Below the pieces are notes generated by a model. The model searched no databases, had not been told where the DNA came from, and worked only from the letters and a program-made list of their open reading frames with translations. DNA of 64,000 bases from an uncultured virus (IMG/VR IMGVR_UViG_3300033148_004664) (lineage: Duplodnaviria; Heunggongvirae; Uroviricota; Caudoviricetes). The position numbers were made by a program, and so were the translations under genes. Where the stretch lies: the IMG/VR virus record IMGVR_UViG_3300033148_004664, one strand, 5' to 3'. Of this stretch, positions 1 to 64,000 are shown piece after piece (within the stretch, counting starts at the first letter, position 1; the number at the start of each line of letters is the position of its first letter).

Positions 1-891
1 GAAAAGTATACAGCTAAAATAACAGCAAAAATCGTAGAGCATTCCAGCTTTAATATAATAAATTATTTCAGAACTAAAGATGTTAAACTCTCGTTTTGGA
101 GACGTATATTGGATAATTGTATCAAGAAACACAATACTGACGTATTTGATTATGTGCTGTCATTTATACGTTATGATATTCAAGGAGATGCTATAGACGT
201 ATTCGGGGGTAGTTTATATGATACAATTGTTTTTGAAGGAGAAGACTATACAAATCCAAGTGATATGCGTAACTTATTAGATTTTATAGATATATTAATA
301 TCTTATGATATTTATCCTACACAAGAAGAAGACAAAAACACTGTTTTGACAGTAGTAATACACGCCGTTAATAATACTGAAGAGTTAAATGAATACATAA
401 ATAAACTTCAATTGAAGTGGCTTGATTGGTTTAACCTTGAGCTGATCTTGACACGTAGAATACAGTTGGGGATCACGTTGAAAGATCTGCGTGAATATCT
501 TGATATGTTGCCGGAAGAAAGTAACATATTTGGTGAATTCCCATTGTTTTCTGTCGCTATACAATCCGGCAATCCCCATTTAGTAAAAATATTACTTTCT
601 AAGTTACAGGTAGATAAACACAAATTAAACTACCTTTTAGAGGAACTTATTAGGTCTTCTGCTAAAGACGTGAGATTGATTAAGTATGTATTACAAGAAA
701 TACCCGAAAAAGATTTAGCGGATTTAATTATAACTTATAGTAGAAGTATACCAGGTAATACTCTCATATCGAAAAAAGCATTAATGATATTAGACAATTA
801 TGATTTTTCTGAAGATGAAAAGAACAGAATTTTGAGTTCGTTATCGGAATTTCAATTGGATTGGTTTAAGGAACATTTATACGGAGATTGA
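1..891 (+). CDS. Ankyrin-like/helical repeat protein, 5' truncated by the window edge
   Basis: Frame is open from base 1. Ankyrin-like PLFSVAIQSGNPHLVKILL; YDIYP motif resembles DIYP/NMYP in 6320 and 7036. Confidence 0.7.
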   Translation, partial: EKYTAKITAKIVEHSSFNIINYFRTKDVKLSFWRRILDNCIKKHNTDVFDYVLSFIRYDIQGDAIDVFGGSLYDTIVFEGEDYTNPSDMRNLLDFIDILISYDIYPTQEEDKNTVLTVVIHAVNNTEELNEYINKLQLKWLDWFNLELILTRRIQLGITLKDLREYLDMLPEESNIFGEFPLFSVAIQSGNPHLVKILLSKLQVDKHKLNYLLEELIRSSAKDVRLIKYVLQEIPEKDLADLIITYSRSIPGNTLISKKALMILDNYDFSEDEKNRILSSLSEFQLDWFKEHLYGD

Positions 892-2294
892 TTATGGAAA
901 ACGACGATTTGATGGGTAGGTATTATGATTATTATAATCAGCATAATTTCTACGAAAGATTAACTGAAATGTTGGATGAGGCTATTACTGATCCTTCTGT
1001 CTCTGAAGAATATTTGATTGCCCTTTTACAAAGACTTGGTACGTTGCCTATCCATACAAGGGTTATAAATAAAGCTGTTATACTAAACAATGTTTCGTTT
1101 TTTGAATTGTTGTTGAAAGAAAAAGAACTCGGATATGCTGATGAGACTAATAACTTTTTTTGGGAAAGAGTTATCCTCAAATCTTTAAAAGAAGAAAGAG
1201 AGGATATTGTAAAATTAATTTTTTCGTATAAAAGACAAGATGATGATTTATTGAAAATAGTTTTTAAATCTGTTTTTGCTCCACAGACGTATTTTGGTGA
1301 AGTAGGGATGCACGGGAAGAAGACGTTTGTAAAAGTTGTTGTGGATTTGAATATCTCTTTGCCATCTATTGGTGCGGAGTATGATCACGCTATTTTGAAA
1401 GAGACAATAGAGATTGTTTATTACACAGATATAAACTTACTTTTTGAATTCTTGGATTTAATTGAGGGATTTAAAATAACATTACCTACAGTAAATATGT
1501 TATTGAGCTATGATAAAGAAAAAATGATTTCGGTTTTTTCCGCGGAAGATTTATTTATACTATTCAATCGTTATCTACAAAATTTATCTAATACGGTTAT
1601 AGAATCATTATTTGGGCTTTGTTTAAGTTATAACTTTAAAAAGGGAATTATTGCTTCGTTATGGTTATATGATGATTCATTGAAGGGCGTGATAGATGAA
1701 TCATCAGATTATGATACTATTTTAACGGCTGCGATTTCTGCAGGTCTGTTTTTGAAATTAGATAACGATAAAGTTAGTGGAATATCACTTTACAGCCGAC
1801 GAATATTGAATCGTCTATTGGAAAATTGTACAGACAAAGATATAGTCATAGAATTTTTAAATAATTCGGAAGGATTTGAATTGTCTTTTGTAGATTGTGA
1901 TAACTTGATAATGAAAGATGATATTGATCTTACACCACAACAATTATTTGGTTTGTTGAAATTCTGTCCTGAGTTTGATGTGGGAGTAAAAACCTATTTC
2001 CGTTGGTATTTCTCAGAAGAAATGATAACAGAAAAACCGGAGATAGTTTCAGTGATCGTATCGAGATACAAGGGATTGTCTAAAATAGATTTTTCGTTCG
2101 GCAAACGATTTAAGCTCTTATTAAATGCGTTTTATAGTAAGGATTATGAAGATATAAAACATTTATTATTGAACCTGAAGAAAGATTGTCCAAGAAATAT
2201 TCTGTATTGGTTTGTTGATCTGTATTCCGCCGAATTTAAAATCCCACAGGATATTGCATTTGAACTTATTGAATTGATACAAGAAAGAGGGTAA
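888..2294 (+). CDS. Degenerate ankyrin-like helical repeat protein (array paralog)
   Basis: 468 aa. VINKAVILNNVSFFELLL and LIEGFKI align by eye with 2303, 3710 and 5028. Confidence 0.6.
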   Translation: MIMENDDLMGRYYDYYNQHNFYERLTEMLDEAITDPSVSEEYLIALLQRLGTLPIHTRVINKAVILNNVSFFELLLKEKELGYADETNNFFWERVILKSLKEEREDIVKLIFSYKRQDDDLLKIVFKSVFAPQTYFGEVGMHGKKTFVKVVVDLNISLPSIGAEYDHAILKETIEIVYYTDINLLFEFLDLIEGFKITLPTVNMLLSYDKEKMISVFSAEDLFILFNRYLQNLSNTVIESLFGLCLSYNFKKGIIASLWLYDDSLKGVIDESSDYDTILTAAISAGLFLKLDNDKVSGISLYSRRILNRLLENCTDKDIVIEFLNNSEGFELSFVDCDNLIMKDDIDLTPQQLFGLLKFCPEFDVGVKTYFRWYFSEEMITEKPEIVSVIVSRYKGLSKIDFSFGKRFKLLLNAFYSKDYEDIKHLLLNLKKDCPRNILYWFVDLYSAEFKIPQDIAFELIELIQERG

Positions 2295-2302
2295 TTTCAT
2301 AA

Positions 2303-3697
2303 ATGAATGAAGAAAATTATAATTATCAAGCATTCTTTAAATATAAACCGGATGTTACGAATGAATTGATAGATCTGAGTCAATCGATAGAAGACGTACC
2401 TTCTGAGTATGTTTTGAAAGTGTTTGACTACTATTTTTGGAGCTATTACATGTTTGACCCAGAAATAGTAGAAAACGTTATAAAAACAAACAATATACGA
2501 TTTTGTGAATTATTATCTCAGTATGAAGAACAATACGAGCCCGAAACACAACCTTTTCCATATGTGTGGAATCAGTTATTGAAGGTGGGTATATTATCCG
2601 CCAAATCAAATGATATAGTTCCTTGGTTGTTGAAAAACGGGAAAACAGAACCACAAGAATTAGTACGTATTCTTATTAAAAATCCCGAAACTGTAGATGA
2701 AATAACACATCTTCTTGTACAACACAATATTTATGTTGAAGTACCCAAATTTTACAGCGGAGAAGAGCTTATTGAATTTCTCATGAATATTACAAAATTA
2801 GCAAGTAATGGGACTTTATTGGCCAATTTATTTAAGCATTTAAGAGGGTTTGAAATTCCTTTACAATACTTCAACAGACTCGCGGAGATTAACAATCCGA
2901 TGTTCGAGATTGAAGATTATGCATACTTAATGAATTATAAAAGTTCAGTCGTAAAGAGTAACGCAGGAAATTTATTTATTGATTATGTAATAACTCATAG
3001 GTATGATTTGCTTATTGCTTTACTGGCACAATACAATCCTTCGTATGCGTCAATGACGGAATTGGATTTAAGGTTTGATGAGATACTTGAAAGATTTATG
3101 GAAGAACAAATACCAATATCTTGCGATTCAACACAGAAAGGGCCTGTATTCGTTAATGCTGTATTGAAGAAATTGTTTTCTCTTGATGTAGATTATGATC
3201 TTGCCCTTGACTTTTTCGATTTCATGGAGTCATTGAAATTGCCAAAGGAATTCTTTACTGAAAGACACAGTCATATATCTATGGGATTTTTCAGTTATGA
3301 TTTATCTGTAAATCAGTATGTTAGATTATTTGAATATTATCCCGGAGATTTATATGCAGATGGAAAGAGACTTGTGTGGGAGTATTGTATGGAAGGGGGA
3401 AGGCCGAATATAATTACGGCGTTACTCCGAAAAGTTACGGGTAACATGGATATTTCTACGAAAATTGCGGATTATTATATGAAATTGCATTATGCTTTGT
3501 CAAGACTTCTTAATTATTCTAAATTAATTTTTAGAACTCCAAAAGAGCAGCGAGAAGTGGAATATATAAAAGACATTCTCAGAAAGATGCATGAAGAAGA
3601 TCCGAGTAATTATGTAAAGATAGCATTTACTGCTTGGGTTTGGGGAGAACAGAAACATATTCTGAATGAATTAATTGATTATATTGAATCGTTATAA
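2303..3697 (+). CDS. Degenerate ankyrin-like helical repeat protein (array paralog)
   Basis: 464 aa. IVENVIKTNNIRFCELL and HLRGFEIP match its neighbours. Confidence 0.6.
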   Translation: MNEENYNYQAFFKYKPDVTNELIDLSQSIEDVPSEYVLKVFDYYFWSYYMFDPEIVENVIKTNNIRFCELLSQYEEQYEPETQPFPYVWNQLLKVGILSAKSNDIVPWLLKNGKTEPQELVRILIKNPETVDEITHLLVQHNIYVEVPKFYSGEELIEFLMNITKLASNGTLLANLFKHLRGFEIPLQYFNRLAEINNPMFEIEDYAYLMNYKSSVVKSNAGNLFIDYVITHRYDLLIALLAQYNPSYASMTELDLRFDEILERFMEEQIPISCDSTQKGPVFVNAVLKKLFSLDVDYDLALDFFDFMESLKLPKEFFTERHSHISMGFFSYDLSVNQYVRLFEYYPGDLYADGKRLVWEYCMEGGRPNIITALLRKVTGNMDISTKIADYYMKLHYALSRLLNYSKLIFRTPKEQREVEYIKDILRKMHEEDPSNYVKIAFTAWVWGEQKHILNELIDYIESL

Positions 3698-3709
3698 GAG
3701 AGGTATAAA

Positions 3710-5008
3710 ATGTCATTACGGTTGAATTCAAGACGAGAAGAATCGCCTTTAATTTTTTATGAAGAACCAGAGAGACATGTAATAGAAATACTTGAATACG
3801 AGGCTTCCGCTTCGGATTCTACACCCGAAGACTTGTATTATGTATTCGATAAGTTTTTTGAATTGTATTCAAACAGGGAAATTGTATTGCCGAAATCCGT
3901 TATTTATAACTGTTGTAAAGCACATAATAGTTTCTTTATGCAAACATTTATAGAGTACTGTGAAAGAAATAATATTAGTGCCGCCAGAATAGATTGGCGT
4001 TTTATTATAATGGAAATCCTTAAAATGAAAGCCTATGATATATTTGACGTCGTATATTATAATTTGATGGATAAAGCTTCTTCTGTTGTATTAAGTACTG
4101 CCAAATCTTTTATTAAAATATATGGAGGTACAATTAAGGATGTAGATAGTTTTTGTGATTTCATTTTTTCTCATGATTTTGATTTGAGCATGGCGGATTT
4201 CGGGCATAATGCATGTTTTCATAGATTCATTAAAAATTTGTTAATGAATTGTAGTGATAAAACATTGGCGTTTCGTATGCTGGATTATATAAAAGATTTT
4301 AAAGGCTTAGATTATAATTTTTATTCGGTTTATTTGGTTGATATGCCTACTAACATATTAACATACAATGATTTGTTAAAATTGTTTGATTATGCTTCGG
4401 AAACTTTGTGTAGTTATTCAACATTGAAAGCTTTATGTCATCGATACTGGGAGGGGGCAAGAGAAGATCTTTTGGGAGTACTGGTTGTACATTGTAATGG
4501 AGGGACATCTGTGTCTCCTGAATTTATTTCTTGTGTAGAATCATTATTGGATTTCGTGAGCGGAATAACAGATATAGAACCATTAGAACAATATGTTGAA
4601 ATTGCGAATTCTGTAGATAAAAAAGGAATTGTTGCAAGTCTTATGATTGAAGAAGCTATGGTTTCAAATAACGTTTCTGTTTTGAAAACGTTATTCTCTA
4701 ACTTTGATATTAATATGAGTTCATGTTCATCATTTGATTTGTTGGATACATTAGCTTTTTATGACTTCAACGATATGTCGGAAAGTATCGCATACTTAAT
4801 ACATACAGGCCAATGGGATAAGCAATATTGGATTCGAGTATTCGAAGTTCTGAGTGATGGAATATTAGTTGAAAACGCCGTTGCAATTATAGAAAATATA
4901 AACCTTACTGATAAGGAAAAGAAATATTTGCGTGATTATGTTATTAAGTACGTATATGACGAAGATAATAGGAATAAGTTACTCATGACGATAAAGAATA
5001 AAAGGTAA
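3710..5008 (+). CDS. Helical repeat protein with LRLxxRREE leader
   Basis: 432 aa, RBS GAGG. Clear paralog of 5028 (CNG, DKKG, NNV, LTxxExxxLRxYV). Confidence 0.7.
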   Translation: MSLRLNSRREESPLIFYEEPERHVIEILEYEASASDSTPEDLYYVFDKFFELYSNREIVLPKSVIYNCCKAHNSFFMQTFIEYCERNNISAARIDWRFIIMEILKMKAYDIFDVVYYNLMDKASSVVLSTAKSFIKIYGGTIKDVDSFCDFIFSHDFDLSMADFGHNACFHRFIKNLLMNCSDKTLAFRMLDYIKDFKGLDYNFYSVYLVDMPTNILTYNDLLKLFDYASETLCSYSTLKALCHRYWEGAREDLLGVLVVHCNGGTSVSPEFISCVESLLDFVSGITDIEPLEQYVEIANSVDKKGIVASLMIEEAMVSNNVSVLKTLFSNFDINMSSCSSFDLLDTLAFYDFNDMSESIAYLIHTGQWDKQYWIRVFEVLSDGILVENAVAIIENINLTDKEKKYLRDYVIKYVYDEDNRNKLLMTIKNKR

Positions 5009-5027
5009 TAAGGGGAGTTTTTGTAAA

Positions 5028-6317
5028 ATGTTAAGACTTGGTAGAAGAGAAGAAGATTTTTCTAATTTTTTTAGTGACTTTTGTCGAATAACCGTACAAA
5101 GACTTATTGAGATAGCTAAGAGGCCGGATTGCAATGCAGAAGATGTACATAGATTCCTTGATTTATTAATACATCATTGTCCCGAAACATGGGTATCTAA
5201 CGGAGTAGTGATACCAAAAGAAGTTATTAACGTCGTTGTACGCAATGCTAATATGGATTTTATTGAAGCATTGTTTGGCTACGACAAGAAGATTGATTGG
5301 GATTATTTACTGACCATGTTGTTTAATGAAAGTGGTTCTTTTGATTTAATACTGAGAATACTTGAATATTTACATAAGAATCATGATCCAAATGTTCGTC
5401 TATATCTTTCTAATACTATCACACATTTTCTTCATCGAACAAATTTCACTTCAGAGGAGACAGAGAAATTATGTAAATTCATATTGAGCGGTTATATCTC
5501 CATAGGAATGTCTGATATTTCAAGTGCATCAGCTTTTGCATATATGTTGATAAGTTTTGCTCCCAATTCAGATCTGGTTTTTGAAGTATTCAATTCTGTG
5601 CGGGGTTTTTTCATACCTTATGAATTTTATTCGGATGATATATTCTATATACCTCGGGATAAATTGGATTTAGATATTCTCATGAGATTGTTCGAGTTTT
5701 CGTATTCTGGTATATGTACAGTTGACGTACCGAAATTATGTCCTCTTTACGCAGAAGCAAATAGATTTGACATCGCTGCTGTGTATGTAGTTTTTTGTAA
5801 TGGAAGAAGAAACGTTCCCTCTGATTTCCTGAATTGTTTAAAAGAGTTATATACTATTATTTCTATAGACAATGATACTGAAATAAGTCGGCTTGTACCT
5901 TATGTAGATACGCTTGAATCAATCGACAAGAAAGGTATGTTTCTTGATACTTTACTTTACGAATGTGTAGAGAAGAATAATGTATTCGGTATGAAAGCTG
6001 TTTTTTCGTTATTCGGTATGTCTGTATTGAATTATCCTTCAATAGACATAGAAGAAACGCTCTATTGGTCTTCAAACAAGGATAAGAGAAGTGTAATTAA
6101 ATATCTTATTAATCTTGGGATCAGACCTAAAGATTTTTGGATTTCTTTGTTCAGGAAAATGTGTGTTCATGATTCTTTGAGTGCTACTGCAATAGTAGAA
6201 ACATTACCTTTGACGAAGGATGAATTGTTACAATTGAGAAATTACGTAGAAAAAATATATTTGCCGTTGAATACAGAGAAGATATTACTTGATAGTTTGG
6301 ATAAAGCAGAGGATTAA
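5028..6317 (+). CDS. Helical repeat protein with LRLGRREE leader
   Basis: 429 aa, RBS GGGGAG; paralog of 3710. Confidence 0.7.
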   Translation: MLRLGRREEDFSNFFSDFCRITVQRLIEIAKRPDCNAEDVHRFLDLLIHHCPETWVSNGVVIPKEVINVVVRNANMDFIEALFGYDKKIDWDYLLTMLFNESGSFDLILRILEYLHKNHDPNVRLYLSNTITHFLHRTNFTSEETEKLCKFILSGYISIGMSDISSASAFAYMLISFAPNSDLVFEVFNSVRGFFIPYEFYSDDIFYIPRDKLDLDILMRLFEFSYSGICTVDVPKLCPLYAEANRFDIAAVYVVFCNGRRNVPSDFLNCLKELYTIISIDNDTEISRLVPYVDTLESIDKKGMFLDTLLYECVEKNNVFGMKAVFSLFGMSVLNYPSIDIEETLYWSSNKDKRSVIKYLINLGIRPKDFWISLFRKMCVHDSLSATAIVETLPLTKDELLQLRNYVEKIYLPLNTEKILLDSLDKAED

Positions 6318-6319
6318 TT

Positions 6320-7033
6320 ATGCTAAAACTTAATAGAAGAGAAGAAGAGCCATTAGAACGTCCTGATATACTTACAAAGGAAACCATCCGTAGCTATTAT
6401 GAAAACGGCGAAGAAGAATTAATACCTCAACTTTTTATAGAAGGCATTTACAGCGGAGCGGATGGAAATGTTGTTTACGATATGTTGAAATATGTAACTG
6501 AATTCAATGATATAAGATTATTTGAACGTTGTGTAGAAGCATTAGGTAAAACTGATTTTTTGAAAGAGTTTATTTTCAATTTAATACGCGAATACCCTCC
6601 ACGTAATTATTTCGTATGGGATATAATTTTAGCCGGATTATCTACTGGAGTTATCGATATTACTATGGGTAATTTCGTTTTATTTGAATATCTAATAGAT
6701 GAAAATGTAGAAGGATTAGATGAAGTTGCTCATGAACTGTTCAGCTATACAGATAATCCTGAAAATATAGCTTTCAATTTCTACGCACGAGCAGTCAACG
6801 ATTGTTCGACTTGGGAATTCGAACGTTTGTTGGATTTACGTTTCCCAGTGAAGGATGAATTATTCCGTTTTATTATAAACAGTTCTTGTCTTCATAAATG
6901 GAATTTTTGTGGAGAATTGATTCATCGTGATATATATCCGAAAGATGAAAAAACAATAAAATTATTATTAAATGAAGATATAGGAGAACTTTCAAAAGAA
7001 AAATTACTTAATTATTATAAAAAGAGGCGGTAA
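6320..7033 (+). CDS. Helical repeat protein with LKLNRREE leader
   Basis: 237 aa, RBS GAGGA; carries the shared leader. Confidence 0.7.
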   Translation: MLKLNRREEEPLERPDILTKETIRSYYENGEEELIPQLFIEGIYSGADGNVVYDMLKYVTEFNDIRLFERCVEALGKTDFLKEFIFNLIREYPPRNYFVWDIILAGLSTGVIDITMGNFVLFEYLIDENVEGLDEVAHELFSYTDNPENIAFNFYARAVNDCSTWEFERLLDLRFPVKDELFRFIINSSCLHKWNFCGELIHRDIYPKDEKTIKLLLNEDIGELSKEKLLNYYKKRR

Positions 7034-7035
7034 TC

Positions 7036-8505
7036 ATGTTACATATTAGTAGACGAGAAGAGGATTTTGATTCTTTACGAGAGAAGAAACGAGTGAACAA
7101 GGATTTTTGGACACAGGTTAGATCTGCTTGTTCGAAAGGTGATATAGATCTTCTTAAATTTCTTATGAGATCAACTGATATTTATGTATTTCCTGATGAA
7201 GATACTAATATCTGTTTATACTTGGCCATAAAAGGCAACCATCCTGATATGGTTGAATTCCTACTTTCGCCTTATAATTCTAAATACAAAATTCCTTCTC
7301 ATCTCGTCATGTATAGTTTCAAAACTAAAAATCCAGAAATAGTAAAACATGTCATAGACAGATTAAAGGAAGAAGGTACATTATTGAAACATGCAGGAAT
7401 GCTTTACGAGTTGGCGGATTACTTGTTTGAATACGATACTGACAATCCAGATGTAAGAAAGATATATCTATTAGTCCGTGATATGTGGGATGACGCAGAA
7501 GATCCCAAAGCTGTTTGGGATGAAAGCCTTCGTGAACAAGTATTGTCAACAAAAGGTTTTTTGGGGAGAGATAGTTTTTCTGTAGATCCAATATCTATGT
7601 TAAAGAGTGCATTTGAAATAGATTGGCCGGAACCGACACTTAATTATTGGAAGAATTTTTCTTCTTCATCGGCTATATTTGAAGAAGGAAAAGTAGATGA
7701 TTTCATAGAAATGTTTACTAAACGTTATGGACCCGAAAAGACAGTCGAATTATTGCGATCGTATCTTCCTCAATCAAAACTCACTCTTTTTGCTTCAAGA
7801 ATAATGGAAGCACCTGGATTTTTTGAAAAGGATTATTTGATTGTTATAGAAGGCATTATGTCGGTTCAGCATCAATTAAAACATTTCTTGAACTATTTAT
7901 TAGAAGGCGCGACTGTATATGAAAATCTTGATTGTGTCAATTATTTTTACAAGACAGTAAAGAAATACAACGATGATATAGATTTCAGCGTAAGAGATAG
8001 TTTGTATATTAACGTCTTCACATTTCCATCCGATGTAGTGTTAAAAGGATTAATTATTTTGTATAGCGCAAAGATTGAACCTCCGTATAATTTGTATAAT
8101 CTTATTGCCGATAATATAGAAGATGAAAAAGAAGCGACTAAAATATATGCTCATTTAATGATTAGATACAACATGTATCCTGCTACTGCTGACGATGCGG
8201 TTGAAGTATTAATAATGTTTTATTATAACAATATTGAATATATGTTGGAACCGTTGATAAAACATATTGAGGAACGTGATTGGGAATCCGCAGTATTATA
8301 TAGGTTGATTCATGCGGGAGCAAATTCAATAGCATATAAATTAATAAACAATTACTGGACGGATTTAAACTTTACGTTTGAGTTTTTAGAAGAAGCGTAT
8401 GAATACGGCGACAGAGCATTGGTGGATTTAATACTTAGTCGTATGGATAAAGATGAAGTCGAACGAGCAAAGAAACTTATTTTTGACCGTGATGAAGAGG
8501 AGTAA
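7036..8505 (+). CDS. Ankyrin-repeat protein with LHISRREE leader
   Basis: SACSKGDIDLLKFL, LYLAIKGNHPDMVEFLL and EEAYEYGDRALVDLIL are ankyrin-like. Confidence 0.75.
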   Translation: MLHISRREEDFDSLREKKRVNKDFWTQVRSACSKGDIDLLKFLMRSTDIYVFPDEDTNICLYLAIKGNHPDMVEFLLSPYNSKYKIPSHLVMYSFKTKNPEIVKHVIDRLKEEGTLLKHAGMLYELADYLFEYDTDNPDVRKIYLLVRDMWDDAEDPKAVWDESLREQVLSTKGFLGRDSFSVDPISMLKSAFEIDWPEPTLNYWKNFSSSSAIFEEGKVDDFIEMFTKRYGPEKTVELLRSYLPQSKLTLFASRIMEAPGFFEKDYLIVIEGIMSVQHQLKHFLNYLLEGATVYENLDCVNYFYKTVKKYNDDIDFSVRDSLYINVFTFPSDVVLKGLIILYSAKIEPPYNLYNLIADNIEDEKEATKIYAHLMIRYNMYPATADDAVEVLIMFYYNNIEYMLEPLIKHIEERDWESAVLYRLIHAGANSIAYKLINNYWTDLNFTFEFLEEAYEYGDRALVDLILSRMDKDEVERAKKLIFDRDEEE

Positions 8506-8509
8506 TACA

Positions 8510-8577
8510 ATGTTACGTTTATCAAGACGAGATGAATTCGATGATTCGATGAATTAGAATTTGAAGATGAAGAATAG
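8510..8577 (+). pseudogene. Leader-only acidic mini-ORF, apparently frameshifted
   Basis: ATG 8510 after GAGGAG reads MLRLSRRDEFDDSMN* (to 8557). One extra T near 8545 gives MLRLSRRDEFDDFDELEFEDEE* (to 8577). Confidence 0.6.
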
Positions 8578-8594
8578 AAAGAAAGGAGTTATAA

Positions 8595-9533
8595 ATGAGA
8601 AAATTAAATATGAAAAAAATAGCTTTGAAACCTGAATGGAGAGAACTTCCCGGAATGGATGAAATATTAGATGCGTATGATGACAGCGATTTGAATTTAT
8701 TAAAGGATTTAATTGAATCAAGTGAAAACAGGAAAGAAATATTGGAATTCGTATATTTGAATGCAGTCAAGGACGGTTGGGTAGATTGCGTTCGTTATTG
8801 TTTGTCGGCTGGAGTAGACCCTGCTGCACATTGGGGAGACGCATTGGTTTTATCAGCACGAAACGGTCATGTAGATGTATTCAAACTTATTAATGACACT
8901 GTCGATGTATATAATACATTCAATAATTATCAAGTACGAATGGCTATTATTTATGCTGCAATGTATAGCCCGGAAATAATAGATGTAATGATAAAGGATT
9001 ATCCTGATGTCTATAATGAGAATATACCAGGTATTATTGAATATCTTATTGATAGAGGCGATTACGGTCCGGCTACTTATCTTTACGAGAAGGCTAAAAG
9101 GAACGGTATTGATATTAATGAGGAAATAGAAGAAGCAATACAAAACATGGATTATCCACAAAAGCGTCAGTATGAAAGATCTTCCGGTTACGATGATAGA
9201 TTTTTAGGCGGCGGAGGAGGTTATGGAAAACCGATGTATTTACTTGAAGACTGGACGTTTCCGGGAAAGGAAGAGGCGAATGATATGTTGATTACCGGTG
9301 CGATGCGGGGAGAGATGTCTACAGTTACTCAAGCATTAAACAGAGGGGCGGATATTCATATCGGACAAGACGCACCTCTGTTTGCGGCAGTATATAATTG
9401 TCATCCTGAAATAGTTGAATTATTATTGGAACGCGGAGCCGATCCGTTCGCACGTAATGGAATGATATTAAGAATATCTAAAATCCACGGTTGCCCTGAA
9501 GCGGCGGAAATACTCGATAGGTATTCTCATTAA
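8595..9533 (+). CDS. Ankyrin repeat protein
   Basis: Canonical repeats: ALVLSARNGHVDVFKLI, ALNRGADIH, APLFAAVYNCHPEIVELLLERGADP. Confidence 0.9.
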   Translation: MRKLNMKKIALKPEWRELPGMDEILDAYDDSDLNLLKDLIESSENRKEILEFVYLNAVKDGWVDCVRYCLSAGVDPAAHWGDALVLSARNGHVDVFKLINDTVDVYNTFNNYQVRMAIIYAAMYSPEIIDVMIKDYPDVYNENIPGIIEYLIDRGDYGPATYLYEKAKRNGIDINEEIEEAIQNMDYPQKRQYERSSGYDDRFLGGGGGYGKPMYLLEDWTFPGKEEANDMLITGAMRGEMSTVTQALNRGADIHIGQDAPLFAAVYNCHPEIVELLLERGADPFARNGMILRISKIHGCPEAAEILDRYSH

Positions 9534-9542
9534 AATTTTTTA

Positions 9543-9571
9543 TTGTATTTCATTAAAAATTTTTGTATATT
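9543..9571 (+). promoter_or_regulatory. Sigma70-like early promoter
   Basis: TTGTAT-N17-TATATT with an upstream A/T tract; same design recurs across the accessory region. Confidence 0.6.
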
Positions 9572-9614
9572 TATACTGAAAGAGCAAAAACCTTTAACGT
9601 TGAGGTGTAAAATT

Positions 9615-10043
9615 ATGTTATCAGTATTCTTTAGTCTTTTTATCTTGTGGAATTTATTCCGTGGATATAAAGAAGGAATCGTAATGTCGATGTCCGGCGA
9701 TAAAACCCATACAGGTTTAATCGAAGGCATAAGGGGGCATAAATACTTTTCTGTATATCATAATATCTCGGCGTTAGGGGATTTTTTATTGTTTTTTAGT
9801 GGTATATGTTTTTGTTATATTGAACTTACTATTCATAATCTGTTATTGATTCTTGGTTTTTTGTTTTTGGGTTGGAGTACTTTTGAAATCGGTTATTCCT
9901 TTGCAAGATACGAATCTGTAATACCTCCTACAGAAAACATTTTGGGTTCAGGAATATATGCTAATGGGAATAAAGTCATGTTGTTATTCATTGGAAGAAT
10001 AATAATGGCTTTACTCTTGATATGGTTGTCTTTCAGTCTGTAG
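9615..10043 (+). CDS. Membrane protein
   Basis: Several hydrophobic helices. ATG 9615 after GAGG is preferred to the TTG at 9543, which is the -35 box. Confidence 0.7.
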   Translation: MLSVFFSLFILWNLFRGYKEGIVMSMSGDKTHTGLIEGIRGHKYFSVYHNISALGDFLLFFSGICFCYIELTIHNLLLILGFLFLGWSTFEIGYSFARYESVIPPTENILGSGIYANGNKVMLLFIGRIIMALLLIWLSFSL

Positions 10044-10056
10044 AGGGTGATTTTTC

Positions 10057-10230
10057 ATGTTTTGTAAAGATTGTAAATATTGGAAAAGTACCGATGATAA
10101 ATGTTATGGGATGTGTTGTTTATCGGAATATGAAAAGGACGTAATCAGTAATTCGTATATTGTTTTCATGTATGATGGATGTTCGTATTGGCGTAAAAAT
10201 GACAAGAGGAAAGAAGTAGTGTTATCATGA
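10057..10230 (+). CDS. Small CxxCxxW Cys-rich protein (not in ORF track)
   Basis: MFCKDCKYWKSTDDKCYGMC...GCSYW, 57 aa; member of a repeated family. Confidence 0.7.
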   Translation: MFCKDCKYWKSTDDKCYGMCCLSEYEKDVISNSYIVFMYDGCSYWRKNDKRKEVVLS

Positions 10231-10451
10231 AAGATTACATTCACAGTATCGTTGTTGCACTTGTCGCTTATATTTTAGGGATAATGGGGCTTGGAACCTT
10301 GTATTACTCTTTATCAAAAATAATTTTATCGTTTTTACCAATTGACTTGAACTCATGGATAATAACGGCAACACGAGTTATTGTATTGATTATTTCCATT
10401 ATCGTATTTTGTTTTATCCTTGTTCTTTTCGGTAGCAGTGATGAAGAGTGA
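10227..10451 (+). CDS. Small membrane protein
   Basis: Two hydrophobic segments; ATGA overlap with the previous gene. Confidence 0.6.
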   Translation: MKDYIHSIVVALVAYILGIMGLGTLYYSLSKIILSFLPIDLNSWIITATRVIVLIISIIVFCFILVLFGSSDEE

Positions 10452-10463
10452 GAGAGAAAAGTT

Positions 10464-10715
10464 ATGATGGGTATTAAAATTCCAGAATTATATTTAAGAG
10501 TTTATAAATCTTTGGAAAACATAGCACAAAAATATCCATCCGGGGAAATTCCTTGGAGAGAATCTGTAAAAATTTTTGAGTATACCCCAGGACTTAATTT
10601 TGGATATGGTTCGTCGTGGAACGAAATCTTGAATTGTATGGTGAAGTGGGGTTGGCTTGAACGGTATAGTAATGACCGAAATATTTTTATTCGTGTAAAG
10701 GGGCATATTAATTGA
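10464..10715 (+). CDS. Hypothetical protein (possible winged helix)
   Basis: LNCMVKWGWLER pattern; a decayed copy of its 5' end lies near 11792. Confidence 0.55.
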   Translation: MMGIKIPELYLRVYKSLENIAQKYPSGEIPWRESVKIFEYTPGLNFGYGSSWNEILNCMVKWGWLERYSNDRNIFIRVKGHIN

Positions 10716-10879
10716 AGGATAAGTGTTGTGAAACTTGTAAGTTCTGGGAGAGATTAAATGACGAGTCTAATATAGGAAAATGTTCTAAACATATCACTAA
10801 AATAATACCAACATTTTATGTTGGTTTTGATTTTTATTGTAAATATTATCTCCCATCTAATGAGGAGGAATTGAAATGA
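10712..10879 (+). CDS. Small CxxCxxW Cys-rich protein (not in ORF track)
   Basis: TTG start; KCCETCKFWE...IGKC...DFYCKYY. Confidence 0.65.
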   Translation: MKDKCCETCKFWERLNDESNIGKCSKHITKIIPTFYVGFDFYCKYYLPSNEEELK

Positions 10880-11103
10880 ACGACATGATTTTTGGTGCTA
10901 TTTTTGGAGCAATGGTTCCGATAATACTGAACTGTGTAGTTGGACTATTCGGAATAATATTTTGCCCAGATGAATTTCTTCATGATGCATCTTTTGGTGA
11001 GGCGGTATTTATGGTAATTCTTTGTATCCTTGGAATTATTGTGCCGTCGCTTTTTATTTTATTGGCAGCCATTGAGACAGGTCAAGGCAAAAAGAGGGAT
11101 TAA
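10876..11103 (+). CDS. Small membrane protein
   Basis: Two TM-like segments; RBS GAGGAGG. Confidence 0.6.
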   Translation: MNDMIFGAIFGAMVPIILNCVVGLFGIIFCPDEFLHDASFGEAVFMVILCILGIIVPSLFILLAAIETGQGKKRD

Positions 11104-11109
11104 GTCGTT

Positions 11110-11415
11110 ATGGAAGTAGTCTATATTTCCGGCAAGTACAGGGCGGATACTGTAAACGGTATTCATGAGAATATTCAGAAAGCACGGGACGAGGCAATCC
11201 GCTGGTGGAAACGGGGATACGCCGTTATCTGCCCGCACTTGAACACGGCATTTATGGACGGGGCTTGTCCAGACGAAACTTGGCTTGAAGGGGATCTTGA
11301 ATTGTTAAGACGTTCTGATATTGTCGTAATGCTCAGAGGGTGGAAACAAAGTGAGGGAGCAAGGCGAGAACACGAGGAAGCAAAAGCATTGAAGAAACGG
11401 ATAATATATATGTAA
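11110..11415 (+). CDS. DUF4406-like / nucleoside 2-deoxyribosyltransferase-like protein
   Basis: VYISGKY...CPHLN...LRRSDIVVMLRGWKQSEGARRE signature. Confidence 0.75.
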   Translation: MEVVYISGKYRADTVNGIHENIQKARDEAIRWWKRGYAVICPHLNTAFMDGACPDETWLEGDLELLRRSDIVVMLRGWKQSEGARREHEEAKALKKRIIYM

Positions 11416-11429
11416 CAAGGGGGAGTGTC

Positions 11430-11672
11430 ATGTTTATCAGGATAATTACTGGAGTCACGTCATTTTGTATGATGGTAGGCCTCATAGCTATTCCTTTCGG
11501 AGTATTGTTTTACTACTTTGGAATGCCAACTTTTTTAGAGTATTGTAAGACTATTCTTACGTATATTTATGGTGGAATTGTCGCTCTTACTATTGGTGGA
11601 GTATGGGTTATTTGTATTTTATTTTTTTCAAAGACAATAATAGACGTTATTAAAGATGAATGGATTTATTGA
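11430..11672 (+). CDS. Small membrane protein
   Basis: Two TM-like segments; RBS GGGGAG. Confidence 0.6.
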   Translation: MFIRIITGVTSFCMMVGLIAIPFGVLFYYFGMPTFLEYCKTILTYIYGGIVALTIGGVWVICILFFSKTIIDVIKDEWIY

Positions 11673-11850
11673 GAAAGGGGAATTTGTTATGAAAAGTCTT
11701 TGTAAATGGGATTGGGAAAGCGATCTATAAGGAGATGGGGTATAGATTCCCCCAAGAACTGTTCAAAGTAGAATAGGAAGTGGAGAAAGCCATGTCAGAT
11801 GTTAAGATGCCAGAGTTATTTTCCAGAGTTTACAAATCCTTAATGGTTTA
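11673..11850 (+). pseudogene. Fused remnants of paralogs of the 13469 and 10464 genes
   Basis: 5' and 3' ends of the 13469 gene joined with the middle deleted, followed by the 5' end of a 10464-like gene. Confidence 0.65.
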
Positions 11851-11855
11851 TAAAC

Positions 11856-12737
11856 ATGAAAATTGGTCTCTATAATATTGATAGCAAAATACCTAATATA
11901 GCATTAATGAAAATATCAATGTATCATAAAGCCCAAGGAGATACAGTGAATTGGTGTCTTCCGCTTGAATTTGGGATGTATGACAAAATATATGCCTCTT
12001 CAATATTTACATATTCAAACAAAGAATATGTAATTGACAATATGGTTTGCGGAGGCACTGGCTTTGATGTTAAATTGGCATTACCGCAAGAAATAGATGA
12101 TTGTGATCAGGATTATTCTCTATACCCAGATTTCAAATACGCAATTGGTTTTCTCACCCGGGGATGCATTCGTAAATGCCCTTGGTGTATTGTCCCCGAA
12201 AAAGAGGGGTATATAAGACCATATCGCAATATTGAGCAGGTAGCACAAGGACGCAAAGAGGTCATACTTCTTGATAATAATGTTCTTGCCCATCCTCATG
12301 GACTGAAACAAATAGAACGTATCGTCGAACTTGGTTTGAAGGTGGATTTTAATCAGGGACTGGACGCAAGGTTGATTGATGATGAGATAGCAAAATTGTT
12401 GTCAAAAGTCAAATGGTTAAGACCGATACGGATGGCATGTGATGATGAAAGCATGATTCGACCCGTTGTCAAGGCGACGGAGTTTTTGAGAAAACATAAT
12501 TGTACACCTTCGGTTTATTCCGTTTATGTGCTCGTCAAGGATATTCCGTCTGCACTTAAGAGAGTGGAGGAATTAAGAAAACACAATCTTGACCCTTTTG
12601 CGCAACCGTTCAGAGATAGAGATGGTAATGAACCACCCAAGAAATTAAAGGAATTTGCGAGATGGGTGAATCACAAAGCGATATTCAAATCAATTTCATG
12701 GGATGAATATAGTGCGAGCAAGAAAATCGTATATTAA
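11856..12737 (+). CDS. Radical SAM protein (phage type)
   Basis: TRGCIRKCPWC (CxxxCxxC); PNIALMKIS N-terminus; LDNN and DFNQGLDAR. Confidence 0.85.
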   Translation: MKIGLYNIDSKIPNIALMKISMYHKAQGDTVNWCLPLEFGMYDKIYASSIFTYSNKEYVIDNMVCGGTGFDVKLALPQEIDDCDQDYSLYPDFKYAIGFLTRGCIRKCPWCIVPEKEGYIRPYRNIEQVAQGRKEVILLDNNVLAHPHGLKQIERIVELGLKVDFNQGLDARLIDDEIAKLLSKVKWLRPIRMACDDESMIRPVVKATEFLRKHNCTPSVYSVYVLVKDIPSALKRVEELRKHNLDPFAQPFRDRDGNEPPKKLKEFARWVNHKAIFKSISWDEYSASKKIVY

Positions 12738-12748
12738 TGAGGAAATAA

Positions 12749-13456
12749 ATGCTTGAAACAAATAAAATATATTGTGGTGATTGTCTTGAATTGATGAAGG
12801 AATTACCTGATGAGAGTATAGATTTTATACTTACAGACCCGCCATTTAATGTATCATTAAAATATAATTCTTATAATGATCACATGAGTGATGAAGATTA
12901 TTCGAACTATCTACTCAAAAGGTTTGTAGAACTTTTTAGAGTTATGAAAGATGGAACGTACGGAATAATATTCACTGGAGATAAAAACCTTTATTGGGTG
13001 CACAAGGCTGTTAATGAATCTGGACTTAATTATCATCATTTTTTGAAGTGGCATAAACCTAATTGCCATAGAGCATTACCTGGAACAGTGTTGTTTGGTA
13101 CTACAGAATTAGCATTTGTGGTAAGTAAAAATAAGCCGAATATTTCAAAAATAAAACGAAAAATTATGTATAGTGACACTCTTACGTATATTAATTGTAC
13201 GCCACCAGCTTCATATGAAAAAGACAAAGTTTTTCATCCGGCAGAAAGACCTGTAGGTTTATATAATCAAATAATATTAGGTTTCACTGATGAAAATGAT
13301 GTTGTTTTGGATCCTTTTCTTAGTTCAGGTACGACTGCTGTATCTTGTATTAAAACTAATCGTAAATTTATAGGTATGGAAATAGACAAACACTACTACG
13401 AAATGGCACAAAAAAGGATAGATGCTGAGTTATCACAGTTGAAACTTGATTTGTAA
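12749..13456 (+). CDS. N6A/N4C DNA methyltransferase, beta class
   Basis: DPPF motif IV precedes DPFLSSGTT motif I (Gly replaced by Ser); ends QLKLDL. Confidence 0.9.
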   Translation: MLETNKIYCGDCLELMKELPDESIDFILTDPPFNVSLKYNSYNDHMSDEDYSNYLLKRFVELFRVMKDGTYGIIFTGDKNLYWVHKAVNESGLNYHHFLKWHKPNCHRALPGTVLFGTTELAFVVSKNKPNISKIKRKIMYSDTLTYINCTPPASYEKDKVFHPAERPVGLYNQIILGFTDENDVVLDPFLSSGTTAVSCIKTNRKFIGMEIDKHYYEMAQKRIDAELSQLKLDL

Positions 13457-13468
13457 AGGGAATTTGTC

Positions 13469-13822
13469 ATGAGTCTTTGTAGATGGAGTAGCATGAATTG
13501 GAAATGTGACTTATATTGTTATTATGATTGCTACGGAGGCATAACAATTCATGTCGCAGCCCGTAAGCATGTTGGAGATATACCTGAATTGCCGAATGTT
13601 CTTGATGTTTCGAGTGAGGAATGGCTTGAGGCATGTAGAAAACAAGCAAAAGCTCTTGAGGAATCGGAGTTGGTAGAGATTGGATTACCTGCAGACGGCG
13701 AGACCTTCCAATGTCCGGATATTGAATCTTTTCATAATAAGTTGAAAGAGCTAAAAGAAATGGGGTATAGGTTTCCTGAAGATTTATTCGAAATAGATGA
13801 AGAACCGGAAGGCGTTGAATAG
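13469..13822 (+). CDS. Hypothetical protein
   Basis: 117 aa ORF with RBS; decayed paralog at 11673. Confidence 0.7.
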   Translation: MSLCRWSSMNWKCDLYCYYDCYGGITIHVAARKHVGDIPELPNVLDVSSEEWLEACRKQAKALEESELVEIGLPADGETFQCPDIESFHNKLKELKEMGYRFPEDLFEIDEEPEGVE

Positions 13823-13897
13823 ATGGATGACATGTTACAATCTTTCGGTAAATACTCACAATTACCAAGGAAATGCAATATGTCATAGTGAGGGAAC

Positions 13898-14605
13898 ATG
13901 ACTGGTGGTAGTTTATTTAGTGGTATTGAAGGGATTGGTCTCGGCTTATTATGGTCGGGACTAATAGACAAAATAGTTTGGCAGGTGGAAATAGATGAGT
14001 ACTGTAACAAAGTTCTTGAAAGACACTTCCCCAACACAAAGCGATTCAAAGACATCCGAGATTGCGGAAAACATAATCTTGAACCAGTTGACGTTATTTT
14101 CGGAGGATTTCCTTGTCAACCTTTCAGTGTTGCCGGGAAGCGAAAAGGCGAAAAAGATGACCGTTATCTCTGGCCAGAAATGGTTCGGATTATTGAAGAA
14201 CTCAAACCTATTATCGTCATTGGTGAAAATGTTCCTGGAATCATCAAGATGGGTCTCGACGAAGCGTTATCTAATTTGGAGAGTCTTGGCTACTCCACGA
14301 CAGCGATTGGTATTCCTGCTATCGCCGTCAACGCTTGGCATGTTAGGCAAAGAATATGGATTATTGCCTACTCCGACAACAAGAGGATTAGATGGAGGAC
14401 AAAGAGCACGGGATATGATAAACCAGAATATACAACTATTCTCGATTTCAATGGATTACGACAATCCAGAGTTCGTCGAATGTCTAATGGGATTCCCCAT
14501 CGGATGGACAGACTTAGATGCGTAGGAAATGCTGTTGTCCCACAAGTAGCTCAAGTAATAGGTGAAATAATAAAAGATTGGTTGAATATTGAGAATGAAT
14601 ATTAA
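13898..14605 (+). CDS. C5-cytosine DNA methyltransferase, alpha polypeptide
   Basis: LFSGIEG (I), GFPCQ (IV), ENV (VI), HVRQRIW (VIII), GNAV (X); no motif IX in this frame. Confidence 0.9.
   Translation: MTGGSLFSGIEGIGLGLLWSGLIDKIVWQVEIDEYCNKVLERHFPNTKRFKDIRDCGKHNLEPVDVIFGGFPCQPFSVAGKRKGEKDDRYLWPEMVRIIEELKPIIVIGENVPGIIKMGLDEALSNLESLGYSTTAIGIPAIAVNAWHVRQRIWIIAYSDNKRIRWRTKSTGYDKPEYTTILDFNGLRQSRVRRMSNGIPHRMDRLRCVGNAVVPQVAQVIGEIIKDWLNIENEY
13995..14525 (+). CDS. Nested alternate-frame beta polypeptide of the C5 methyltransferase
   Basis: +1-frame ORF ending NPEFVECLMGFPIGWTD (motif IX); exact start uncertain. Confidence 0.8.
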   Translation: MSTVTKFLKDTSPTQSDSKTSEIAENIILNQLTLFSEDFLVNLSVLPGSEKAKKMTVISGQKWFGLLKNSNLLSSLVKMFLESSRWVSTKRYLIWRVLATPRQRLVFLLSPSTLGMLGKEYGLLPTPTTRGLDGGQRARDMINQNIQLFSISMDYDNPEFVECLMGFPIGWTDLDA

Positions 14606-14686
14606 TATATCAACATCAATTTTATAATTGAAATACACAAAATACATATATATATATTATGTAGTGTAAGTAATTTTATCAAGTGT

Positions 14687-14759
14687 AGATAGTAGGGGGG
14701 ATATTATTTATGAATCATTAATTTTTTAGCGGATCGATACTCTATCTCCCCTACTATTT
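14687..14759 (+). ncRNA. Candidate stem-enclosed small RNA or regulatory hairpin
   Basis: 17-bp stem (AGATAGTAGGGGGGATA / TATCTCCCCTACTATTT, two G-U) around a 39-nt loop in intergenic DNA. Confidence 0.45.
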
Positions 14760-14799
14760 CAGATGTAGAATAAATGGTTTTTTAATTATAGGGTGTGTA

Positions 14800-15009
14800 A
14801 TGAAAATATGTAAGTATTGTAAACATTGGAAAAGACGAGAAAACACTTGTTACGGATATTGTGATATTACTATCAAGATTGGGGGTAAAGTGATTTTAAA
14901 AGGCAGCATTGGGTTGACTAATGAGTATTTTCATTGTGCAAGGTTTGAACCGAGGGAGAATAGTAAACATGAACAAAGAGCAATTAGAAACAGTTTTAAA
15001 CGCATATAG
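14800..15009 (+). CDS. Small CxxCxxW Cys-rich protein
   Basis: KICKYCKHW...GYC...FHCARFEP. Confidence 0.7.
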   Translation: MKICKYCKHWKRRENTCYGYCDITIKIGGKVILKGSIGLTNEYFHCARFEPRENSKHEQRAIRNSFKRI

Positions 15010-15154
15010 GAAATTCTGTATTCAACATGATGTTATCTTGTCAACATACGGTTGTGAAGATATAAGTATTGAACCCTTGAATAAGGAGTATTCTGAACTT
15101 GATAGACATATAGCAGAAATACGGGATAACACATGGTTTAGACTTTTTAAATGA
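14969..15154 (+). CDS. Hypothetical protein
   Basis: ATG after GGGAG; fills the gap before the methyltransferase. Confidence 0.55.
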   Translation: MNKEQLETVLNAYRKFCIQHDVILSTYGCEDISIEPLNKEYSELDRHIAEIRDNTWFRLFK

Positions 15155-15169
15155 GGTATATATAACACA

Positions 15170-16255
15170 ATGGAATGTGTAGGCGGATGCGAAATTGACA
15201 AGTATGCAATTGCAGTATCGAAATATCATTACCCGAAACATAGGAATTATGGAGATGCAAGAACAATTGACCCTTCCGATTTACCAAACTTCGACTTGCT
15301 CTGTGCGGGGTTTCCTTGCCCGAGCTTCTCAATTTCAGGAAAGCGACTGGGATTCAATGACCCACGAGGTGCATTATTTTTTGAAATCAAACGGATTCTT
15401 GAGCACAAAAGACCCCGATATTTTCTACTCGAAAATGTTACAGGCTTATTTAGTTCTCAAGACGGAAAAGTGTTCACGAGAATACTTGAAATTCTCGCCG
15501 ACGCTGGGTATCGAGTTCAATGGCAGGTACTTGATAGCCAGGAGTTCGGAGTTCCACAACACCGGGAAAGAGTGTTCATTGTCGGACATATTAGAGGAGA
15601 ACCCCGACCGGAGGTATTTCCTATCGGAGAAAGCGAAACAGTCTCTCATGAAATGGGCACAAAAAGGGAAAAACGCGTCTGTAATACAATTACAAGAAAA
15701 ACCGGACACCCGCACATAACGCTATTAGCTTGGCATAATAAGACAAGCGGGGTCGTCCCGAAAGATGTCTCACCTACACTACGAGCGTCGGGCGGAACGG
15801 ACATAAGAAAAATACCGTATGTTGTACACTCCAACCCGCGTAGATATAGTAGTGATGGATTACGTCAGGTTGGATATTTTGGTAAAAACGGAATGGCGGA
15901 ACGTGTCTATGATGTTGGTGGGGTAGCAACTACACTTCGGAGTAATGGGGGCGGGTTAGGAGCGAAAACCGGATTATATGAAATTGAAGATTCAATACGC
16001 CGGCTTACGCCGCTTGAGTGCGAGCGGTTACAGGCGTTCCCCGATAACTGGACAAAGTATGGAATATTTAATGATAGGAAAGTGCAAGAAATATCAGATA
16101 CACAGCGTTATAAACTTCTCGGCAATGCTGTTACAACGACGGTTGTTTCCGAGATAATAAAACGAATGCCTGATAACATTGAAACCTACTTTGATATGTT
16201 TTACGGGATCAAGGGATTTACTTATGGGATAGAGCTTGCACAAGAGAATTTATAA
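15170..16255 (+). CDS. Circularly permuted C5-cytosine DNA methyltransferase
   Basis: Starts at motif II (GCEIDKYA); GFPC, ENV, QHRER, RRLTPLECERLQAFPD, GNAV; motif-I-like YFDMFYGIKGF at the C-terminus. Confidence 0.85.
   Translation: MECVGGCEIDKYAIAVSKYHYPKHRNYGDARTIDPSDLPNFDLLCAGFPCPSFSISGKRLGFNDPRGALFFEIKRILEHKRPRYFLLENVTGLFSSQDGKVFTRILEILADAGYRVQWQVLDSQEFGVPQHRERVFIVGHIRGEPRPEVFPIGESETVSHEMGTKREKRVCNTITRKTGHPHITLLAWHNKTSGVVPKDVSPTLRASGGTDIRKIPYVVHSNPRRYSSDGLRQVGYFGKNGMAERVYDVGGVATTLRSNGGGLGAKTGLYEIEDSIRRLTPLECERLQAFPDNWTKYGIFNDRKVQEISDTQRYKLLGNAVTTTVVSEIIKRMPDNIETYFDMFYGIKGFTYGIELAQENL
15195..15719 (+). CDS. Nested alternate-frame polypeptide within the C5 methyltransferase
   Basis: +1-frame ORF with CSLSDILEENPDRRYFLSEKA and EQLTLPI. 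Confidence 0.65.
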   Translation: MTSMQLQYRNIITRNIGIMEMQEQLTLPIYQTSTCSVRGFLARASQFQESDWDSMTHEVHYFLKSNGFLSTKDPDIFYSKMLQAYLVLKTEKCSREYLKFSPTLGIEFNGRYLIARSSEFHNTGKECSLSDILEENPDRRYFLSEKAKQSLMKWAQKGKNASVIQLQEKPDTRT

Positions 16256-16259
16256 AGAT

Positions 16260-16294
16260 TTGCCGTTAGTCTTGTAATATGGAACTAACGGCAA
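16260..16294. terminator. Intergenic hairpin
   Basis: TTGCCGTTAGT...ACTAACGGCAA, a perfect 11-bp inverted repeat after the methyltransferase stop; no U-tract. Confidence 0.45.
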
Positions 16295-16323
16295 GATGAT
16301 ATAAGTTTGGAGAAAGAAACCAC

Positions 16324-16914
16324 ATGGGGGATTTTATAATAGTTGATACTCACCCGCAATTAATATCTTATGTAGATTTGTTACAGAAGAAGAATGCAGA
16401 AGCACTTTCTTTTTATCCTAAATGTGTATTTGAGCGGGAAGCAGAAAAACATAGGATATTACTTGGATTGTTGAATAATGAACCGTGTGGTTATCTTTAC
16501 ATGGGAGCACCTGCGATTGATATGAAATGCCATCAAGTATGTATTCAATATGATGTAAGGCGTAGATTATATGGTGCTATGCTTGTTGCTAAGATGGAAG
16601 AAATTGCAAATAGATATGGAGCATCTACTATTACATTACGTTGTGGATTTGATTTAGAGGCAAATAAATTTTGGAAAGAGCTTGGTTATTCTTGTATTGA
16701 TATACAAACTGGAGGCATTAGACGCAACAGAAAGATAAATATATGGAGAAAGTATTTGAATCCAAATCTATTTGAAAATTTTGCAATTGAACCTGCGGTT
16801 GGTAAGATAGATTCTTCTATATGGAAAAAACATAAACAAGTAGGATTAATAAGTCCATATAGCAGAGGAAAGAAGTTGCGTATTTATCGTGAAATTGTAA
16901 CAGAGAAATTTTAA
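16324..16914 (+). CDS. GNAT-family acetyltransferase
   Basis: RRRLYGAML acetyl-CoA loop; EANKFWKELGY motif B. Confidence 0.8.
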   Translation: MGDFIIVDTHPQLISYVDLLQKKNAEALSFYPKCVFEREAEKHRILLGLLNNEPCGYLYMGAPAIDMKCHQVCIQYDVRRRLYGAMLVAKMEEIANRYGASTITLRCGFDLEANKFWKELGYSCIDIQTGGIRRNRKINIWRKYLNPNLFENFAIEPAVGKIDSSIWKKHKQVGLISPYSRGKKLRIYREIVTEKF

Positions 16915-16977
16915 TAATATGATACCAACGGTAAAATGGTATAATTTACTGCAACAAAGTTCAGGGGAACATTAACG

Positions 16978-17163
16978 ATGAGTGATGAAATGAAGCGGGA
17001 ACGATGTATACTGCTTAATTGTTCTAAATGTGGGCGGTTTGTAGGTAAAAATGGATTCCATGACATTTCCTACGACGATTATATGGGGGGATGGGAAGTT
17101 GGCTATCCATTATGTGAACGGTGTTTACAAGAGAAACGACAAAAAGAGAAAAGCAAATTATAA
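16978..17163 (+). CDS. Small Zn-finger protein
   Basis: CSKCGRF...CERC; similar to 38687 (CSTCGRF...CKNC). Confidence 0.65.
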   Translation: MSDEMKRERCILLNCSKCGRFVGKNGFHDISYDDYMGGWEVGYPLCERCLQEKRQKEKSKL

Positions 17164-17247
17164 ATAATCTTGGATGGTATTGAGATAAATGCAAATATCG
17201 TGTAGAGTTTAAACCAATGGACAATATAGTTCAGAGGAACATTAACG

Positions 17248-17451
17248 ATGAGCGACGAACGGTATTGTGGTAATTGCAGATATTGGGAGGAAATAAATCA
17301 TAGTGATGAAAATCTGCAAAAGCAGGACAATAGTAAAGAACATTCACGAGTAGGTAAATGTTATCGGCATGTTTCTCGTGAAATTTCAGTGTTTTACACA
17401 AATTCTGATTTTTGCTGTATTGATTTTGAACCGATAGATGTTATCGAATAA
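17248..17451 (+). CDS. Small CxxCxxW Cys-rich protein
   Basis: YCGNCRYW...GKC...FCCIDFEP. Confidence 0.7.
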   Translation: MSDERYCGNCRYWEEINHSDENLQKQDNSKEHSRVGKCYRHVSREISVFYTNSDFCCIDFEPIDVIE

Positions 17452-17518
17452 CGGAGGACGATCGGTTTGTGAGAGTAATATTAAAGGTCGTCTTGTGGTA
17501 AACAAGGGAGGTAAAATC

Positions 17519-17914
17519 ATGACACAGGAAAAAGTAACTTGTGCGATTTGTGGTAATCCTATTGACGAGGAGAATAAAAGTCTTTCTTATGTTATATGCA
17601 AGGATTGTCATTCTATTTTCTTTCAGAAACAGCGGACAATAAATATTGATGGACATACAACATTGAAAGTTACTTTTAATGGAACCAGTTGGGAGGTAAC
17701 CGGAGCATATAATTATAAGAGTAAAACATCGGTTCCATTATCTTTTTTCGAAGACAAAACATTACCAGAAGCGTTAGTGTTCTTACAGGAACTACATCAA
17801 GCATGGAGAGTAGTATGTTATAATTGTGGAAGATTGATTGATCGTAATGGCATAAGCGTTCATACTTATGATGGGAAAGCATATTGTTGGGAATGTAAGG
17901 AGGTGGCAAAATGA
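17519..17914 (+). CDS. Double Zn-finger protein (paralog of 25281)
   Basis: CAICG...CKDC and CYNCG...CWEC; ATG after GGGAGG. Confidence 0.7.
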   Translation: MTQEKVTCAICGNPIDEENKSLSYVICKDCHSIFFQKQRTINIDGHTTLKVTFNGTSWEVTGAYNYKSKTSVPLSFFEDKTLPEALVFLQELHQAWRVVCYNCGRLIDRNGISVHTYDGKAYCWECKEVAK

Positions 17915-17960
17915 CAGAGAGTATGCTCAGTGATATTTTAAGTACGATATTTGCAATTGT

Positions 17961-18224
17961 TTGGCTCGGTTTCATGGCGTTTATATTCTCACGGCGTTAA
18001 GAGGAAGGAAATACGGAATGGCTATTATACATAATAAAACAGATTATTTAGAAAATTGGATAGAGGAACACGGGAAGCATATCCCTACAAATGAACGGGA
18101 AGAAATAGTTAAGCGTATAAAAAGATTGAACGATTTATTCGAGCGTGCCCATGCAAACGTTACACCAGAGACATTGTTGCGTAATATTGGATGGGGGAAT
18201 GTGGATATTTGGGGGGCGAAATAG
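17961..18224 (+). CDS. Hypothetical protein
   Basis: ORF track; likely real start at the downstream MAIIH. Confidence 0.5.
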   Translation: MARFHGVYILTALRGRKYGMAIIHNKTDYLENWIEEHGKHIPTNEREEIVKRIKRLNDLFERAHANVTPETLLRNIGWGNVDIWGAK

Positions 18225-18239
18225 TAAGGAGTAATATAA

Positions 18240-18449
18240 ATGCTGATTGTAAATAAGTATGAAATACCAGATAGCTGTCCCAAAGATTGCCCGCTGTCAT
18301 GGGTTTATTGCAAAGAGTGTCCACTTTTCGTTCGTTCGGATTTTATTTATAAGAAGATCCCGGAGAAACATCGAGAAGATTGGGCGAAAGCGTGGAGTGA
18401 ATGGTTCAAGAGCGGGTATAAAACCCCGCCTGAACTTTTTTACTTTTAA
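18240..18449 (+). CDS. Cys-rich protein (paralog of 38417)
   Basis: Shares NKYE.P..CP.DCP...REDWAK.W.EWFKSGYKT. Confidence 0.75.
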   Translation: MLIVNKYEIPDSCPKDCPLSWVYCKECPLFVRSDFIYKKIPEKHREDWAKAWSEWFKSGYKTPPELFYF

Positions 18450-18453
18450 CAAG

Positions 18454-18534
18454 GGGGGCGGAAAGGCTTCGACGGGGGAGGGCAATCGCCAATCCCTTTC
18501 TCGGATACCGGTTCGATTCCGGTCGCCTCCACCA
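18454..18534 (+). ncRNA. ssrA: Minimal tmRNA: tRNA-like domain only
   Basis: GGGGGCG/CGCCTCC acceptor stem with G3-U70 and ACCA; stemless D-loop GAAAGGCTTCGA; 10-bp helix 2a with an 11-nt loop; T-arm ACCGG-TTCGATT-CCGGT. Confidence 0.85.
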
Positions 18535-18628
18535 AAGTCGCCAAAATAAAGGGGGTGTTGCCGATGAAACATTGATTGAATCTGAATTGTGTCTTGTCTA
18601 CCGAAAATATTTAACAAGGAGGATTACT

Positions 18629-18799
18629 ATGGAATCGTACAATGTATGGGAAAATCCTTATTTTCGAGATGCTTATCTTGATGCTCATCTTCGAGAAAGG
18701 GCTATCCAACTTATTTATGACACCTTCGGACAAACTGTTACGGAGGAAATACTCAAGAAGCATTTCAATATGATCATGGGGTTGATAAGAGGGAGATAG
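18629..18799 (+). CDS. Hypothetical protein
   Basis: ATG after AGGAGG (MESYNVWEN...). Confidence 0.6.
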   Translation: MESYNVWENPYFRDAYLDAHLRERAIQLIYDTFGQTVTEEILKKHFNMIMGLIRGR

Positions 18800-18856
18800 T
18801 GGTTTTCTTACATGAGTTTTTATAACTCTTTTAAAGATAGCATCTTCGGGTCATAA

Positions 18857-18940
18857 AAGTTTGGCGGGGCAAAAGTCAATTAGTGTGGAAGAAAGGCTAA
18901 TTATGAAGCCCTACGGGTTTTATAAAGCCCCGCCAAATTT
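18857..18940 (+). ncRNA. Candidate three-way-junction small RNA
   Basis: 14-bp closing stem AAGTTTGGCGGGGC/GCCCCGCCAAATTT enclosing two hairpins. Confidence 0.5.
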
Positions 18941-19139
18941 ACTAAATGTTGGATGTTTGTCTTATGAATGATTTAGAGAGAGAATACAGAATGCGATATT
19001 ACAAAATGTTAGACAAAATCCATAAGGATCGTAGCCCGTCTTTCGATTGTGATTACAAAAGCGGGGAAGGTAAAGATTGGGCAAAGAAGTTTTTGGATAT
19101 AATTAGAAAAGAGTTAATGTCTTAATGCTGATAAAAATA

Positions 19140-19168
19140 TTGTTTCCAAAATTTTTGTTGCGTATATT
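19140..19168 (+). promoter_or_regulatory. Sigma70-like promoter upstream of the methyltransferase cassette
   Basis: TTGTTT-N17-TATATT. Confidence 0.6.
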
Positions 19169-19216
19169 ATAGTAGCGTGGGTATTAATAATTACTACCCA
19201 AAATAGGGAGGTTACA

Positions 19217-19369
19217 ATGTTTACAGTGATTGGTCATTGTCCGAAATGCGGGGCACCGATTTATGCGCCGACTTCTTGGAGTGGCACGACTCCGCCGTCT
19301 ACATATTATTCGTGTACTTGTCGCGGTAGTTCAACTGTTTTTGTTACAAGTACCAATTCTTCTGGTTAA
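19217..19369 (+). CDS. Small Zn-ribbon protein (not in ORF track)
   Basis: GGGAGG RBS; MFTVIGHCPKCGAPIY...CTC, 50 aa. Confidence 0.65.
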   Translation: MFTVIGHCPKCGAPIYAPTSWSGTTPPSTYYSCTCRGSSTVFVTSTNSSG

Positions 19370-19403
19370 TACATAACATCTCTTGTATAAGAAGGAATGA
19401 AAT

Positions 19404-20006
19404 ATGCTTGAAACAAATAAAATATATCACGGCGATTGTATTGACTTGATGAAGGAATTGTCTGATAAAAGTGTGGATTTTGCATTTGCTGATCCGCCTT
19501 ATGGGATAAACAAAGCACATTGGGATTTATCGTATATAAGCATTGAAAAAGAATTGTTAAGAATATCTCGCAAAGGAATAGCTGTAACTCCAGGGCAAGA
19601 AAATATAGCAAAATGTATTACTGCAATGGGGGATGAATATAAAGGGATTGTATCAGCATGGAACATAAACGGCATGACATTTAGCAAAATAGGGTTTGAG
19701 AATTGGATACCTGTTGTAATGGGTGGAAAAATTAAGCGCGGACAAAACTGCTTTCGTTTTGTTGTGAAGAATGTTAAACCTAACCATCCTTCCCCCAAAC
19801 CTCTTGAGTTCATGAAGGAATTAATATTACGTTTCACTGATGAAAATGATTTAGTTCTTGATCCTTTTCTTGGTTCAGGTACGACTGCAGTAGCTTGTAT
19901 TAAAACTAATCGTAAATTTATAGGTATAGAGATAGACAAACATTATTATGAAATAGCACAAAAAAGAATAGATGCTGAGTTATCACAGTTGAAACTTAAT
20001 TTGTAA
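19404..20006 (+). CDS. N6A/N4C DNA methyltransferase, beta class (cassette 1)
   Basis: DPPY, HPSPKP, DPFLGSGTT; ends QLKLNL. Confidence 0.92.
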   Translation: MLETNKIYHGDCIDLMKELSDKSVDFAFADPPYGINKAHWDLSYISIEKELLRISRKGIAVTPGQENIAKCITAMGDEYKGIVSAWNINGMTFSKIGFENWIPVVMGGKIKRGQNCFRFVVKNVKPNHPSPKPLEFMKELILRFTDENDLVLDPFLGSGTTAVACIKTNRKFIGIEIDKHYYEIAQKRIDAELSQLKLNL

Positions 20007-20024
20007 AAATAGGATGTTAAAATT

Positions 20025-20747
20025 ATGCTTGAACCAAATAAGATATATCACGGCGATTGTTTTGAATTAATGAAGGAACTACCCGATGAAAGTGTGGATT
20101 TTATACTTACTGATCCGCCTTATGGTATTAGTTTCTTATCAACACGGACAAATAATTATGATAAATTGGAAAACGATGATTTAGACGATTGGTTAGAACA
20201 AATTCCTAAATGGTTAAGTGAATTTAGACGTATATTAACTCCTACAGGTGTGTGTTGTTGTTTTTTAGGTGGTGGGGGTAAAATGGCGACTACTGCTCTT
20301 TTTACTATTGAAGCAATAAAACATCTCAAGTTAATTCAAACTTTAGTTTGGAAAAAGTTTATAGGATTGGGGTGGCGATATAGACCGGCGTATGAAAATA
20401 TTATAGTGTTATCTAAATCAGAAGACAACTATAATTTTTATGATACAAGCAAAAAATGTTCTAATGTTATAGAAGGGATTAATCAAAAAATCCCAAAATC
20501 TAATCCTATAAACAACTATTATGAACACCCCACACAAAAACCAGTTGAATTAATGATTCATTTATTGAATATACATTCAAAAGAAGGTGATTTAGTTCTT
20601 GATCCTTTTCTTGGTTCAGGAACAACTGCTATAGCTTGTATTAAAACTAATCGTAAATTTATAGGTATGGAAATAAATAAACATTATTATGAAATGGCAC
20701 AAAAAAGAATAGATGCTGAATTATCACAATTGAAACTTAATTTGTAA
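20025..20747 (+). CDS. N6A/N4C DNA methyltransferase, beta class (cassette 2)
   Basis: DPPY, HPTQKP, DPFLGSGTT; ends QLKLNL. Confidence 0.92.
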   Translation: MLEPNKIYHGDCFELMKELPDESVDFILTDPPYGISFLSTRTNNYDKLENDDLDDWLEQIPKWLSEFRRILTPTGVCCCFLGGGGKMATTALFTIEAIKHLKLIQTLVWKKFIGLGWRYRPAYENIIVLSKSEDNYNFYDTSKKCSNVIEGINQKIPKSNPINNYYEHPTQKPVELMIHLLNIHSKEGDLVLDPFLGSGTTAIACIKTNRKFIGMEINKHYYEMAQKRIDAELSQLKLNL

Positions 20748-20765
20748 AAATAGGATGTTAAAATT

Positions 20766-21407
20766 ATGCTTGAAACAAATAAGATATATCATGGTGATTG
20801 TTTTGAATTAATGAAGGAATTACCTGATAAGAGCGTGGACTTGGTACTTACTGATCCGCCTTATGGGATAAATGTGGTTAATACTACGATAGGAGGTAGT
20901 AATATAGCTAAAGCTAATAAATATAAACCGATAATAAACGATGATATTAAACTTGATCTTTCTGAATTATTCCGAATATCGAAAAATCAAATTATTTTCG
21001 GGGGAAATTATTTTAATTTGCCAATATCGAAAGGATGGATTGTATGGGATAAAAAACTTCGGAATAATTGGAATGATAATTTTTCTGATGGTGAATTGGT
21101 CTGGACATCTTTTAATAAACCTTTAAGAATATATCGCAAATTATATATGGGATGTATGCAAAGTGGAAAGAGAGAAATAAGAATTCACCCAACACAAAAG
21201 CCCATTGAATTGATCAGATGGATTATAGAAAATTATTCAAAACCAACCGATTTAGTTCTTGATCCTTTTCTTGGTTCAGGTACGACCGCTGTAGCTTGTA
21301 TTAAAACTAATCGTAAATTTATAGGTATAGAGATAGACAAACATTATTATGAAATAGCACAAAAAAGAATAGATGCTGAATTATCACAATTGAAACTTAA
21401 TTTGTAA
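20766..21407 (+). CDS. N6A/N4C DNA methyltransferase, beta class (cassette 3)
   Basis: DPPY, HPTQKP, DPFLGSGTT; ends QLKLNL. Confidence 0.92.
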   Translation: MLETNKIYHGDCFELMKELPDKSVDLVLTDPPYGINVVNTTIGGSNIAKANKYKPIINDDIKLDLSELFRISKNQIIFGGNYFNLPISKGWIVWDKKLRNNWNDNFSDGELVWTSFNKPLRIYRKLYMGCMQSGKREIRIHPTQKPIELIRWIIENYSKPTDLVLDPFLGSGTTAVACIKTNRKFIGIEIDKHYYEIAQKRIDAELSQLKLNL

Positions 21408-21431
21408 AAATTGAAATTAAGGAATCAAACT

Positions 21432-22562
21432 ATGTTTGAATTGAATAAAGTACATAATATTGATGTACTGGACGGGTTAAAACAGTTGCCCGATGAAAGT
21501 ATTGACTGTGTTGTTACAAGCCCTCCTTACTGGGGATTGAGGGATTATGGGGAAGAAACAAAGTATATATGGGGAGGGGATAAAAACTGTTCTCATGAAT
21601 GGGGAGATGAGAACATAAATTCATTGAGGTTACAAGCAGGCAATCCTGAATTTCGTCGTCCGTGGCGGGAACAAGCATCTAATGAGACGATTTCTAATGG
21701 TGCATTTTGTTCTAAATGTGGTGCATGGTATGGTAGCTTAGGTCTTGAACCGACAATGCAACTCTATATCGAACATTTGAGAATGGTGTTTGCGGAAGTC
21801 AAGCGGGTGTTGAAGAAAATAGGTACATGTTGGGTTAATATCGGGGACACGTATGCAAGTGGTGGCGGTAATGCGGCAGAACAATCATTTTTGAGAAATA
21901 AAGGAAAAGATAGGCATACACAACCAGATAGCCCGGGTAAGGCAAAACTACGAAGTAAAATGGGTAAATCTCTTTGCAATATCCCGGAACGCTTCTCAAT
22001 CATGATGACGGACGAGTTGGGATGGATCAAGCGTAATACGATTATTTGGTACAAGCGGAATGCGATGCCAGCGAGCGTAAAGGATAGGTTCACAGTGGAT
22101 TTTGAATATTTTTATTTTTTCACGAAAAGTAAAAAGTATTACTTTGAGCAGCAATTTGAGGATTACGCACCAGGATCTGAAGTAGAATATCGACGGAAGT
22201 TGAGGGCGGGGAAGAAATACAACACGAAAGCACCGTGGAAGAATAATATTCCGTTCGCGGGAAAGTATAGACCAACTAATACTAAAGGACGTAACAGGCG
22301 TTGCGTGTGGGATATCCCTACTAAACCCTTTCCAGGTGCTCATTTTGCCGTCTTTCCTCTTGAACTTGTAGAGACGCCGATACTTGCTGGTTGTCCCGAA
22401 GGCGGAATTGTACTTGATCCGTTTGCGGGTAGTGGCACAACGGTACTAAAAGCATTACAGTTGAATAGGAATGCAATTGGTTTCGAGCTTAATCCTGAGT
22501 ATTGTGATTTAAGAAAAGATGAAATAGAGGCGACGAAAGCACAATTGAAATTAAGTATTTGA
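21432..22562 (+). CDS. N4C/N6A DNA methyltransferase with insertions
   Basis: TSPPYW, HFAVFP, DPFAGSGT; Cys-containing insert; ends QLKLSI. Confidence 0.9.
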   Translation: MFELNKVHNIDVLDGLKQLPDESIDCVVTSPPYWGLRDYGEETKYIWGGDKNCSHEWGDENINSLRLQAGNPEFRRPWREQASNETISNGAFCSKCGAWYGSLGLEPTMQLYIEHLRMVFAEVKRVLKKIGTCWVNIGDTYASGGGNAAEQSFLRNKGKDRHTQPDSPGKAKLRSKMGKSLCNIPERFSIMMTDELGWIKRNTIIWYKRNAMPASVKDRFTVDFEYFYFFTKSKKYYFEQQFEDYAPGSEVEYRRKLRAGKKYNTKAPWKNNIPFAGKYRPTNTKGRNRRCVWDIPTKPFPGAHFAVFPLELVETPILAGCPEGGIVLDPFAGSGTTVLKALQLNRNAIGFELNPEYCDLRKDEIEATKAQLKLSI

Positions 22563-22645
22563 TGTTGTCTTATTTAATCAATGTTAAATAACGGTTCGCT
22601 TTATTAAAGGAAAAGCGGATTTCGTTAAATAAGAAATTGGGGCAA

Positions 22646-22900
22646 ATGATGCGACTAAATGATTATGCACGCAATATAGTCAGGGAAAACGGCTGGACAA
22701 CAAGCGAATTTGCAATGCGTCTTGGTGTGCTCTACAGCAGAGCATGGAGATTTCTTCACGGGGAATATCAATTGACTCCCGATTTGGCATGGCGATTGGA
22801 ACTCGTAACTGACGTATCCGTAGAAAAATGGTATGGATTGCAGAAAAAGGATTGGGTAGAAGAGATTGAACGCTTGAGAAATAAACAAAATAATGATTAA
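22646..22900 (+). CDS. HigA-like XRE helix-turn-helix protein
   Basis: EFAMRLGV...LTPDLAWRLE...W..LQ pattern of HigA-type antitoxins. Confidence 0.65.
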   Translation: MMRLNDYARNIVRENGWTTSEFAMRLGVLYSRAWRFLHGEYQLTPDLAWRLELVTDVSVEKWYGLQKKDWVEEIERLRNKQNND

Positions 22901-22924
22901 AGATTTTAATATATTAAAAAGTAT

Positions 22925-23060
22925 TTGACTTTTTTTGTTTGATGTCGTAGCTTATAAACGATTAGCATTAAGTTATTCTCCTATAGGAGTAAATTGTAGC
23001 CCCTCCGAGGATAGGATCTTCGGACCGCCCCTCATTGCCTTTGAATGTAATGGGGGGCTC
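22925..23060 (+). promoter_or_regulatory. Promoter plus structured 5' leader
   Basis: TTGACT-N17-TAGCTT; hairpins at 23004-23024 and 23027-23058. Confidence 0.5.
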
Positions 23061-23090
23061 TAAAAACTTTTAATACAAGGAGGTTGTGTC

Positions 23091-23348
23091 ATGAGTAAGG
23101 AAAAAGAGAAAACCAAACCTTTTAATGCCGACCCTATCACGTTAGATAATTGGGAAGGATTTGTAAAGTGTAGAAAAAAGCCGATTCATGCTGTCCAAAT
23201 GAATTTCCCCGAAGGATTCGAGATTACAACGATGGAAGGTAAGTTGCGGGGACGTCAAGACGATTGGTTAATGATTGGTGTAGAAGGAGAGAAATATCCA
23301 TGTAGAAAAGAGATATTCGAAAAAACGTATGAAATTATTGAGAATTAG
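23091..23348 (+). CDS. PGDYG-like phage protein
   Basis: RKKPI.AVQ...TMEG...DDWLMIGVEGEKYPCRKEIFEKTYE. Confidence 0.7.
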   Translation: MSKEKEKTKPFNADPITLDNWEGFVKCRKKPIHAVQMNFPEGFEITTMEGKLRGRQDDWLMIGVEGEKYPCRKEIFEKTYEIIEN

Positions 23349-23360
23349 GAGGATATTAAA

Positions 23361-23801
23361 ATGTGTGTCGGATCTGAACCAATTGAGAGTGTGCGGTTGC
23401 GCCAGTTTGATGAGAAATTTAGAACACATGATAATCCTTTTATTGGAAAGGTGCGTCAATGGGTTCAAAATCTTTTGGAGCCGTTAAAGTTCGGGCTTCA
23501 TGTACAAGTTATAAGATTTGAGGAAGATGACAATAAAGTAGTGGCGCAATTGTATTTGTTTACATCATTTTATAAATACGCAATCACTGTAATTGCTCCT
23601 GCGAAGGAACCGTTTGATGAACAGTCAAGTTATCTTGGTTGTACTTATTCTTTACGGATACCACGAGCGGGCGAAGATCATTTCAGGGGAGGCGATTTAG
23701 CTGACGGAAAATGTAATTCTCAAACTTGGGAACGGATAAAGGATGATATTATTCGTACTGAGGTAGTCCCGCTTTATCATTTCGTAAATATAACACTATA
23801 G
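23361..23801 (+). CDS. Hypothetical protein
   Basis: 146 aa; RBS AGGAGG. Confidence 0.7.
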   Translation: MCVGSEPIESVRLRQFDEKFRTHDNPFIGKVRQWVQNLLEPLKFGLHVQVIRFEEDDNKVVAQLYLFTSFYKYAITVIAPAKEPFDEQSSYLGCTYSLRIPRAGEDHFRGGDLADGKCNSQTWERIKDDIIRTEVVPLYHFVNITL

Positions 23802-23820
23802 AAATTGTTAGAGAAATAAA

Positions 23821-24150
23821 ATGAAACTAAAGCCTGTACAAGAATTAGACAACAAATCACTGATACATCTATATACGGGTTTATTGTTATGGTTAGAACA
23901 CCAACGTGAGGATAGACGTTATTTTGGTGAACCCAGAAATCCTATTGATGCTGGCGCAATTAACTATTACATAAATCTCTATAAAAGGGGGGTGGATATT
24001 TATGAAGAGGAAATAATTAGAAGAGGGATATTGCAAACAGCTATTCCAGATGATATTCCTCCAATAGCAATGGATAAGTTGCGTAATTCGCCGTATATAT
24101 TATTACGTGAATATGAACAATTATGTTACAAGAGGATATCTGAAAAATGA
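23821..24150 (+). CDS. Hypothetical protein
   Basis: 109 aa ORF within the operon. Confidence 0.6.
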   Translation: MKLKPVQELDNKSLIHLYTGLLLWLEHQREDRRYFGEPRNPIDAGAINYYINLYKRGVDIYEEEIIRRGILQTAIPDDIPPIAMDKLRNSPYILLREYEQLCYKRISEK

Positions 24151-24437
24151 TACTGAAAATCAAACGAGTAGACTATGGTTGGGTTTTTTATGATAAGTTG
24201 TGGAATGTTTCTGTTTCTCCACAAGAGTTGGTGAAAAGAGAAAATATACGACATCATGGGTTTATTCCGTCACAAGAACTATGCAACTGTGATGAACTCA
24301 ATGTTTACAGAGTTTTTGCGGAAAGAAAAAATGAGGGGGATACATTATTCTTTGAAATAGGAACAGAAGCATACCTTTTGAATGACCACGGAGAAGTGAT
24401 CGAGAGTATGCGTCCTGATATAAATAGTTGTAAATAA
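24147..24437 (+). CDS. Hypothetical protein
   Basis: ATGA overlap; AYLLNDHGEVIE C-terminal motif. Confidence 0.65.
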   Translation: MILKIKRVDYGWVFYDKLWNVSVSPQELVKRENIRHHGFIPSQELCNCDELNVYRVFAERKNEGDTLFFEIGTEAYLLNDHGEVIESMRPDINSCK

Positions 24438-24476
24438 AGATGTATCACGATAATTCTTCGTGATTTTTTTCCGTTC

Positions 24477-24537
24477 CCCCCCGTTACCTTCGGGTGCGGG
24501 GTGCACGCCCTCTTTCGGGAGGGCGTTGCCTTTTTTA
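24477..24537 (+). terminator. Tandem hairpin terminator
   Basis: Two GC-rich hairpins with TTCG loops, followed by TTTTTT. Confidence 0.7.
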
Positions 24538-24584
24538 AAACTCCCGTATTCCATAAAAATTTTGTAAAAGATTAAAAATTTTTA

Positions 24585-24613
24585 TTGATTTCTCTTGTTT
24601 ATTGTTGTATATT
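24585..24613 (+). promoter_or_regulatory. Sigma70-like promoter
   Basis: TTGATT-N17-TATATT. Confidence 0.65.
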
Positions 24614-24655
24614 ATTTGTAGAAAGAAAACAATATTATAACAAGGGGGATAATAA

Positions 24656-24844
24656 ATGTCATTTATTGATTGGATAGTCGGCGTGGCTTTTTTCATCGGG
24701 CTTAATATTGTTAATAGTATAATTCTTTGGGTTTTAATTTCGCCAATACAATTATCGTTGTTTCAGGGATTATCTTTAGTCTCATTATTTTTTATAATAA
24801 CGATTCTACTCGTGATCCATTTATTGAACATGTTTATAGAATAA
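24656..24844 (+). CDS. Small membrane protein
   Basis: Two TM segments; SPIQLS resembles 24927 and 26738. Confidence 0.6.
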   Translation: MSFIDWIVGVAFFIGLNIVNSIILWVLISPIQLSLFQGLSLVSLFFIITILLVIHLLNMFIE

Positions 24845-24926
24845 ATGGTTTCTGAGCCATTTATTATTCCATTTCAATTACAGAACGAGTTAGTACATAT
24901 TAACACTAAACAAGTGAGGTAATGAA

Positions 24927-25229
24927 ATGCGTGACATTACAAAAAACATAGGTGTCGCAAAAGCAGTTATTATCTACTTTATTCTTCTGACTGGAATACT
25001 TGTATCATGGTTGGTTGTGATGTGGTGTTTAACATATCCCATTAGTTTATCTCCGTTTTGGATAATTTTCTGTGTAGGATCCCAATTGGCTACTGTGTGG
25101 TTGTTTATTGAATTTCTATATGATCTAAAGGGTGAAGGAAACGTAGAAGCAATAGAAAGTGAACTTGAACGTTTGAAGAAATTGGAGAAAGAAATTAAAG
25201 AAATTTTTGATGAATACGAAATTAGATAA
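24927..25229 (+). CDS. Two-TM coiled-coil membrane protein (paralog of 26738)
   Basis: SW.VV.WCL..PI.LSPFW..FC..SQ shared with 26738. Confidence 0.7.
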   Translation: MRDITKNIGVAKAVIIYFILLTGILVSWLVVMWCLTYPISLSPFWIIFCVGSQLATVWLFIEFLYDLKGEGNVEAIESELERLKKLEKEIKEIFDEYEIR

Positions 25230-25280
25230 AACAAAAATAGCGATAATCCGGCGTATATGTGTTTAGGAAAGGGTTTAGTC

Positions 25281-25751
25281 ATGCAGTGTATGCTTTGCAG
25301 TCGTGAGATTGACGGGGGTATTTCCTATTACATTGGAAAGAAACATGGGTTTGTATGTAGTAATTGCAAACGACTATTAGGACTTAAACCTCATCCAATG
25401 TTTGATGTAGAAATAAGAACTCCTGAAGAATTCGTGCTATGGCTCAAATTGCCGAAGGATGAGAATGAAAAGGCTATTGTAGAGTGTGCCTGGATGAATG
25501 ATGGACGCACAGTAGTTCGTTCCGAATCTATTACAGGAAAACCGATAGATGAGGTTCTTGAACTTTTGTATCGACTACACGATGAACACAAATATCTATG
25601 CATATCCTGCGGAAAAGAAGTAGATGCGAACAAAAACACGAAACGTCATTTTGCTGGCGTATACTGTGAAAAGTGCTGGGAAGAATATAAAAAGAGAAAT
25701 TCTTGGAAATGCCCTAAATGCGGCAATCCGGCATATATGTGTTATTGTTGA
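25281..25751 (+). CDS. Multi Zn-finger protein (paralog of 17519)
   Basis: Multiple CxxC pairs. Confidence 0.7.
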   Translation: MQCMLCSREIDGGISYYIGKKHGFVCSNCKRLLGLKPHPMFDVEIRTPEEFVLWLKLPKDENEKAIVECAWMNDGRTVVRSESITGKPIDEVLELLYRLHDEHKYLCISCGKEVDANKNTKRHFAGVYCEKCWEEYKKRNSWKCPKCGNPAYMCYC

Positions 25752-25929
25752 TAAAAGGAAAAGAAAATGGAACATGAAAATTTGAAACATTACCTTAAGG
25801 AATCTATTCGTATAGCCCTTCAGAGAAGCATTTTCGCTTACGAAGGCGGAAATATGATTGGTAGTCGTTATTGGGATGGGAAAAAGGAAGCGTATCAAGA
25901 TATTTTAAATCTTATAGGCGAGGGAAGAA

Positions 25930-26718
25930 ATGGATAAGATCAGATTATTTAAGGTTCTTCAAGAAGATCTCGTGAGTCCATTCCAGGAATTTTGTTACAA
26001 CATAGGTACTACCTACGAGTGTCACAATTTTGATCCGGATCCATATAAAGATTGTTCCTGTGGGTTTTATGCTACGGATATTGACGGGTTACCGTATGCA
26101 TATAATACCCGTTATAAGGTATTTGAAGTGGAGGTTTGGGGAAGAAGAGTAGAATTCAATAAATTCAAAAGAAGATATGAATATATCAAGATTCTACGTA
26201 AGATGCCTTCTAATGAATTATTTGCCCTTGCAGAAAGTGCAGAAAGCAAGGAGAAATATAGATTGTCAGAGGTATTATTTCCTGTTATTCCATCTTACAT
26301 TAAAGTTACTGAATTGACCGATGAACACAAGAAACTTTTACATCTCTGTACTCAGTTGAAGATTAATATTTATGCTTATGTAAGAGAGAAGGTTATAAAC
26401 AATTACGGTAAAGAAACATGGGAAGCGGTTTTTAATTCCGTTTCGGATTCTGTTGGGAATTTTGCCAGAGTTTCTAATCTAAACAACATTTATAGTAGTG
26501 GTATTTCTATATTGGCATATATTGGTCTGTTGTTTAATAATCATCCTGAGTCGTATGAGTTTCAACCTTTTGTTGATTTGTGGTATCAAGGAATTTTAGT
26601 TGATTATAAATATATTACAGTACGTGAAAGAGATTTATTTAAAAATAAACTTCGTTGGACTCTATTTGACGCAAGGACTTCAAAAGAACTTTATTCAGAA
26701 ATAGTTGATGTCAAGTAA
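25930..26718 (+). CDS. Hypothetical protein (paralog of 29200)
   Basis: CS.GFYATDIDGLPY...FQP.VDLWYQG shared with 29200. Confidence 0.75.
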   Translation: MDKIRLFKVLQEDLVSPFQEFCYNIGTTYECHNFDPDPYKDCSCGFYATDIDGLPYAYNTRYKVFEVEVWGRRVEFNKFKRRYEYIKILRKMPSNELFALAESAESKEKYRLSEVLFPVIPSYIKVTELTDEHKKLLHLCTQLKINIYAYVREKVINNYGKETWEAVFNSVSDSVGNFARVSNLNNIYSSGISILAYIGLLFNNHPESYEFQPFVDLWYQGILVDYKYITVRERDLFKNKLRWTLFDARTSKELYSEIVDVK

Positions 26719-26737
26719 AAAGGAAGGAGAAAATAAG

Positions 26738-27028
26738 ATGCGTATTTTGAGGGGTGTAAGTATGGCTATTACTTACGTTATATTTGTTATCGGAGTTTTC
26801 TTTTCATGGACGGTTGTTATATGGTGTTTAATGTCTCCTATTGAATTATCTCCGTTTTGGGCACTTTTCTGTACTTCATCTCAAGCATTTACTCTATTCG
26901 CTGTTGTTAAATTCATAATAGATATTGATAACGGATTTGAAGAAGTTATGGAAGAAACAAATCGTAAATTTGAACGGTTGAAAAAAGAACTTGAAAAATT
27001 GGAGGGTAGTTATGAGAACGAGGGATAA
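26738..27028 (+). CDS. Two-TM coiled-coil membrane protein
   Basis: Paralog of 24927. Confidence 0.7.
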   Translation: MRILRGVSMAITYVIFVIGVFFSWTVVIWCLMSPIELSPFWALFCTSSQAFTLFAVVKFIIDIDNGFEEVMEETNRKFERLKKELEKLEGSYENEG

Positions 27029-27187
27029 TATTGAAGCACTCAGGAAAGATATTAAGGAGCTCAGAAAAGAAATAGCAGATTTCAAAAAAATTCTGGCGGA
27101 TATTCATAAAATAAAGAAATCAGTAAAAAATACTGATGAGGGAGTCAATAATTTTGAGTATATTACTATAACATATGAGAAGGGAGA

Positions 27188-27418
27188 TTGAAAATGATTC
27201 TCTGTGAAGTTATTGGAAAGGTACTTACAAATGGCGGAGTAATGCATATTTATAAGGAACTTCCATATTATTTCAAAACAAGAAGGGATTTCAAAAGGTT
27301 CATGAAAGCGAATCCAGATGAATTCGACCCAGATTCTTTCTATATTTTGTTGAGCAAACAACCATTTATCAGATTTAAAAAAGAATCGAATGGGCGGGTT
27401 ATAATCTATGAAGAATAA
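27188..27418 (+). CDS. Hypothetical protein
   Basis: ORF overlapping its neighbours in the operon. Confidence 0.55.
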   Translation: MKMILCEVIGKVLTNGGVMHIYKELPYYFKTRRDFKRFMKANPDEFDPDSFYILLSKQPFIRFKKESNGRVIIYEE

Positions 27419-27824
27419 AAGGAGGATAATTGTGAATAATGAATTAAAAATTAGACTGTTAAAAGACAATGAAATAGTCGGATATTTATATATTGTAAAT
27501 GGAAAAGTTTATAGTGCTTCTCTTGATAAACCTGATGGTTACAAAGATTGGAACACGAATCCAATAGATTTTGACGCATTTGAACGGGGAGCATTACTGG
27601 GTGAGACATGGGTATTTGAAGGAGATATTATTAAAGATCCAGTAGGCGGAACGTCAAGGGAATTCCAAGTACAAAAAACGTCCGGCGGTTCTTTGTATAT
27701 AACTTATTCATCAAGAGACGCAGAAATAACAACTGTTTATCCAGTTTATCTGGATCCCGAATTCTTTACTGTTACACTACCAATAACTGTTATTAGTAAT
27801 GTTCACGAAAGAAGGGAGAATTAA
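27408..27824 (+). CDS. YopX-like protein
   Basis: WVFEGDII...VISNVHE; family of four. Confidence 0.7.
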   Translation: MKNKRRIIVNNELKIRLLKDNEIVGYLYIVNGKVYSASLDKPDGYKDWNTNPIDFDAFERGALLGETWVFEGDIIKDPVGGTSREFQVQKTSGGSLYITYSSRDAEITTVYPVYLDPEFFTVTLPITVISNVHERREN

Positions 27825-27826
27825 TC

Positions 27827-28057
27827 ATGAAAGTAATGCTTGAGAAAGTAATAGGAACACAAGCGGCCAGCGAATGGCGTTCAATGGACTCATTCCCGAA
27901 AGACAAAGTAACTAACATCTTGGTTCTGATGCATTATCCTAAATACGGAAATTTCGCGATGATGCGCCCAGATATGATTGAGGATGTTGATCTTCAATAT
28001 GCCATAGCTTGGACGGAAGTCAATCTCGTGAATTTCCCAGAACGAAAACCAGTCTAA
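27827..28057 (+). CDS. DUF551-like protein
   Basis: EWRSMDSFPKD...ILV...AWTEVN. Confidence 0.6.
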   Translation: MKVMLEKVIGTQAASEWRSMDSFPKDKVTNILVLMHYPKYGNFAMMRPDMIEDVDLQYAIAWTEVNLVNFPERKPV

Positions 28058-28058
28058 A

Positions 28059-28649
28059 ATGAGGAATTTTAAAATGACTTGTCATATGATTGATAGATTT
28101 ATTCTTGAAGAAGAAATAATGAAGTTGGGATTCAAGAAAAACCATATATCCCTTTTTTATTTTCCTTACGATGATGCGTTTATAATTACTGCGAATCCTG
28201 CGTTTGATCCTGAGTTCACAGAAGACAAGTATTTCGAAGCATCTGTTGGTATTGACGGACATATTGGTTTTATAAGATCTAAAAATGTCAATACTTCTGT
28301 AATTGAAAAAATATTACAGAAGTCTTCTGTGAAATTAAACAACCTTTTAGATGCATACAGATTTGAGTTCAAAAAGTGGAGCTTTTTGAAAAACCTTGAT
28401 AATTTAGACGATGCGACGAGATTTGTTGAGGATAGTTATTCTATTGCACCATGTTTGTACGAAGTATATCAAGGATCCGCTGAAGATTGTGGTAATTGTA
28501 ATTTCTGTTCCAAAACGGCGGATTTGTATACAAAATGGTTGATGGAATATGTGTGGGGAAGCGAAGAAACCGCCAATGCAATTGGGGAACGAATATATAA
28601 AGTAATAGGGTCTTTGATTGAAGAGGAGAACAATGGAAAAGATATGTAA
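28059..28649 (+). CDS. Hypothetical protein
   Basis: 196 aa; C-terminal C..CGNCNFC cluster. Confidence 0.6.
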   Translation: MRNFKMTCHMIDRFILEEEIMKLGFKKNHISLFYFPYDDAFIITANPAFDPEFTEDKYFEASVGIDGHIGFIRSKNVNTSVIEKILQKSSVKLNNLLDAYRFEFKKWSFLKNLDNLDDATRFVEDSYSIAPCLYEVYQGSAEDCGNCNFCSKTADLYTKWLMEYVWGSEETANAIGERIYKVIGSLIEEENNGKDM

Positions 28650-29148
28650 GAATTGTAAATATTGGGAAATTATTGATAATGAATTGGATACGGAATTCAA
28701 AACTGGTCGTTGCGTATCCCCTCATGTTATAGATGGAACGCATCTTGTAAAAAGAGATGGAATTGGGTATTCTGGTAATGATTTGGAATTCGCCGAAGAT
28801 TACGGTTGTATTCATTTTGAGCCGAAAAATGATGTTGATGAAGTATATAATAGGTTGATTAAAAATTTGGTAGAATTATCGCAGTTTGCTAAAGCAGTAG
28901 AAAATCTACCGGATATTGAGATGCATTCCATTTGTGAACTGTTCGATGACGGTGATAGGTGTGATGAATGCCCAATTTATAAAGTATGGGAGGAAGAATA
29001 CAGATGGTGTTTCTACGAAGAAATCGGCGGGTTTGATTTCAAGGAATCTCTCATAGAATTAATAAGGGAATTGGAAAACGTGTTGGAGTCGGCAGTATAT
29101 CACTTACGTGGTAACCATAAGAATCACGATTTTGATAAAAACAAATAA
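28633..29148 (+). CDS. Fusion of a CxxCxxW domain and a 31785-like Cys domain
   Basis: N-half matches 31553; C-half (SIC..CDECP..WC.YEE) matches 31785. Confidence 0.7.
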   Translation: MEKICKNCKYWEIIDNELDTEFKTGRCVSPHVIDGTHLVKRDGIGYSGNDLEFAEDYGCIHFEPKNDVDEVYNRLIKNLVELSQFAKAVENLPDIEMHSICELFDDGDRCDECPIYKVWEEEYRWCFYEEIGGFDFKESLIELIRELENVLESAVYHLRGNHKNHDFDKNK

Positions 29149-29152
29149 TTTT

Positions 29153-29182
29153 TTGTTTTTAACTGTTTTTTAATTGTATATT
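29153..29182 (+). promoter_or_regulatory. Sigma70-like promoter
   Basis: TTGTTT-N18-TATATT. Confidence 0.5.
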
Positions 29183-29199
29183 ATTAATGGGGAACAATA

Positions 29200-30024
29200 A
29201 TGGAACGGAAAAGACTATACAAAGTACTAACGAAAGATATGATAAGTCCCATTCAAAGTTTTAAGTATGAATTAGGGAAAGAATACAAATGCAAAGATTT
29301 TGACAGTAATCCTAATATTGATTGTTCCCGTGGGTTTTATGCTACGGATATTGATGGGTTACCTTATTCATTTGATATTCATCGGAAAGTATTTGAAGTT
29401 GAGGTTTGGGGTAAAGCGGTAGAACTTAATCAATTCAAGCAACGATATGAGTATATTAAACTCATTCGAGAAGTTCCGCATGAGGAAGTAAAAAAACTTG
29501 CTCGTGAATGGGAACCTCGTGTTGGGTATAAATTATCAGAATTATTATTTCCGGTAAATCCATTTGAAATTACCCCACCTGAAATTATGGAGAAACACAA
29601 GGAATTATTGAATGATTGGATTTTAGTCAAGGATTTCGTTGAGGATTCGGTTGAGGCTTCAGTCGGAGATTTGAATTGGGGGCCGATTTGGTTTTCAGTT
29701 GGCGATTTAACCAGGGATTTGATTTGGGATACGATCAGTGATTTAAACAAAGATTCTTTCAATGTTTTGCCTTGGGGTTTGTCTCAGATCTCAGTTCGGA
29801 ATTCGGTTTGGGATTCGGTTGCGGATTCAATCTGGGCTTATGTAGGTTCGTTATTTCCTGAAGTCAAAAAATGGAAATATATTTCTCATGAATCCGATAA
29901 ATACCCATTTCAACCTGCTGTTGATCTTTGGTATCAAGGATTAGTACCTTCTTTTGATGGCAAAGTATGGAGATTACATGGTGGAGAAAACGGTGAAGTA
30001 CTATATACTCATGATGTAAATTAG
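29200..30024 (+). CDS. Hypothetical protein with W/D/S/V-rich repeats (paralog of 25930)
   Basis: SVRNSVWDSVADSIWAY repeats; shared N-terminal domain. Confidence 0.75.
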   Translation: MERKRLYKVLTKDMISPIQSFKYELGKEYKCKDFDSNPNIDCSRGFYATDIDGLPYSFDIHRKVFEVEVWGKAVELNQFKQRYEYIKLIREVPHEEVKKLAREWEPRVGYKLSELLFPVNPFEITPPEIMEKHKELLNDWILVKDFVEDSVEASVGDLNWGPIWFSVGDLTRDLIWDTISDLNKDSFNVLPWGLSQISVRNSVWDSVADSIWAYVGSLFPEVKKWKYISHESDKYPFQPAVDLWYQGLVPSFDGKVWRLHGGENGEVLYTHDVN

Positions 30025-30034
30025 GAGGAATCCG

Positions 30035-30376
30035 ATGTCTCGTAAACCTCGAAGTTTCAGGGAAGCGGCAAGGGTATCACTTGAGGAACGGTGGTATCCG
30101 ATTAGTCAAGCAGGCTCGATAGATGAAATGAATAAAATCTTTGAAGATACATGGTGTGCTATGTGTGATTTAGCGTGGGAGAAGAGAATAGCGGATTGCA
30201 GTGGTTGTCCGTTGAATGACCACAGTCTTGTGAATGACCACAGTCTTGACGATTTCTGCTGTACGGAATGGCAACATTGGCTCAAAGAAATAAAAAACCA
30301 TAACTACGAAAATGCCTTGCATTGGGCGAAAAGGCTTGTAAAGCGACTTGAAAGAATAGCGGGGATTGGGAAATGA
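30035..30376 (+). CDS. Cys-rich protein, duplicated at 32071
   Basis: Near-identical to 32071; internal 18-nt tandem duplication (NDHSLV NDHSL). Confidence 0.75.
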   Translation: MSRKPRSFREAARVSLEERWYPISQAGSIDEMNKIFEDTWCAMCDLAWEKRIADCSGCPLNDHSLVNDHSLDDFCCTEWQHWLKEIKNHNYENALHWAKRLVKRLERIAGIGK

Positions 30377-30675
30377 AAAAGCAGATTGGTACTCCTATTT
30401 GGACAACAAGAGATGGTCGTGAAATTCCAGTTACAGAGATGACAGACAGTCATCTTGTCAATACGTATAAGTGGCTCAAGCGACAAAGAGATACTGCTAC
30501 TAAATACGCGTCGTTTATTCAAACCTTTTTTGGTTTAACACCAGGAACAGTAGCAGCGGATATGGTAGATGATGAAGTTGATTGGGTGTATGAATTGTGT
30601 AATGATGCTGATGAATGGATAGATATATTAGAAGAGGAAATAGATAGACGTAATATTAAGATCTCGTATAAGTGA
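30373..30675 (+). CDS. Hypothetical phage protein
   Basis: WTTRDGREIPVTEMTDSHLVN motif. Confidence 0.65.
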   Translation: MKKQIGTPIWTTRDGREIPVTEMTDSHLVNTYKWLKRQRDTATKYASFIQTFFGLTPGTVAADMVDDEVDWVYELCNDADEWIDILEEEIDRRNIKISYK

Positions 30676-30694
30676 AATATGAAAGGAGAATAAC

Positions 30695-31045
30695 ATGAAA
30701 CCACGTAGTTATAAACAAGCGACTAAAATGATGATACCGAGATGGAAAGCTATTGCGAACGCTGATTCATTAGGAACAATGCTTGATATTTATAGTTCTG
30801 ATGATGACGCACTCTGTGTACTCCAAGAAAGTAAAGGATACATTATAGGAGGAAACTTTACCGAACCTGAATCAGAGAAAAAACTTGGGTGTGGCAATTG
30901 TCCTCTTAACGACAATATCCCGAATGAAACATGTTGTTGGGAAATGCTTTATTGGTTGAATGATATAAAAGCCGATTATATAGATGGAGCAAGAAAATGG
31001 GCGAATAAAATAGTTGCTCGTCTCGAAAAAATAGCAAATAAATAA
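30695..31045 (+). CDS. Distant paralog of 30035/32071
   Basis: KPRS...CGNCPLND...CC.E...WL. Confidence 0.7.
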   Translation: MKPRSYKQATKMMIPRWKAIANADSLGTMLDIYSSDDDALCVLQESKGYIIGGNFTEPESEKKLGCGNCPLNDNIPNETCCWEMLYWLNDIKADYIDGARKWANKIVARLEKIANK

Positions 31046-31080
31046 ATCATTTTAGACAATGGAGCAGTAAAAACATCATA

Positions 31081-31146
31081 GAAAAGCAACAAAATTAAGA
31101 ATAATTAAAATTTTTGTTGCTTTTTTCTTTTTTCGTGTTGTATATT
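31081..31146 (+). promoter_or_regulatory. Promoter with -35 inside an inverted repeat
   Basis: AAAAGCAACAAAA...TTTTGTTGCTTTT; TTGCTT-N18-TATATT; near-copy at 33981. Confidence 0.65.
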
Positions 31147-31187
31147 ATAGAAGAGTACATTAGATAAAATCTATAAGGCGTAATTCA

Positions 31188-31556
31188 ATGAAAAAGATAT
31201 GTGAAAATTGTAAATGGTGGGGATATGGGATTAAATATCATCATGAAACATGTAACCATCCATTAATGTTGTTTAAGATTCCTGCTCATGCCTTTGGTTG
31301 TATTTACTTTGAACCTAAGAAAGAGAAAGAGTGCGAAATGGAAAGGGTATGTAAAAATTGTAAATATTGGTTGAGGACGGTTATTTTTGAAGAAGGAAGA
31401 ACAGTTTCTTATCGTGATGGAACTTGTGATAATTATTCTTTTGTAGTTTTTGAAAATGAATCAATACCAGATGGAGGTATTCGGGCGGATGGTTGTGGTT
31501 TCACAACAGATGAAAATTATGGTTGTATCCATTTCAAACCAAAGGAGAAAGAATGA
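31188..31556 (+). CDS. Tandem double CxxCxxW-domain protein
   Basis: Two ICxNCKxW...GCIxFxPK units. Confidence 0.75.
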   Translation: MKKICENCKWWGYGIKYHHETCNHPLMLFKIPAHAFGCIYFEPKKEKECEMERVCKNCKYWLRTVIFEEGRTVSYRDGTCDNYSFVVFENESIPDGGIRADGCGFTTDENYGCIHFKPKEKE

Positions 31557-31792
31557 AGATGGAACATATATGCAAAAATTGTAAATATTGGGAACGTGTT
31601 GAGATTGAAGATGAAGGGGATAGAATTATATATCATGAAGGTATGTGTAATAATAAGGTTTTTATTATTACTGGAGAAAAGGACGATGATCAATTACCTA
31701 TAGGAGGTATTCGAATAGATACTGGTGATATAAGGACCGACGAAAATTACGGATGTATTCATTTCGAATCAAAAGAGGAAAAAGATGGATAA
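31553..31792 (+). CDS. CxxCxxW-domain protein
   Basis: ICKNCKYW...TDENYGCIHFE. Confidence 0.75.
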   Translation: MKMEHICKNCKYWERVEIEDEGDRIIYHEGMCNNKVFIITGEKDDDQLPIGGIRIDTGDIRTDENYGCIHFESKEEKDG

Positions 31793-32081
31793 TAAAGCCT
31801 CAAAAATAAAAGAAGTAATTATAAACAATATTAATGAACTTGAAAAATATATGTACAAAATAAGTAAAATTGAGCCTCCGATTCTTAAATCTATATGTAA
31901 TATTGTGGACGGTTGTACTGAATGCCCATTTCAACATTGCAGTGCGGATTGGTGTCATTACGAAGAGGAAGAACCATTCTTAAATGACAAGGTTATAAGG
32001 GGGACGCTATGGGAAGCCAAACACATTGTAGAAGAGCTTGAGAATGGGTTGAACTATTTGGAGGAATCCGATGTCTCGTAA
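31785..32081 (+). CDS. Cys-cluster protein
   Basis: Matches the C-half of 28633. Confidence 0.7.
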   Translation: MDNKASKIKEVIINNINELEKYMYKISKIEPPILKSICNIVDGCTECPFQHCSADWCHYEEEEPFLNDKVIRGTLWEAKHIVEELENGLNYLEESDVS

Positions 32082-32406
32082 ACCTCGAAGTTTCAGGGAA
32101 GCGGCAAGGGTATCGCTTGAGGAACGGTGGTATCCGATTAGTCAAGCAGACTCGATAGACGAAATGGACAAAATCCTGGTAAACACTTCATGTGCCTTTT
32201 GTGATTTAATGTGGGAGAAAGGAATAGCGGATTGTAGCGGTTGTCCGCTGAATGATTACGATCTTGACGGCTTCTGCTGTATGGAATGGCAATATTGGTA
32301 CAAAGAAATAAAAAACTATAACTACGAAGGTGCATTGTATTGGGCGAAATGGTTTGTAAGGCGACTTGAGAAAATAGCGGGGATTGGGAATGAAAAAGCA
32401 AGTTGA
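32071..32406 (+). CDS. Cys-rich protein, duplicate of 30035
   Basis: MSRKPRSFREAARVSLEERWYPISQA identical to 30035. Confidence 0.75.
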   Translation: MSRKPRSFREAARVSLEERWYPISQADSIDEMDKILVNTSCAFCDLMWEKGIADCSGCPLNDYDLDGFCCMEWQYWYKEIKNYNYEGALYWAKWFVRRLEKIAGIGNEKAS

Positions 32407-32453
32407 TGTTCCTGCAATGAAACAATATGAAATCAAAACAATGGAGGTATTTA

Positions 32454-33098
32454 ATGACTGAATATCCAAAAATTCAATCTATTTACAAGCGTAATCCTGA
32501 AACCAATTTCAAAACTTTTCTTGAAGGTGAGTTTTCATTACCGGAATTCGAATACTTAAAAAACAACACTTGGATCTGGACCGAGAAAGTAGATGGCACA
32601 AATATTCGAGTGTATTGGAACAATAATGAATCAAACAAGATACAATTTGCTGGACGTACTGATAGAGCACAAATTCCACCACATTTACTAAAAGAACTTG
32701 AACATACTTTTCAACCTTCGCAATTTATTGAATTGTTCACATCCGATTTTGTTGGCGAAGTAATACTGTTCGGTGAAGGATTCGGATATAAGATACAAAA
32801 AGGTGGGAAATACTTGGGTGACAAAGTAGGATTTGTTCTGTTTGATATTTTAGTTAATGGTAGATGGAATACCCGCGAGCAAGTAGAAGGTACCGCAGAT
32901 TTCTTTTGTATTCCAATTGTACCTATAGTCGGTAAAGGAACATTATTGGATGCGGTGGAAATCATTAAGTCCAAAATAACAAAATCTGAATGGGGTGATT
33001 TCTTATGTGAGGGTTTCGTTTTAAGGCCGGAAATTGAATTGGCCGATAGAAATGGAAACCGAATAATTACAAAAATAAAGCATAAAGATTTTGTATAA
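32454..33098 (+). CDS. ATP-dependent RNA ligase (Rnl2-like nucleotidyltransferase)
   Basis: EKVDGTN (I), FGE (III), FDI (IIIa), EGFVLRP (IV), KIK (V); no OB domain. Confidence 0.8.
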   Translation: MTEYPKIQSIYKRNPETNFKTFLEGEFSLPEFEYLKNNTWIWTEKVDGTNIRVYWNNNESNKIQFAGRTDRAQIPPHLLKELEHTFQPSQFIELFTSDFVGEVILFGEGFGYKIQKGGKYLGDKVGFVLFDILVNGRWNTREQVEGTADFFCIPIVPIVGKGTLLDAVEIIKSKITKSEWGDFLCEGFVLRPEIELADRNGNRIITKIKHKDFV

Positions 33099-33183
33099 GA
33101 AGAATATAAATGAAGTAGTAATTAATAAGTATTTCAACAATTATATTAAAAGTAGTTCAAATACCAAATAAGGAGATTAGACA

Positions 33184-33447
33184 ATGACACATATTGAGAC
33201 ATTAAAACCCCCAGTACTACATCATCCATATTGTCACATTCATAATTGCGATACTTGTCTCAAAGATCACCTTTATTTATTAAATTATTTTATTCAAAAA
33301 ACCGGCATTAGTATTGATCATCTTGCTAAATACCGGCAATGGTTGGAGAAAAGAGGAATAAAATGTGAAACTGAATATGGATGGGCAACACCGGAAGTGT
33401 TTGACAGGAGGTTGATAGAAGATTATATACAAGGTTGGATTGAATAA
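33184..33447 (+). CDS. Hypothetical protein
   Basis: RBS AGGAG; HHPYC..HNCDTC cluster. Confidence 0.6.
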   Translation: MTHIETLKPPVLHHPYCHIHNCDTCLKDHLYLLNYFIQKTGISIDHLAKYRQWLEKRGIKCETEYGWATPEVFDRRLIEDYIQGWIE

Positions 33448-33464
33448 GGAAAGGAGAAAGCATC

Positions 33465-33950
33465 ATGAATATTCTTGCCCTCGACTGTGCGACGAAAACT
33501 GGCTGGGCGACACTGATTAACGGAGTTGTAACCAGCGGCGTTCAAGATTTCTCGAAGAAACGAGGGGAATCTAATGGAATGTTATTCTTGAGATTTAACA
33601 AATGGCTCGGGGATATGTATGCTCTTACTGCTGATGGGAAGATTGATTTGATTATCTATGAACAAGCTCATCATCGAGGCGGTGCCGCTACCGAAATAGC
33701 AGTGGGGCTTACTACCCGTGTTCAAGAATTTGCCGAAAAAATCAGGGCTGAATGTGCTTCGGTTCATACGGCGACTTTGAAAAAATACATTACTGGTAAT
33801 GGCAGGGCAAGCAAACAGGATATGATGAATTGGTTTGCTGAAACTGTGGGTCGCGAGCCTGTTGACGACAACGAAGCGGACGCAATGGCGTTACTTTATT
33901 ATGCAGCAAAGGAAATAATGGAGGAAGATATACTCCAGGATAAAGAATGA
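33465..33950 (+). CDS. RuvC-like Holliday junction resolvase
   Basis: ILALD..TKTG, YEQ, KKYITGNGRASK, DDNEADA. Confidence 0.85.
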   Translation: MNILALDCATKTGWATLINGVVTSGVQDFSKKRGESNGMLFLRFNKWLGDMYALTADGKIDLIIYEQAHHRGGAATEIAVGLTTRVQEFAEKIRAECASVHTATLKKYITGNGRASKQDMMNWFAETVGREPVDDNEADAMALLYYAAKEIMEEDILQDKE

Positions 33951-33980
33951 TTTAGTACTTCTATAAATAGAGAGGGTAAT

Positions 33981-34045
33981 GAAAAGCAACAAAATTAAAA
34001 ACAATTAAAAATTTTGTTGCTTTTTTCTTTTTTATGTTGTATATT
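33981..34045 (+). promoter_or_regulatory. Promoter with -35 inside an inverted repeat
   Basis: TTGCTT-N17-TATATT; near-copy of 31081. Confidence 0.65.
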
Positions 34046-34081
34046 CCTTGTGTAGAGAACAGTGAAATATGAGGATAGGAA

Positions 34082-34399
34082 ATGAAATTAGTAATCAATA
34101 AATGTTATGGTGGCTTTGGTTTGAGTGAACTCGCACGAAGGAAATACGCTGAGTGTAAAGGTTGGGGTATTGATAATGATGGATTTCTATATGACGAATC
34201 CGGAAGGATATATGATTCAGATAAAGAACTTGAACGTCATGATCCCGACCTTGTAAGGGTTGTAAAAGTTTTGGGTGATGCGGCAAACGGCGAATGTGCA
34301 GAATTAAAAATTATTGAAATACCGGATGATGTTGAATACATGATACTGAATTATGATGGAATGGAATGGGTGGTTGATAAACATAGGATTTGGAGATAG
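34082..34399 (+). CDS. Phage hypothetical protein
   Basis: VINKCYGGFGLS...RHDPDLV...YDGMEWV. Confidence 0.75.
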   Translation: MKLVINKCYGGFGLSELARRKYAECKGWGIDNDGFLYDESGRIYDSDKELERHDPDLVRVVKVLGDAANGECAELKIIEIPDDVEYMILNYDGMEWVVDKHRIWR

Positions 34400-34640
34400 T
34401 AGTTATGAAAACCATGAATATTACAGTTTGTGATAAATGCGGTAAAATATGTAAATTAGTCCCACATCATAAGTGGATAATCCAAGTTGAAAAACGAGAG
34501 TGTGAAGCTCATATTATGGTGACTGATTGTTGTCATAGTCTTGATTATACAGAGTATTTACTATCCTCAATAGGTAACACAGTAAATATACAACAAATAA
34601 AATTGGAAAGTTCTTGAAAGGACATGAGGGATTAAAGAAA

Positions 34641-35021
34641 ATGGCACAGACTGAATTGCGATTAAGGTTACTCAAGAATGGAAGAATTGTGGGGTATGAA
34701 ATGAAGAAACAAGGTGTGACATTGTTTGCCGATGATAGGCGACCCCACAGTTTTATTGACCACGATTCATTTGAAATCGGGATCAAAATACATGACAAGT
34801 GGGTGTTTGAGGGAGATATAATAGAGAGACCCTATCCTAATGAAGATTGCTTACCTTATCGGTTTGAAATAAAACGAAACGAATCCGGCGCATTGTACTA
34901 TGTAGCCCCTAATGCCGCAAAGGGGGATACCCTTGGTACGCATTGGGAATATTTGAGTGAACGTATGCCGGAGTTTAAGGTAATCGGCAATATTCATGAA
35001 CGGGAGACGGAAAATGAATGA
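34641..35021 (+). CDS. YopX-like protein
   Basis: LRLLKNGRIVGYE...WVFEGDII...VIGNIHE. Confidence 0.75.
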   Translation: MAQTELRLRLLKNGRIVGYEMKKQGVTLFADDRRPHSFIDHDSFEIGIKIHDKWVFEGDIIERPYPNEDCLPYRFEIKRNESGALYYVAPNAAKGDTLGTHWEYLSERMPEFKVIGNIHERETENE

Positions 35022-35418
35022 ACCAGAACTAAAACCATGCCCGTTTTGCGGAAGCGGTGATATTAAAAGTGCCGCTGGTTGGTTTGACGATTATACCGTG
35101 AAATGGGGGGCTTGGTGTGAAAATTGCGGTGTGTGCGTATTTTTTTACGGAGATACCGAGGATTACTATACAGACGAAAAAATTATCAAAGATATGTGGA
35201 ACAAAAGAATTGTTAATAATGATGGTGGTGACGGCGAATTAAAACATTGCCCATTCTGCGGAGGGGATGCAATTCTTAGAAAGACTCGTGATAGTCATGA
35301 ATGGTGGGTCTTTTGTTTGTATTGTAATGCTTTTACAATACCTCGGTATCGTCTTAAAATGGATGCAATCAAGAGATGGAACACAAGAGTGGAGGTTAGT
35401 GCTGATGGAGAAAATTAA
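35014..35418 (+). CDS. Lar-family (restriction alleviation-like) double-domain protein
   Basis: Two ELKxCPFCG...CxxC...WNxR units. Confidence 0.75.
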   Translation: MNEPELKPCPFCGSGDIKSAAGWFDDYTVKWGAWCENCGVCVFFYGDTEDYYTDEKIIKDMWNKRIVNNDGGDGELKHCPFCGGDAILRKTRDSHEWWVFCLYCNAFTIPRYRLKMDAIKRWNTRVEVSADGEN

Positions 35419-35611
35419 TTTGAAGCCTTGTCCGTTTTGTGGGAGTGGCAATATTGCGGTAGAATGTTTCAATTTGTTTGGACAGAAACCATCATGGAGT
35501 ATATGGTGTCGTGATTGTCTAATAGGGACAAATATATGGAGTATACGTAGAACAAAAGAAGAAGCAATCAAAAAATGGAACACACGATCTTATGAAATTG
35601 AGGAGGAATAA
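35405..35611 (+). CDS. Lar-family protein
   Basis: NLKPCPFCG...CRDC...EAIKKWNTR. Confidence 0.75.
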   Translation: MEKINLKPCPFCGSGNIAVECFNLFGQKPSWSIWCRDCLIGTNIWSIRRTKEEAIKKWNTRSYEIEEE

Positions 35612-35900
35612 CATGAAAAATTGCCCTTCCACACGTGTAACGATCGAATTCTATGAATCTCCTAATCATGAATACGGGCTTAAGCCTGGTACAACAAAAC
35701 CTATGCCACGTAAACAAGTGAGTGTTATAGTGCCATTACCTCCATTACCTCAGCTTATTGATGAAATAGTAAAAAGATCTATATATGGCGTCGTAGGAGG
35801 TGATGATAATTCTTATTATAACATAGTTGAAAATTGGGCTGTATCAGTAGTAAGTATAGTCAGAAACGATACGAACGTGGTAATAAAGGGAGACGAATAA
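35592..35900 (+). CDS. Hypothetical protein (paralog of 36901)
   Basis: VTIEFY...RKQVSVIVPLP...WAVSVVSI. Confidence 0.65.
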   Translation: MKLRRNNMKNCPSTRVTIEFYESPNHEYGLKPGTTKPMPRKQVSVIVPLPPLPQLIDEIVKRSIYGVVGGDDNSYYNIVENWAVSVVSIVRNDTNVVIKGDE

Positions 35901-35901
35901 T

Positions 35902-36192
35902 ATGAAAAATCTTATCGGCAAGACAGCGACAAGTGAGTGGAGAACAATAGAAACCATACCTAAAGATGGGAGATCGATATTAGTTAGATTCGCTGGCGGG
36001 TCCTGCTATGTATGCTATTGGGATTCGTGGCCAGTCGGTGGTGAGAATCCACAAGTATATGGAGGGCAAACTGTGGTTCAAGGAAGTCCGCCTGATGAAT
36101 ACGACTCTGGATGGGTTATTGATGGAACAATAAGCGTCATATACGAAGAACCGATCGCTTGGGCTGAAATCAACACAGGAGGAGTAAAATGA
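35902..36192 (+). CDS. DUF551-like protein
   Basis: EWRTIETIPKDGRSILV...AWAEIN. Confidence 0.65.
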   Translation: MKNLIGKTATSEWRTIETIPKDGRSILVRFAGGSCYVCYWDSWPVGGENPQVYGGQTVVQGSPPDEYDSGWVIDGTISVIYEEPIAWAEINTGGVK

Positions 36193-36635
36193 ACGCGAAA
36201 AAACTGCTTGGAAAGCAATCTGCGGGTGAATGGAAGCCGTTTGACAATTCAGCTAAAACTGGAAGGAGAGTACTAATATTGTTCGAAGACGGGTATGTGG
36301 ATGTTTTTGAATGGGATAAAGACCGTGAAGTATGGTGGGATACTCGTGATCAAGAAAATTATGAGTGCGATATGGTTGATGCTATAGCTTACGCTGAACT
36401 AAATGCGACTATTGCTATCGGGAAGAAACCAGCTGAAAATTGGAGATCAATTGAAACTATTCCTAAAACTGATGATCAAATTTTAGTTCTAATCGAAGAC
36501 CCAGAAAAGGAGGCCTACTGTACCATAGTGTCTTGGGATGAAAGTGCTGACGCATGGAGAACACCGGAAGGATATTTATACGACTCGGATATAATTATTA
36601 AACATGGAGTAGCTTGGGCGAGATTACGTTTTTGA
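36189..36635 (+). CDS. Double DUF551-like protein
   Basis: Two GKxxAxxW...AxAxL units. Confidence 0.65.
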   Translation: MNAKKLLGKQSAGEWKPFDNSAKTGRRVLILFEDGYVDVFEWDKDREVWWDTRDQENYECDMVDAIAYAELNATIAIGKKPAENWRSIETIPKTDDQILVLIEDPEKEAYCTIVSWDESADAWRTPEGYLYDSDIIIKHGVAWARLRF

Positions 36636-36660
36636 AACTCACTCAGTTAGACTGAAATTT

Positions 36661-36897
36661 ATGGAGAAAAAACAAATGGGAAAGAATGTGATAACTCATG
36701 AAATAGTGCAAGTCGTACCAAAAAATAGTAATACAGAATATAAACCAGATAATAAATCGCTTGTTAAATGTAGCGAATGTGGTGGTTACTGCACGAAAGT
36801 TGCTCAATTGGTTTGGTCTGTCCCTATTAACGACTATGTTTATAATTTCTATGAACTTCGTAGTAGTTGTTGTAACAGTTTATATTTTGAAAATTAA
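36661..36897 (+). CDS. Small Zn-binding protein
   Basis: CSECGGYC...SSCC; a similar ORF lies at 34390-34617. Confidence 0.55.
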   Translation: MEKKQMGKNVITHEIVQVVPKNSNTEYKPDNKSLVKCSECGGYCTKVAQLVWSVPINDYVYNFYELRSSCCNSLYFEN

Positions 36898-36900
36898 ATA

Positions 36901-37212
36901 ATGGAGGGTATTACCATGAATAATGTGCGTTTAGAGGAAGCAACAGAAGTGACGTTGGAGTACTTCGCAAAACCAGTCAGCTTGTTTTCTGATGACATTT
37001 TTGTTGAGGCAGATCTGCCAGGTCGTATCAGACAGACAGTTTTAGTTCCTATTCCATTTAATGGGAATAGAAAAAGGGCTATACAGACAGCGATAGCTGG
37101 GTTGGTAAAAATACCGCCCAATTCTGATGAATATAAACAGAAGATGATTGATTGGGGAGTCGTGGTAATTTCTGTAGAAGAATCGAAATATAAAATAGCC
37201 GTGGAGGATTAA
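36901..37212 (+). CDS. Hypothetical protein (paralog of 35592)
   Basis: VTLEYF...RQTVLVPIP...WGVVVISV. Confidence 0.65.
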   Translation: MEGITMNNVRLEEATEVTLEYFAKPVSLFSDDIFVEADLPGRIRQTVLVPIPFNGNRKRAIQTAIAGLVKIPPNSDEYKQKMIDWGVVVISVEESKYKIAVED

Positions 37213-37217
37213 AGACA

Positions 37218-37463
37218 ATGGAACATCAAACCTGTAAAGTTTGTGGACGTAGAGATAAATTTAATTTTTCTGTACCGGATGAAATATGGAAAGAAATAGT
37301 ACCACCTGAATATCAAAATAAGGTAGTTTGCCTTTCTTGCTTTGACGATTTTGCCAAGGAAAAGAATGTTGATTACTCGAATTCAATTGATATACTGCTT
37401 TTCGTTGGTGATAAAGTCGTGTTCACATTTCGTGTAAAAAAACAGTGGACCATAGTCACATGA
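37218..37463 (+). CDS. Zn-finger protein
   Basis: CKVCG...VPDEIW...CLSCF. Confidence 0.65.
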   Translation: MEHQTCKVCGRRDKFNFSVPDEIWKEIVPPEYQNKVVCLSCFDDFAKEKNVDYSNSIDILLFVGDKVVFTFRVKKQWTIVT

Positions 37464-37690
37464 AAAATCTACGAGAATTAATACATGAAAAACTTTTTTC
37501 TATCGGAGCAGAGGGTTTATGTAACCCTGATTTGGAATGTGGGTGTTCAATTGATGACTTGATGCCTTGTGGTGAGCCCGATCTCGAAAATTGTGTTGCG
37601 GCGAGGCGTTCTTTTGAAAACAATAAAAGTTATTCCGGAGAAGGGTATTTTATGCCTTTTGTAGTATGGGGGATTGATGATGAGGATTGA
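37445..37690 (+). CDS. Cys-rich hypothetical protein
   Basis: GLCNPDLECGCSIDDLMPC. Confidence 0.6.
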   Translation: MDHSHMKNLRELIHEKLFSIGAEGLCNPDLECGCSIDDLMPCGEPDLENCVAARRSFENNKSYSGEGYFMPFVVWGIDDED

Positions 37691-37737
37691 GAAGAACATA
37701 ACGGAATATTTAATCGCTCTGACAGACAAGGAAAGGA

Positions 37738-38433
37738 ATGATGAAACAGAATGAGTTGATGTTGAGATTGATTCGTAACAACACAATAGTTGGATACGAA
37801 TGGCATGTAAAAGGAGAAGTTTTTTATTCTAATACTAATGATATGAAATGGAGTAATTGTAAAATTGAGCATGATACCTTTGAGTTTGGGATAAAGCACG
37901 GTATTAATTGGTTTTTTGAAGGAGACAAAGTTAAGGTCTCCAACAACTATATGATACAACCAATTAATGGGGTAATAAAACATGAGATGGATTGTGGATT
38001 TTATGTTGAATGTACTATTAAACGAGATGACCCACCAATAGGAATTGAAATACGAAAAATATCCTGGGACAAATTCTTGTTTGATAGTAAAACATGGTCA
38101 CTTGAATTAATTGGAAATATTCATGGGCAAACAGTTGATCCATTCATTTCTACAGGACCGTTACCAGAGCGTTTTTGGGTAGCCTATGAGGATGATGGAG
38201 GGATAGGATGCGGTACGCCAGAAAATCACATCCGTTCTTGTTTATATTACACTGACGACTATAATACATTGCGGGCGTTTATTGATGCCGTAGAAAAGCG
38301 TAAAGTAGGCCGGCTTCGTCCTCGGATCCTTCGAGTTTATACACAATACTTTGATTTTCATGAAAATGGAGATGTGTTCGAATTACATCCACCAACAGAA
38401 AAGGAGAAAAATAATAATGTTGATAGCGAATAA
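37738..38433 (+). CDS. YopX-like protein with a C-terminal extension
   Basis: WFFEGDKV...ELIGNIH plus an extra domain. Confidence 0.7.
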   Translation: MMKQNELMLRLIRNNTIVGYEWHVKGEVFYSNTNDMKWSNCKIEHDTFEFGIKHGINWFFEGDKVKVSNNYMIQPINGVIKHEMDCGFYVECTIKRDDPPIGIEIRKISWDKFLFDSKTWSLELIGNIHGQTVDPFISTGPLPERFWVAYEDDGGIGCGTPENHIRSCLYYTDDYNTLRAFIDAVEKRKVGRLRPRILRVYTQYFDFHENGDVFELHPPTEKEKNNNVDSE

Positions 38434-38662
38434 ATACGAATTTCCTGATAAGTGCCCTAATGATTGCCCGCATAAAGGAGAAGCTCTTATGCAAGGCGGT
38501 TATTGCCACCGCTGTCCGATATTTAATTGCCGGCCGTTTATTGGACCCGACGGAGATGAGATTAGCCTCTTAAGGCCGGAGGATTACCGAGAAGATTGGG
38601 CGAAAGTGTGGTATGAATGGTTCAAAAGCGGATACAAAACGAAATTAGAATTGTATCTTTAA
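38417..38662 (+). CDS. Cys-rich protein (paralog of 18240)
   Basis: REDWAKVWYEWFKSGYKT. Confidence 0.75.
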   Translation: MLIANKYEFPDKCPNDCPHKGEALMQGGYCHRCPIFNCRPFIGPDGDEISLLRPEDYREDWAKVWYEWFKSGYKTKLELYL

Positions 38663-38686
38663 TTTTTTATTGGAGGAGCTTTTATA

Positions 38687-38944
38687 ATGGCTCGTTGGTA
38701 TTATGATATTAGATGTAGTACCTGTGGTCGTTTTTGCAAACCAGCAGATGTAGGGGTAATGCATGGAAGTTACTATGATTGGGATCCGCCTGATCCTGAT
38801 TATTTCTGTAAAAACTGTTTTAATGATTTGATTGCAAAAGCTAAAGACCAACCAGAAAAAATTCCTATTAGGTGTTGGTGGATTAAACCTCAATATGTGT
38901 CAGTAGCAAAGGCGATAATGAGGCATAGGAGGAAACATCATTAA
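38687..38944 (+). CDS. Zn-finger protein
   Basis: CSTCGRF...CKNC; RBS GGAGG. Confidence 0.65.
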   Translation: MARWYYDIRCSTCGRFCKPADVGVMHGSYYDWDPPDPDYFCKNCFNDLIAKAKDQPEKIPIRCWWIKPQYVSVAKAIMRHRRKHH

Positions 38945-39043
38945 TTTTTTATAAAAAATATAAAATTTTTATTGATTTTTTATTTTTTATATTGTATATT
39001 ACTTGTAGAAAACAACACAAAACAAAGGAGGATGGGAAAATGT
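38941..39043 (+). repeat. Promoter-RBS unit, copy 1
   Basis: Near-identical to 39509-39620; TTGATT-N17-TATATT and GGAGGATGGGAAAATGT. Confidence 0.85.
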
Positions 39044-39381
39044 ACGGATTTAGGGAAGTAGATAATCCTATTCGAAAGAGAAAGACGAATCAGTTATTCC
39101 ATCACGGTAACTATTGCATTATGACAATTGGAGCCGAACGAGCATTTGCTATGACTGGTGAGAGTCCTAATAAATATCTGTCAAGACACTTTTCTGGTGA
39201 TTGGGGGAAGTTGAGTAACAAGGATAAAGTAAAGAATCAAAAAGCTATTGAAACTGGTGACATAATAATGAGTAGCTATACCCTGAATGATGGCACCAAT
39301 ATATGGATTATAACAGATGGCGTCGTCAACTCCAACGGTGAAAGAAACGTCACTACGATATTATTGCCAAGTGAATATTAA
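39040..39381 (+). CDS. Mobile-element-type hypothetical protein
   Basis: RHFSGDWG...SSY...IWIIT...TTILLPSEY signature. Confidence 0.7.
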   Translation: MYGFREVDNPIRKRKTNQLFHHGNYCIMTIGAERAFAMTGESPNKYLSRHFSGDWGKLSNKDKVKNQKAIETGDIIMSSYTLNDGTNIWIITDGVVNSNGERNVTTILLPSEY

Positions 39382-39508
39382 AAGAAGAAAGATTTCCAAC
39401 TTCTCGATCCCAAGTTTATAAGAACTATCTATGAAAGCAAGAAGGTATAAAATATATTGAGAGAAACTTGTTACAAAGAGGGAAACTGGGGCATAGAAGG
39501 AAACATTA

Positions 39509-39620
39509 TTAATTTTTTATAAAAAATATAAAATTTTTATTGATTTTTTATTTTTTGTATTGTATATTACTTGTAGAAAGAAACAGGAAACCTTAAAATA
39601 AGAGGAGGATGGGAAAATGT
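39509..39620 (+). repeat. Promoter-RBS unit, copy 2
   Basis: TTGATT(39540)-N17-TATATT; direct repeat of 38941. Confidence 0.85.
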
Positions 39621-39991
39621 TTGTCAAAGAGTATCAAATATTTGATGATGGTGCAAAAGGCAGCATCACAATCAAATTTGAAAAAGAACCCCACAATCCT
39701 GAAGAGGAAATAAAGCGAATCAGAGAAATTTTTCTGGAGGCTTCCCTGTACACTCCCATCCCTGAAAAGGTAGACGGAGTTTACAAAACAGAACGGGGAA
39801 TATACATTACAGGGATATGGGGACGGTGTCACAATTGTGGGAAGAAAAGATTGCATGCCATAACTGCCGACTGGGTGAATGGGGTGACTATCGGCGAATG
39901 TACATCATGCGAGAAGATTGGCGGTTCCTATAGGTATTATCAGGGAAAAACAAATATTGAAGAGGAACCCCAAAATAGACGCTGTATATAA
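39617..39991 (+). CDS. Zn-ribbon hypothetical protein
   Basis: CHNCG...CTSC. Confidence 0.65.
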   Translation: MFVKEYQIFDDGAKGSITIKFEKEPHNPEEEIKRIREIFLEASLYTPIPEKVDGVYKTERGIYITGIWGRCHNCGKKRLHAITADWVNGVTIGECTSCEKIGGSYRYYQGKTNIEEEPQNRRCI

Positions 39992-40082
39992 TACCAGTCT
40001 GTTTGGCAGTCATGTTGATTAAATTATGAGAAAATTTAAAAAGAGATAATTGAAACAAAAACACAAAATAGGGAGGTATAAA

Positions 40083-40442
40083 ATGCAATTGGGACTCAGA
40101 TTCATTAAAGACGGCAAAATCGTAGGCTACACTATGTATAAAGATAATCGTCGTCAAGTAACGGGGGAAACGGAAAACTTCGACTCCTTTGAAATAGGGT
40201 TCAATGTGTTCGGGAAGTGGTACTTTAAAGGAGACCTTGTCGAAATCGTCAAAGACAATAAACGCTACGAATGTATTGTAGAGGGCGACATCTATGGGAA
40301 TCTGTATATTTGCCCCAAAATGAAGTCGCTTTCAGATATTAACAAAGAAGTATTCACGATTCCAGTAGCTGGATATAAGGAATTTCAAACCTACGCACCG
40401 AGATTTCTTGGGAACATTCATGAAGGGAGAACTGAAAAATGA
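40083..40442 (+). CDS. YopX-like protein
   Basis: LRFIKDGKIVGY...DSFEIG...GNIHE. Confidence 0.7.
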   Translation: MQLGLRFIKDGKIVGYTMYKDNRRQVTGETENFDSFEIGFNVFGKWYFKGDLVEIVKDNKRYECIVEGDIYGNLYICPKMKSLSDINKEVFTIPVAGYKEFQTYAPRFLGNIHEGRTEK

Positions 40443-40732
40443 ATCGTAATATCATAAACATTCATGCCGCAAGTAAATGGAAATTAGTTGAGGACGAACA
40501 GCCTAATAAGGATTGTGAATATATTTTAATTCTGTTTAAGGAACATGTTCGTTCTTCTGACAAGCAAAATGACTACACACTCAATGTCGCTCTTGTCAGT
40601 TGGAGTTGCCTTATTTCTTATTCGGGGGAGCGTGGCTTTGAAGGTACTTGGGGGTGGTGCGATAAGCATAGACATAAATATAACGAAAAAGACATTGTAG
40701 CATGGGCTGAAGTAAATTTCATCAGAGATTAA
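40439..40732 (+). CDS. DUF551-like protein
   Basis: KWKLVEDEQP...ILI...AWAEVN. Confidence 0.6.
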   Translation: MNRNIINIHAASKWKLVEDEQPNKDCEYILILFKEHVRSSDKQNDYTLNVALVSWSCLISYSGERGFEGTWGWCDKHRHKYNEKDIVAWAEVNFIRD

Positions 40733-40747
40733 ATAGGAGGTGCGGAA

Positions 40748-40990
40748 ATGTTGGATCTCACAAAAAACGGTGGAGTAGAGAAAGTGATAGTTATTGTTAC
40801 AATTGCTATAGGACTATACTTGTCTTTTTATCTTATATTTTATGCTTTATTTGACGCCAGCTATTCTTCGTGGTCGGCATCATCAATCTTATACGGTTAC
40901 ACTCTTCTTGTGGCATTTTTTATTAAGGTCATTCACATTGAAGATATTAAAAAAGACAAAAAGAGGTTTCACCATGCAGAACGGAATTAG
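40748..40990 (+). CDS. Small membrane protein
   Basis: Two TM segments; RBS AGGAGG. Confidence 0.6.
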   Translation: MLDLTKNGGVEKVIVIVTIAIGLYLSFYLIFYALFDASYSSWSASSILYGYTLLVAFFIKVIHIEDIKKDKKRFHHAERN

Positions 40991-41618
40991 GAATTTATTC
41001 AATGAACTTAAAGATGATGATGGTTACAAATATCATATTCCTCGTAATAAGGGATGGGAAGGCGAATTGTTCCGTTTGTTCGATGCATGTGATCCAAATA
41101 GAGACTGGGACTATATAGAATTTGAAAATGGTGTGTTTTACGTAACTCCTTATTACTGGGGGGAATGCACGTGTGGGTGGGATTTTATTGATAACGACCA
41201 TGAACGTTTAAGGAATCTTGAACATCGACCGGAATGTTACCAGACAGAATACGACCGTATTGAAGAAATGACTCGTGGTGACCTTGCCGAGGAACTACGA
41301 CTATTGAAACCCATCTTTGAAAAGTACGGTTGGGATACTACAGAAGATGATTGGTGGTACAGTTGTGCTGGTCATTGTACTTGTGACTATATTGATCGGT
41401 ACAAAGAAATTATTGATGACTATGCAAGAGAATTTGGGCGTAAAGGACATGATCCAGATTGTTTATTAGTGAGGCCTAATTTCTACTATAAACCTATTGG
41501 CTTCGGTATTCGGTGGTATAAACATCCATTACGAGATGCCTACATGAATAAAAATATTTCTTTTAAGGAATTTCGTAAAATTATTAATTCTTGTATAGAA
41601 TCAATTGAACTACACTAA
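40974..41618 (+). CDS. Hypothetical Cys/His-rich protein
   Basis: Repeated CTC...H.P.C units; WYKHPLRD. Confidence 0.65.
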   Translation: MQNGIRNLFNELKDDDGYKYHIPRNKGWEGELFRLFDACDPNRDWDYIEFENGVFYVTPYYWGECTCGWDFIDNDHERLRNLEHRPECYQTEYDRIEEMTRGDLAEELRLLKPIFEKYGWDTTEDDWWYSCAGHCTCDYIDRYKEIIDDYAREFGRKGHDPDCLLVRPNFYYKPIGFGIRWYKHPLRDAYMNKNISFKEFRKIINSCIESIELH

Positions 41619-41751
41619 GAATTACTTAAAAAGGATTCACGTTTCTATAAAAAGCCTTATCATGTAGAAATGACAATCCAACCGTTAGAGGTTAAAAAAC
41701 AAAATGATAAAAAATGAGAGTGATTATAAACATATCGTTTAAGGTATAAAA

Positions 41752-42606
41752 ATGGAAATAAAGCATGATTTATATTTAGGAGATTGTGAAGAAATATTAA
41801 AAACGCTGCCGGATAATTCGGTAGATTTGATTTTTACTTCTCCGCCGTATGCTGACCAAAGAAAGAAAACTTATGGGGGAATCCATCCAGATGATTATGT
41901 TGATTGGTTTTTGCCTAAAGCCGAGCAAATGTTGAGAGTGTTAAAGCCTACTGGCACTTTTGTATTAAACATAAAGGAGAAAGTCGTAAATGGCGAGCGT
42001 AGCACTTATGTTATAGAACTTATTATAGAAATGAGAAAGCAAGGTTGGCTTTGGACTGAGGAATTTATATGGCATAAGAAAAATTGTTACCCTGGTAAAT
42101 GGCCTAACAGATTTAGAGATGCTTGGGAAAGATTGTTACAATTTAATAAGCAGAAAAAATTTAATATGTATCAAGAGGAAGTAATGGTTCCAATGGGGGA
42201 TTGGGCAAAAAGCAGATTAAAGAAGTTAAGTGAAACGGATAAGAAAAGGGATGAATCAAAAGTAGGTAGTGGATTTGGAAAAAACATATCAAACTGGCTT
42301 AATCGTGAAATGGCATATCCCACTAATGTTCTTCATTTGGCAACGGAATGCAGTAACAAAAAACATAGTGCTGTATTTCCTGAGAAATTGCCAGAATGGT
42401 TTATAAAGTTATTCACGCAGGTTGGTGATACAGTATTAGATCCATTTATGGGTTCAGGAACAACAAACATTGTGGCCAATAGAATGCACAGGAATTCTAT
42501 TGGTATTGAGTTGGTTCCAGAATATTACGAGATGGCTAAAGCACAGATACCACCCATGGAATTGTACCTTTTAAATTCAAACAATAAAAATAAGGAGGAG
42601 CAATGA
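41752..42606 (+). CDS. N4C/N6A DNA methyltransferase, beta class
   Basis: TSPPY, HSAVFP, DPFMGSGTT. Confidence 0.92.
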   Translation: MEIKHDLYLGDCEEILKTLPDNSVDLIFTSPPYADQRKKTYGGIHPDDYVDWFLPKAEQMLRVLKPTGTFVLNIKEKVVNGERSTYVIELIIEMRKQGWLWTEEFIWHKKNCYPGKWPNRFRDAWERLLQFNKQKKFNMYQEEVMVPMGDWAKSRLKKLSETDKKRDESKVGSGFGKNISNWLNREMAYPTNVLHLATECSNKKHSAVFPEKLPEWFIKLFTQVGDTVLDPFMGSGTTNIVANRMHRNSIGIELVPEYYEMAKAQIPPMELYLLNSNNKNKEEQ

Positions 42607-43070
42607 TACTTTTTCTTACTCTGTTAATTGCGTTATTTTCTTTCTTTTGTGGGTTTTTCTTCGGATTTATAGTCGCAGCTAAATATACTATACCAGCGAC
42701 TAAAAATTACTATAATGAGTCTCAAGTTTGTCCGATGAAACAACCAGGTGCATTAATTACATTGAATGATTATCAACAATACGCTTTGCGTACTGCAAGT
42801 CCGAAAACGGATTGGTTGACATGTGTTCTTGGATTGAACGGCGAATCGGGCGAAATTGCTGATATTGTGAAGAAGAGTAGAGCACAAGGACACAATGTAT
42901 CAAATACTGATTACGTTAAAGAACTCGGTGATGTTCTTTGGTATGTCGCCGTAGGAGCTAAAAGTTTAGGATATTCTCTTGGAGAGATCGCAGAGAAAAA
43001 TGTGGAAAAATTAAAAAAGAGGTATCCGAATGGATTTGAAGAAAAGCTGAGTAAATTTCGTAATGAATAA
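42603..43070 (+). CDS. MazG-like NTP pyrophosphohydrolase with an N-terminal TM helix
   Basis: GLNGESGEIAD..KK...KELGDVLWY...N.EKLKKRYP. Confidence 0.85.
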   Translation: MILFLTLLIALFSFFCGFFFGFIVAAKYTIPATKNYYNESQVCPMKQPGALITLNDYQQYALRTASPKTDWLTCVLGLNGESGEIADIVKKSRAQGHNVSNTDYVKELGDVLWYVAVGAKSLGYSLGEIAEKNVEKLKKRYPNGFEEKLSKFRNE

Positions 43071-43116
43071 CTTATAATTTTGGTTGGAAATAATTTTACA
43101 TTAACAGGAGAATAAA

Positions 43117-43311
43117 ATGCTGAAGAAAAACGTTTTGGAAGCCGAGAGAGAAGCAAAAAGATTTCTTAGTAAAGTGAAAGAATTGAAAGAAGCTATATCA
43201 CCACTAAAAAACGACGATTATATTTGGGGATGTAAAGAAAGTGCGGCGGTAAGACGTGCTTCTATGGACTTGAGTCGAGCATTATCTAAAATGCGACAGG
43301 AACGGTATTGA
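43117..43311 (+). CDS. Hypothetical phage protein
   Basis: EAKRFL...AAVRRASMDLSRAL. Confidence 0.65.
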   Translation: MLKKNVLEAEREAKRFLSKVKELKEAISPLKNDDYIWGCKESAAVRRASMDLSRALSKMRQERY

Positions 43312-43465
43312 TACAAGAAATATAGATATAAGAAACAAAGCAATTAAGTTATCTTAATGTGATTGAATATGCTTAATTCTTTTATTGATAAATGCACATT
43401 CAATGTTCAATCTGTCAAATTGAAATAATATGTCATAAAAAATATGTGATAGGGGGTAAATTACT

Positions 43466-43678
43466 ATGAAGAATATAGTGTATGATGACAAATCTACTGA
43501 ATGGATTCGTTGCGAGATCGCACGTTTGAGATGTGAATTGGATAAGTCGTATGAATCTATTTCAGAAGAAATAGGAATATCAAACGTTACTCTTTCAAGA
43601 TTTCTGAATAAGAAAATAATCCCGAGTGATAGATTGCTCGGGCGGATGGAACGATGGATAAAACAAAATAGTAAGTAA
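43466..43678 (+). CDS. XRE-family helix-turn-helix protein
   Basis: SYESISEEIGISNVTLSRFLN. Confidence 0.75.
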   Translation: MKNIVYDDKSTEWIRCEIARLRCELDKSYESISEEIGISNVTLSRFLNKKIIPSDRLLGRMERWIKQNSK

Positions 43679-43690
43679 CAAAAAATTTTG

Positions 43691-43848
43691 TTGTGATTGA
43701 GAGAAAACTGTTGTATATTATAGTAGGAAGAAAGGGACACCGAGTTTTTATTAATAATCCGGTTAACTCGGAGACTTGTTTCTCCGTGAGGTAACGCTTT
43801 TCTTTCAATTCAATTTGCACTTCTAAATTTTCTCGGTGTCCCTTTTTA
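43691..43848 (+). ncRNA. Promoter plus candidate stem-enclosed small RNA
   Basis: TTGTGA-N17-TATATT, then a perfect 14-bp inverted repeat (43731-43744 / 43832-43845) ending in a T-run. Confidence 0.55.
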
Positions 43849-43864
43849 ATTACAGGAGTATATT

Positions 43865-44221
43865 ATGAAATTTACGTGTCGTAAATGTGGTAATACACAC
43901 GATTTTATTTTTGATGAAATACATGAATTAAACACGGATGAATATTATTTGAGAGTAAGATGTGCTGATTGCAATAATATAGTAACAATAATGCATGATA
44001 TGGAAAACATAATAGAAGTTGATCAAAGTTGCTTCACGCTTGACAAATATAAAGGTGATTATCTGTTAGTTCTGTATAAAGCTGATGATTTCATAGTTCC
44101 TATTACTATACACTGGGATGAAGGGATTAATAAATGGGTATGTTATGATTTAGGAAACGACTCTTACACCCCAGTAGATTTAGAAAGAATACTGTCAATA
44201 AAATGTAAAATAGATTTTTAA
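43865..44221 (+). CDS. Zn-ribbon hypothetical protein
   Basis: CRKCG...CADC; RBS AGGAG. Confidence 0.65.
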   Translation: MKFTCRKCGNTHDFIFDEIHELNTDEYYLRVRCADCNNIVTIMHDMENIIEVDQSCFTLDKYKGDYLLVLYKADDFIVPITIHWDEGINKWVCYDLGNDSYTPVDLERILSIKCKIDF

Positions 44222-44229
44222 TTTTATAT

Positions 44230-44306
44230 CGGGGTGTAGCGCAACACGGCAGCGCACTCGTTTTGGGGGCGAGTGGTTGTTGGTTCAAATCCAACCGCCC
44301 CGACCA
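44230..44306 (+). tRNA. tRNA-Pro(TGG)
   Basis: Cloverleaf; anticodon loop TTTGGGG, TTCAAAT T-loop, encoded CCA. Confidence 0.92.
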
Positions 44307-44321
44307 TAATTTACCATTAGT

Positions 44322-44398
44322 GGGTCCGTAGCTCAGTTTGGTAGAGCACCAGCCTTTTAAGCTGAGGGTCAAAGGTTCAAATCCTTTCGGACTCACCA
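44322..44398 (+). tRNA. tRNA-Lys(TTT)
   Basis: Cloverleaf; anticodon loop CTTTTAA, encoded CCA. Confidence 0.93.
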
Positions 44399-44421
44399 AT
44401 AATAATAAAAAGGAGAATAAA

Positions 44422-44595
44422 ATGTTAAAGAAATCCATTCCATCTACTGCACGAAAGGTGTCAGATCGTACCGACGATTTTCCTTTAAGAAAATGTTCTG
44501 TATGCAAGAAACTCTTCCCCGTGAATAAACTCCACATCATCAATCACGAGCATATCTGCGATAATTGCCTCAAGAAAATTAATCCTTCCGATTAA
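44422..44595 (+). CDS. Small Zn-finger protein
   Basis: RBS AGGAG; CSVC...CDNC. Confidence 0.6.
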   Translation: MLKKSIPSTARKVSDRTDDFPLRKCSVCKKLFPVNKLHIINHEHICDNCLKKINPSD

Positions 44596-44664
44596 TCCCT
44601 TCATATTTTTTTATCCTCACAAAATTATTTCCGTTAAAAAATACGATAAGTTATTAAAAAACCT

Positions 44665-44830
44665 TTGAATAATATACTTTATTATATTATTATAAAGCGT
44701 GGTTGTGGAAATCATTAATTTCTTGTTTGGTTTTCACTTTCCTCGGCACCCCCCTGTACGAGCCACTGACGGCTAAACCCGTCCTCCTTTTTGTAACGAG
44801 GGTTGTTCTTGCACACAGAACAACCCTCAT
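44665..44830 (+). promoter_or_regulatory. Promoter and structured leader of the virion operon
   Basis: TTGAAT-N17-TATTAT; perfect 12-bp hairpin GAGGGTTGTTCT/AGAACAACCCTC just before the RBS. Confidence 0.55.
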
Positions 44831-44847
44831 AAGAAAGGATTGATACT

Positions 44848-45846
44848 ATGATTTATAAAGAAGCAATAGCGACTGAAGTAGTTCCTGTTGATATAGATTC
44901 TTTATTAGATGTAAATAGTGAGAGTAATTTTGTTAAAAATGCGGCTGTTCAGAAACTCGTGAAACGACAGCCGGACTGTGTGTTTTTGCGAACTCGTGCT
45001 ATCGGAAATCTTGAAGTGGATGGACCGAACACGAACTGGGATGCATTTCCCTATGGTGAATTTTTAAATGAGAAGCCCGGGTTTGGTTACAAAAGTTTCA
45101 TAGGAAGGAAGGCGTTTATTGAGCATCAATCAGACAGTATTAATAATTCTATTGGTGATTTAATAGATGCTTATTTAAACAAGTTTGAACTCGGTACGTT
45201 ATCTACAAAAACATGGTATGACTTGAATGACAAAGAACGATTAGGGGTATTGGCGGATTGGTTGAGAAAAGATAAACTGGGTTCTAATTTATTGGAGTCT
45301 TTTGGATATGATAACTGTATAGAAAAGCAAACAAGAGACGGGTCTATCGAGGTTTTAATGCGGATTGATCGAGCGCGAGCCCCTAAGATTGCAAGACAGA
45401 TTGATTTGAACGAAAAGATAGGCGTTTCTATGGGAACGGCTATTTCATACAGCGAATGTTCTGTCTGCGGGAATAGAGCCTATTATGAAAAGGATTACTG
45501 TGATCATATCGCTTACGGTAAGGGGCGACCTCATATTGTTAATGCGTCTGGAATAAGGAAATTAGTAGATGAAGGTAAATTAAAGCCGGAATGGTTACGA
45601 TTTGTTGTTCAGACTCCGAATGATTTAAAAGCAGTAATCAACGGCGATAGACGTACTGTACAAGCCACGGCGTTTGAAATTAATTATGGATTACAGTTTT
45701 ATGAATTGAGTGTTGTTTCTACTCCCGCGTATTTACGTGGATATGCGCTTGAGAAAGTAGCGAGACAACTAAAAAACGATGAGAACTGGTTATCGGTTGT
45801 ACCGGATGACGTATTAATTCTATTAAAGCAGGTGTTAATGCGATGA
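44848..45846 (+). CDS. Prohead maturation protease (HK97/assemblin-like)
   Basis: NWDAF, FIEH, GVSMG (Ser), CSVCGN..CDH Zn insert, FYELSVV..PA; first gene of the head module. Confidence 0.75.
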   Translation: MIYKEAIATEVVPVDIDSLLDVNSESNFVKNAAVQKLVKRQPDCVFLRTRAIGNLEVDGPNTNWDAFPYGEFLNEKPGFGYKSFIGRKAFIEHQSDSINNSIGDLIDAYLNKFELGTLSTKTWYDLNDKERLGVLADWLRKDKLGSNLLESFGYDNCIEKQTRDGSIEVLMRIDRARAPKIARQIDLNEKIGVSMGTAISYSECSVCGNRAYYEKDYCDHIAYGKGRPHIVNASGIRKLVDEGKLKPEWLRFVVQTPNDLKAVINGDRRTVQATAFEINYGLQFYELSVVSTPAYLRGYALEKVARQLKNDENWLSVVPDDVLILLKQVLMR

Positions 45847-48125
45847 ACTTAACATTACAGGATATTGATGCTGAGATAAAACGAAGAAATTTATTAGATG
45901 ATACTGAAGCGTATAAGTATGCTAATCGGTTCAGAAAACTTGTAGAGCCTCATAATGGCGTACTTGGTTCAACTAAAGATTACAAAAAGGCTTTTGAGGA
46001 CTTTATAGAGAGTTGTGGATATAGTAAAGATTCCGAATTTGCATCAACAGTAGCGCGTGCTACTGTAGAATTGTATCCAGATCATGAGTTTGCATCAGAT
46101 ATTAAAAAGTTTACGGAGAGTGATACTATGAATCTTGCGGTTATTGAAGCATATAAAAATCTTCCTTCGGATGCAGTTGACCCGGGCGATTATCCGAATG
46201 AATCAACTGGAGGGAAGGCGGAAGAGAAATCTAATAAAGAGAGAGCCGAAATAGGCGAGAAACAGGAACGAAAGGAGCGATCTATGGAAAGATTACACGG
46301 GCCGACGAGAGATGTTATTGCTGATGCTGTTGAGCGTGCCCGCGAATTAAAGAGCGACTTTTTGCGAACTTTTGCCGATCTTACAATTGATCTCAATACA
46401 GCGAGTGAAATTATAAGTAAGAATAAAAAGAATCCCAAGGTGAAAGCACTTCGCAAAGCGGTGAATGCATTACGTCCCGTCGCTCCAAAGGCGTATAAGT
46501 ATGCAGGCTTAATAGCAAAGCATATTGAGTCGCTGGAATCTACCGCTTCTCCTGAGGAGAAAGACGTAGACAAGGCGAATAAGGATATTGAAGAGGCTAT
46601 TGATGTCCTCGTTACCGTCAACGAGAAGGCGAAAGAAATTGAGGACGTGTTGTTCAATATCAAGGATCTTATTGATGATGTTATTCCTGATATTGATGAA
46701 GAAGAGGAAGGGGGGGAAACGTTGGATGAAGATGAACTTCCTGAGCCTGAAGATTTAGGTGAGGAAGAGGAAGAAGAGGAAGAAAAGTTAGAAGGTGAGG
46801 AGGAAGAAGAGGAAGAGAAATTAGAAGGTGAAGAGGAAGAAGAGTTACCCGAAGAGGCGTTGAAGAATGAAGAGGAAGAGGATATGTTCGGGAAACTTGT
46901 CACTACGATTAGTAAAGCACAGAAGGCATGGAAAGCGTTATCTCACATGTTCGATAAGCGCGGTTCTACTTATGATTTACCGGATGATCAAAGAGCTTAC
47001 AATACTGATGTAACTGATTATCCGAACGAATCCACGTACAGAGCGGCTGAGAATGCTTCTAATGCGCAGCGTGCGGAAAAGGGTCGTAAAAATATCGAGC
47101 GCGAAAATGCTGGAGATTATACGACTTCTCCTGGTGCTATTCAGGATGTTCGTAAAATCCGAGCGCATTTCGTGCCAGGTGTCAATGCGGCTACGAGTTG
47201 TTATGTAGTTACGGTTGATGATATTCCTGTGTTTAAAGCTTCGTATAAGGACGTGGCGGGAGATCAGATGCATGTGAAAGCTAATTGGGAAACGTTTCTT
47301 TCCGATGAATACCGTAAGGAGATAGAGGATACTGTGAAGACGCGAGGTATTGAAGCTACAGTGGAAGAGATGGAAGGAACGTTACTCCGTACTTCCGCTC
47401 AGAAGGAGCTTTGGTCTCGAAAGATTAAGCATGAGGCTGTCAAGGATAAGAACAAAGTTAAGAAATATTACACTGACGCTTATGGAGATTCTTCTTATGC
47501 CAATGAAATGGTTAAAGATAAGAAGAAAACCAAAGACGTCAAGGCTTCTGTTATCGAACGTCTCAAGGCTGAGAACAGAGAACTCAGACAGAAAGAGGTT
47601 TTACGTGCGAAGGCTAAACGGGCGATTTCTGTCGCACGGAAAATTTCTGCTATAAGATCTGTACCGATGACTACAGCTGAGATAAAAGATGAAGTCAGAA
47701 AATTCATGACTATGAATGATCGTGATTTCAAGATTTTATCCGAGACTATTGATAAACTTGCAAGGGAAGTTCCTGAGCAAAGTGGTATTGTGCATAACAC
47801 TCCGGTAGGAGTTGAAACGCCTTATAATTCGAATGGCAATCTTGAGCAGGTTACCGAAGCCGAAAATGTACCGAAAGAGGTGACTAACTCTGCCAAGAAT
47901 CCTGAGAATGTCGTCACGCCTCCTGATGTGCAGGCGTTTATGTCAAGCAATAGAACGAGACCGAGTACGACTGGGGTTATTCCGCAGGTCAAGACTGCAT
48001 CGGCGGTTGGTAGTGGTATCAACAAACTTGCTGATATGTTTACTACTACTCCGAACAAGTTGAGACGGCTTGGTTTCTCTGAAGAAGAAATTGCCAAGTT
48101 TAACTATCGAGTTAAGCGTCATTAA
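45843..48125 (+). CDS. Scaffold / internal head protein
   Basis: Between protease and capsid genes; poly-Glu tract, coiled coils, duplicated DYPNEST motif. Confidence 0.6.
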   Translation: MNLTLQDIDAEIKRRNLLDDTEAYKYANRFRKLVEPHNGVLGSTKDYKKAFEDFIESCGYSKDSEFASTVARATVELYPDHEFASDIKKFTESDTMNLAVIEAYKNLPSDAVDPGDYPNESTGGKAEEKSNKERAEIGEKQERKERSMERLHGPTRDVIADAVERARELKSDFLRTFADLTIDLNTASEIISKNKKNPKVKALRKAVNALRPVAPKAYKYAGLIAKHIESLESTASPEEKDVDKANKDIEEAIDVLVTVNEKAKEIEDVLFNIKDLIDDVIPDIDEEEEGGETLDEDELPEPEDLGEEEEEEEEKLEGEEEEEEEKLEGEEEEELPEEALKNEEEEDMFGKLVTTISKAQKAWKALSHMFDKRGSTYDLPDDQRAYNTDVTDYPNESTYRAAENASNAQRAEKGRKNIERENAGDYTTSPGAIQDVRKIRAHFVPGVNAATSCYVVTVDDIPVFKASYKDVAGDQMHVKANWETFLSDEYRKEIEDTVKTRGIEATVEEMEGTLLRTSAQKELWSRKIKHEAVKDKNKVKKYYTDAYGDSSYANEMVKDKKKTKDVKASVIERLKAENRELRQKEVLRAKAKRAISVARKISAIRSVPMTTAEIKDEVRKFMTMNDRDFKILSETIDKLAREVPEQSGIVHNTPVGVETPYNSNGNLEQVTEAENVPKEVTNSAKNPENVVTPPDVQAFMSSNRTRPSTTGVIPQVKTASAVGSGINKLADMFTTTPNKLRRLGFSEEEIAKFNYRVKRH
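46757..46845 (+). repeat. Coding tandem repeat (GEEEEEEE[E]KLE)n
   Basis: About 2.5 copies of a 33-36 nt unit. Confidence 0.8.
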
Positions 48126-48147
48126 TAAAGAAAGGTAGGTGCAAATA

Positions 48148-48606
48148 ATGGCTAAAGTTGTTCGTAAATTTTCTGGTTATATGGATACGTTCGATGTGGC
48201 TTCTGGAACTGTTGATACCGGATGGGAGCCTGGTAATATTGCCACGTTGGATACCAACGGCGAATTAGCTTTATATACGGGAAGTGGCAGTACGTATCCA
48301 ATCGGATTTATTATAGATGATGAGGATGAGCTTGCTCAGCCTCCCGAGGGTTACAAGGTTACCGTTATGCATGGTAACGGTCGCCTGCAGATAGACGCTG
48401 AGGATGCGTCCGATGCTGACAACGTGTTTGTGGGGGTTGGAAGTTTCGTTCCCGGTCAGCTTGTTTATGCGACTACTACTGGGAAGATTACTCCTCATTA
48501 TAATGCTTCTGAAGATCAGTATTCCGGTTCTGTGGCTGTTGGCAAGTGTGTTGAGGCACCGAGTGCCGACAACGGTTATGTGTTAGACTTAATCTGTTCA
48601 CTTTGA
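48148..48606 (+). CDS. Capsid decoration/stabilising protein
   Basis: Small beta-rich protein directly before the capsid gene; shares AGAAAGGTAGGTGCAA initiation region with it. Confidence 0.65.
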   Translation: MAKVVRKFSGYMDTFDVASGTVDTGWEPGNIATLDTNGELALYTGSGSTYPIGFIIDDEDELAQPPEGYKVTVMHGNGRLQIDAEDASDADNVFVGVGSFVPGQLVYATTTGKITPHYNASEDQYSGSVAVGKCVEAPSADNGYVLDLICSL

Positions 48607-48654
48607 TGTGAACCGATTAAGATTTTAGATAGATTAGAAAGGTAGGTGCAACAA

Positions 48655-49611
48655 ATGTCTAAAGTGAAGAAAGCAAGTGCCCGTGATGTCGAGATTGCGG
48701 AGAAGCGTCTTACGTCTCAAGGTGCTATTCCCGATTCCATTCCGTATCAGCAGTATGCGGATGCTGATGCTATTGACGAAGAGATCTGGCAGTCGATGCT
48801 GACGGAAGCGGGAAGGCGTGCTATCGGGGCACAGATGGCGGTTCCTATCAGAACGCAGCTTGACTATCAGGGTGTCTGTCGTAAATTCTTCGAAATTGAT
48901 GAATTAAAGCCTGGCGAGATTGCTCGCTATGATAAGGATGTTGACGCTGTCGCCGTTACTGTGGCGAAGCGTGGTGATTCTATTGAATATATTTGGGAAG
49001 GCGAGTATGTTGAGCCGGCGACTTGGGAAATATTTGCTCCTTGGTCGGTTCGTCTTTCTGAATTAAACAAACGCCGGTTTGATGTTCTCAATAGAGGACA
49101 AGAGAAAATGAGGATTAAGTTACAGGAGGAAGAGGATGAGCAGTTCTTAACGTTGGCGGCTGCTACTGTTGCCGCTAATACTGCGAACAATCCTTTACAG
49201 ACTTCTACTAATGGAGTTACGAAGGATTTCCTCAACAAGATCGCCTCACAGGTGCAGAAGTGGGATCTTCCAGCGGCTTATTTCCTCATGCATTTCACGG
49301 CGTTTAAGGATATTCGGGGTTGGACTAATACCGATCTCGATCAGGTTACGATGCGCGAGTTGTTAGAGACGGGGATTTACGGTAATATTTGGGGTATTGA
49401 TATTATCGTGTCCCGTAAGGTTCCTACTAACACCGTGTATTGTATTACCGAGCCGAGGTTCTTTGGTGTTATGCCTATCAGGACTGACGTTATGGTTATG
49501 CCTGATGACAAGCCAAGGAGTGCTCAGATCGGTTATGTTGCTTATGAGGAAATCGGGATGTCTATAATTAATTCTAATGGAATTGCTTATGGCACCTTCA
49601 CTTATTCTTGA
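48655..49611 (+). CDS. Major capsid protein (HK97 fold)
   Basis: About 318 aa; IGAQMAVPIRTQLDYQG, GNIWGIDIIVS..VP, GYVAYEEIG; position in the module. Confidence 0.85.
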   Translation: MSKVKKASARDVEIAEKRLTSQGAIPDSIPYQQYADADAIDEEIWQSMLTEAGRRAIGAQMAVPIRTQLDYQGVCRKFFEIDELKPGEIARYDKDVDAVAVTVAKRGDSIEYIWEGEYVEPATWEIFAPWSVRLSELNKRRFDVLNRGQEKMRIKLQEEEDEQFLTLAAATVAANTANNPLQTSTNGVTKDFLNKIASQVQKWDLPAAYFLMHFTAFKDIRGWTNTDLDQVTMRELLETGIYGNIWGIDIIVSRKVPTNTVYCITEPRFFGVMPIRTDVMVMPDDKPRSAQIGYVAYEEIGMSIINSNGIAYGTFTYS

Positions 49612-49639
49612 TAAGCATGATTTTTCTCCTTGTGAACAT

Positions 49640-49682
49640 GGGGGCGTGGGCGTTTAATTACATCGCCCCGCCCTCTTTTATT
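49640..49682 (+). terminator. Terminator after the capsid gene
   Basis: GGGCGTGGGCG...CGCCCCGCCC followed by TCTTTTATT. Confidence 0.65.
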
Positions 49683-49712
49683 AATTTACGTTAAAAGAAA
49701 GGACTTCAAAAA

Positions 49713-50276
49713 ATGAACACGAAGAAAAAAACGCGGGACGCAAAAACTACTATTCCAGATTGGGTGATTGCAAAACCTGGAGTGGAACCTACAATAACAT
49801 TTGAAGATGGTAGAACGTTGACAGTTACTCCTTATGAACCTTTGCACATAGGAGCGATTTATTCCAAAACGGAATTAAAGAAGTGTAGATCTTTATTATA
49901 TTATCTTGACAAAGGTTTAATTTTGCCTTATAAAAAAGGAATGGAAACCCAACGACCTTCCGCACCTTTGAATACATATAATTTCACGACAACGGTTAAA
50001 GGTAAAACTACTGTTCGTGCGAAAGCTAAAAAAGTAGGGGAAAGTTATGTGTATGAAGTTGATGTTCCTGAAGAAGTAAAAGAAAAAATAAAGGATGTAA
50101 CGGCCGAAGCACGAAGTAAATTGGAATCCGAATATGAATCTTTATATTCAAACGAAGAACCGAAAGTAGATAATCCGCGTATAAAAGAATTTATTGGTAA
50201 AGAAGAAGCTATGAAGCACATACAAGAGTTAGCAAAGAAAAGACGTGAAAAAGAACAGCAAATGATAATAGAATGA
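49713..50276 (+). CDS. Hypothetical virion-module protein
   Basis: 187 aa after the capsid gene. Confidence 0.65.
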   Translation: MNTKKKTRDAKTTIPDWVIAKPGVEPTITFEDGRTLTVTPYEPLHIGAIYSKTELKKCRSLLYYLDKGLILPYKKGMETQRPSAPLNTYNFTTTVKGKTTVRAKAKKVGESYVYEVDVPEEVKEKIKDVTAEARSKLESEYESLYSNEEPKVDNPRIKEFIGKEEAMKHIQELAKKRREKEQQMIIE

Positions 50277-50287
50277 GGAGGTTGAAA

Positions 50288-50464
50288 ATGCCGAGATTTG
50301 ATGGTACTGGTCCATTGGGCGAAGGCCCGCGTACAGGGCGTGGATTAGGAAAATGTCCTGTAAATATTGAAGATGATAGAGTTGTTCCTTCTACTTTTCC
50401 TCGCGGGGAATTCAGACGTTTTCCGGGAAGAGGAATAGGAAGGCGTGTACGTAGAAATAGATAG
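50288..50464 (+). CDS. DUF5320-like Gly/Arg-rich protein
   Basis: MPRFDGTGPLGEGPRTGRGLGKC signature. Confidence 0.75.
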   Translation: MPRFDGTGPLGEGPRTGRGLGKCPVNIEDDRVVPSTFPRGEFRRFPGRGIGRRVRRNR

Positions 50465-50486
50465 AATCAAGGAGTGAGAATGTATT

Positions 50487-50834
50487 ATGTCTGTTAATAG
50501 TTTAGACGGTACAAGACCTGCTGAGGATATTTATTTGGCTAAAGCGGGTGGTGGAAGAGTCGTTGTCTTTCGCTCGGAAGATTATGATCCATTGACAAGC
50601 GGTTCAAGTCAGCATTTATCTTTCGGACCGGATAGAATTTCCGGTTCAAGTTCAATAGTGCTTCACAACAGAACTGCTTACGGTGGTGCGAATATATATT
50701 TTCTAATTGACGGGGATGAAACAGTAGTTCTCACCCCGGGTGAAAGCTTGACTATTCCACATGGATGGGCGTCCGGTTGCGTTGTTTTACCAGATAATGA
50801 TAATCCTTCATGGCAGGTAATTATTACCAAGTAA
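50487..50834 (+). CDS. Putative small structural protein
   Basis: Beta-rich; LTPGESLTI. Confidence 0.55.
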   Translation: MSVNSLDGTRPAEDIYLAKAGGGRVVVFRSEDYDPLTSGSSQHLSFGPDRISGSSSIVLHNRTAYGGANIYFLIDGDETVVLTPGESLTIPHGWASGCVVLPDNDNPSWQVIITK

Positions 50835-50863
50835 TTATTACCAAGTAATTAATTAAAGGGGTT

Positions 50864-52117
50864 TTGAATATGAAGAAATTATATTTCATAAGTGTTTTAA
50901 TATTCAGTCTTATTGTAATCGTTACAGGTTATCTGCCTGAATCGAAATCACAAATAGGTCATAGAAAAACATTACCGGATGAATTGGATGCATGGGGATA
51001 TGTGCGAACAGCTACAGATACTACATTTGTTCGTGCTTCAGGTGATACGATGACAGGTGCTTTGACTCTGCCCGGTGATCCTACAGAAATATTACATGCT
51101 GTTACGCGGGAATATGTAGATAAAGCTGTAGCTACATTAGGAACATATTATTATATGACAGATACCGATTCGGGAATAGAGGATTACAAGCTCACCCAAA
51201 CAAGTGCACCTTCGGGGGTTACACAATCTTATGTAAAGAGTAATTTATCTGACGATGATTATATTTTAGGTTGGATTTCTTCTGAACAAGGATTGCCTAA
51301 TAAATTAATCGCTGGAGTATATGATTGGAGGGTATATGCTCGTAAATCTTCAGGTAATCAAACATTACGATTGTATTGGAAAATGATTGAAAGGAAAGCT
51401 GATAGTACGGAAGTTATAATCGCTACATCTATCAACAGTAATGAGATTTTAAGTGAAAATCAATCTTATGTTCTTCCAATTGCTCTTTCAGAAGATTATA
51501 CGATAGCTTCCGATTCATATATTGTGGGGAAGATATACGCGGATGTTTCTGGTTCTGGTAACGCACCAGAAATAACGTTGTACTATGAAGGAGATTCGGA
51601 TTCTCATTGGTCAATACCGACAAATAATGAAATATTAAGTGATCAATTTGTAAATGCTTCTGGAGATACAATGAGCGGCGATCTCGTTGTTGATACAATT
51701 GTAAGTGCAAATAATTTCCAGATAGATGAAACACCAGCAAGTTCAGGTTCTTACAGTGGTTTGATTTCAAATGGAACTGTCGGCGAAAATGTAACGCAAT
51801 TTACATTGTTGCATGTACATAGTGATGGGAAATATATCAAAGCAGATGCTGATTTATCAACAACTATGCCTGCTGTTGCGTTGGCTGCCGAAAGTATAAG
51901 TGCGAATAATAGTGGAGTAATTATATTAGAGGGATACTGTAGAAACGATTCATGGAGTTGGACACCTGGGGAGTTTTTATATGTCAGCACAGCTTCTGGA
52001 GCAATAACCGCTACGAGACCGAGTGGTAGTGGTGATCAAGTACAAGTTATCGGATATGCAGTATCTTCTACTGTTATATATTTCAAACCTGATTTAACTC
52101 TTGTGGAGATACAATGA
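50864..52117 (+). CDS. Fibre-like protein with an N-terminal signal/TM segment
   Basis: Twice FVxASGDTMxGxL; HAVTREYVD; C-terminal capsid-fibre-like domain (PGEFLYVSTASGAITAT.P). Confidence 0.6.
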   Translation: MNMKKLYFISVLIFSLIVIVTGYLPESKSQIGHRKTLPDELDAWGYVRTATDTTFVRASGDTMTGALTLPGDPTEILHAVTREYVDKAVATLGTYYYMTDTDSGIEDYKLTQTSAPSGVTQSYVKSNLSDDDYILGWISSEQGLPNKLIAGVYDWRVYARKSSGNQTLRLYWKMIERKADSTEVIIATSINSNEILSENQSYVLPIALSEDYTIASDSYIVGKIYADVSGSGNAPEITLYYEGDSDSHWSIPTNNEILSDQFVNASGDTMSGDLVVDTIVSANNFQIDETPASSGSYSGLISNGTVGENVTQFTLLHVHSDGKYIKADADLSTTMPAVALAAESISANNSGVIILEGYCRNDSWSWTPGEFLYVSTASGAITATRPSGSGDQVQVIGYAVSSTVIYFKPDLTLVEIQ

Positions 52118-53649
52118 GACGACGTGATTTTATAAAAGTATTTGGATTAACACCTGTTGCATTTCGTAATGCACTTGCAGCACAAGATTATGAGTTCCTT
52201 GCGAGCAAGCTCGGTATTGCGAAAGTAACAGACGAAAAGAAACGCGTAACGGATACCGTTGTATTACGACATCTTGCAAGGCACGGTGTGAATAAAGACT
52301 ATGTCGAATTTGACGACGATTACACGCGGAGGCCGTTCTGCAAAGGCTACAGAGATTTGGTGACGGGCAAGCGCATCCTCGTCTCTTCAGGGCTTCCAAT
52401 GCGCCGTCTTGACGACGGAAGCAAGATTGTCCCTCGCTTTGAAAGAAGCGGCAGCCGTTTCTATATCGGTAACAACCTCTTCGATGGCGTCGTAGAAGGG
52501 AACAGAATTACCCTCGTCGCCAACAACGACCAGCCTAACGGGGTGAAGAAAGGTGACGAACTTATTTGGCAATCCCGACTTTTCATCGGCGGTGTAGAAT
52601 ACGAACCGCTTTCTTATACACCTACGCTTCTCGAAACCGACCCAATAAACAGCAACTATACATGGAACGTCCTCGAATGGGACTACGGTGTTTGCAAGCG
52701 ACGTTTGCGCGTGATTGAGGGCAGGCTGCGTAGCTGGTGGACGTTCAGCGAGCCGCCTGGCGGAAACATCTCGATTGTTCATAACAAGGAAGGGAAGGGA
52801 GAACTCAAGCTCGGTTTCGCGCATGGTGCGAGTGGAACACCTATTGCTATTCTCGTTGACGACGATATTGAGGTGGTGACTGTTGAGTCTTTCTCGAAAG
52901 CTACTTTCCCGCTTATCGTTGGAGACGGCGCGACGTTTTATCCTGACGCCGACCCGGAGACGAGTAGCGTTGATGGATATGTGCTTCATTATAAGAGTAC
53001 AGGTACTTCACTCTCAGTTCTTCGTTCTGGCGGTGGTACAGGAGCAGCAGATGACATCTCTGAACCGATACAGATTGCGGGAATATATTATACAAGCGCA
53101 TATGGATATATAGGATTATATCGAGGAGTTTTTCTTTTTGATACATCTACTCTTAATGGAGCGTCTGTTGATGCGACGACACTTTCTTTGTTTATAACCT
53201 CTCAGGGAAGTACGACTGGTTTTCCGTATCGTAAATTCGGTATATATAGTAGCAACCCAGCAAATAATACATATTTAACCGCATCAGACTACTATTATGC
53301 CACACATTTTGGTAGTACGGCATTTGCTGTACGGGATAGTTTTAGTATCCCTTACTATAATGATTTCTCACTTGATGCTAATGGTATAGCTAACATAAAT
53401 GCTACTGGCATTTCCAAATTCGGTGTGCGAGAAGTTTATTATGACCAACAAGCGCATGACCCACCTTCTCCAGCAGAATACGGCCCGCTTTTAAAAGGTT
53501 ATTATTCTGAAAAAGGTTCTGGCTACAAACCCAAACTCACAATCACGTACACACCTTCTGGTTGGCCTCACAGAATCTCTGGCATAGAGCCAGCGAAAGT
53601 GATGGGCATTGATAAATCGAATATCAAAAGTATTTTAGGAGTGGAATAA
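52114..53649 (+). CDS. Beta-rich protein with a Tat-like signal and DNRLRE-like C-terminal domain
   Basis: MRRRDFIK...ALA; RGVFLFDTS...ATTLSL...KPKLTITY. Confidence 0.6.
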   Translation: MRRRDFIKVFGLTPVAFRNALAAQDYEFLASKLGIAKVTDEKKRVTDTVVLRHLARHGVNKDYVEFDDDYTRRPFCKGYRDLVTGKRILVSSGLPMRRLDDGSKIVPRFERSGSRFYIGNNLFDGVVEGNRITLVANNDQPNGVKKGDELIWQSRLFIGGVEYEPLSYTPTLLETDPINSNYTWNVLEWDYGVCKRRLRVIEGRLRSWWTFSEPPGGNISIVHNKEGKGELKLGFAHGASGTPIAILVDDDIEVVTVESFSKATFPLIVGDGATFYPDADPETSSVDGYVLHYKSTGTSLSVLRSGGGTGAADDISEPIQIAGIYYTSAYGYIGLYRGVFLFDTSTLNGASVDATTLSLFITSQGSTTGFPYRKFGIYSSNPANNTYLTASDYYYATHFGSTAFAVRDSFSIPYYNDFSLDANGIANINATGISKFGVREVYYDQQAHDPPSPAEYGPLLKGYYSEKGSGYKPKLTITYTPSGWPHRISGIEPAKVMGIDKSNIKSILGVE

Positions 53650-53748
53650 AATAAATAGAAATAAAATATTTGCTTTTATAAAGTATTTATATTAATTGAT
53701 ATTAGATGAACGTAATTATAATTAATTTCAAACAAGGAGGTTATTTTC

Positions 53749-54051
53749 ATGATTAATCAGTTTATTGGCTTAATTGTTGTTGCTATTTTAGTTGAGGCGA
53801 TAACTTCTATACTTTACAGTATCAAACCGATAAAGATATTGGATCGGTTTATTCCTTGGTTGCCTTTACAGGTTGTGATTGCTATTTGTTTGGGGATAGC
53901 AATTTGTTTCAAGGTTGGGATTGACGTTTTACGAGTCGCATTTCAGGTTGATAGTTCGACATTCGGGTATGTCGTTACGGGAATTCTTGTGTCGAGAGGT
54001 TCCAATTATTTACATGATATAGTTGAAAAGATTCAAGGTGCAGGAAAATGA
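53749..54051 (+). CDS. Holin-like membrane protein
   Basis: Three TM segments; TGILVSRGSNYLHD; upstream of the endolysin. Confidence 0.7.
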   Translation: MINQFIGLIVVAILVEAITSILYSIKPIKILDRFIPWLPLQVVIAICLGIAICFKVGIDVLRVAFQVDSSTFGYVVTGILVSRGSNYLHDIVEKIQGAGK

Positions 54052-54431
54052 TGGTGATAAAGACTATGGAAAACTGGGCATTAGTAGTATTCGGTGGTTT
54101 AATGTCGCTCGCGGCTGCAATATTGAAAGCACCCGCGTTGTTTAGACGTAATGGTAATGGAAACAGTAAAAAGACTTTTACTATTGATGATTGCAGGCAA
54201 CAGCAACAAGTAGTAAAAGAATTGTTTCAATCCGAGATGAGAATTTTATCAGAGCATATCAATATGATTGATGAACGGAGACTTTCTGCTGTGAATTTAT
54301 TAGAGACTCATGTAGATCATATTCGAGAACGGGTTGACTCTTTAGATAAAAAAGTAGAACACCTGCAATCTCAATCACAATCGATAGAATCACGAACACT
54401 TGAAATTTTGAATCATTTAAAGAGTCGGTAA
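54048..54431 (+). CDS. Single-TM coiled-coil lysis-module protein
   Basis: N-terminal TM plus coiled coil, between holin and amidase. Confidence 0.55.
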   Translation: MMVIKTMENWALVVFGGLMSLAAAILKAPALFRRNGNGNSKKTFTIDDCRQQQQVVKELFQSEMRILSEHINMIDERRLSAVNLLETHVDHIRERVDSLDKKVEHLQSQSQSIESRTLEILNHLKSR

Positions 54432-54433
54432 AA

Positions 54434-55054
54434 ATGAAAGTCGAACATTACACGAGTCCTAATCACGATTCCCGTAAAGGGAAGCAACCGTTTATCTTTG
54501 TTGTGCATTATACTGGTTCATTGAATGTAGCGGGAACATTGGACTGGTTTTCAAGATCGGAATCTAAGGTTTCTGCACACGAAGTAATAGATTTCGACGG
54601 TACAAGATATTTGGTTGTACCTAAATCAGAACGTGCATGGCATGCGGGTAGATCAATTTTCTACGGGAAAGACTATCCTGAAGGATTAAAAAATATTAAT
54701 GCATATTCGTTTGGTTTTGAACTTGTCGGTAATTACGGCACGGAATTTACAACCGAACAATATGCGTCGTTATCAAAAGCTATTATAGATATTTTAGGGG
54801 ATAATAATTTTCCTGAAGCTACTGTTGACCAATTATGGGGATGTATAGTGGGGCATGAACATATTGCACCGAGACGGAAAATAGACCCCGGGCCTACTTT
54901 TGATTGGGGAAAACTATTCGAATACATTAAAAATGATGTCAGAATGATTTTGGGTAAAAAAGTAATATTGCCCGGGATATGTATTCCTCCTATTATTTGG
55001 TATTTACGAAAACAGTACAACAAAGATCGTCGTTTGGGAATAAGGTGTTTATAG
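54434..55054 (+). CDS. N-acetylmuramoyl-L-alanine amidase (Amidase_2 endolysin)
   Basis: VHYT, SAH, AWHAG, GFELVG, GHEHIAPRRKIDPG. Confidence 0.9.
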   Translation: MKVEHYTSPNHDSRKGKQPFIFVVHYTGSLNVAGTLDWFSRSESKVSAHEVIDFDGTRYLVVPKSERAWHAGRSIFYGKDYPEGLKNINAYSFGFELVGNYGTEFTTEQYASLSKAIIDILGDNNFPEATVDQLWGCIVGHEHIAPRRKIDPGPTFDWGKLFEYIKNDVRMILGKKVILPGICIPPIIWYLRKQYNKDRRLGIRCL

Positions 55055-55462
55055 ATGAATTACTTTAATTTTGAAAATCCAGATGATATAGTTTCGGAGT
55101 ACAGTAACAACCAGGAATGGTTCGTTGGTAGATGTATTGAATCTTTCGATATTGAAGGTGTTGTCTGTCAATTCGAATCTTTTATTAATGAAGAGGAAGA
55201 AACGGATGAAGTTATTGTGGATGTAATCGGTTCGATTGAAGATGCATTACGTTTAATTGGCTATAGTGATGATGATATTGATGATGATCTCTATACTTAC
55301 ACGATGGTTGATTTCTTCGAGGAATGTGCGTGGGATTACTACAGAATTGTATCGGATGAATTAAATAAGTTGTTACAGGAAGATTTTGATATTACGAATG
55401 TTTATTTTGAATTCGGTTGGAACGAAGACGAATGGGTGTTATACTTAAAAAGATATAATTGA
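55055..55462 (+). CDS. Highly acidic small protein
   Basis: About 37 D/E versus 6 K/R in 135 aa (hand count). Confidence 0.7.
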   Translation: MNYFNFENPDDIVSEYSNNQEWFVGRCIESFDIEGVVCQFESFINEEEETDEVIVDVIGSIEDALRLIGYSDDDIDDDLYTYTMVDFFEECAWDYYRIVSDELNKLLQEDFDITNVYFEFGWNEDEWVLYLKRYN

Positions 55463-55474
55463 GGTGTTATATAA

Positions 55475-56014
55475 ATGGCTTACACATCGGCGGAACAAGA
55501 ATTAATAGACAGAGTCAGACAACAGATGAGTATGCAATATTCATCCTTATCTTCTTCTGACTATATACAAGCACAGAAATTTACGGATGAAGAAATTTAT
55601 TGGTTTTTACAGAGTGCTCTCGGGGATTTTAATTTATGGGCTCCCCGTCCTTCCAATTATACTATAGATACTTTAATATCGGAAAATTCCGGGTATAGTC
55701 AAGTATTGATTATGGGAGCTTGTATCTATGGATTGATTGCATTGGAATTTTACGAGGCCGGGATGCACTTTAATGTAAGTGATGATGGACATTCCATTAC
55801 AAGAGACAGACAGCCTAAATACGCCAACATTTTATCACAGTTATGGCAAGTTTACGCCGATATGTTAGGTAGAACAAAATTAATGTGGGCGATGTCGAAT
55901 ATGAGAATTCATGCGTTATTTACTCCCCTTGCTTCCGTTCCTTATGCCTCTTATAAAGGCACAAGGACTGTTCATGGAGGATTATGGGGGTATGGAAGAA
56001 GAAACATGCGTTAA
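55475..56014 (+). CDS. Head-tail adaptor/neck protein
   Basis: LIDRVR...FTDEEI..FL pattern; position. Confidence 0.6.
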   Translation: MAYTSAEQELIDRVRQQMSMQYSSLSSSDYIQAQKFTDEEIYWFLQSALGDFNLWAPRPSNYTIDTLISENSGYSQVLIMGACIYGLIALEFYEAGMHFNVSDDGHSITRDRQPKYANILSQLWQVYADMLGRTKLMWAMSNMRIHALFTPLASVPYASYKGTRTVHGGLWGYGRRNMR

Positions 56015-56034
56015 ATAGAAAGGAGTATAAAAGA

Positions 56035-56673
56035 ATGCCTGTACACACGGGAAAAGATTCAAAGGGATGTTATGCTCGTTGGGGCGAACATGGTAAGAAG
56101 TATTATTACAAATGTAAAGATAAAGAGAGTAGAGAACGAGCAGAAAATAGAGCACTACAGCAAGGACGAGCTATAAAGAGTCAAGGAACTACAACTTTAT
56201 CTTTGAAACGTAGAGCACAGATGCCGGGCGGTGAGTTCTTAGGCGGATTACCTCAAGATCCTGCGGCGGTGGAAAAGGAAATAATGAGTTATTTATATTA
56301 CAAGAAAGATGTACCGCCGGCGACTATAAAAAACATGATAGATACTTGGAGAGAGCGGGGTATTATGCCAAGCTCGTTTAATCCCGCTGTTATTGATAAT
56401 TTGACGGAAAAATATTTCGACGAAAAATTTTCACAGGAGAATTTAGAGCGTGATCTTGAGAGTATTGATTTGTTGGATTCTTACAAGAGTGAAGAAATAA
56501 GAGACCGTATGGATACTTTACTTGAGGAATATCGTGCTACAACGGATCCCGTAAGGAAAAGAGAATTGGAACAAGAATTGACGAGAATGCGACGGTTATT
56601 AATTCACGGAAAAAGACGAACGACAAGGAAAAAACGCGGACGATTTGACCCGTTCAAACCTTTCGTCAAGTAA
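56035..56673 (+). CDS. Phage protein with an internal LSLKRRAQ motif
   Basis: MPVH...ARWGEHGKKYYY N-domain plus a second helical domain. Confidence 0.65.
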   Translation: MPVHTGKDSKGCYARWGEHGKKYYYKCKDKESRERAENRALQQGRAIKSQGTTTLSLKRRAQMPGGEFLGGLPQDPAAVEKEIMSYLYYKKDVPPATIKNMIDTWRERGIMPSSFNPAVIDNLTEKYFDEKFSQENLERDLESIDLLDSYKSEEIRDRMDTLLEEYRATTDPVRKRELEQELTRMRRLLIHGKRRTTRKKRGRFDPFKPFVK

Positions 56674-56697
56674 TATTTTCATGTAAAGGGGGGTATC

Positions 56698-57423
56698 ATG
56701 ATTAATAAAATAATATCTATTATCATTATTGGTTTAATTATTGTAGCTGTAGCGTTAAATATACAGTTACGAAAACAACAAGAAAAATATAATGATCTTG
56801 TTGTAGAATTGGAATCGGAACGAAACAAAAAACCGAAGGAGATAGTTATACACGATACCAAGGTAGAATATGTATATAAAGATGGGAAAACTGTTGTAGT
56901 GGAGCGTGTACCGGAAGGTTATGTAAAATTTGATTTGGAAAAATACGAGAAGGCGATACAAGAACGAGAACAAGTACAAGCAAAAATAGACAGTCTCTCG
57001 CAGGAAAAAACAACGACAATTACGGCCATGCATAGATTACTACAACAGAAACAGTATGATAAAGCGTTATTGAATGAATATGAAACCAGAATAAAACTAT
57101 TAAATAATGATATAAGATCGTTAAAAAGAAAAATTAACATTCCTTCTAATGTTGTATCAATACAAAAACGCGGTTGGATTTTCCGAGTTCAAACCGGCAT
57201 AGGATGGAATGGTTCATTAGACGGGTATGTAGGAGTAAAATATGCGTTTTGGAATAAGTATGGTCTTACAGTAGGTACGACTTCCAAACAGATCGGACTT
57301 GGCATTACTCGAAAAATTGATTTCCTTCCAAGTATAAAGAATGTAGATTTATTATTAATGGGTGGCAAAAGTTATAAAGACTCTTACGGAACGGTATTTG
57401 TTGGGTTGGTTACAACACTTTAA
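56698..57423 (+). CDS. Membrane-anchored coiled-coil protein (possible spanin-like)
   Basis: N-terminal TM, coiled coil, amphipathic beta-strand C-terminus. Confidence 0.5.
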   Translation: MINKIISIIIIGLIIVAVALNIQLRKQQEKYNDLVVELESERNKKPKEIVIHDTKVEYVYKDGKTVVVERVPEGYVKFDLEKYEKAIQEREQVQAKIDSLSQEKTTTITAMHRLLQQKQYDKALLNEYETRIKLLNNDIRSLKRKINIPSNVVSIQKRGWIFRVQTGIGWNGSLDGYVGVKYAFWNKYGLTVGTTSKQIGLGITRKIDFLPSIKNVDLLLMGGKSYKDSYGTVFVGLVTTL

Positions 57424-57437
57424 AAAGGATTATTCCA

Positions 57438-57662
57438 ATGACATTATTTTCTACAAGTATTATACTGCACTTGGAAGGGTTTCTGCGGATATATCATTCT
57501 GGAGGAAACCTGACTCCAGATGATATTACGTTTTTGGAACATTTAGGTATATTCTTTGCAAAAACTTGCGGGATTGATGAATCAATGATCGCACATGCAA
57601 TTCTATTATTGAGTCGAATGAATGAGGGAGAGAACTCAAATGAAGCGTTGGTTCTTAATTAG
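57438..57662 (+). CDS. Hypothetical protein
   Basis: ORF with an AGGA RBS. Confidence 0.45.
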   Translation: MTLFSTSIILHLEGFLRIYHSGGNLTPDDITFLEHLGIFFAKTCGIDESMIAHAILLLSRMNEGENSNEALVLN

Positions 57663-57749
57663 TATGGGAATCGGGATATTTTTAATGATTGCAGTATGGA
57701 TAAGGAATAAATTAATTAATGACATAGCAGATGATTTGATTTTATTTAT

Positions 57750-58589
57750 TTAAGCGAATAAGTCGAGTTGATCTATCTGTTGTTTCATTCTATGTTCTGC
57801 TATTTTTATGTATTCGTATTCTATTTCATATCCAATAAAATGACGATGAAGTTTAGACGCTACTAAACATGTTGTACCGCTTCCCGCAAAAGGATCCAAT
57901 ACAATATCATCTTTGAAAGTGTAAAGTTGTATCAACCTAAACGGCAGTTCTTCCGGAAATGGGGCAGGATGCCCGATTTTCCGTGCAGAAACCGTAGGAA
58001 ATGTCCAAATACTCTTTGTCCATTCTAAAAAATCTTCTTTCAGAATAGTGCTCTGTTTTCCTTCAGAAGAACGTTCAAATGAACCTTTAGAAAAAACAAG
58101 TATGTATTCATGTACATCCCGCAATACAGGATTAGAAGCGGATAACCAGCTTCCCCATGCAGTGGAGGAACCGACACTTGAACCTTTATTCCAAATTATT
58201 TCCCCTCTCATGGAAAATCCTATATTCAACATATCTTCTATAACATATCTATGTAGAGGAATATATGGTTTTCTACCTATATTTGCGATATTGATACAAA
58301 TACGCCCTCCATTCGTTAAAACTCTGTAACATTCTTTCCATGCATTTCGCAGAAATTGTCTATATTCAACGAGCGTCATGTTTTTATCATAATCTTTCAT
58401 AACATTATAAGGAGGCGATGTGACAACAAGATGAATACTATTATTAGGTAATTCTTCCATGTTTTCACACGATTTACAGAAAATGCGATCCAGATATTCA
58501 GATGGAACTTGATTTTCTGATTCAGAAACATCGATTTCAGTCATTACGCCGTTATACATATTACTTTCATAAATGCTCTTGTTTTTCAT
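57750..58589 (-). CDS. N4C/N6A DNA methyltransferase, beta class
   Basis: TSPPY, HPAPFP, DPFAGSGTT; ends QLDLFA; the only well-supported minus-strand gene. Confidence 0.92.
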   Translation of the reverse strand: MKNKSIYESNMYNGVMTEIDVSESENQVPSEYLDRIFCKSCENMEELPNNSIHLVVTSPPYNVMKDYDKNMTLVEYRQFLRNAWKECYRVLTNGGRICINIANIGRKPYIPLHRYVIEDMLNIGFSMRGEIIWNKGSSVGSSTAWGSWLSASNPVLRDVHEYILVFSKGSFERSSEGKQSTILKEDFLEWTKSIWTFPTVSARKIGHPAPFPEELPFRLIQLYTFKDDIVLDPFAGSGTTCLVASKLHRHFIGYEIEYEYIKIAEHRMKQQIDQLDLFA

Positions 58590-58735
58590 CTCATATTCCT
58601 CCTTTCTTTTTAATATACGCAATTTTTTAACGATAAAAAATATATTTTTTATCAAAATGTATTGTAGTTTATTATTTTATATTGTAATTTGTAAACGAGA
58701 TGTTGTAATTCTTTTAGAACATTTCTTTATATGGG

Positions 58736-59563
58736 GTGTATGCGTTGGAGAATCTTTATTTAATAAATGACCAAATACTTGATTACATAAAAGAGAATAA
58801 CGAAATAATATTACGTAACTTCGGCGATTCTTGTTTTTTATTGCAACGTAAATGGTCTGGATCTACTATCGGGCCTATAGAAATTGATACGTATGACGAT
58901 AGTTCGCATACTGTTTTCACATTATGGGAAGGTGGACAAAATCCGCCGAATTCCGACCATCCTGATGTGCGTATTCATATCAATGATGGTTCCGGTGCAA
59001 TAACAGTAGAAAAAGACGGTTCTGTTCTTACACGTGTTTATGACGAGGACAGTTTGAGTTCTTCCGATGAATTTGCAGTTGCAACAACAGCGGACGGTAC
59101 GGTAAAAGTGTATTTATATGAATCGGGTACGACGGTTCGCGTTACTTATTCAACTATTTGTTATTGTGTCGATCCCGAACGATCGCAACCTGTATCTGAT
59201 TGTTCCGTCTGTTACGGCACAGGTTTTGAAGGAGGTTTTGATGTATATCAAGGGAGTGGATCCTACTATAATCAATCCGGTACAATTCTCGTGCGGATTC
59301 CGCCTCACTTCTCAGACCAACGAAGAGAAAATGTACGAGGATTTGTTGAGGAAGAAGAAGGAGAAGCGTGGACGCTCGGAACGCCGGAAATAAAGGACTA
59401 CGATGTCATTGTTCCCGTTACTGGAGATCACGTAGGACGACGATACGAAATTGTGAATCCGAAAAGATCACATTTGAGAAATGAGGTTTTGAGTCAACGA
59501 TTCGCTGTAAGATATATAGAACCTACTCATATCGTATATTCTTTCCCTACGGGAAGTGTTTAA
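58736..59563 (+). CDS. Head closure/neck protein
   Basis: CYC...CSVCYGTGFEGGF Zn motif; position. Confidence 0.55.
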   Translation: MYALENLYLINDQILDYIKENNEIILRNFGDSCFLLQRKWSGSTIGPIEIDTYDDSSHTVFTLWEGGQNPPNSDHPDVRIHINDGSGAITVEKDGSVLTRVYDEDSLSSSDEFAVATTADGTVKVYLYESGTTVRVTYSTICYCVDPERSQPVSDCSVCYGTGFEGGFDVYQGSGSYYNQSGTILVRIPPHFSDQRRENVRGFVEEEEGEAWTLGTPEIKDYDVIVPVTGDHVGRRYEIVNPKRSHLRNEVLSQRFAVRYIEPTHIVYSFPTGSV

Positions 59564-60101
59564 CATGAGAATATCACTTGGATTAATAGATGTCATCTGG
59601 GATGATTTTGAAGGATTATTACGATTAACAAATTTGGAAGAACAGAAAAAACAAGCCAATAATATAAATAAATTAATAGGGGAAGAAGTTTCGGTGTTAT
59701 TAGATACCGTTGTACAAGGAAGAAATTATAAAGCTGCATATCATGACATAGATGAATCCGAAACGAGTGTTATTATTGTAAAAGCTCCTGTAGATACTAC
59801 AAGGCCTTGGTGGTTTAAGAGAACAACACAGGATACATCTACATGGGTTTTATTAGGTGAACTTACTGGGGATGAGCGTTTACAAATAGGAAAAGAATTG
59901 ACTTTGAAATTTCCGAATAAAATGGTTCCGGTAGGTATAATAGCAGAAAAAGCATGGTGGTTACGACAACAACGTAATTTAATTCAAGCATACGCTATGA
60001 CGGGTATGCAGAAAGATGAATTACAAAAAGCCATTAATAATATCGTAACGGATAAATATAGTACGTTAGTTACACGATTAATGTATAATGAGGTATTATA
60101 A
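59556..60101 (+). CDS. Hypothetical virion-module protein
   Basis: 181 aa ORF in the tail module. Confidence 0.6.
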   Translation: MFNMRISLGLIDVIWDDFEGLLRLTNLEEQKKQANNINKLIGEEVSVLLDTVVQGRNYKAAYHDIDESETSVIIVKAPVDTTRPWWFKRTTQDTSTWVLLGELTGDERLQIGKELTLKFPNKMVPVGIIAEKAWWLRQQRNLIQAYAMTGMQKDELQKAINNIVTDKYSTLVTRLMYNEVL

Positions 60102-61144
60102 TGTGGATTACTTGTGCTGATATGGTAAAAAGAGAATTCGTTCGATTCTATAATAAGTTATTCCATACGCCTCAATTATATTTGAATACTACTGATGACG
60201 AGAATTTAGATTCACAAATAGATTTGACTAAACATCATATACGCGCCGTCGAGAATTTTAATTATGAGGGTGAAGAGTATCCTGTTATAGTTGTAGGTGT
60301 GAACGGAGGTGAGTTATTAATACGAGATTTCGGGGATGAAATCGGAACTCATTCGCATATTGAAACTTTAGGTACAGATTCTCTTGGGTATGAAATAATA
60401 GGAAATAACGGAAGCGGTAGTATATCTGAAGTAGCTGTAAAATTTCAGCCTTCTATAAGTTTTGAGTTGGAAGAAATCAAAACATTGATGAGTAATGCAA
60501 CAGGATATGCGCAAGGAGACATAACGGTTTATTTATACGAAGGAGGGGATGAGCCGGAAGAAGGTACATTAATGGCAAGTGGTGTGTTGGATGGCTTTTC
60601 CGATCAATCTCAACACTATACATATTTTGGGTTTTCGGATAAGCAAAGTTTGGACAAGGACAATACTTATTGGTTACGATATACGACAGATTCATATAGT
60701 CGATATAATATTTTTATTGATACGGATGATTCCGTTTCCGATATGTCCGTTGCCGTGAAAGATGATGCTTCATCCGACTGGTCTGTAGAAACAGGCAAAG
60801 CAGTTGTCGGAACATTACGAGGAAACAGTGCAATTGTATTCGGCGGTGATGTACGTATTCCCGTAACTGTGCAGATAGCGGGGAAAGACGCAAAAACTGT
60901 AGATGCAATTTTTGATATTAGTTTACTCTACACCGAATTGGCAAAGAAGACAGCGTATGGAGATTTTTATAAACAACGAATACGAATAGACAAAATTAGT
61001 TTCGGAGGCGATACCGCTCCGCAACAATTTCGGAATCAGCTTATATTCATAAGATCCATGACTGTAAATGTCATTGCAGCTTGGACATTCGATGTGAGTG
61101 CGGAGTTACTGCGTGAATTTGGATATGATATAAGCGTTTATTAA
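60101..61144 (+). CDS. Tail completion/terminator-like protein with an inserted beta domain
   Basis: YPVIVV N-part; directly precedes the sheath gene. Confidence 0.5.
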   Translation: MWITCADMVKREFVRFYNKLFHTPQLYLNTTDDENLDSQIDLTKHHIRAVENFNYEGEEYPVIVVGVNGGELLIRDFGDEIGTHSHIETLGTDSLGYEIIGNNGSGSISEVAVKFQPSISFELEEIKTLMSNATGYAQGDITVYLYEGGDEPEEGTLMASGVLDGFSDQSQHYTYFGFSDKQSLDKDNTYWLRYTTDSYSRYNIFIDTDDSVSDMSVAVKDDASSDWSVETGKAVVGTLRGNSAIVFGGDVRIPVTVQIAGKDAKTVDAIFDISLLYTELAKKTAYGDFYKQRIRIDKISFGGDTAPQQFRNQLIFIRSMTVNVIAAWTFDVSAELLREFGYDISVY

Positions 61145-61167
61145 GTAGATATATAGGAGGGATAATC

Positions 61168-62682
61168 ATGACACGATACACTGGACCAGGGGTTGAGGTC
61201 ACAGTACAGGAGAACAAGCGGATTATCAATATAGCAGAGGATGTCCGTGTTCCTGCTATTCTGGGAATGGGACCATCAAGAATCAATGTTACGGACGAAG
61301 CGGTTACGCGCGGTTCTTCTGGTTATACTGACACTTTAACCCATACTAATAGCGTGAAAATAGAAAAAATAATGCACACTCCCGGGCTGTCTTCTTCGGA
61401 CGCAAATTATAGTAATGCGTTGTTTGAGGGGGACGGCGTTGATTACACCGATAATGGAGACGGCACTATTACCTGGGAGGCTGGTGCAGAATCCGGTGAC
61501 GGAAAGGAAATGACAGCGGGAATGGTTTATTATGTAACGTATTCCTATGCTGTGGATTCAGACCAGTTTGACCCGAAAGTTTTTGTAGATGATGAAGATA
61601 TTATAAATACTTACGGAGAGGAAACAGCCGACATAGCTACTCAAGACTTCGGCCCTTCCGGTTCTACTGTGAGCGGTGTTGTATGCGGTAACCTTACGGT
61701 AGCGGGGCGGTTGGCTCTTGAGAACGGTGCACCTAAAGTGTATTTGTGCCAAGTTGATTCTGGATCTACGTTTAATGCGGCACGTTATAAAGATAGTTTA
61801 GAGAAACTTGAAAAATTAATAAACGTGGGAAAGGTGATAGCTGTATTCCCATCCGGTGCTGTTTCGCAATCCGATATTGACACGGTTCATGCTTATTTGA
61901 AATCCCACTGTGAACGGATGAGTACAGCGGAAACGAAACGGGAGCGCGAATGTATTATTGGCGATGCCTATACTGACTTTGCCACTTCCGGCGGGCATAA
62001 CACTATAGGGGACATTTCTACCGACCCGTCGTTTATTTATAAGGCTCAATCATATAACAGCAAACGGGTTATGTATGTTGCGCCTACAAGATTTCAGAGA
62101 GTGAACGATCAGGGCACCACTATGACTCTTGACGGCAATTACCTTGCTTGTGCAGTAGCTGGAAAGATCCTTGCTCAAGATCCAGTTTCAACACCGGTTA
62201 CCGGAATGACTATCGTCGGCGGAACGATTCCGAATGAGTTGTGGTCGGAAGCGGAATTGAACTCGTTAGGTGCTGCGGGGGTTACCGTCATAACGAGTCG
62301 TAGTAATTTAATGACGATACGACATGCAATCACTACAAATACTGCTTCAGCGGAAACAGTTGAAGACAGTGTCGTACAGATTGAAAATAAAGTAAAGAGA
62401 ACGATACGGGATCGGTTACGAGATATGTTTATAGGAAAAGGTATTGTTATCGACGATAACACGATATATAGTGTGAATGCAGCGGTTCGTTCTATTCTTG
62501 ATGAATTAGTTTTGAGTAACGTGATATACGAATACGGTACTGAAAATAATCCGTTGACCGGCGAAACACCTATAACGGCCAAGCAATCAACTACAGAACC
62601 AAGACGTATCGACGTAACGTTTTCTTATAAACCGTTATATCCGTTAGTTTGGATTAAGGTTACGGCTTCGACTTATGTATAA
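61168..62682 (+). CDS. Tail sheath protein
   Basis: YTGPGVEV N-terminus; C-terminal EPRRIDVTFSYKPLYPLVWI. Confidence 0.9.
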   Translation: MTRYTGPGVEVTVQENKRIINIAEDVRVPAILGMGPSRINVTDEAVTRGSSGYTDTLTHTNSVKIEKIMHTPGLSSSDANYSNALFEGDGVDYTDNGDGTITWEAGAESGDGKEMTAGMVYYVTYSYAVDSDQFDPKVFVDDEDIINTYGEETADIATQDFGPSGSTVSGVVCGNLTVAGRLALENGAPKVYLCQVDSGSTFNAARYKDSLEKLEKLINVGKVIAVFPSGAVSQSDIDTVHAYLKSHCERMSTAETKRERECIIGDAYTDFATSGGHNTIGDISTDPSFIYKAQSYNSKRVMYVAPTRFQRVNDQGTTMTLDGNYLACAVAGKILAQDPVSTPVTGMTIVGGTIPNELWSEAELNSLGAAGVTVITSRSNLMTIRHAITTNTASAETVEDSVVQIENKVKRTIRDRLRDMFIGKGIVIDDNTIYSVNAAVRSILDELVLSNVIYEYGTENNPLTGETPITAKQSTTEPRRIDVTFSYKPLYPLVWIKVTASTYV

Positions 62683-62698
62683 TTAGGAGGTATAAATT

Positions 62699-63154
62699 AT
62701 GGGACGTGCACCATTAACAAATAACGAAACTGTTGTCCATTATCAGTATTTAGTTAAAATAAATGGAAAACCCGTTGGAACTCTACAGCGGTTTAACCCA
62801 TCTACCGAACGAGATCTTGAACGTGTCAGGGAAATTAATAGTAGTATAGATCGTGATGCTGTTGAAATAATACCAGGTAGATCTGCACATCAGATAACGG
62901 TAGATAGGCTGGAATTGAATACTAATGCGTTAGCACAAGTATTAGGAGACGAAAGTATCGTAAGTATTGCTGATATTCAAGTTCCAATTGACATTGTTGA
63001 AATTATGACAAAACCTGATGGAACCACCAGAAAAATCCATTACTCAAAATGTTGGCCTAAATCGTACAGTAAAACAATTACAGTGGATACTGTTAGTGTT
63101 ACAGAATCGGTTACGTTTTGGGTAACTAATATTTATTCCGGTGGAAATGATTGA
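62699..63154 (+). CDS. Tail tube protein
   Basis: 151 aa after the sheath; VREI...EIIPG...YSKCW..SYS. Confidence 0.8.
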   Translation: MGRAPLTNNETVVHYQYLVKINGKPVGTLQRFNPSTERDLERVREINSSIDRDAVEIIPGRSAHQITVDRLELNTNALAQVLGDESIVSIADIQVPIDIVEIMTKPDGTTRKIHYSKCWPKSYSKTITVDTVSVTESVTFWVTNIYSGGND

Positions 63155-63188
63155 TAAGTAAGGGACTTACACAAAGGAGAAATAAACA

Positions 63189-63836
63189 ATGTTTACTAAA
63201 GATTATTGTGAATTAAACCGAATGTATAAAATAGGCGATATTGGTCTTGTCAAGGTAAAACCGTTTGAATACTTAGAAAACAGTCCTTGGAAAGACGAAG
63301 AATGGGAAATGCGCCTATTGAATGCAGGAGAATTGCTTGAGGTGATGCAAACTGTTAGATCAATGATTGATCAACAGACTGAAGATGAAAGACAATTACA
63401 ATTAATTGAAATGTTTATTCGTTCTGTAGTCCGGCGAAACGGGAGATTACTCGTTTCAGACGCTGATGTAGAACAATACAACAAAGACCATAATCTTGAA
63501 GGAGATCGTGCGATAACACGAATGCAACTCGCCCGATTGGCTGCACGAGAAATTGAACAATATGTACTGAATACATGGAATAATCAATACGCTATTCTAT
63601 TGAGTAAACAACAGAATCTTATTATGGGGGTGGTAGTATGTAAGAATTGTGGGCAGATGCACCCACGTGAGACGGAAGGTTTACCGGAAATAGAAAATAT
63701 AGATGAAGTTCCTTATTGTCCTTCTTGTAAAGATGAATATTTGAAGGAACATCCTCAAGATGAAGAGGAAGACAAAGAAGAGGAGCCTTCTACTAAAAAA
63801 GAAAGCGTATTAGGCGAAAATATTGAATTGGGTTGA
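63189..63836 (+). CDS. Tail assembly chaperone (putative)
   Basis: Follows the tube gene; MRLLNAGE motif, C-terminal Zn finger and acidic tail. Confidence 0.55.
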   Translation: MFTKDYCELNRMYKIGDIGLVKVKPFEYLENSPWKDEEWEMRLLNAGELLEVMQTVRSMIDQQTEDERQLQLIEMFIRSVVRRNGRLLVSDADVEQYNKDHNLEGDRAITRMQLARLAAREIEQYVLNTWNNQYAILLSKQQNLIMGVVVCKNCGQMHPRETEGLPEIENIDEVPYCPSCKDEYLKEHPQDEEEDKEEEPSTKKESVLGENIELG

Positions 63837-63840
63837 TGCT

Positions 63841-64000
63841 ATGGATAAGTACTTCTACATAAATGATTATAGAAATGCTATATTCAAAGGAGAATTACCT
63901 ACTGTAACTGTTTTTCCTTTCAAAAAGTATTATTACAGCCCTTATCATGATTATTCCTTCAAGATGACTCTATTGGAGAACGATGAATTTATCTTGAGAC
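63841..64000 (+). CDS. Partial ORF running off the window
   Basis: MDKYFYINDY... open to the end. Confidence 0.5.
   Translation, partial: MDKYFYINDYRNAIFKGELPTVTVFPFKKYYYSPYHDYSFKMTLLENDEFILR

What the first reader, a model, noticed from the sequence alone, without database searches (positions are those of the whole stretch)
3710..8577. Shared N-terminal tag M-L-x-[LI]-x-R-R-[ED]-E on an array of ankyrin-like proteins: candidate capsid-packaging or processing signal for injected cargo
Seen: five consecutive ORFs start MSLRLNSRREE (3710), MLRLGRREE (5028), MLKLNRREE (6320), MLHISRREE (7036) and MLRLSRRDE (8510), although their bodies are very divergent. Codons vary synonymously (AGA/CGA/CGT, TTA/CTT), pointing to selection on the peptide. 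Looser basic variants occur at the start of ankyrin 8595 (MRKLNMKKIA) and inside virion-module protein 56035 (LSLKRRAQ). Established: T4 internal proteins carry a short N-terminal capsid-targeting sequence removed by the prohead protease. Inference: a portable address label loading a diversified set of protein-binding effectors into the head for early delivery, possibly anti-defence.
Basis: partly seen in the sequence, partly recalled or inferred. Interest (0 to 1): 0.85.

Follow-up and report, generated by a model that had tools for sequence, protein, structure and literature searches.

The report
Shared N-terminal tag on phage repeat proteins
Four fast-diverging helical-repeat proteins (and one tiny 15-codon gene) of an uncultured large phage all begin with the same nine-residue floppy peptide, which looks like a common address label, possibly for loading them into the virus head, though nothing yet shows who reads it.

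Summary
The motif is real. M-(x)-L-[RKH]-[LI]-x(1,2)-R-R-[ED]-E occurs exactly five times in a six-frame scan of the 64 kb window. All five are + strand ORF starts at 3710, 5028, 6320, 7036 and 8510. Four head acidic all-alpha repeat proteins of 237-489 aa. The fifth is only a 15-codon mini-ORF upstream of an untagged ankyrin gene (8595).

Orthologues from three metagenome contigs keep the tag while the residues just behind it drift. AlphaFold models leave it as a low-confidence N-terminal extension outside the solenoid. Codons at positions 2-5 differ but conserve residue class, which points to selection on the peptide. The R-R codons, though, are 10/10 [AC]GA, which is unexplained.

The tag and the protein family were found nowhere else. 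The phage is a roughly 136 kb myovirus whose head genes distantly resemble Bacillus phage G.

My reading is a portable address tag read by one common partner. A T4 CTS-like capsid-loading role is the leading candidate but is unproven, at about 0.3. No tag-like motif recurs in the protease, scaffold-like protein or capsid protein. A degron or adaptor handle, or a translation-level role, remains open.

The parts
3710..5008 (+). Tagged gene 1 (432 aa, acidic). The tag is MSLRLNSRREE at 3710-3742, the variant with two extra residues.
   Evidence: ORF list, regex, profile score 17.7 bits. Paralogue of 5028 (28% identity, E 6e-39). Orthologue P0050 starts MALRLTSRHEEDF. pI 4.77.
5028..6317 (+). Tagged gene 2 (429 aa). 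The tag is MLRLGRREE at 5028-5054.
   Evidence: 24.5 bits. Orthologues P0002 and P0003 start MMLKL[NS]RREEDLSE. AlphaFold mean pLDDT 86.3, all-alpha, residues 1-11 below pLDDT 50. Only generic helical-repeat structural matches, Z up to 8.1. ESM Atlas nearest clusters are ankyrin.
6320..7033 (+). Tagged gene 3 (237 aa). The tag is MLKLNRREE at 6320-6346.
   Evidence: 21.6 bits. No Pfam or PHROG family. Shares only the tag with the others by BLASTP. No orthologue search was run for it.
7036..8505 (+). Tagged gene 4 (489 aa). The tag is MLHISRREE at 7036-7062. Ankyrin repeats at residues 31-107.
   Evidence: 23.3 bits. Pfam Ank_2 E 1.2e-09. Orthologue P0048 (46% identical) starts MLRISRREENF. AlphaFold mean pLDDT 78.5, all-alpha, residues 1-19 below pLDDT 50. 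One low-depth contig of run X1 carries AGA>AGG at 7053, a synonymous change inside the tag.
8510..8557 (+). Tag-only mini-ORF of 15 codons, MLRLSRRDEFDDSMN*. Most likely the stranded 5' end of a former tagged gene.
   Evidence: 25.2 bits, the best score. Its first 38 nt align with the start of 7036; I count 25/38 identical on the alignment. A contig of run X1 is identical from 8545 to 8670, but its 25 nt upstream are unlike the window.
8595..9533 (+). Untagged ankyrin-repeat gene (312 aa) with its own Shine-Dalgarno sequence (AAAGGAG).
   Evidence: Pfam Ank families, E down to 4.5e-13. Sequence read. Orthologue P0007 starts VVTLNMKK, with no tag.
1..3697 (+). Upstream untagged members of the same array: ORFs 1-891 (5' open), 888-2294 and 2303-3697.
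   Evidence: 2303 is a distant relative of the 3710/5028 family (E 1.7e-4 by BLASTP; E 2.4e-06 in the profile search). Weak Ank_2 hit in ORF 1-891. Their N-termini do not match the tag.
44848..49611 (+). Head module holding the candidate readers of the tag; no link to the tag has been shown. It comprises the prohead protease (44848-45846), a 760-aa acidic scaffold-like protein (45843-48125), a 155-aa protein (48139-48606) and the major capsid protein (48646-49611).
   Evidence: phrog_18299 head maturation protease E 4.3e-17 and phrog_2522 major head protein E 1.2e-59. Phage G gp19 at 25% identity and gp27 at 41%. 'Scaffold-like' rests only on position and the acidic sequence. No tag-like site by profile.

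Best explanation
The motif is a lineage-specific peptide address tag. It is a disordered N-terminal extension of 9-11 residues: M-(x)-L-[RKH]-[LI]-x(1,2)-R-[RH]-[ED]-E, usually followed by [DENS]-[FLP]. It sits on at least four diversifying acidic alpha-solenoid or ankyrin-type proteins of 28-58 kDa.

These proteins are encoded in a mosaic gene array of an uncultured myovirus of about 136 kb. That phage's head genes distantly resemble those of Bacillus phage G.

The tag is most likely read by one common partner, while the variable repeat bodies bind different targets. In that case the proteins would be loaded into the capsid and co-delivered with the DNA, as the T4 capsid-targeting sequence does for its internal proteins. 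The acidic end of the tag may mark a cut site.

Shown: the tag exists, is highly non-random, is conserved above its surroundings, is modelled outside the predicted fold, and is confined to this lineage.

Inferred: The mini-ORF at 8510 is read as the stranded 5' end of a lost or replaced tagged gene.

I put about 0.7 on 'peptide tag with a common reader' and about 0.3 on 'capsid loading' specifically. The confidence given here is for the capsid-loading version.
For: Non-randomness: 5 of 5 regex hits in six frames are + strand ORF starts inside 3710-8536. The DNA pattern gives 4 hits against 0 in 100 shuffles. The tag profile separates the five sites (17.7-25.2 bits) from the next best (3.5 bits).

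Peptide-level conservation:
- Position 3 uses CGG, AGA, AAA, CAT and CGT, all coding basic residues.
- Position 4 uses TTG, CTT, CTT, ATT and TTA, all coding Leu or Ile.
- 3710 and its orthologue carry two extra residues inside the tag. A peptide tolerates this more easily than a fixed RNA site would.

Conservation above context, as identities in tag / next ~25 residues / rest:
- 5028-P0002: 7/9, 10/28, 274/395.
- 5028-P0003: 7/9, 9/28, 263/395.
- 3710-P0050: 8/11, 12/26, 171/396.
- 7036-P0048: 8/9, 14/25, 207/465.
- Paralogues 5028-3710: 7/10, 4/27, 102/408.

Portability: the bodies of 6320 and 7036 share only the tag with the 3710/5028 family by BLASTP. hhalign probabilities are 29% and 35%.

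Not part of the fold: pLDDT is below 50 for residues 1-11 of 5028 and 1-19 of 7036, in otherwise confident all-alpha models.

No RNA element detected: fold z-scores of the five start regions are 0.11, 0.40, 0.94, 1.35 and -0.44, with different structures. Rfam finds nothing relevant.

Capsid-loading logic is established elsewhere:
- In T4, the first 10 residues of IPIII suffice for packaging, and diverse internal proteins of T4 relatives share CTS-like starts (passages of PMC9026906; PMC3012670).
- In P1, the N-terminal 30 residues of DarB suffice (passages of PMC9024508).
- This phage encodes a prohead protease and a large acidic scaffold-like protein.
Against: - Nothing ties the tag to the head. 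The profile finds no tag-like segment in the protease, the scaffold-like protein, the capsid protein or any other ORF of the window.
- The tag ends R-R-[ED]-E. This does not fit the L/I-X-E rule of T4 gp21 or the A-X-E rule of SPN3US gp245. The specificity of this phage's protease is unknown.
- The genes lie about 35 kb upstream of the head module. They sit in a tightly packed co-directional block beside DNA methylase genes, which looks more like an early or counter-defence region.
- The cargo would be large and acidic (pI 4.6-5.0), unlike the small basic T4 internal proteins.
- Untagged paralogues sit in the same array.
- The R-R codons are 10/10 [AC]GA against a background share of 0.44-0.50, and the first R is AGA 5/5. 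Some nucleotide-level constraint or shared descent in that half is therefore not excluded.
- An intact tag survives on a 15-codon ORF, which a pure protein-address model does not need.
- Only five copies plus four orthologues exist, and the other 72 kb of the contig could not be read.
Confidence: 0.3

Rival explanations
1. The tag is a degron or docking handle. A short linear motif ties each solenoid protein to one common cellular or phage machine, for example an AAA+ protease. Either it limits the lifetime of these (probably early) proteins, or it makes them adaptors that bring whatever the repeat body binds to that machine.
For: - The tag is a disordered N-terminal extension on binder-type repeat proteins.
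- Conservation is at the peptide level.
- The genes lie in a non-structural block beside methylase genes.
- Tagged and untagged paralogues coexist, as expected if only some members are routed.
- The hydrophobic-basic-hydrophobic start (L-R-L, L-K-L, L-H-I) recalls N-terminal ClpX recognition motifs. I recall this from the literature and did not check it with any call.
Against: - No reader has been identified.
- No similar tag occurs in any other phage or genome searched, so there is no link to a conserved host machine.
- The host is unknown.
- The acidic second half of the tag is not part of any degron I can name.
Confidence: 0.25
2. The conserved element acts at the nucleotide or translation level. 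It would be a shared translation-initiation region, for example the purine-rich AGA-MGA-GAW-GAR tract just after the start codon. That tract could be bound by a regulator or tune initiation, and the peptide would be a by-product. The mini-ORF at 8510 would then be a working upstream ORF for the ankyrin gene 8595.
For: - The R-R codons are 10/10 [AC]GA against a background share of 0.44-0.50, which I calculate as p of about 3e-4 to 9e-4 if the copies are independent. AGA is 5/5 at the first R.
- The tag survives intact on a 15-codon ORF with its own Shine-Dalgarno sequence, directly upstream of another gene.
- All tagged genes are tightly packed, with gaps of 2-19 nt.
Against: - Codons at positions 2-5 differ widely while residue class is kept.
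- Spacing between the ATG and the purine core differs: 12 nt in four copies and 18 nt in 3710.
- Upstream regions share nothing beyond a Shine-Dalgarno sequence.
- There is no shared or unusually stable RNA fold and no Rfam family.
- A natural variant carries AGA>AGG inside the tag. This rests on one contig at depth 2.6.
- In a related strain, the DNA upstream of 8545 differs while 8545-8670 is identical. The tag is therefore not a fixed partner of 8595.
Confidence: 0.15
3. The tag has no function of its own. It is simply the best-preserved remnant of a common ancestor of a tandemly duplicated gene family.
For: - 3710 and 5028 are clear paralogues, and 2303 and 888 are distant relatives.
- 5028, 7036 and 8595 are helical-repeat proteins by model or Pfam, so common descent of the whole array is possible.
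- The restricted Arg codons could reflect shared descent.
Against: - The tag is far better kept than the 25 residues behind it and than the bodies. Paralogues show 7/10 in the tag against 4/27 and 102/408.
- A disordered N-terminus outside the fold would be expected to decay first.
- Upstream relatives 888 and 2303 have lost the tag or never had it.
- Orthologues at 46% overall identity keep 8/9 tag residues.
Confidence: 0.1
4. The tag is a propeptide removed by a host protease of the Prp type. Prp trims the N-terminal extension of ribosomal protein L27, and of the capsid and scaffold proteins of staphylococcal phage 80alpha, in Firmicutes.
For: - The tag starts ML[KRH][LI][NGS], like the first five positions of the published L27 motif MLxx(D/N)LQ(F/L)F'A(S/H)KK (text and tables of PMC9405229). 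For example, that paper gives MLRLDLQFF'A for B. subtilis L27.
- The nearest cultured relative of the head genes infects a Bacillus.
Against: - The part of the motif next to the cut, LQ(F/L)F'A, is absent. The tag has R-R-[ED]-E there.
- This phage's capsid protein and scaffold-like protein do not start with an L27-like motif.
- The host is unknown.
Confidence: 0.03

Closest known systems
Capsid targeting sequence (CTS) of phage T4 internal proteins IPI, IPII, IPIII (and Alt), and the CTS-like starts on variable internal proteins of T4 relatives
   Same: Both are an N-terminal peptide of about 10 residues shared by proteins whose bodies have diverged beyond recognition. Both sit in a variable gene set, on a phage that has a prohead protease and a scaffold. 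Both tags end in Glu. The logic of 'one label, many exchangeable cargos' is the same (PMC9026906 passages; PMC3012670 passages).
   Different: The cut motif differs: T4 needs L/I-X-E, while the tag here ends R-R-[ED]-E. The protease here matches phrog_18299 and phage G gp19, and no Pfam family matches it even at E 10. Cargos here are 28-58 kDa acidic solenoids rather than small basic proteins. The genes lie far from the head module. Packaging and cleavage are untested. I did not compare the tag with the T4 CTS sequence by any tool.
N-terminal packaging signal of phage P1 DarB
   Same: An N-terminal segment suffices to send a large anti-restriction protein and a reporter into the capsid (PMC9024508 abstract and passages). 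This shows that large cargo can be addressed in this way.
   Different: The P1 signal is 30 residues on a single protein, not a short tag shared by an array. No sequence comparison was made.
L27 N-terminal extension and Prp cleavage motif of Firmicutes, copied by phage 80alpha capsid and scaffold proteins
   Same: Both are a short N-terminal extension starting M-L-[KR]-L-[ND] (PMC9405229).
   Different: The tag lacks the LQ(F/L)F'A core at the cut site. Here the tag sits on accessory repeat proteins, not on capsid or scaffold proteins.
Poxvirus ankyrin-repeat proteins with a shared terminal F-box-like (PRANC) module (recalled from memory; no call)
   Same: Both are a family of variable ankyrin-type binders in a virus, each carrying the same short terminal module that couples them to one common machine.
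   Different: The poxvirus module is C-terminal, is a folded domain several times longer, and acts in eukaryotic hosts through the ubiquitin system. The resemblance is one of logic only.

Membership tests
T4-type capsid targeting sequence (CTS) | Short N-terminal peptide shared by several otherwise dissimilar proteins of one phage | tested here: met
   Five starts share the motif. The bodies are dissimilar.
T4-type capsid targeting sequence (CTS) | The tag ends in the cut motif of the phage's prohead protease (L/I-X-E for T4 gp21), and that motif recurs in capsid and scaffold proteins | tested here: not met
   The tag ends R-R-[ED]-E, with no L or I at P3 (against PMC9026906). The tag profile finds nothing in the protease, scaffold-like or capsid proteins. 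The specificity of this phage's own protease is unknown, so a different cut rule is not excluded.
T4-type capsid targeting sequence (CTS) | Prohead protease of the T4 gp21 family | tested here: inconclusive
   The protease matches phrog_18299 and phage G gp19. There is no Pfam family at E up to 10 and no PDB sequence match. Its fold was not predicted.
T4-type capsid targeting sequence (CTS) | Tagged proteins are present in proheads or virions, and the tag is sufficient for packaging | not testable with these tools
   This needs virion proteomics or reporter fusions. The phage is uncultured.
Prp substrates (L27-type N-terminal extension) | Motif MLxx(D/N)LQ(F/L)F'A(S/H)KK, with the cut after F | tested here: not met
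   Only the ML..[NGS] part is shared. LQ(F/L)F'A is replaced by RR[ED]E (against PMC9405229).
Ankyrin-repeat proteins (Pfam Ank clan) | Pfam ankyrin repeat match above the gathering score | tested here: met
   Met for 7036 (Ank_2 39.1 bits, cutoff 27.3) and for untagged 8595 (50 bits). Not met for 3710, 5028 and 6320, which have no Pfam family. 5028 is a generic alpha-solenoid by structure search, and its nearest language-model clusters are ankyrin.
Twin-arginine (Tat) signal peptide | An R-R motif followed by a hydrophobic core region | tested here: not met
   R-R is followed by acidic residues and then by amphipathic helices of the solenoid (helix 11-31 in 5028). No hydrophobic stretch is visible in the sequences. 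The Tat consensus is recalled from memory.

The most novel reading that the evidence does not exclude
The tag is a handle that couples a set of fast-evolving, phage-encoded alpha-solenoid binders to a single effector machine, such as a host AAA+ protease or a phage enzyme. Each repeat body would then deliver a different host protein, for example a defence factor, to the same fate. That would make a bacterial-virus counterpart of the poxvirus ankyrin/F-box adaptors. The tag-only mini-ORF could then act as a free competitor peptide.
Probability: 0.12. Interest if true: 0.85.

Novelty: new variant of a known kind. Interest (0 to 1): 0.5.

Why it matters
If the tag loads proteins into the head, CTS-type cargo addressing would not be confined to T4-like phages. 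It would exist in a phage G-related lineage, with a different tag and different chemistry, and would handle 50 kDa repeat-protein binders. That would give a new nine-residue packaging label for engineering.

If instead it is a degron or adaptor handle, it would point to a phage strategy of routing many host targets to one machine.

Either way, the tag marks a small, fast-changing set of probable host-interaction proteins that no database names. It also offers a simple experimental entry point: one peptide and one unknown reader.

Tried and rejected
- **Whole genome:** none is held for this window. The other roughly 72 kb of the 135,734-bp contig (length) could not be scanned for more tagged genes.
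- **DNA of the related metagenome contigs:** two scans of metagenome contigs found no relative, and the first IMG/VR scan found none. Only protein orthologues were available. dN/dS on the tag and conservation of the mini-ORF could not be tested.
- **Phage database:** no DNA match to the array and no protein match to the 760-aa protein.
- **Tag pattern in IMG/VR:** 3 single hits, of which 1 is an internal Met of a long ORF and 2 are ORFs of 12-14 codons. I read these as chance.
- **Tag pattern in 185,579 species' genomes:** 56 single hits, close to my hand estimate of about 50 by chance. Eight are one conserved 268-280-aa protein of Desulfobacterales-type MAGs starting MF[KN]I.RREEM. None lie in arrays.
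- **Relatives carrying the neighbouring radical-SAM gene:** 80 IMG/VR loci were fetched. The 1.18 Mb held at that point (84 loci: these 80 plus L001-L004) has no tag. The best profile score was 13.6 bits, at a site that the pattern itself had selected.
- **Phage G record:** no tag pattern.
- **Complex prediction:** residues 1-30 of 7036 with the protease and the capsid protein gave no answer (score 0.00, controls not run). This is not evidence either way.
- **Sequencing runs:** one coded DNA run held a small share of the region, and no RNA holder is listed. Large parts of the region were without cover.
- **Loose-end sequences from that run:** they do not occur elsewhere in the window.
- **Promoter and terminator scan of 1-12000:** at chance level, 61 found against 62.7 expected.
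- **Scaffold tail resemblance:** the C-terminal end of the 760-aa protein (KLRRLGFSEEEI) looks a little like the tag by eye, but the profile does not report it. Rejected as not significant.
- **Tat signal and Prp propeptide readings:** rejected; see the membership tests.

Full report
**What is there**

The window is part of a 135,734-bp contig (contig length). Almost all of its genes lie on the + strand. It is a tailed phage:
- tail sheath (phrog_2839, E 2.1e-37);
- major head protein (phrog_2522, E 1.2e-59);
- head maturation protease (phrog_18299, E 4.3e-17);
- an Amidase_2 endolysin;
- many DNA methylase genes.

The capsid protein is 41% identical to gp27 of Bacillus phage G, and the protease is 25% identical to its gp19. 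No closer phage record exists.

The first 9.5 kb hold a tightly packed array of genes for acidic proteins (pI 4.6-5.0). The ORFs are 1-891 (5' open), 888-2294, 2303-3697, 3710-5008, 5028-6317, 6320-7033, 7036-8505 and 8595-9533.

**Check of the observation**

- The regex hits five times in six frames. Every hit is a + strand ORF start, at 3710, 5028, 6320, 7036 and 8510.
- A degenerate DNA version hits four of them, against none in 100 shuffles.
- A profile built from nine tags (five from the window, four from orthologues) scores the five sites at 17.7-25.2 bits. The next best site in the window scores 3.5 bits.

Three points need correcting.
- The fifth 'ORF' is only 15 codons (8510-8557, MLRLSRRDEFDDSMN*). 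It lies upstream of the ankyrin gene 8595 and in another frame, and 8595 has its own Shine-Dalgarno sequence.
- The 'looser variants' at 8595 and inside 55984-56673 get no support. The orthologue of 8595 has no tag.
- Among the tagged proteins only 7036 has Pfam ankyrin repeats. 3710 and 5028 are paralogues (E 6e-39), and 5028 is modelled as an all-alpha solenoid without a named family. A language-model search places 5028 next to ankyrin clusters. 6320 was not folded.

**Peptide or nucleotide?**

Evidence for selection on the peptide:
- Position 3 is coded by CGG, AGA, AAA, CAT and CGT, all basic residues. Position 4 is coded by TTG, CTT, CTT, ATT and TTA, all Leu or Ile.
- The 3710 lineage carries two extra residues inside the tag.
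- Nothing is shared upstream beyond a Shine-Dalgarno sequence.
- The five start regions show no common or unusually stable RNA fold, with z-scores from -0.44 to 1.35. Rfam finds nothing relevant.

Evidence against a purely peptide reading:
- The two Arg codons are [AC]GA in 10 of 10 cases, while those codons make up 0.44-0.50 of Arg codons elsewhere. The first Arg is AGA in 5 of 5.

I cannot explain this bias. It may reflect shared descent, a preference for A-rich codons, or a second constraint at the RNA level. One low-depth natural variant has AGA>AGG in the tag of 7036.

**Conservation in relatives**

Only a handful of relatives exist in the protein collections.
- 5028 has P0002 and P0003, which start MMLKL[NS]RREEDLSE.
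- 7036 has P0048, which starts MLRISRREENF.
- 3710 has P0050, which starts MALRLTSRHEEDF.

Identity in the tag, the next ~25 residues and the rest of the protein:

| Pair | Tag | Next ~25 | Rest |
|---|---|---|---|
| 5028 - P0002 | 7/9 | 10/28 | 274/395 |
| 5028 - P0003 | 7/9 | 9/28 | 263/395 |
| 3710 - P0050 | 8/11 | 12/26 | 171/396 |
| 7036 - P0048 | 8/9 | 14/25 | 207/465 |
| 5028 - 3710 (paralogues) | 7/10 | 4/27 | 102/408 |

The tag is therefore the best-kept part of these proteins. Yet AlphaFold leaves it outside the fold: pLDDT is below 50 for residues 1-11 of 5028 and 1-19 of 7036. That combination argues for a function of the peptide itself.

The bodies of 6320 and 7036 are not demonstrably homologous to the 3710/5028 family. 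The tag is therefore either portable or vastly better conserved than everything behind it.

**Distribution**

- A profile of the 3710/5028 family, run against 1.84 billion representative proteins, found 4 proteins. Three are the window's own (5028, 3710, 2303) and one is P0050.
- The tag pattern gave 3 scattered single hits in IMG/VR.
- It gave 56 in the species genomes. Eight of those are one unrelated conserved protein, and none lie in arrays.
- The 1.18 Mb held at that point has no tag. That is 84 loci: 80 IMG/VR loci carrying the neighbouring radical-SAM gene, plus L001-L004.
- It is absent from phage G.

The tag is a private invention of this phage lineage.

**The mini-ORF and mosaicism**

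The first 38 nt of the mini-ORF align with the start of 7036 (25/38 identical by my count). Its peptide (RRDEFDDS) resembles that of 7036 (RREEDFDS).

In coded run X1, one 151-nt contig is identical to the window from 8545 to 8670, but its 25 nt upstream are unlike the window. Other contigs break off at 7023 and 6034. These are single, low-depth records, but they suggest the array is mosaic between strains.

I read the mini-ORF as the stranded 5' end of a tagged gene whose body was lost or replaced. That it is still intact is a mild point in favour of a translation-level role.

**How it most likely works**

I read the motif as an address tag recognised by one common partner, with the variable repeat bodies binding different targets (about 0.7).

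The best-precedented reader is the prohead. In T4, the first ten residues of IPIII suffice for loading into the scaffold core. The protease then removes them, and variable internal proteins of T4 relatives share CTS-like starts (passages of PMC9026906; PMC3012670). P1 DarB has a 30-residue N-terminal signal (PMC9024508).

This phage has a protease and a 760-aa acidic scaffold-like protein, and the tag ends in Glu.

But nothing here links the tag to the head:
- No similar motif occurs in the head proteins.
- The ending R-R-E-E fits neither the T4 rule (L/I-X-E) nor the SPN3US rule (A-X-E).
- The genes lie in a block that looks early, or concerned with counter-defence.

I therefore put capsid loading at about 0.3, a degron or adaptor handle at about 0.25, a translation or RNA-level role at about 0.15, mere ancestry at about 0.1, and a Prp-type propeptide at about 0.03. 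The Prp reading is low because the tag shares only ML..[NGS] with the L27 motif and lacks its LQ(F/L)F'A core.

**Relation to earlier notes of this scan**

A word search returned several AI notes on arrays with shared N-terminal tags in other viruses, most read as CTS-like. They are not independent evidence.

Two of them suggested a check that I ran here: does the tag copy the scaffold tail, or a cut mark that recurs in head proteins? It does not.

**Verdict**

This is a real, lineage-specific N-terminal peptide tag on a small mosaic array of repeat proteins. It is a new variant of the 'one label, many cargos' kind. Its reader is unknown.

Noticed in passing
window 12749-22562, 41752-42606, 57750-58655(-): Very heavy load of DNA methylase ORFs: seven N6_N4_Mtase ORFs (12749, 19404, 20025, 20766, 21411, 41752, 57750-) and two C5 methylase ORFs (13898, 15170). 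The ORF at 13898 matches only the first half of the C5 profile (positions 2-180 of 324). This suggests broad anti-restriction self-methylation.
   Followed up: no
window 45843-48125: The 760-aa protein after the protease has a long poly-Glu tract and an internal repeat beginning DYPNEST (two copies). It has no family in Pfam or PHROGs. I infer a scaffold or internal head protein from its position only.
   Followed up: partly
window 30035-30376 and 32071-32406: Two small Cys-rich proteins are recent paralogues (75% identity, identical first 26 residues).
   Followed up: partly
window 10057-10230, 10712-10879, 31188-31556: Small proteins share Cys-rich starts. 10712 and 31188 both begin with a C-x-x-C-K-[FW]-W motif and paired up in the N-terminus scan. 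10057 reads similarly by eye (C-K-D-C-K-Y-W). They sit among short membrane-like ORFs just downstream of the array.
   Followed up: no
window 6034, 7023, 8545 (run X1): Low-depth contigs of one coded metagenome run match the array in patches (7% of sampled words). They break away from the window at 6034, 7023 and 8545, which suggests strain-level mosaicism of the array.
   Followed up: partly
window 44230-44398: tRNA-Pro(TGG) and tRNA-Lys(TTT) lie just upstream of the head module.
   Followed up: no
L085, L087, L096, L104, L118, L127, L131, L132: A conserved 268-280-aa protein of Desulfobacterales-type MAGs starts MF[KN]I.RREEM and accounts for 8 of the 56 genome hits of the tag DNA pattern. 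Its body is unrelated to the array proteins.
   Followed up: partly
window 11856-12737: A radical-SAM-like gene next to the array has relatives at 35-63% identity in at least 134 IMG/VR stretches. It is far more widespread than the array itself. Function unknown.
   Followed up: no

Follow-up and report, generated by a model that had tools for sequence, protein, structure and literature searches.

In bacteria, the proteins that carry a β-clamp-binding motif include Pol II, Pol IV, the α subunit of Pol III, Hda, MutS/MutL and others (PMC11139829, PMC9690074; each of the papers cited here was available in part, and statements about them refer to the available parts). The motif is defined as Q-Φ-x-[L/M]-[F/L] or Q-Φ-x-[L/M]-x-[F/L], with Ile also accepted at the last position (PMC11139829). 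In the available parts of these two reviews no methyltransferase is named as a β-clamp partner: "methyltransferase" and "methylase" do not occur in PMC11139829, and in PMC9690074 the only enzyme so called is Dnmt1. In eukaryotes, the maintenance methyltransferase DNMT1 carries a motif that binds PCNA (PMC9690074). A phage precedent is MuC of phage Mu, a transcription activator that engages the clamp of its host by a motif of this kind, its binding having been tested experimentally (bioRxiv 10.1101/2025.01.04.631326). Our literature search on clamp-docking tails of phage DNA methyltransferases found no paper.

We analysed a 64,000-nucleotide stretch of DNA from an uncultured virus of the Caudoviricetes (IMGVR_UViG_3300033148_004664), hereafter the window. 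According to the ORF translations, six of the seven PF01555 adenine/N4-cytosine methyltransferases in the window end in a clamp-binding-type peptide. These tails share with the known clamp clients the same peptide forms and the extreme C-terminal place seen in Pol II and Pol IV, and touch the same pocket residues in a model only. Unlike those clients, the carrier is a DNA methyltransferase and a predicted client only. As with DNMT1 on PCNA, a methyltransferase would be held to the replication clamp by a short motif and would methylate new DNA early. However, the clamp would be the β clamp instead of PCNA, the motif differs from the PIP box, and the enzymes belong to the PF01555 N6/N4 type and not to the C5 type; moreover, DNMT1 serves epigenetic maintenance whereas restriction escape is presumed here, and the two share no common descent. 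The enzymes resemble MuC as phage-encoded non-replication proteins with the same kind of motif, but they are methyltransferases whose use of the clamp is predicted. We count the MuC precedent in favor of clamp docking by the tails.

Clamp-type tails on the PF01555 methyltransferases

Four PF01555 (beta-class N6/N4) methyltransferases, all on the plus strand, form paralog group A. The first (12749..13456; Pfam E = 3.9e-39) ends in ...AELSQLKLDL, with QLKLDL at 13436-13453. The other three (19404..20006, E = 5.4e-28; 20025..20747, E = 5.1e-43; 20766..21407, E = 3.2e-29) end in ...AELSQLKLNL, with QLKLNL at 19986-20003, 20727-20744 and 21387-21404, respectively. A separate lineage is represented by the ORF at 21411..22562 (plus strand; E = 6e-48), which starts at TTG 21411 or ATG 21432 and ends in ...ATKAQLKLSI (QLKLSI at 22542-22559); it contains a large middle insert and aligns to group A with 29% identity. 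The third lineage, encoded on the minus strand (57750..58655; E = 7.1e-52), ends in ...QQIDQLDLFA, with QLDLF-A at 57753-57770, and has the family consensus ...RIxxxxxQLxLFxx. The sole exception is the plus-strand enzyme at 41752..42606, whose C-terminus is ...LLNSNNKNKEEQ; it ends in ...MELYLLNSNNKNKEEQ and does not match the strict motif. The bit scores of all seven ORFs lie at 98.9-177, well above the curated Pfam cut-off of 26.7. In the alignment (D/S)PPY precedes FxGSGTT, which is the order of N6_N4_Mtase.

An earlier note on this DNA had listed the C-terminal QLKLDL, QLKLNL (three times), QLKLSI and QLDLFA and had found no clear match in the 41752 enzyme; the translations and the strict motif test bear out both points. 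The positions given there for the tails are ORF starts and not motif locations. Its claim that the tails resemble the β-clamp-binding consensus also holds, as QLKLDL, the three QLKLNL, QLKLSI and QLDLF fit the published definition in 6/6 cases (PMC11139829). The 41752 enzyme and the main frames of both C5 genes do not match it.

Among the ORFs of the window, the motif is specific to methyltransferases. When all six frames were scanned for QL.L.[LIFM], 14 matches were obtained; five of these directly adjoin a stop codon, all five in methyltransferases. A QLKLFL string at 36448 was dropped, its frame differing from that of the ORF at 36189-36635. A looser tail pattern was sought in the last 16 residues of those plus-strand ORFs that are not nested and have 60 aa or more; it occurs in 6/112, namely five PF01555 enzymes and the ORF at 2303-3697. 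With the minus-strand enzyme added, the pattern is found in 6/7 PF01555 ORFs versus 1/106 others (Fisher p = 1.9e-8), four of the six being paralogs.

The 3' ends of the four group A genes are 91% identical in DNA, and in the codons of their tails the sole differences are one Asp/Asn replacement and synonymous changes. The sequences indicate that these four enzymes are recent paralogs from one duplication family, so that the independent count is three of four lineages. The 21411 enzyme has nearly the same tail peptide, written in other codons.

Placement and forms of the tail among relatives

The tails follow directly after the last helix, in the same homologous alignment columns. The solved relatives end 2-3 residues past this helix: 5hfj has 232 aa and is aligned to residue 230, and 9c3u, likewise without a tail, has 249 aa and is aligned to residue 246. 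The tail is thus not part of the core fold, and by these alignments it is an optional add-on that is dispensable for folding.

The tail could instead form an intramolecular or dimer contact, as an amphipathic helix extension with a stabilizing effect on the fold, on the dimer or on an autoinhibited state; the resemblance to the clamp motif would then be a coincidence. The beta-class enzymes M.RsrI, M.MboIIA and CcrM act as dimers, which speaks for such a contact. In addition, in the AF2 model of the 57750 enzyme the last helix runs on through the tail (helix 258-278, pLDDT ~75) instead of giving way to a disordered segment, and the tail is also present in homologs from metagenome-assembled genomes (MAGs) labelled archaeal, without a β clamp. 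We nevertheless regard an intramolecular role as unlikely. The solved members of the family fold without the tail, and many close relatives lack it. Moreover, in some relatives the motif follows long proline-rich linkers of 15-25 residues, as tethered motifs do. The two clamp forms also replace each other at one position: in orthologs with 61-68% identity, the pentamer (QLxLF) and the hexamer (QIRLPI and similar) interchange at one spot, with 22 pentamers and 15 hexamers at 73 bacterial loci. The clamp motif is known in just these two forms, and the interchange is counted as support for docking onto the clamp.

One set of relatives was ranked by a query without the tail, and 111 of its 150 representatives listed were usable. 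A tail of the form Q..[LIM][FL] or the hexamer is found in 32/111 of these listed relatives, exactly at the C-terminus in 17/32, compared with 5.4 +/- 2.1 for shuffled tails (maximum 13 in 1000) and 0.4 for internal segments. Among the listed relatives of the three lineages, the strict motif occurs in 9/111, 38/120 and 10/120 (8-32%), whereas the shuffles give 1.9, 1.6 and 1.5 and mid-protein segments give 0.

Relatives of each lineage elsewhere are already tailed, among them genes on bacterial chromosomes and in some archaeal MAGs; hence the tail is inherited and not phage-specific. It is a trait that many PF01555 enzymes have inherited and no invention of this phage. The earlier note had proposed that unrelated methyltransferases converged on the tail. 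This does not stand, as all seven enzymes belong to PF01555, the tail lies in homologous columns and four of the enzymes are recent duplicates. A weaker form of convergence survives the sequence comparison, in that all six tailed enzymes here have the strict motif, which only a minority of relatives have. The strict canonical form is kept on three of the four PF01555 lineages in the window.

The motif is not specific to phages: clear matches are found in 2/8 enzymes from cultured phages, with two further partial matches; of the short-tailed PF01555 genes from two methyltransferase-rich bacterial genomes, 2/10 match (40 regions examined). In MAGs labelled archaeal, 5/7 homologs are tailed, with [SA]PKLFD[YF] or QxKLF. 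To our knowledge, archaea have no β clamp. The [SAT]PxLF type of tail is also present at 11 bacterial loci, and the idea that tail type tracks the domain of life (β clamp versus PCNA) was rejected as support, the separation not being clean. The archaeal-labelled tails and the lack of phage specificity count against clamp docking, as do the one PF01555 enzyme and the two C5 α frames without the motif.

Such a distribution also raises the prospect that the tails are functionless phylogenetic baggage which arrived with the genes, their count being inflated by tandem duplication. Four of the six tails indeed come from a single family with 91% identical 3' DNA, and similar tails are frequent among the relatives of all three lineages. 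This explanation seems to us slightly less probable than an intramolecular contact. The strict motif is kept in three lineages here versus 8-32% of the listed relatives, the paralog tails have hardly diverged beyond synonymous codon changes, and the 21411 enzyme attains almost the same peptide with different codons. Furthermore, the family alignments show conservation of Q, L, L and F but not of the five residues that precede them.

Nested reading frames in the two C5 genes

M.EcoHK31I is a two-polypeptide C5 methyltransferase whose β subunit is encoded in another frame of α (PMC2836561, PMC3404938). Similarly, both C5 genes in the window hold a long +1-frame ORF inside their main frame. The first gene encodes a small C5 cytosine methyltransferase in an α-like frame (13898..14605, plus strand), which matches PF00145 (E = 2.6e-41) and, over the whole ORF, phrog_363 (E = 4.6e-64). 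In this frame, motifs flank the recognition part on both sides, and the C-terminus of the enzyme itself has no clamp motif. Nested in its +1 frame is a β-like ORF of 176 aa (13995..14525, plus strand; phrog_1008, E = 3.1e-26) with QLTLF at 14085-14099. This ORF has 270 homologs at E <= 1e-5; among those listed, Q-h-x-h-F lies in the first 60 residues of 104/120, as QLTLF in 101/120. The QLTLF stretch is predicted to be disordered (AF2 pLDDT < 50, residues 32-42). The nested frame contains a motif IX-like segment, and the main frame contains the catalytic motifs and the last motif. Across three phages, the same nucleotides give 48-53% identity in the nested frame versus 56-59% in the main frame. 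Of the synonymous sites in the main frame, 103/149 are conserved in the overlap versus 25/64 upstream (p = 6e-5). The annotation of phage Lily includes a "g62 internal gene".

The second C5 cytosine methyltransferase (15170..16255, plus strand; PF00145 E = 6.9e-66, profile positions 23-322) also has a C-terminus without a clamp motif. It begins at Pfam profile position 23 and therefore does not include the first SAM-binding motif; no FxGxG was found upstream of this gene in any frame. The ORF nested in its +1 frame (15195..15719, plus strand; 174 aa; phrog_16143 E = 8.4e-15) contains QLTLPI at 15264-15281 and has tblastn matches in 97 phage records. The frame is open in Lactococcus phage CHPC148, with QLSLF, and in Methanobacterium virus Drs3, without such a motif.

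The earlier note had reported QLTLF and QLTLPI in these nested ORFs alongside the C-terminal motifs. The strings are present and the family is conserved, but they lie near the N-terminus and not at the C-terminus. We rejected chance occurrence of the strings in view of the profile matches, the homologs and the conservation of both frames. The nested ORFs look like real conserved genes and are predicted to resemble the nested β subunits of the M.EcoHK31I type; as there, a second polypeptide, here a predicted one, that is conserved in its own right lies in the other frame of a C5 gene. They differ from M.EcoHK31I in that the overlap is nearly complete and in that they are putative subunits. The QLTLF near the start of the nested family (101/120 listed homologs) was not noticed in the available parts of the M.EcoHK31I descriptions. 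In M.EcoHK31I, the N-terminal 42 residues of β are required for association with α (PMC2836561), and QLTLF in the nested C5 β could serve α association instead. Similar motifs stand at the N-terminus of the β-like nested C5 subunits and at the C-terminus of the PF01555 enzymes.

Proposed docking onto the sliding clamp

Besides the motif, its position, its enrichment and its dispensability for the fold, the tail fits the canonical clamp pocket in a model. The complex was modelled with E. coli DnaN, as a stand-in for the clamp of the host, and residues 206-240 of the 20025 enzyme. The QLKLNL tail is placed in the canonical pocket with a score of 0.75 versus 0.00 for the best control, a score that may reflect solved clamp-peptide complexes which the model has memorized. 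In the calibration of the tool, 0.75 is reached by 116/157 solved complexes and by 2/215 mismatched pairs. The runs show at least 97% contact agreement, with a partner pLDDT of at least 66. On the clamp side, the modelled contacts involve residues 152, 172, 174-177, 242, 246-247, 278, 320, 344, 346, 360 and 362-366, which cover 11/12 residues of subsite I and 7/8 of subsite II (PMC11139829). On the tail side, residues 231 and 233-240 make contact in the model, with Q235 at subsite II. For the one tail modelled, the structure prediction that the earlier note had named as a check gave a placement in line with its claim, with the same reservation about solved complexes.

The tails might alternatively bind another partner, such as a phage protein or a protease adaptor, or serve as a degradation or quality-control tag that sets enzyme level or timing. 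Hydrophobic C-terminal ends can be protease signals, one tail on six enzymes would permit their joint control, and the possible α association of QLTLF adds to this side. Of the three alternatives, we consider this the least probable. A general hydrophobic tag would not require so close a fit to both clamp forms with their leading Gln, the modelled tail lies in the canonical pocket and has its Q235 at subsite II, and no candidate partner was identified.

No gene for a clamp, polymerase, clamp loader or other replisome component was found in the window by PHROGs on 57 and Pfam on 23 ORFs; the phage-encoded clamp that the earlier note suggested looking for is thus absent from it by these profiles. 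Structural genes gave no megablast match to phages, and exact-match searches with a 39-mer among viral contigs and a 46-mer among metagenome contigs gave no match either. The major head protein has only distant relatives, with the best at 41% to Bacillus phage G and one weak viral contig. The lack of a clamp gene in the window also counts against clamp docking, together with the origin of four of the six tails in one duplication family and the helical AF2 tail of the 57750 enzyme.

On balance, we lean towards docking of the methyltransferases by their tails onto the bacterial β sliding clamp (DnaN), with putative methylation at or behind the fork ahead of restriction. From the clamp-type tails on six of seven enzymes, the phage probably methylates its DNA during copying. 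The QLxLx[L/I] and QLDLF tails would act as short linear motifs that dock the enzymes onto DnaN, either that of the host or a phage clamp encoded outside the window. As clamps stay on newly made DNA, an enzyme held by one would encounter phage DNA that is still unmethylated, at the fork or directly behind it, and could methylate this DNA before host restriction enzymes cut. In bacteria, such a scheme would correspond to that of DNMT1 on PCNA. We infer real binding, the identity of the clamp and any effects on methylation timing and restriction escape.

More tentatively, and with rather more doubt than confidence, fork-coupled methylation may be common in bacteria and phages, with many PF01555 enzymes and nested C5 β subunits being clamp clients. 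This phage would then have tuned three PF01555 lineages and two C5 β subunits, almost its entire complement of methyltransferases, to one strict motif, with each new duplex being modified on the clamp ahead of restriction, as an overlooked prokaryotic counterpart of DNMT1-PCNA.

If the tails bind, DNA methyltransferases would join polymerases and repair proteins as clients of the bacterial clamp. This would explain how phage DNA, or the DNA of a host itself, is methylated after replication quickly enough to evade restriction. The tail would also provide a simple sequence mark for such enzymes and an experimental handle through tail deletion, inhibitors of the clamp pocket and peptide competition. 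Clamp-coupled methylation would then have arisen among bacteria and the viruses that infect them, and not in eukaryotes alone.

Phage context and methyltransferase tails

With genes for a major head protein, a tail sheath, a head protease and an endolysin, the window looks like a portion of a large tailed phage. Almost every ORF has plus-strand orientation, and the GC content is 0.32–0.41. The head protein shares at best 41% identity with its Bacillus phage G counterpart. Nine DNA methyltransferase genes were assigned by Pfam. Seven belong to PF01555 and are named by their first coordinate: six are plus-strand genes (12749, 19404, 20025, 20766, 21411 and 41752) and one, 57750, is a minus-strand gene. 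The remaining two, 13898 and 15170, are C5 enzymes (PF00145).

Several other genes accompany this set. On its upstream side, the methyltransferase cluster adjoins a gene pair at 11110–12737, in which one gene resembles nucleoside 2-deoxyribosyltransferases and the other encodes a radical SAM protein (phrog_9298, E = 1.7e-88), and a GNAT acetyltransferase-like ORF (16324–16914) is located inside the cluster. Together, these three genes may contribute to further DNA or nucleotide modification. A Lar-like restriction-alleviation protein (34996–35418) and a MazG-like pyrophosphatase (42603–43070), the gene of which adjoins methyltransferase 41752, are additional anti-restriction or nucleotide-pool functions. 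Ankyrin-repeat proteins are encoded at 7036–8505 and 8595–9533 (Pfam Ank_2, E = 1.2e-09 and 4.5e-13), with a weaker match at 1–891; the ankyrin ORFs lie within a block of eight large ORFs (109–10043) lacking PHROG matches. In addition, small ORFs form paralog sets with similar C-termini: 27408–27824, 34614–35021 and 40050–40442 (...NVHERREN, ...NIHERETENE and ...NIHEGRTEK), 35902–36192 and 40439–40732 (...AWAEIN... and ...AWAEVN...), and 18240–18449 and 38351–38662 (...KSGYKTPPELFYF and ...KSGYKTKLELYL).

Six of the seven PF01555 proteins terminate in QLKLDL, QLKLNL (three times), QLKLSI or QLDLF-A, and the motif is absent from the end of the 41752 protein, as the earlier note had observed. 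A 2024 review of the beta clamp (PMC11139829) gives two forms of the binding motif, Q-phi-x-[L/M]-[F/L] and Q-phi-x-[L/M]-x-[F/L], and also admits Ile at the last position. All six tails match the definition given there, so the claim of that note that most methyltransferases carry a clamp-like C-terminal motif is real for PF01555. A looser tail pattern matches six of the 112 plus-strand ORFs, five of which are PF01555 enzymes; with the minus-strand gene included, it is found in 6/7 PF01555 proteins versus 1/106 others (p = 1.9e-8). Within the window, the motif is specific to the PF01555 methyltransferases.

The tails of the PF01555 enzymes fall in the same alignment columns, directly past the last helix following FxGSGTT. 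Enzymes 12749, 19404, 20025 and 20766 share some 30 residues at the N-terminus and 55 at the C-terminus and differ in their middle parts, with DNA identities of 91% at the 3' ends and 83% at the 5' ends. These four are recent duplicates whose recognition regions have been exchanged. The 21411 enzyme encodes a near-identical tail peptide with different codons, in an otherwise diverged C-terminal region. The proposal that unrelated enzymes had converged on the motif is therefore wrong as stated: one family is involved, with shared columns and four duplicates, and the independent count is accordingly three tailed lineages plus one without a tail.

Tails among relatives

For a ranking not biased by the tail, the 20025 enzyme was used without it as a query against 1.84 billion representatives. 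The methyltransferase domain is C-terminal in 111 of the 150 best listed, and these 111 were used. QxxLF-like or hexamer tail motifs occur in 32 of the 111 (150 listed), versus 5.4 ± 2.1 for shuffled tails and 0.4 for internal segments, and the position is exactly C-terminal in 17 of these 32. The strict motif, in the published forms, is found in 9/111 of these tails (shuffled mean 1.9; mid-protein control 0/150). Among the 57750 relatives, taken as the best 120 of 8000 scored (63–100% identity), it is present in 38/120 tails (shuffled mean 1.6; mid-protein control 0/120); the ends of these best 120 are mostly NQLxLF-like or [ST]PxLF, and in the consensus of the family, ...RIxxxxxQLxLFxx, the spacer ahead of the motif varies. 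The 21411 relatives listed carry the strict motif in 10/120 tails (shuffled mean 1.5; mid-protein control 0/120), and many end in SQSKLF, QQLF, RQLKLF and similar peptides; one recorded protein, encoded on a contig of 135,734 bases, is identical to the 21411 enzyme. From these sequence comparisons, the tail is a widespread optional add-on of PF01555 enzymes. In the solved structures M1.HpyAVI (5hfj, 232 aa) and 9c3u, only two to three residues follow the last helix, so the fold itself needs no tail.

In species-representative genomes, 80 loci were compared, 73 bacterial and seven from MAGs labelled archaeal. The bacterial copies comprise 22 pentamers, 15 hexamers (such as the QIRLPI of many Poribacteria), 11 [SAT]PxLF ends, five other LF ends and 20 with none, four of the last having Qx-R-L-[PS]-[IV]. 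The archaeal-labelled copies comprise three [SA]PKLFD[YF], two QxKLF and two with none. Tail type does not track the domain of life, and the tail is neither phage- nor bacteria-specific, a distribution that lends no support to the clamp reading. Among close orthologs, pentamer and hexamer clamp forms replace one another at a single position, and this exchange favours the clamp reading.

The motif is less frequent in other samples. In two bacterial MAG genomes with an unusually large methyltransferase load (39 and 29 PF01555 matches; 40 regions examined), only two of ten short-tailed PF01555 genes match. Among eight cultured-phage enzymes, chosen across the spread of tblastn hits, two have clear matches (RRQQTLF in Tenacibaculum phage JQ and QPDLF... 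in Acinetobacter phage MD-2021a), two are partial and four lack the motif. A phage in which each of the three tailed lineages carries the strict motif stands out against these lower frequencies.

Nested frames of the C5 genes

The C5 genes 13898–14605 and 15170–16255 contain, in the +1 frame, ORFs 13995–14525 (176 aa) and 15195–15719 (174 aa), the longest same-strand, wholly nested ORFs among window ORFs of at least 100 aa. Their QLTLF and QLTLPI were initially expected to be chance strings, an explanation rejected on PHROG matches, homologs and dual-frame conservation. Both nested ORFs match PHROGs annotated as DNA methyltransferase (E = 3e-26 and 8e-15), and the surrounding main frames are still solid C5 enzymes. 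Homologs of the first number 270; among the 120 listed, 104 contain Q-h-x-h-F within their first 60 residues, 101 of them as QLTLF, mostly at residue 8. The same nested layout is found in Paenibacillus phage Lily, annotated "g62 internal gene", and, unannotated, in Lactobacillus phage Lc-Nu.

Among the three phages, identity over the same nucleotides is 48–53% in the nested frame and 56–59% in the main frame; beyond the catalytic motifs, conservation is higher in the nested frame (44–54% versus 27–39%). Main-frame synonymous sites are conserved at 103/149 positions in the overlap versus 25/64 upstream (p = 6e-5). Across QLTLF, the main frame differs (PVDVIF, TIDLIS, SIDIVS), with the nested peptide unchanged. 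These patterns are signs of selection on both frames. For the second nested ORF, tblastn gives matches in 97 phage records; Lactococcus phage CHPC148 has this frame open, with QLSLF, as does Methanobacterium virus Drs3, an archaeal virus, without such a motif.

Each nested +1 ORF is a member of a large conserved family, and both are similar to the beta subunit nested in M.EcoHK31I, the known precedent. The remark of the earlier note on the C5 enzymes therefore has substance. In the AF2 model of the first nested protein (mean pLDDT 61), QLTLF lies within a low-confidence stretch; it may function in contact between the subunits, in clamp binding, or in both. The Pfam match of the 15170–16255 enzyme begins at profile position 23, and the FxGxG SAM-binding motif is absent upstream in all frames. 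This enzyme may be truncated, inactive, or dependent on another protein.

Predicted clamp docking and overall reading

A complex was modelled between E. coli DnaN, as a stand-in clamp, and residues 206–240 of the 20025 enzyme, together with three controls. The score is 0.75 versus 0.00 for the best control, a mark that 116/157 solved complexes and 2/215 mismatched pairs reach in the calibration of the tool, counts that hold only roughly here because an author-supplied alignment was used. The runs show at least 97% contact agreement and a partner pLDDT of at least 66. On the enzyme side, the contacts involve residues 231 and 233–240, i.e., the tail itself; on DnaN, they cover 11/12 subsite I and 7/8 subsite II residues as listed in PMC11139829. 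The model supports binding of the 20025 tail to the clamp, represented by E. coli DnaN. Because many clamp–peptide complexes have been solved, the result indicates likeness to known clients, not proof of binding. Structure prediction, one of the checks proposed earlier, was also applied to the 57750 enzyme: AF2 (50-row alignment, mean pLDDT 70) draws its tail as the end of helix 258–278, with pLDDT about 75, a result that speaks neither for nor against a free tail. The proposed search for a phage-encoded clamp revealed no clamp, polymerase or clamp-loader gene among the window ORFs scanned (57 with PHROGs, 23 with Pfam), a result that applies to the window.

A full-text search retrieved no paper in which a DNA methyltransferase of bacteria or phages is tied to the beta clamp; most subscription journals lie outside its coverage, so absence is not proven. 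Two reviews of clamp partners (PMC11139829, PMC9690074) name no DNA methyltransferase among those of the beta clamp. From the sequence pattern, the comparative enrichment and one model, clamp tethering is the best-supported mechanism for these tails, a reading to which we give slightly better than even chances.

Follow-up and report, generated by a model that had tools for sequence, protein, structure and literature searches.

A phage-encoded mini-tmRNA that keeps only the tRNA-like domain, one more member of a widespread phage class

Positions 18454-18534, on the plus strand, of a 64-kb stretch of viral DNA (hereafter the window) hold a genuine phage gene for a tmRNA of which only the tRNA-like domain (TLD) is left. 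This mini-tmRNA gene is 81 nt long, encodes its own CCA end, and is matched both by the Rfam tmRNA model RF00023 and by R1, a covariance model of the corresponding phage family. One RNA of this kind, from phage DS6A, is already in print; the window element adds another well-formed case to a class that is widespread in phages. Across this class the acceptor stem carries the alanine identity set, and the mini-tmRNAs probably interfere with the host rescue-and-tag system.

Anatomy and genomic setting of the element

An Rfam scan of the 64-kb window placed RF00023 (tmRNA) at exactly 18454-18534 (+) with 64.4 bits and an E-value of 8.1e-23. Membership in this family is set by a curated gathering score of 47, and the element, for which the original prediction had proposed this very check, lies above the cut-off. 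The alignment spans model positions 1-374, with 303 internal positions replaced by 10 nt. At the gathering threshold RF00023 is the only family reported at the site, overlapping matches of the same clan (including mitochondrial tmRNA) being suppressed.

All parts of the anatomy originally claimed, from the acceptor stem with G3-U70 and ACCA to the D-loop, helix 2a, its loop and the T-arm, are present. The element begins with the acceptor 5' strand GGGGGCG (18454-18460), which pairs at 7/7 positions with the 3' strand CGCCUCC (18524-18530) and places a U opposite G3, the AlaRS identity G (G3·U70). A stemless D-loop of 12 nt, GAAAGGCUUCGA (18461-18472), follows and carries the GG and UUCGA(C) motifs, which align to the tmRNA consensus GGaUUCGAC. 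Helix 2a is formed by CGGGGGAGGG (18473-18482) and CCCUUUCUCG (18494-18503), with 10/10 standard or wobble pairs, and is capped by the 11-nt loop CAAUCGCCAAU (18483-18493), which stands in for the entire mRNA-like domain and the pseudoknots. On direct reading a linker, GAU (18504-18506), leads to the T-arm ACCGG-UUCGAUU-CCGGU (18507-18523), which has 5/5 pairs and a 7-nt loop. The gene closes with the acceptor 3' strand, the discriminator A and CCA (18524-18534 in all, with ACCA at 18531-18534). All of these features lie on the plus strand; 22/22 stem pairs and the conserved loops are intact, and ACCA is encoded.

Pseudoknots PK1-PK4 and upper helix 2 are absent, the 11-nt loop closing helix 2a, and the RF00023 alignment together with a check for stop triplets shows that the mRNA-like domain (resume codon, tag frame and stop) is absent as well. 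None of TAA, TAG and TGA occurs in any frame of the 81 nt, so there is no terminable tag frame. The description of the RNA as a TLD-only mini-tmRNA, free of a tag frame and pseudoknots, is thus upheld by RF00023, by R1, by direct reading and by the lack of a stop triplet. ARAGORN, from which the original prediction had also sought a call, reported neither a tRNA nor a tmRNA at the element; its calls in the window are a tRNA-Pro and a tRNA-Lys only.

The minimum free energy of the element is -35.9 kcal/mol (z = -1.57), with 14/200 shuffles as stable, and fold stability alone is unremarkable. The minimum free energy structure shifts helix 2a into a different register. We prefer the register given above because covariation in the family supports it.

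Other readings of the locus were tried and rejected. A canonical tRNA is excluded by the missing D-stem and anticodon arm and by the lack of an ARAGORN call, and Rfam clan competition keeps the tmRNA over the tRNA. A two-piece (permuted) tmRNA does not fit, the segment order being standard and helix 2a closed. An ORF at 18259-18549 that reads through the element has no Shine-Dalgarno sequence and overlaps a better ORF in another frame.

That better ORF (18240-18449, +) encodes a Cys-rich protein of 69 aa, has a good Shine-Dalgarno sequence, and ends with a stop codon 4 nt before the RNA gene. Downstream, a 56-aa ORF with a Shine-Dalgarno sequence (18629-18799, +) starts 94 nt after it; neither protein has a Pfam or PHROG family. 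Plus-strand ORFs make up 91% of the window, and the block of same-strand genes that surrounds the element has many with anti-restriction or host-takeover roles, including at least nine DNA methyltransferases, Lar, radical SAM, MazG and an RNA ligase, the last 14 kb from the element. Phage families in the window comprise a major head protein, a head protease and a tail sheath, and the capsid protein shares 41.4% identity with its counterpart in Bacillus phage G. Between 16 and 20 kb we counted 15 promoter-like sites against 15.1 expected, which is chance, and 0 terminators; the element has no promoter of its own.

A class of phage mini-tmRNAs

The TLD-only design is common in viral and metagenome contigs and rare in the species genome set. 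A pattern scan for the 72-86-nt design found it in 35 viral contigs and at least 120 metagenome contigs, whereas 185,579 species genomes yielded matches in four contigs, all from MAGs, one of which is a tRNA-Ala false positive, leaving three. A scan that required no more than the D-loop, helix-2a and T-loop motifs matched at least 120 viral contigs. The uniqueness implied by the original prediction does not survive these counts, nor the earlier publication of the DS6A RNA.

Members of the class are 72-86 nt long, with lengths tightly clustered around a mode of 80-83 nt, and their helix 2a is closed after 6-10 base pairs; the window element, with 81 nt and a 10-bp helix 2a, is inside these limits. 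Among 102 family sequences, a 12-nt D-loop is found in 52, and UUCGAUU is the commonest T-loop (52/102). The linker is GAC in 81 of the 102, GAA in 13, GAG in five, GAU in two and GUC in one. A tRNA-Ala with a chance 5' match (L037) was excluded from every family count. Above helix 2a most members carry an inner motif or hairpin, (U)AAAnCC...GG, that is missing from the window loop CAAUCGCCAAU, and three further members (L021, L054 and L135) likewise lack the (U)AAAnCC motif. Because this motif is common among members and not universal, we treat it as a lineage trait that does not define the class.

For the family model we used an alignment (A4) of 50 of the 101 distinct non-window sequences, namely those with a 12-nt D-loop, without L129 and with the window sequence excluded. 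Sequences without a 12-nt D-loop were left out because MAFFT misplaced their extra D-loop base. Standard pairs fill 96.2% of the pair cells in this alignment, compared with 70.3% in column shuffles and 45-54% with slid partners, and two-sided changes occur in 11/19 pairs among the 50 members, again with the window excluded. The covariance model R1, built from these 50 sequences and thus not from the window sequence, matches the window element over its full length (positions 1-80/80) with 69.6 bits and an E-value of about 7e-14. It models the first seven pairs of helix 2a, all seven of which are paired in the element. Among members outside the training set, R1 gives 82.0 bits for L036, 64.5 for L039 and 58.4 for DS6A. 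The original prediction had named a better fit to a canonical tRNA model as the result that would count against it; Rfam instead keeps the tmRNA, and the true tRNAs of the window score just 26.6 and 20.9 bits with R1.

The shortened form turns up in 40 lineages, with compensatory changes, so the TLD-only design itself is selected, whatever its origin. No neighbouring protein family is common to more than three of the 40 element lineages, in a comparison of 158 loci and 2049 ORFs. ARAGORN, the usual program in phage surveys, made 0 calls on 31 loci that each hold a mini-tmRNA, and the huge-phage and phage G papers relied on it. Of two other mini-tmRNA lineages searched by blastn against phage records, one matched 0 records and the other 2, both with partial matches. 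In the accessible portions of the literature, the statements on a phage family of TLD-only tmRNAs are those on DS6A only.

Within the class the window copy is a singleton, and its nearest fellow member is identical at 62/81 positions. The exact 56-nt core of the element has 0 matches in viral contigs. In a blastn search of 50,697 phage records with the 81 nt, 63 records matched and none reached 80% coverage, the best coverages (47% or less) being T-arm/acceptor 3' halves or tRNAs. With 3 kb around the element as query, only a piece of a methyltransferase matched, in 14 records. A flanking 158-aa ORF has no relative in viral contigs. The GNAT-like ORF at 16324-16914 has eight relatives with 64-67% identity, whose loci share only that gene and generic methyltransferases with the window and contain no tmRNA by R1 or Rfam. 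No syntenic relative of the element locus was thus found in viral contigs or phage records. Of the homologs with a covarying helix 2a that the original prediction proposed to look for, class members do covary in the register read here; close or syntenic relatives did not appear. Since the copy is a singleton with no syntenic relative, the evidence for selection applies to the class and not to the window copy itself. Four DNA sequencing runs, none listed as RNA, match small shares (0.07-0.12) of an 8-kb stretch. Their short contigs have no listed piece over the element: bin 18505-18771 has no cover, and bin 18238-18504 has some depth, with its only listed piece ending at 18439.

Relation to known tmRNAs and tRNAs

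The available text of both Hudson, Lau and Williams 2014 (PMC4131195) and the 2025 tmRNA database paper (PMC11915505) states that phage DS6A has a TLD-only tmRNA. We took this element as JN698994.1, 28478-28560 (tmRNA Website tmID 11587; Mao et al. 2009, as cited in the available text of PMC4131195 and PMC11915505). Like the window element it is phage-encoded, about 80 nt long (83 nt against 81 nt) and without a tag frame, and its parts are likewise a G3·U70 acceptor stem, a D-loop that has no stem, a helix 2a with a short loop, and a T-arm. R1 matches both over the full length. However, the two sequences are unrelated outside the conserved tmRNA motifs, and the DS6A RNA ends in ACUA and does not encode CCA, whereas the window element does. 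The DS6A genome, 60 kb in size, is that of a temperate mycobacteriophage, while the window belongs to a phage G-like large phage. Finally, a DS6A-type molecule has, according to the available text of those papers, been assayed in E. coli, whereas the window element is known from sequence alone.

Bacillus phage G itself carries a tmRNA gene, gp553, which is 312 nt long, lies within a tRNA cluster and encodes a tag. The phage G tmRNA was found by ARAGORN according to the accessible literature, and the mini form was missed by that program here. Many phages with full-length tmRNAs, such as phage G, seem to want trans-translation and not to block it, a point against reading the mini-tmRNA as an inhibitor.

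Compared with the canonical one-piece tmRNA (SsrA, RF00023), the TLD of the element agrees in every defining element. The difference is that about 300 nt, comprising the resume codon, tag ORF, stop, PK1-PK4 and upper helix 2, are absent here. tmRNAs without an mRNA-like region were reportedly described in jakobid mitochondria by Jacob et al. in 2004. Such jakobid forms, and plastid forms of about 65 bp without a CDS, likewise consist of the TLD alone and are thought to act with SmpB, according to the available text of PMC11915505. The organellar RNAs replace the cell's own tmRNA, whereas the phage RNA comes on top of a host tmRNA that is still intact. Because it would act beside that tmRNA, the phage mini-tmRNA is better seen as a competitor than as a replacement.

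Engineered TLD constructs, reportedly those of Gutmann et al. in 2003 and Bessho et al. in 2007, have been used in SmpB co-crystals and in vitro assays. They have the same acceptor, D-loop, loop-capped helix 2a and T-arm as the element, but they are laboratory truncations of bacterial tmRNAs, likened here by description and not by sequence. Such constructs bind SmpB, according to citations in the available text of PMC4131195 and PMC11090510. With tRNA-Ala the element shares G1-C72, G2-C71, G3·U70, A73-CCA and the T-arm; it differs in having neither a D-stem nor an anticodon arm.

Alanine identity and candidate functions

In a scan that placed no constraint on the acceptor, 85 of the 85 distinct sequences among the matches listed have a 7/7 acceptor stem, G3·U70 and A73, with one locus cut by a contig end skipped. 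Pair 4-69 varies freely in those 85 sequences, and CCA is encoded in only 29 of them, again among the matches listed. The invariance of G3·U70 and A73 points to selection for alanylation. The element also retains the SmpB/tmRNA-specific motifs UUCGAC and GGA.

From these features we infer expression, charging, SmpB binding and an effect on the host. The element would be transcribed together with its same-strand neighbours and excised by host tRNA-processing enzymes. Host AlaRS would charge the mini-tmRNA with alanine via G3·U70 and A73, and host SmpB and EF-Tu would bind it just as they do the TLD of a true tmRNA. It would then compete with host tmRNA for SmpB and for stalled ribosomes with an empty A site. 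The mini-tmRNA is unable to add the ssrA degradation tag because it has no resume codon, tag frame or stop codon, and the net effect during infection would be a dominant-negative block of trans-translation tagging. No match to the SmpB, Pth or ArfB families was found among the window ORFs scanned, which, together with the lack of a common partner protein across lineages, fits an RNA working on host factors. The available text of PMC4131195 and PMC11915505 reports strong inhibition of the endogenous E. coli tmRNA by a TLD-only molecule like that of DS6A, with titration of SmpB as a possible cause. The functions put forward in the original prediction, alanylation with a role as SmpB decoy or tag-free rescuer, are thus reasonable, the decoy having this precedent. 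On balance, and by a modest preference, we favour the reading in which the mini-tmRNA is alanylated, binds SmpB and, by competing with host tmRNA, suppresses ssrA tagging.

The inhibition by the DS6A-type molecule did not require chargeability, according to the same available text, and the strict conservation of G3·U70 is therefore not explained by a pure SmpB sponge. It points to something beyond a sponge, namely ribosome entry. A tentative alternative, which we consider rather unlikely, is that the benefit is rescue and not inhibition: the charged mini-tmRNA with SmpB would enter the stalled ribosome, accept the nascent chain and add one alanine. The complex would be resolved by drop-off and peptidyl-tRNA hydrolase, by ArfB-type release or by further rounds, so that ribosomes would be recycled for phage translation and the products left unmarked for ClpXP-type proteolysis. 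The invariant G3·U70 and A73 (85/85 among the matches listed) would fit, as charging, and hence EF-Tu delivery, is apparently selected; so would the tight clustering of lengths. Some members also keep company that supports translation, with L001, L008, L014 and L023 lying within phage tRNA arrays and L036 flanked by R1 matches of tRNA strength. In jakobid mitochondria and some plastids, tmRNAs that lack a CDS occur together with SmpB and, according to the available text of PMC11915505, are interpreted as still helping with incomplete mRNAs, and the RNA ligase in the window hints that RNA-cleaving stress matters to this phage. However, with no stop codon or frame in the RNA, release would need a second factor, and the Pth, ArfB and SmpB families were neither found among the window ORFs scanned nor common across lineages. 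The sole experimental report, on the DS6A type, is in its available text one of inhibition and not rescue. We give a similarly low weight to the general proposition that mini-tmRNAs are not mere SmpB sponges but charged, ribosome-entering RNAs that seize stalled ribosomes together with host SmpB and EF-Tu, add a template-free C-terminal alanine in one or more rounds and then hand the complex to a release factor.

It is less probable still that the RNA is a decoy or cofactor directed against host RNA-directed defence or RNA decay, in which the TLD would occupy SmpB-like sensor domains, RNase R, or nucleases that cut tRNA or tmRNA. RNase R is recruited by tmRNA-SmpB. CoCoNuT type IV restriction systems have SmpB-like domains predicted to bind tmRNA (PMC11090510, available text), and the anti-CRISPR AcrIIIA1 works with tmRNA/tRNA fragments of about 90 nt and RNase R (PMC11662646, available text). 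The position of the element amid anti-restriction genes (the methyltransferases and Lar), with the RNA ligase at some distance, would suit such a role. This reading is by analogy, however; no defence-related or Acr-like partner is common across the 40 lineages, a passive decoy would not need an invariant G3·U70 and A73, and elsewhere the element sits in phage tRNA arrays and not in anti-defence islands.

Nor do we think it at all likely that the element is an inert remnant, with no function here, of a full-length phage tmRNA gene that recently lost its interior. The copy is indeed a singleton with no close relative and without a promoter or terminator of its own, and the distant capsid relative, Bacillus phage G, carries a full-length tmRNA. 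However, the phage G tmRNA shows neither synteny with the element nor similarity in the TLD, and the intact stem pairs and conserved loops, the encoded CCA, an R1 score as high as those of bona fide members, and the recurrence of the same reduced design in 40 lineages with compensatory changes all argue against a remnant. Most improbable is that the element punctuates a polycistronic transcript as a tRNA-like signal for processing by RNase P/Z, or is an ssrA-derived site of the attP type: the element does follow closely on a stop codon between same-strand ORFs, and ssrA is a common phage integration site according to the accessible literature, but a processing signal has no need of tmRNA-specific D-loop and helix-2a motifs or an alanine identity set, and attP sites keep only the 3' part of ssrA, whereas here the element has its two ends, paired with each other, and no integrase family matched among the window ORFs scanned (ORFs without any family match could still hide one), which bears out the original dismissal of an att-site remnant.

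The favoured reading, competition with host tmRNA, touches a central process. Trans-translation is the main bacterial ribosome-rescue route and an antibiotic target. If a phage RNA hijacks or blocks this route in nature, it would serve as a ready probe of recognition by SmpB, AlaRS and EF-Tu, and it would help to explain how phages keep ssrA tags off their own proteins while host and phage nucleases cut mRNAs. In print the kind rests on one phage, DS6A, to which the window adds a clean, CCA-encoding case from a very different, phage G-like phage, set among anti-restriction genes. The invariant alanine set (85/85 among the matches listed) sharpens the choice between sponge and ribosome entry into a testable question. 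If the ribosome-entry reading is true, phages would possess a tag-free rescue route, so far unstudied and widespread. Such rescue would persist when defences cut host tmRNA or mRNAs, because the mini-tmRNA has no exposed mRNA-like region, and the strategy would have been overlooked because ARAGORN-based surveys miss mini-tmRNAs.

Anatomy and identity of the element

The 81-nucleotide gene at positions 18454–18534 of the plus strand is a real feature, and the original prediction, which described a tmRNA reduced to its tRNA-like domain (TLD) and carrying no tag reading frame, proves right in every detail. Read directly from its 5' end, the RNA consists of the acceptor strand GGGGGCG, a stemless D-loop of 12 nucleotides (GAAAGGCUUCGA), helix 2a, whose strands CGGGGGAGGG and CCCUUUCUCG enclose a loop of 11 nucleotides (CAAUCGCCAAU), the linker GAU, the T-arm ACCGG-UUCGAUU-CCGGU, and the acceptor strand CGCCUCC followed by ACCA. 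The stems comprise seven, ten and five pairs, every one standard or wobble, and a U opposite G3 forms G3·U70 (tRNA numbering). The Rfam tmRNA model RF00023 matches exactly these 81 nucleotides (64.4 bits, E = 8.1e-23; gathering score 47), in an alignment spanning model positions 1–374 with 10 nucleotides in place of 303 internal positions. No stop triplet occurs within the element in any frame. ARAGORN makes no call here; its only calls in the whole window are tRNA-Pro (44230–44306) and tRNA-Lys (44322–44398).

The minimum free energy fold (-35.9 kcal/mol, z = -1.57) is equalled in stability by 14 of 200 shuffled sequences and, taken alone, is not remarkable. In this fold the register of helix 2a is slipped along G/pyrimidine runs; comparative data support the originally described register.

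Members and covariation of the mini-tmRNA class

A pattern of conserved tmRNA motifs, allowing 17–47 nucleotides from the start of helix 2a to the T-arm, matched 35 loci in viral_contigs, at least 120 in metagenome_contigs and four, all on MAG contigs, in a 185,579-species genome collection. One of these four, locus L037, was removed as a tRNA-Ala whose 5' part fits the pattern by chance. The matches listed hold 101 distinct class sequences other than the window's, with corrected lengths of 72–86 nucleotides (mode 80–83); a sizeable group needed its 5' end moved one base upstream, to the true G1, which restores a perfect acceptor stem. Among the matches listed, with the window included, the T-stem has all five pairs in 102/102 sequences, the D-loop has 12 nucleotides in 52 and 13 in 50, and the linker is GAC in 81, GAA in 13, GAG in 5, GAU in 2 and GUC in 1. 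The ten-pair helix 2a of the window element is among the longest (ten pairs in 5/102), and the (U)AAAnCC inner motif kept in most members is missing from it. Its closest class member among the matches listed is identical at 62 of 81 positions, making it a singleton by sequence. No close relative was found in viral_contigs or 50,697 phage records, and no syntenic locus in viral_contigs. Full-length copies of two other class lineages were likewise not found by blastn in the 50,697 phage records; cultured examples are rare.

In an alignment of 50 members with a 12-nucleotide D-loop, from which the window was excluded, 96.2% of pair cells hold standard pairs, compared with 70.3% in column shuffles (0 of 500 reaching the observed value) and 45–54% with slid partners; both sides have changed in 11 of 19 pairs. 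RNAalifold, applied to 26 sequences, found helix 2a and the T-stem independently, with 8 of 16 pairs compensated. The covariance model R1, built on the same 50 members, scores the window element at 69.6 bits over its full length (E about 7e-14) and the published TLD-only element of mycobacteriophage DS6A (JN698994.1, 28478–28560) at 58.4 bits. Scores for the window tRNA-Pro, the window tRNA-Lys and the full-length tmRNA of Bacillus phage G (3' part only) are 26.6, 20.9 and 22.1 bits. On structure, the window element and that of DS6A thus belong to one class.

The first patterns required a 5' GGGG and a 3' UCCACCA, so finding G3·U70 among their matches is no evidence. A second scan, anchored only on D-loop, helix-2a and T-loop motifs, matched at least 120 viral contigs; parsing with D-loops of 8–18 nucleotides, and leaving out one locus truncated at the end of its contig, gave 85 distinct sequences. 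Among the matches listed, a 7/7 acceptor stem, G3·U70 and A73 are each present in 85/85. A C directly follows the discriminator A in 79 of these 85, though the full CCA is encoded in only 29. Pair 4–69 varies freely (GC 59, CG 13, AU 6, UA 2 and GU 1 among the 81 matches listed from the first parse). Constancy of the alanine identity set while neighbouring pairs change argues that alanylation, and hence EF-Tu delivery, is probably under selection in the class.

Several members (at loci L001, L008, L014, L023 and L011) lie in or beside phage tRNA arrays, the one in L001 2 nucleotides ahead of a run of 17 tRNAs. ARAGORN called none of the elements of 31 class loci. Across 2049 flanking ORFs at 158 loci, any one protein family reaches at most 3 of the 40 element lineages, which indicates that there is no obligatory phage-encoded partner. 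At locus L024, the 3' end of a tRNA-like structure, made up of a T-arm and ...CACCA, directly adjoins the mini-tmRNA in the 30 nucleotides upstream (3081–3110, plus strand), where it may represent another atypical tRNA-like gene; ARAGORN finds no gene in L024. A marine lineage (e.g. loci L002, L005, L007, L019 and L020) carries in its 30 upstream nucleotides a repeated motif, TGTCAA(C/G)-N-ACTAAATG, which abuts G1 and may serve as a phage promoter or as a signal for processing.

Genomic setting

The window is phage DNA, with plus-strand ORFs making up 91% of it, a GC content of 0.31–0.44, and family matches for a head maturation protease (44848–45846), major head protein (48646–49611) and tail sheath (61168–62682). 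The head protein has its best relative in phage G (497 kb), with 41.4% identity across 83%, and the next ones in other phages about 200–500 kb in size. The tRNA-Pro(UGG) and tRNA-Lys(UUU) genes, both with encoded CCA, stand directly 5' of the head-protease/capsid module.

Upstream of the element, on the same strand, a 69-amino acid Cys-rich ORF (18240–18449) has its stop codon 4 nucleotides before the RNA gene, and the next ORF downstream (18629–18799, same strand) starts 94 nucleotides past its end; both have Shine-Dalgarno sites. Neither a promoter-like excess nor a terminator was predicted in a scan of 16–20 kb. The simplest reading is that the element would be co-transcribed and then undergo tRNA-type processing.

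The surrounding 11–43 kb form an anti-restriction and host-takeover region encoding at least nine DNA methyltransferases (seven within 12.7–22.6 kb), a radical SAM protein (11856–12737), a GNAT-like acetyltransferase, the restriction-alleviation protein Lar, an RNA ligase and MazG. DNA-modification and anti-restriction genes, at 11856–22562, 34996–35418, 41752–42606 and 57750–58655 (minus strand), are unusually dense. The RNA ligase (PF09414, E = 5e-19) and MazG pyrophosphohydrolase lie at 32427–33098 and 42603–43070; the ligase suggests phage repair of RNAs cut by host nucleases. The scanned window ORFs gave no match to SmpB, peptidyl-tRNA hydrolase, ArfB or integrase families. Elsewhere are two ankyrin-repeat proteins (Ank_2; 7036–8505 and 8595–9533, E = 1e-9 and 5e-13) and two paralogous ORF pairs (3710–5008/5028–6317, 28% identity over about 430 amino acids; 25930–26718/29200–30024, 41.5% identity, with DUF7666). 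The four large ORFs of 888–6317 match no Pfam or PHROG family. Two viral contigs (L172 and L173) have the window's GNAT-like gene and no mini-tmRNA; at 2157–2214 (plus strand) both carry a 58-nucleotide tRNA 'minihelix' of acceptor stem and T-arm only, without G3·U70 (R1, 20.1 bits).

Precedent and proposed function

This kind of RNA is already in print: Hudson, Lau and Williams (2014) have the entry 'Mycobacterium phage DS6A (TLD only)' (PMC4131195), and the 2025 tmRNA database paper reports CDS-less tmRNAs from two plastids and from the mitochondria of jakobids (PMC11915505). Both papers, citing Mao et al. (2009), state that a TLD-only molecule of the DS6A type inhibits the endogenous tmRNA of E. 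coli, perhaps through titration of SmpB. Surveys of huge phages, phage G and marine phages name ARAGORN as tmRNA finder (PMC7162821, PMC12484599, PMC9004378) and would have missed the mini form. The literature searched describes no phage family of TLD-only RNAs beyond DS6A, and the class is much larger than that literature shows.

We lean towards a family of readings in which the window element competes with host tmRNA and suppresses ssrA tagging, a putative function that is plausible. Its main rival, a tag-free rescuer, is unlikely; it leads the alternatives because G3·U70 is kept in 85/85 of the matches listed even though DS6A-type inhibition is reported second-hand, in citing papers (PMC4131195, PMC11915505), to need no chargeability. 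A decoy or cofactor directed against RNA-directed defence or RNase R, for which two papers offer leads (PMC11090510, PMC11662646), is distinctly improbable. Still more doubtful is an inert deletion remnant. By capsid protein phage G is the closest relative with a name, and it differs in having a full-length, tag-encoding tmRNA; since this stands in a tRNA cluster, at a place not comparable to that of the window element, and has a dissimilar TLD, it speaks neither for nor against a private deletion in the window. A processing signal or attP site is the least credible explanation.

If the element is a competitor of host tmRNA, tRNA-processing enzymes would excise the RNA from a polycistronic transcript, AlaRS would charge it, and both SmpB and EF-Tu would bind to it. 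The RNA could then rival host tmRNA; having neither reading frame nor stop codon, it could add no ssrA tag, and tagging would be suppressed. Set against inhibition reported not to need charging, the invariant G3·U70 suggests that titration of SmpB is not all that these RNAs do in nature.
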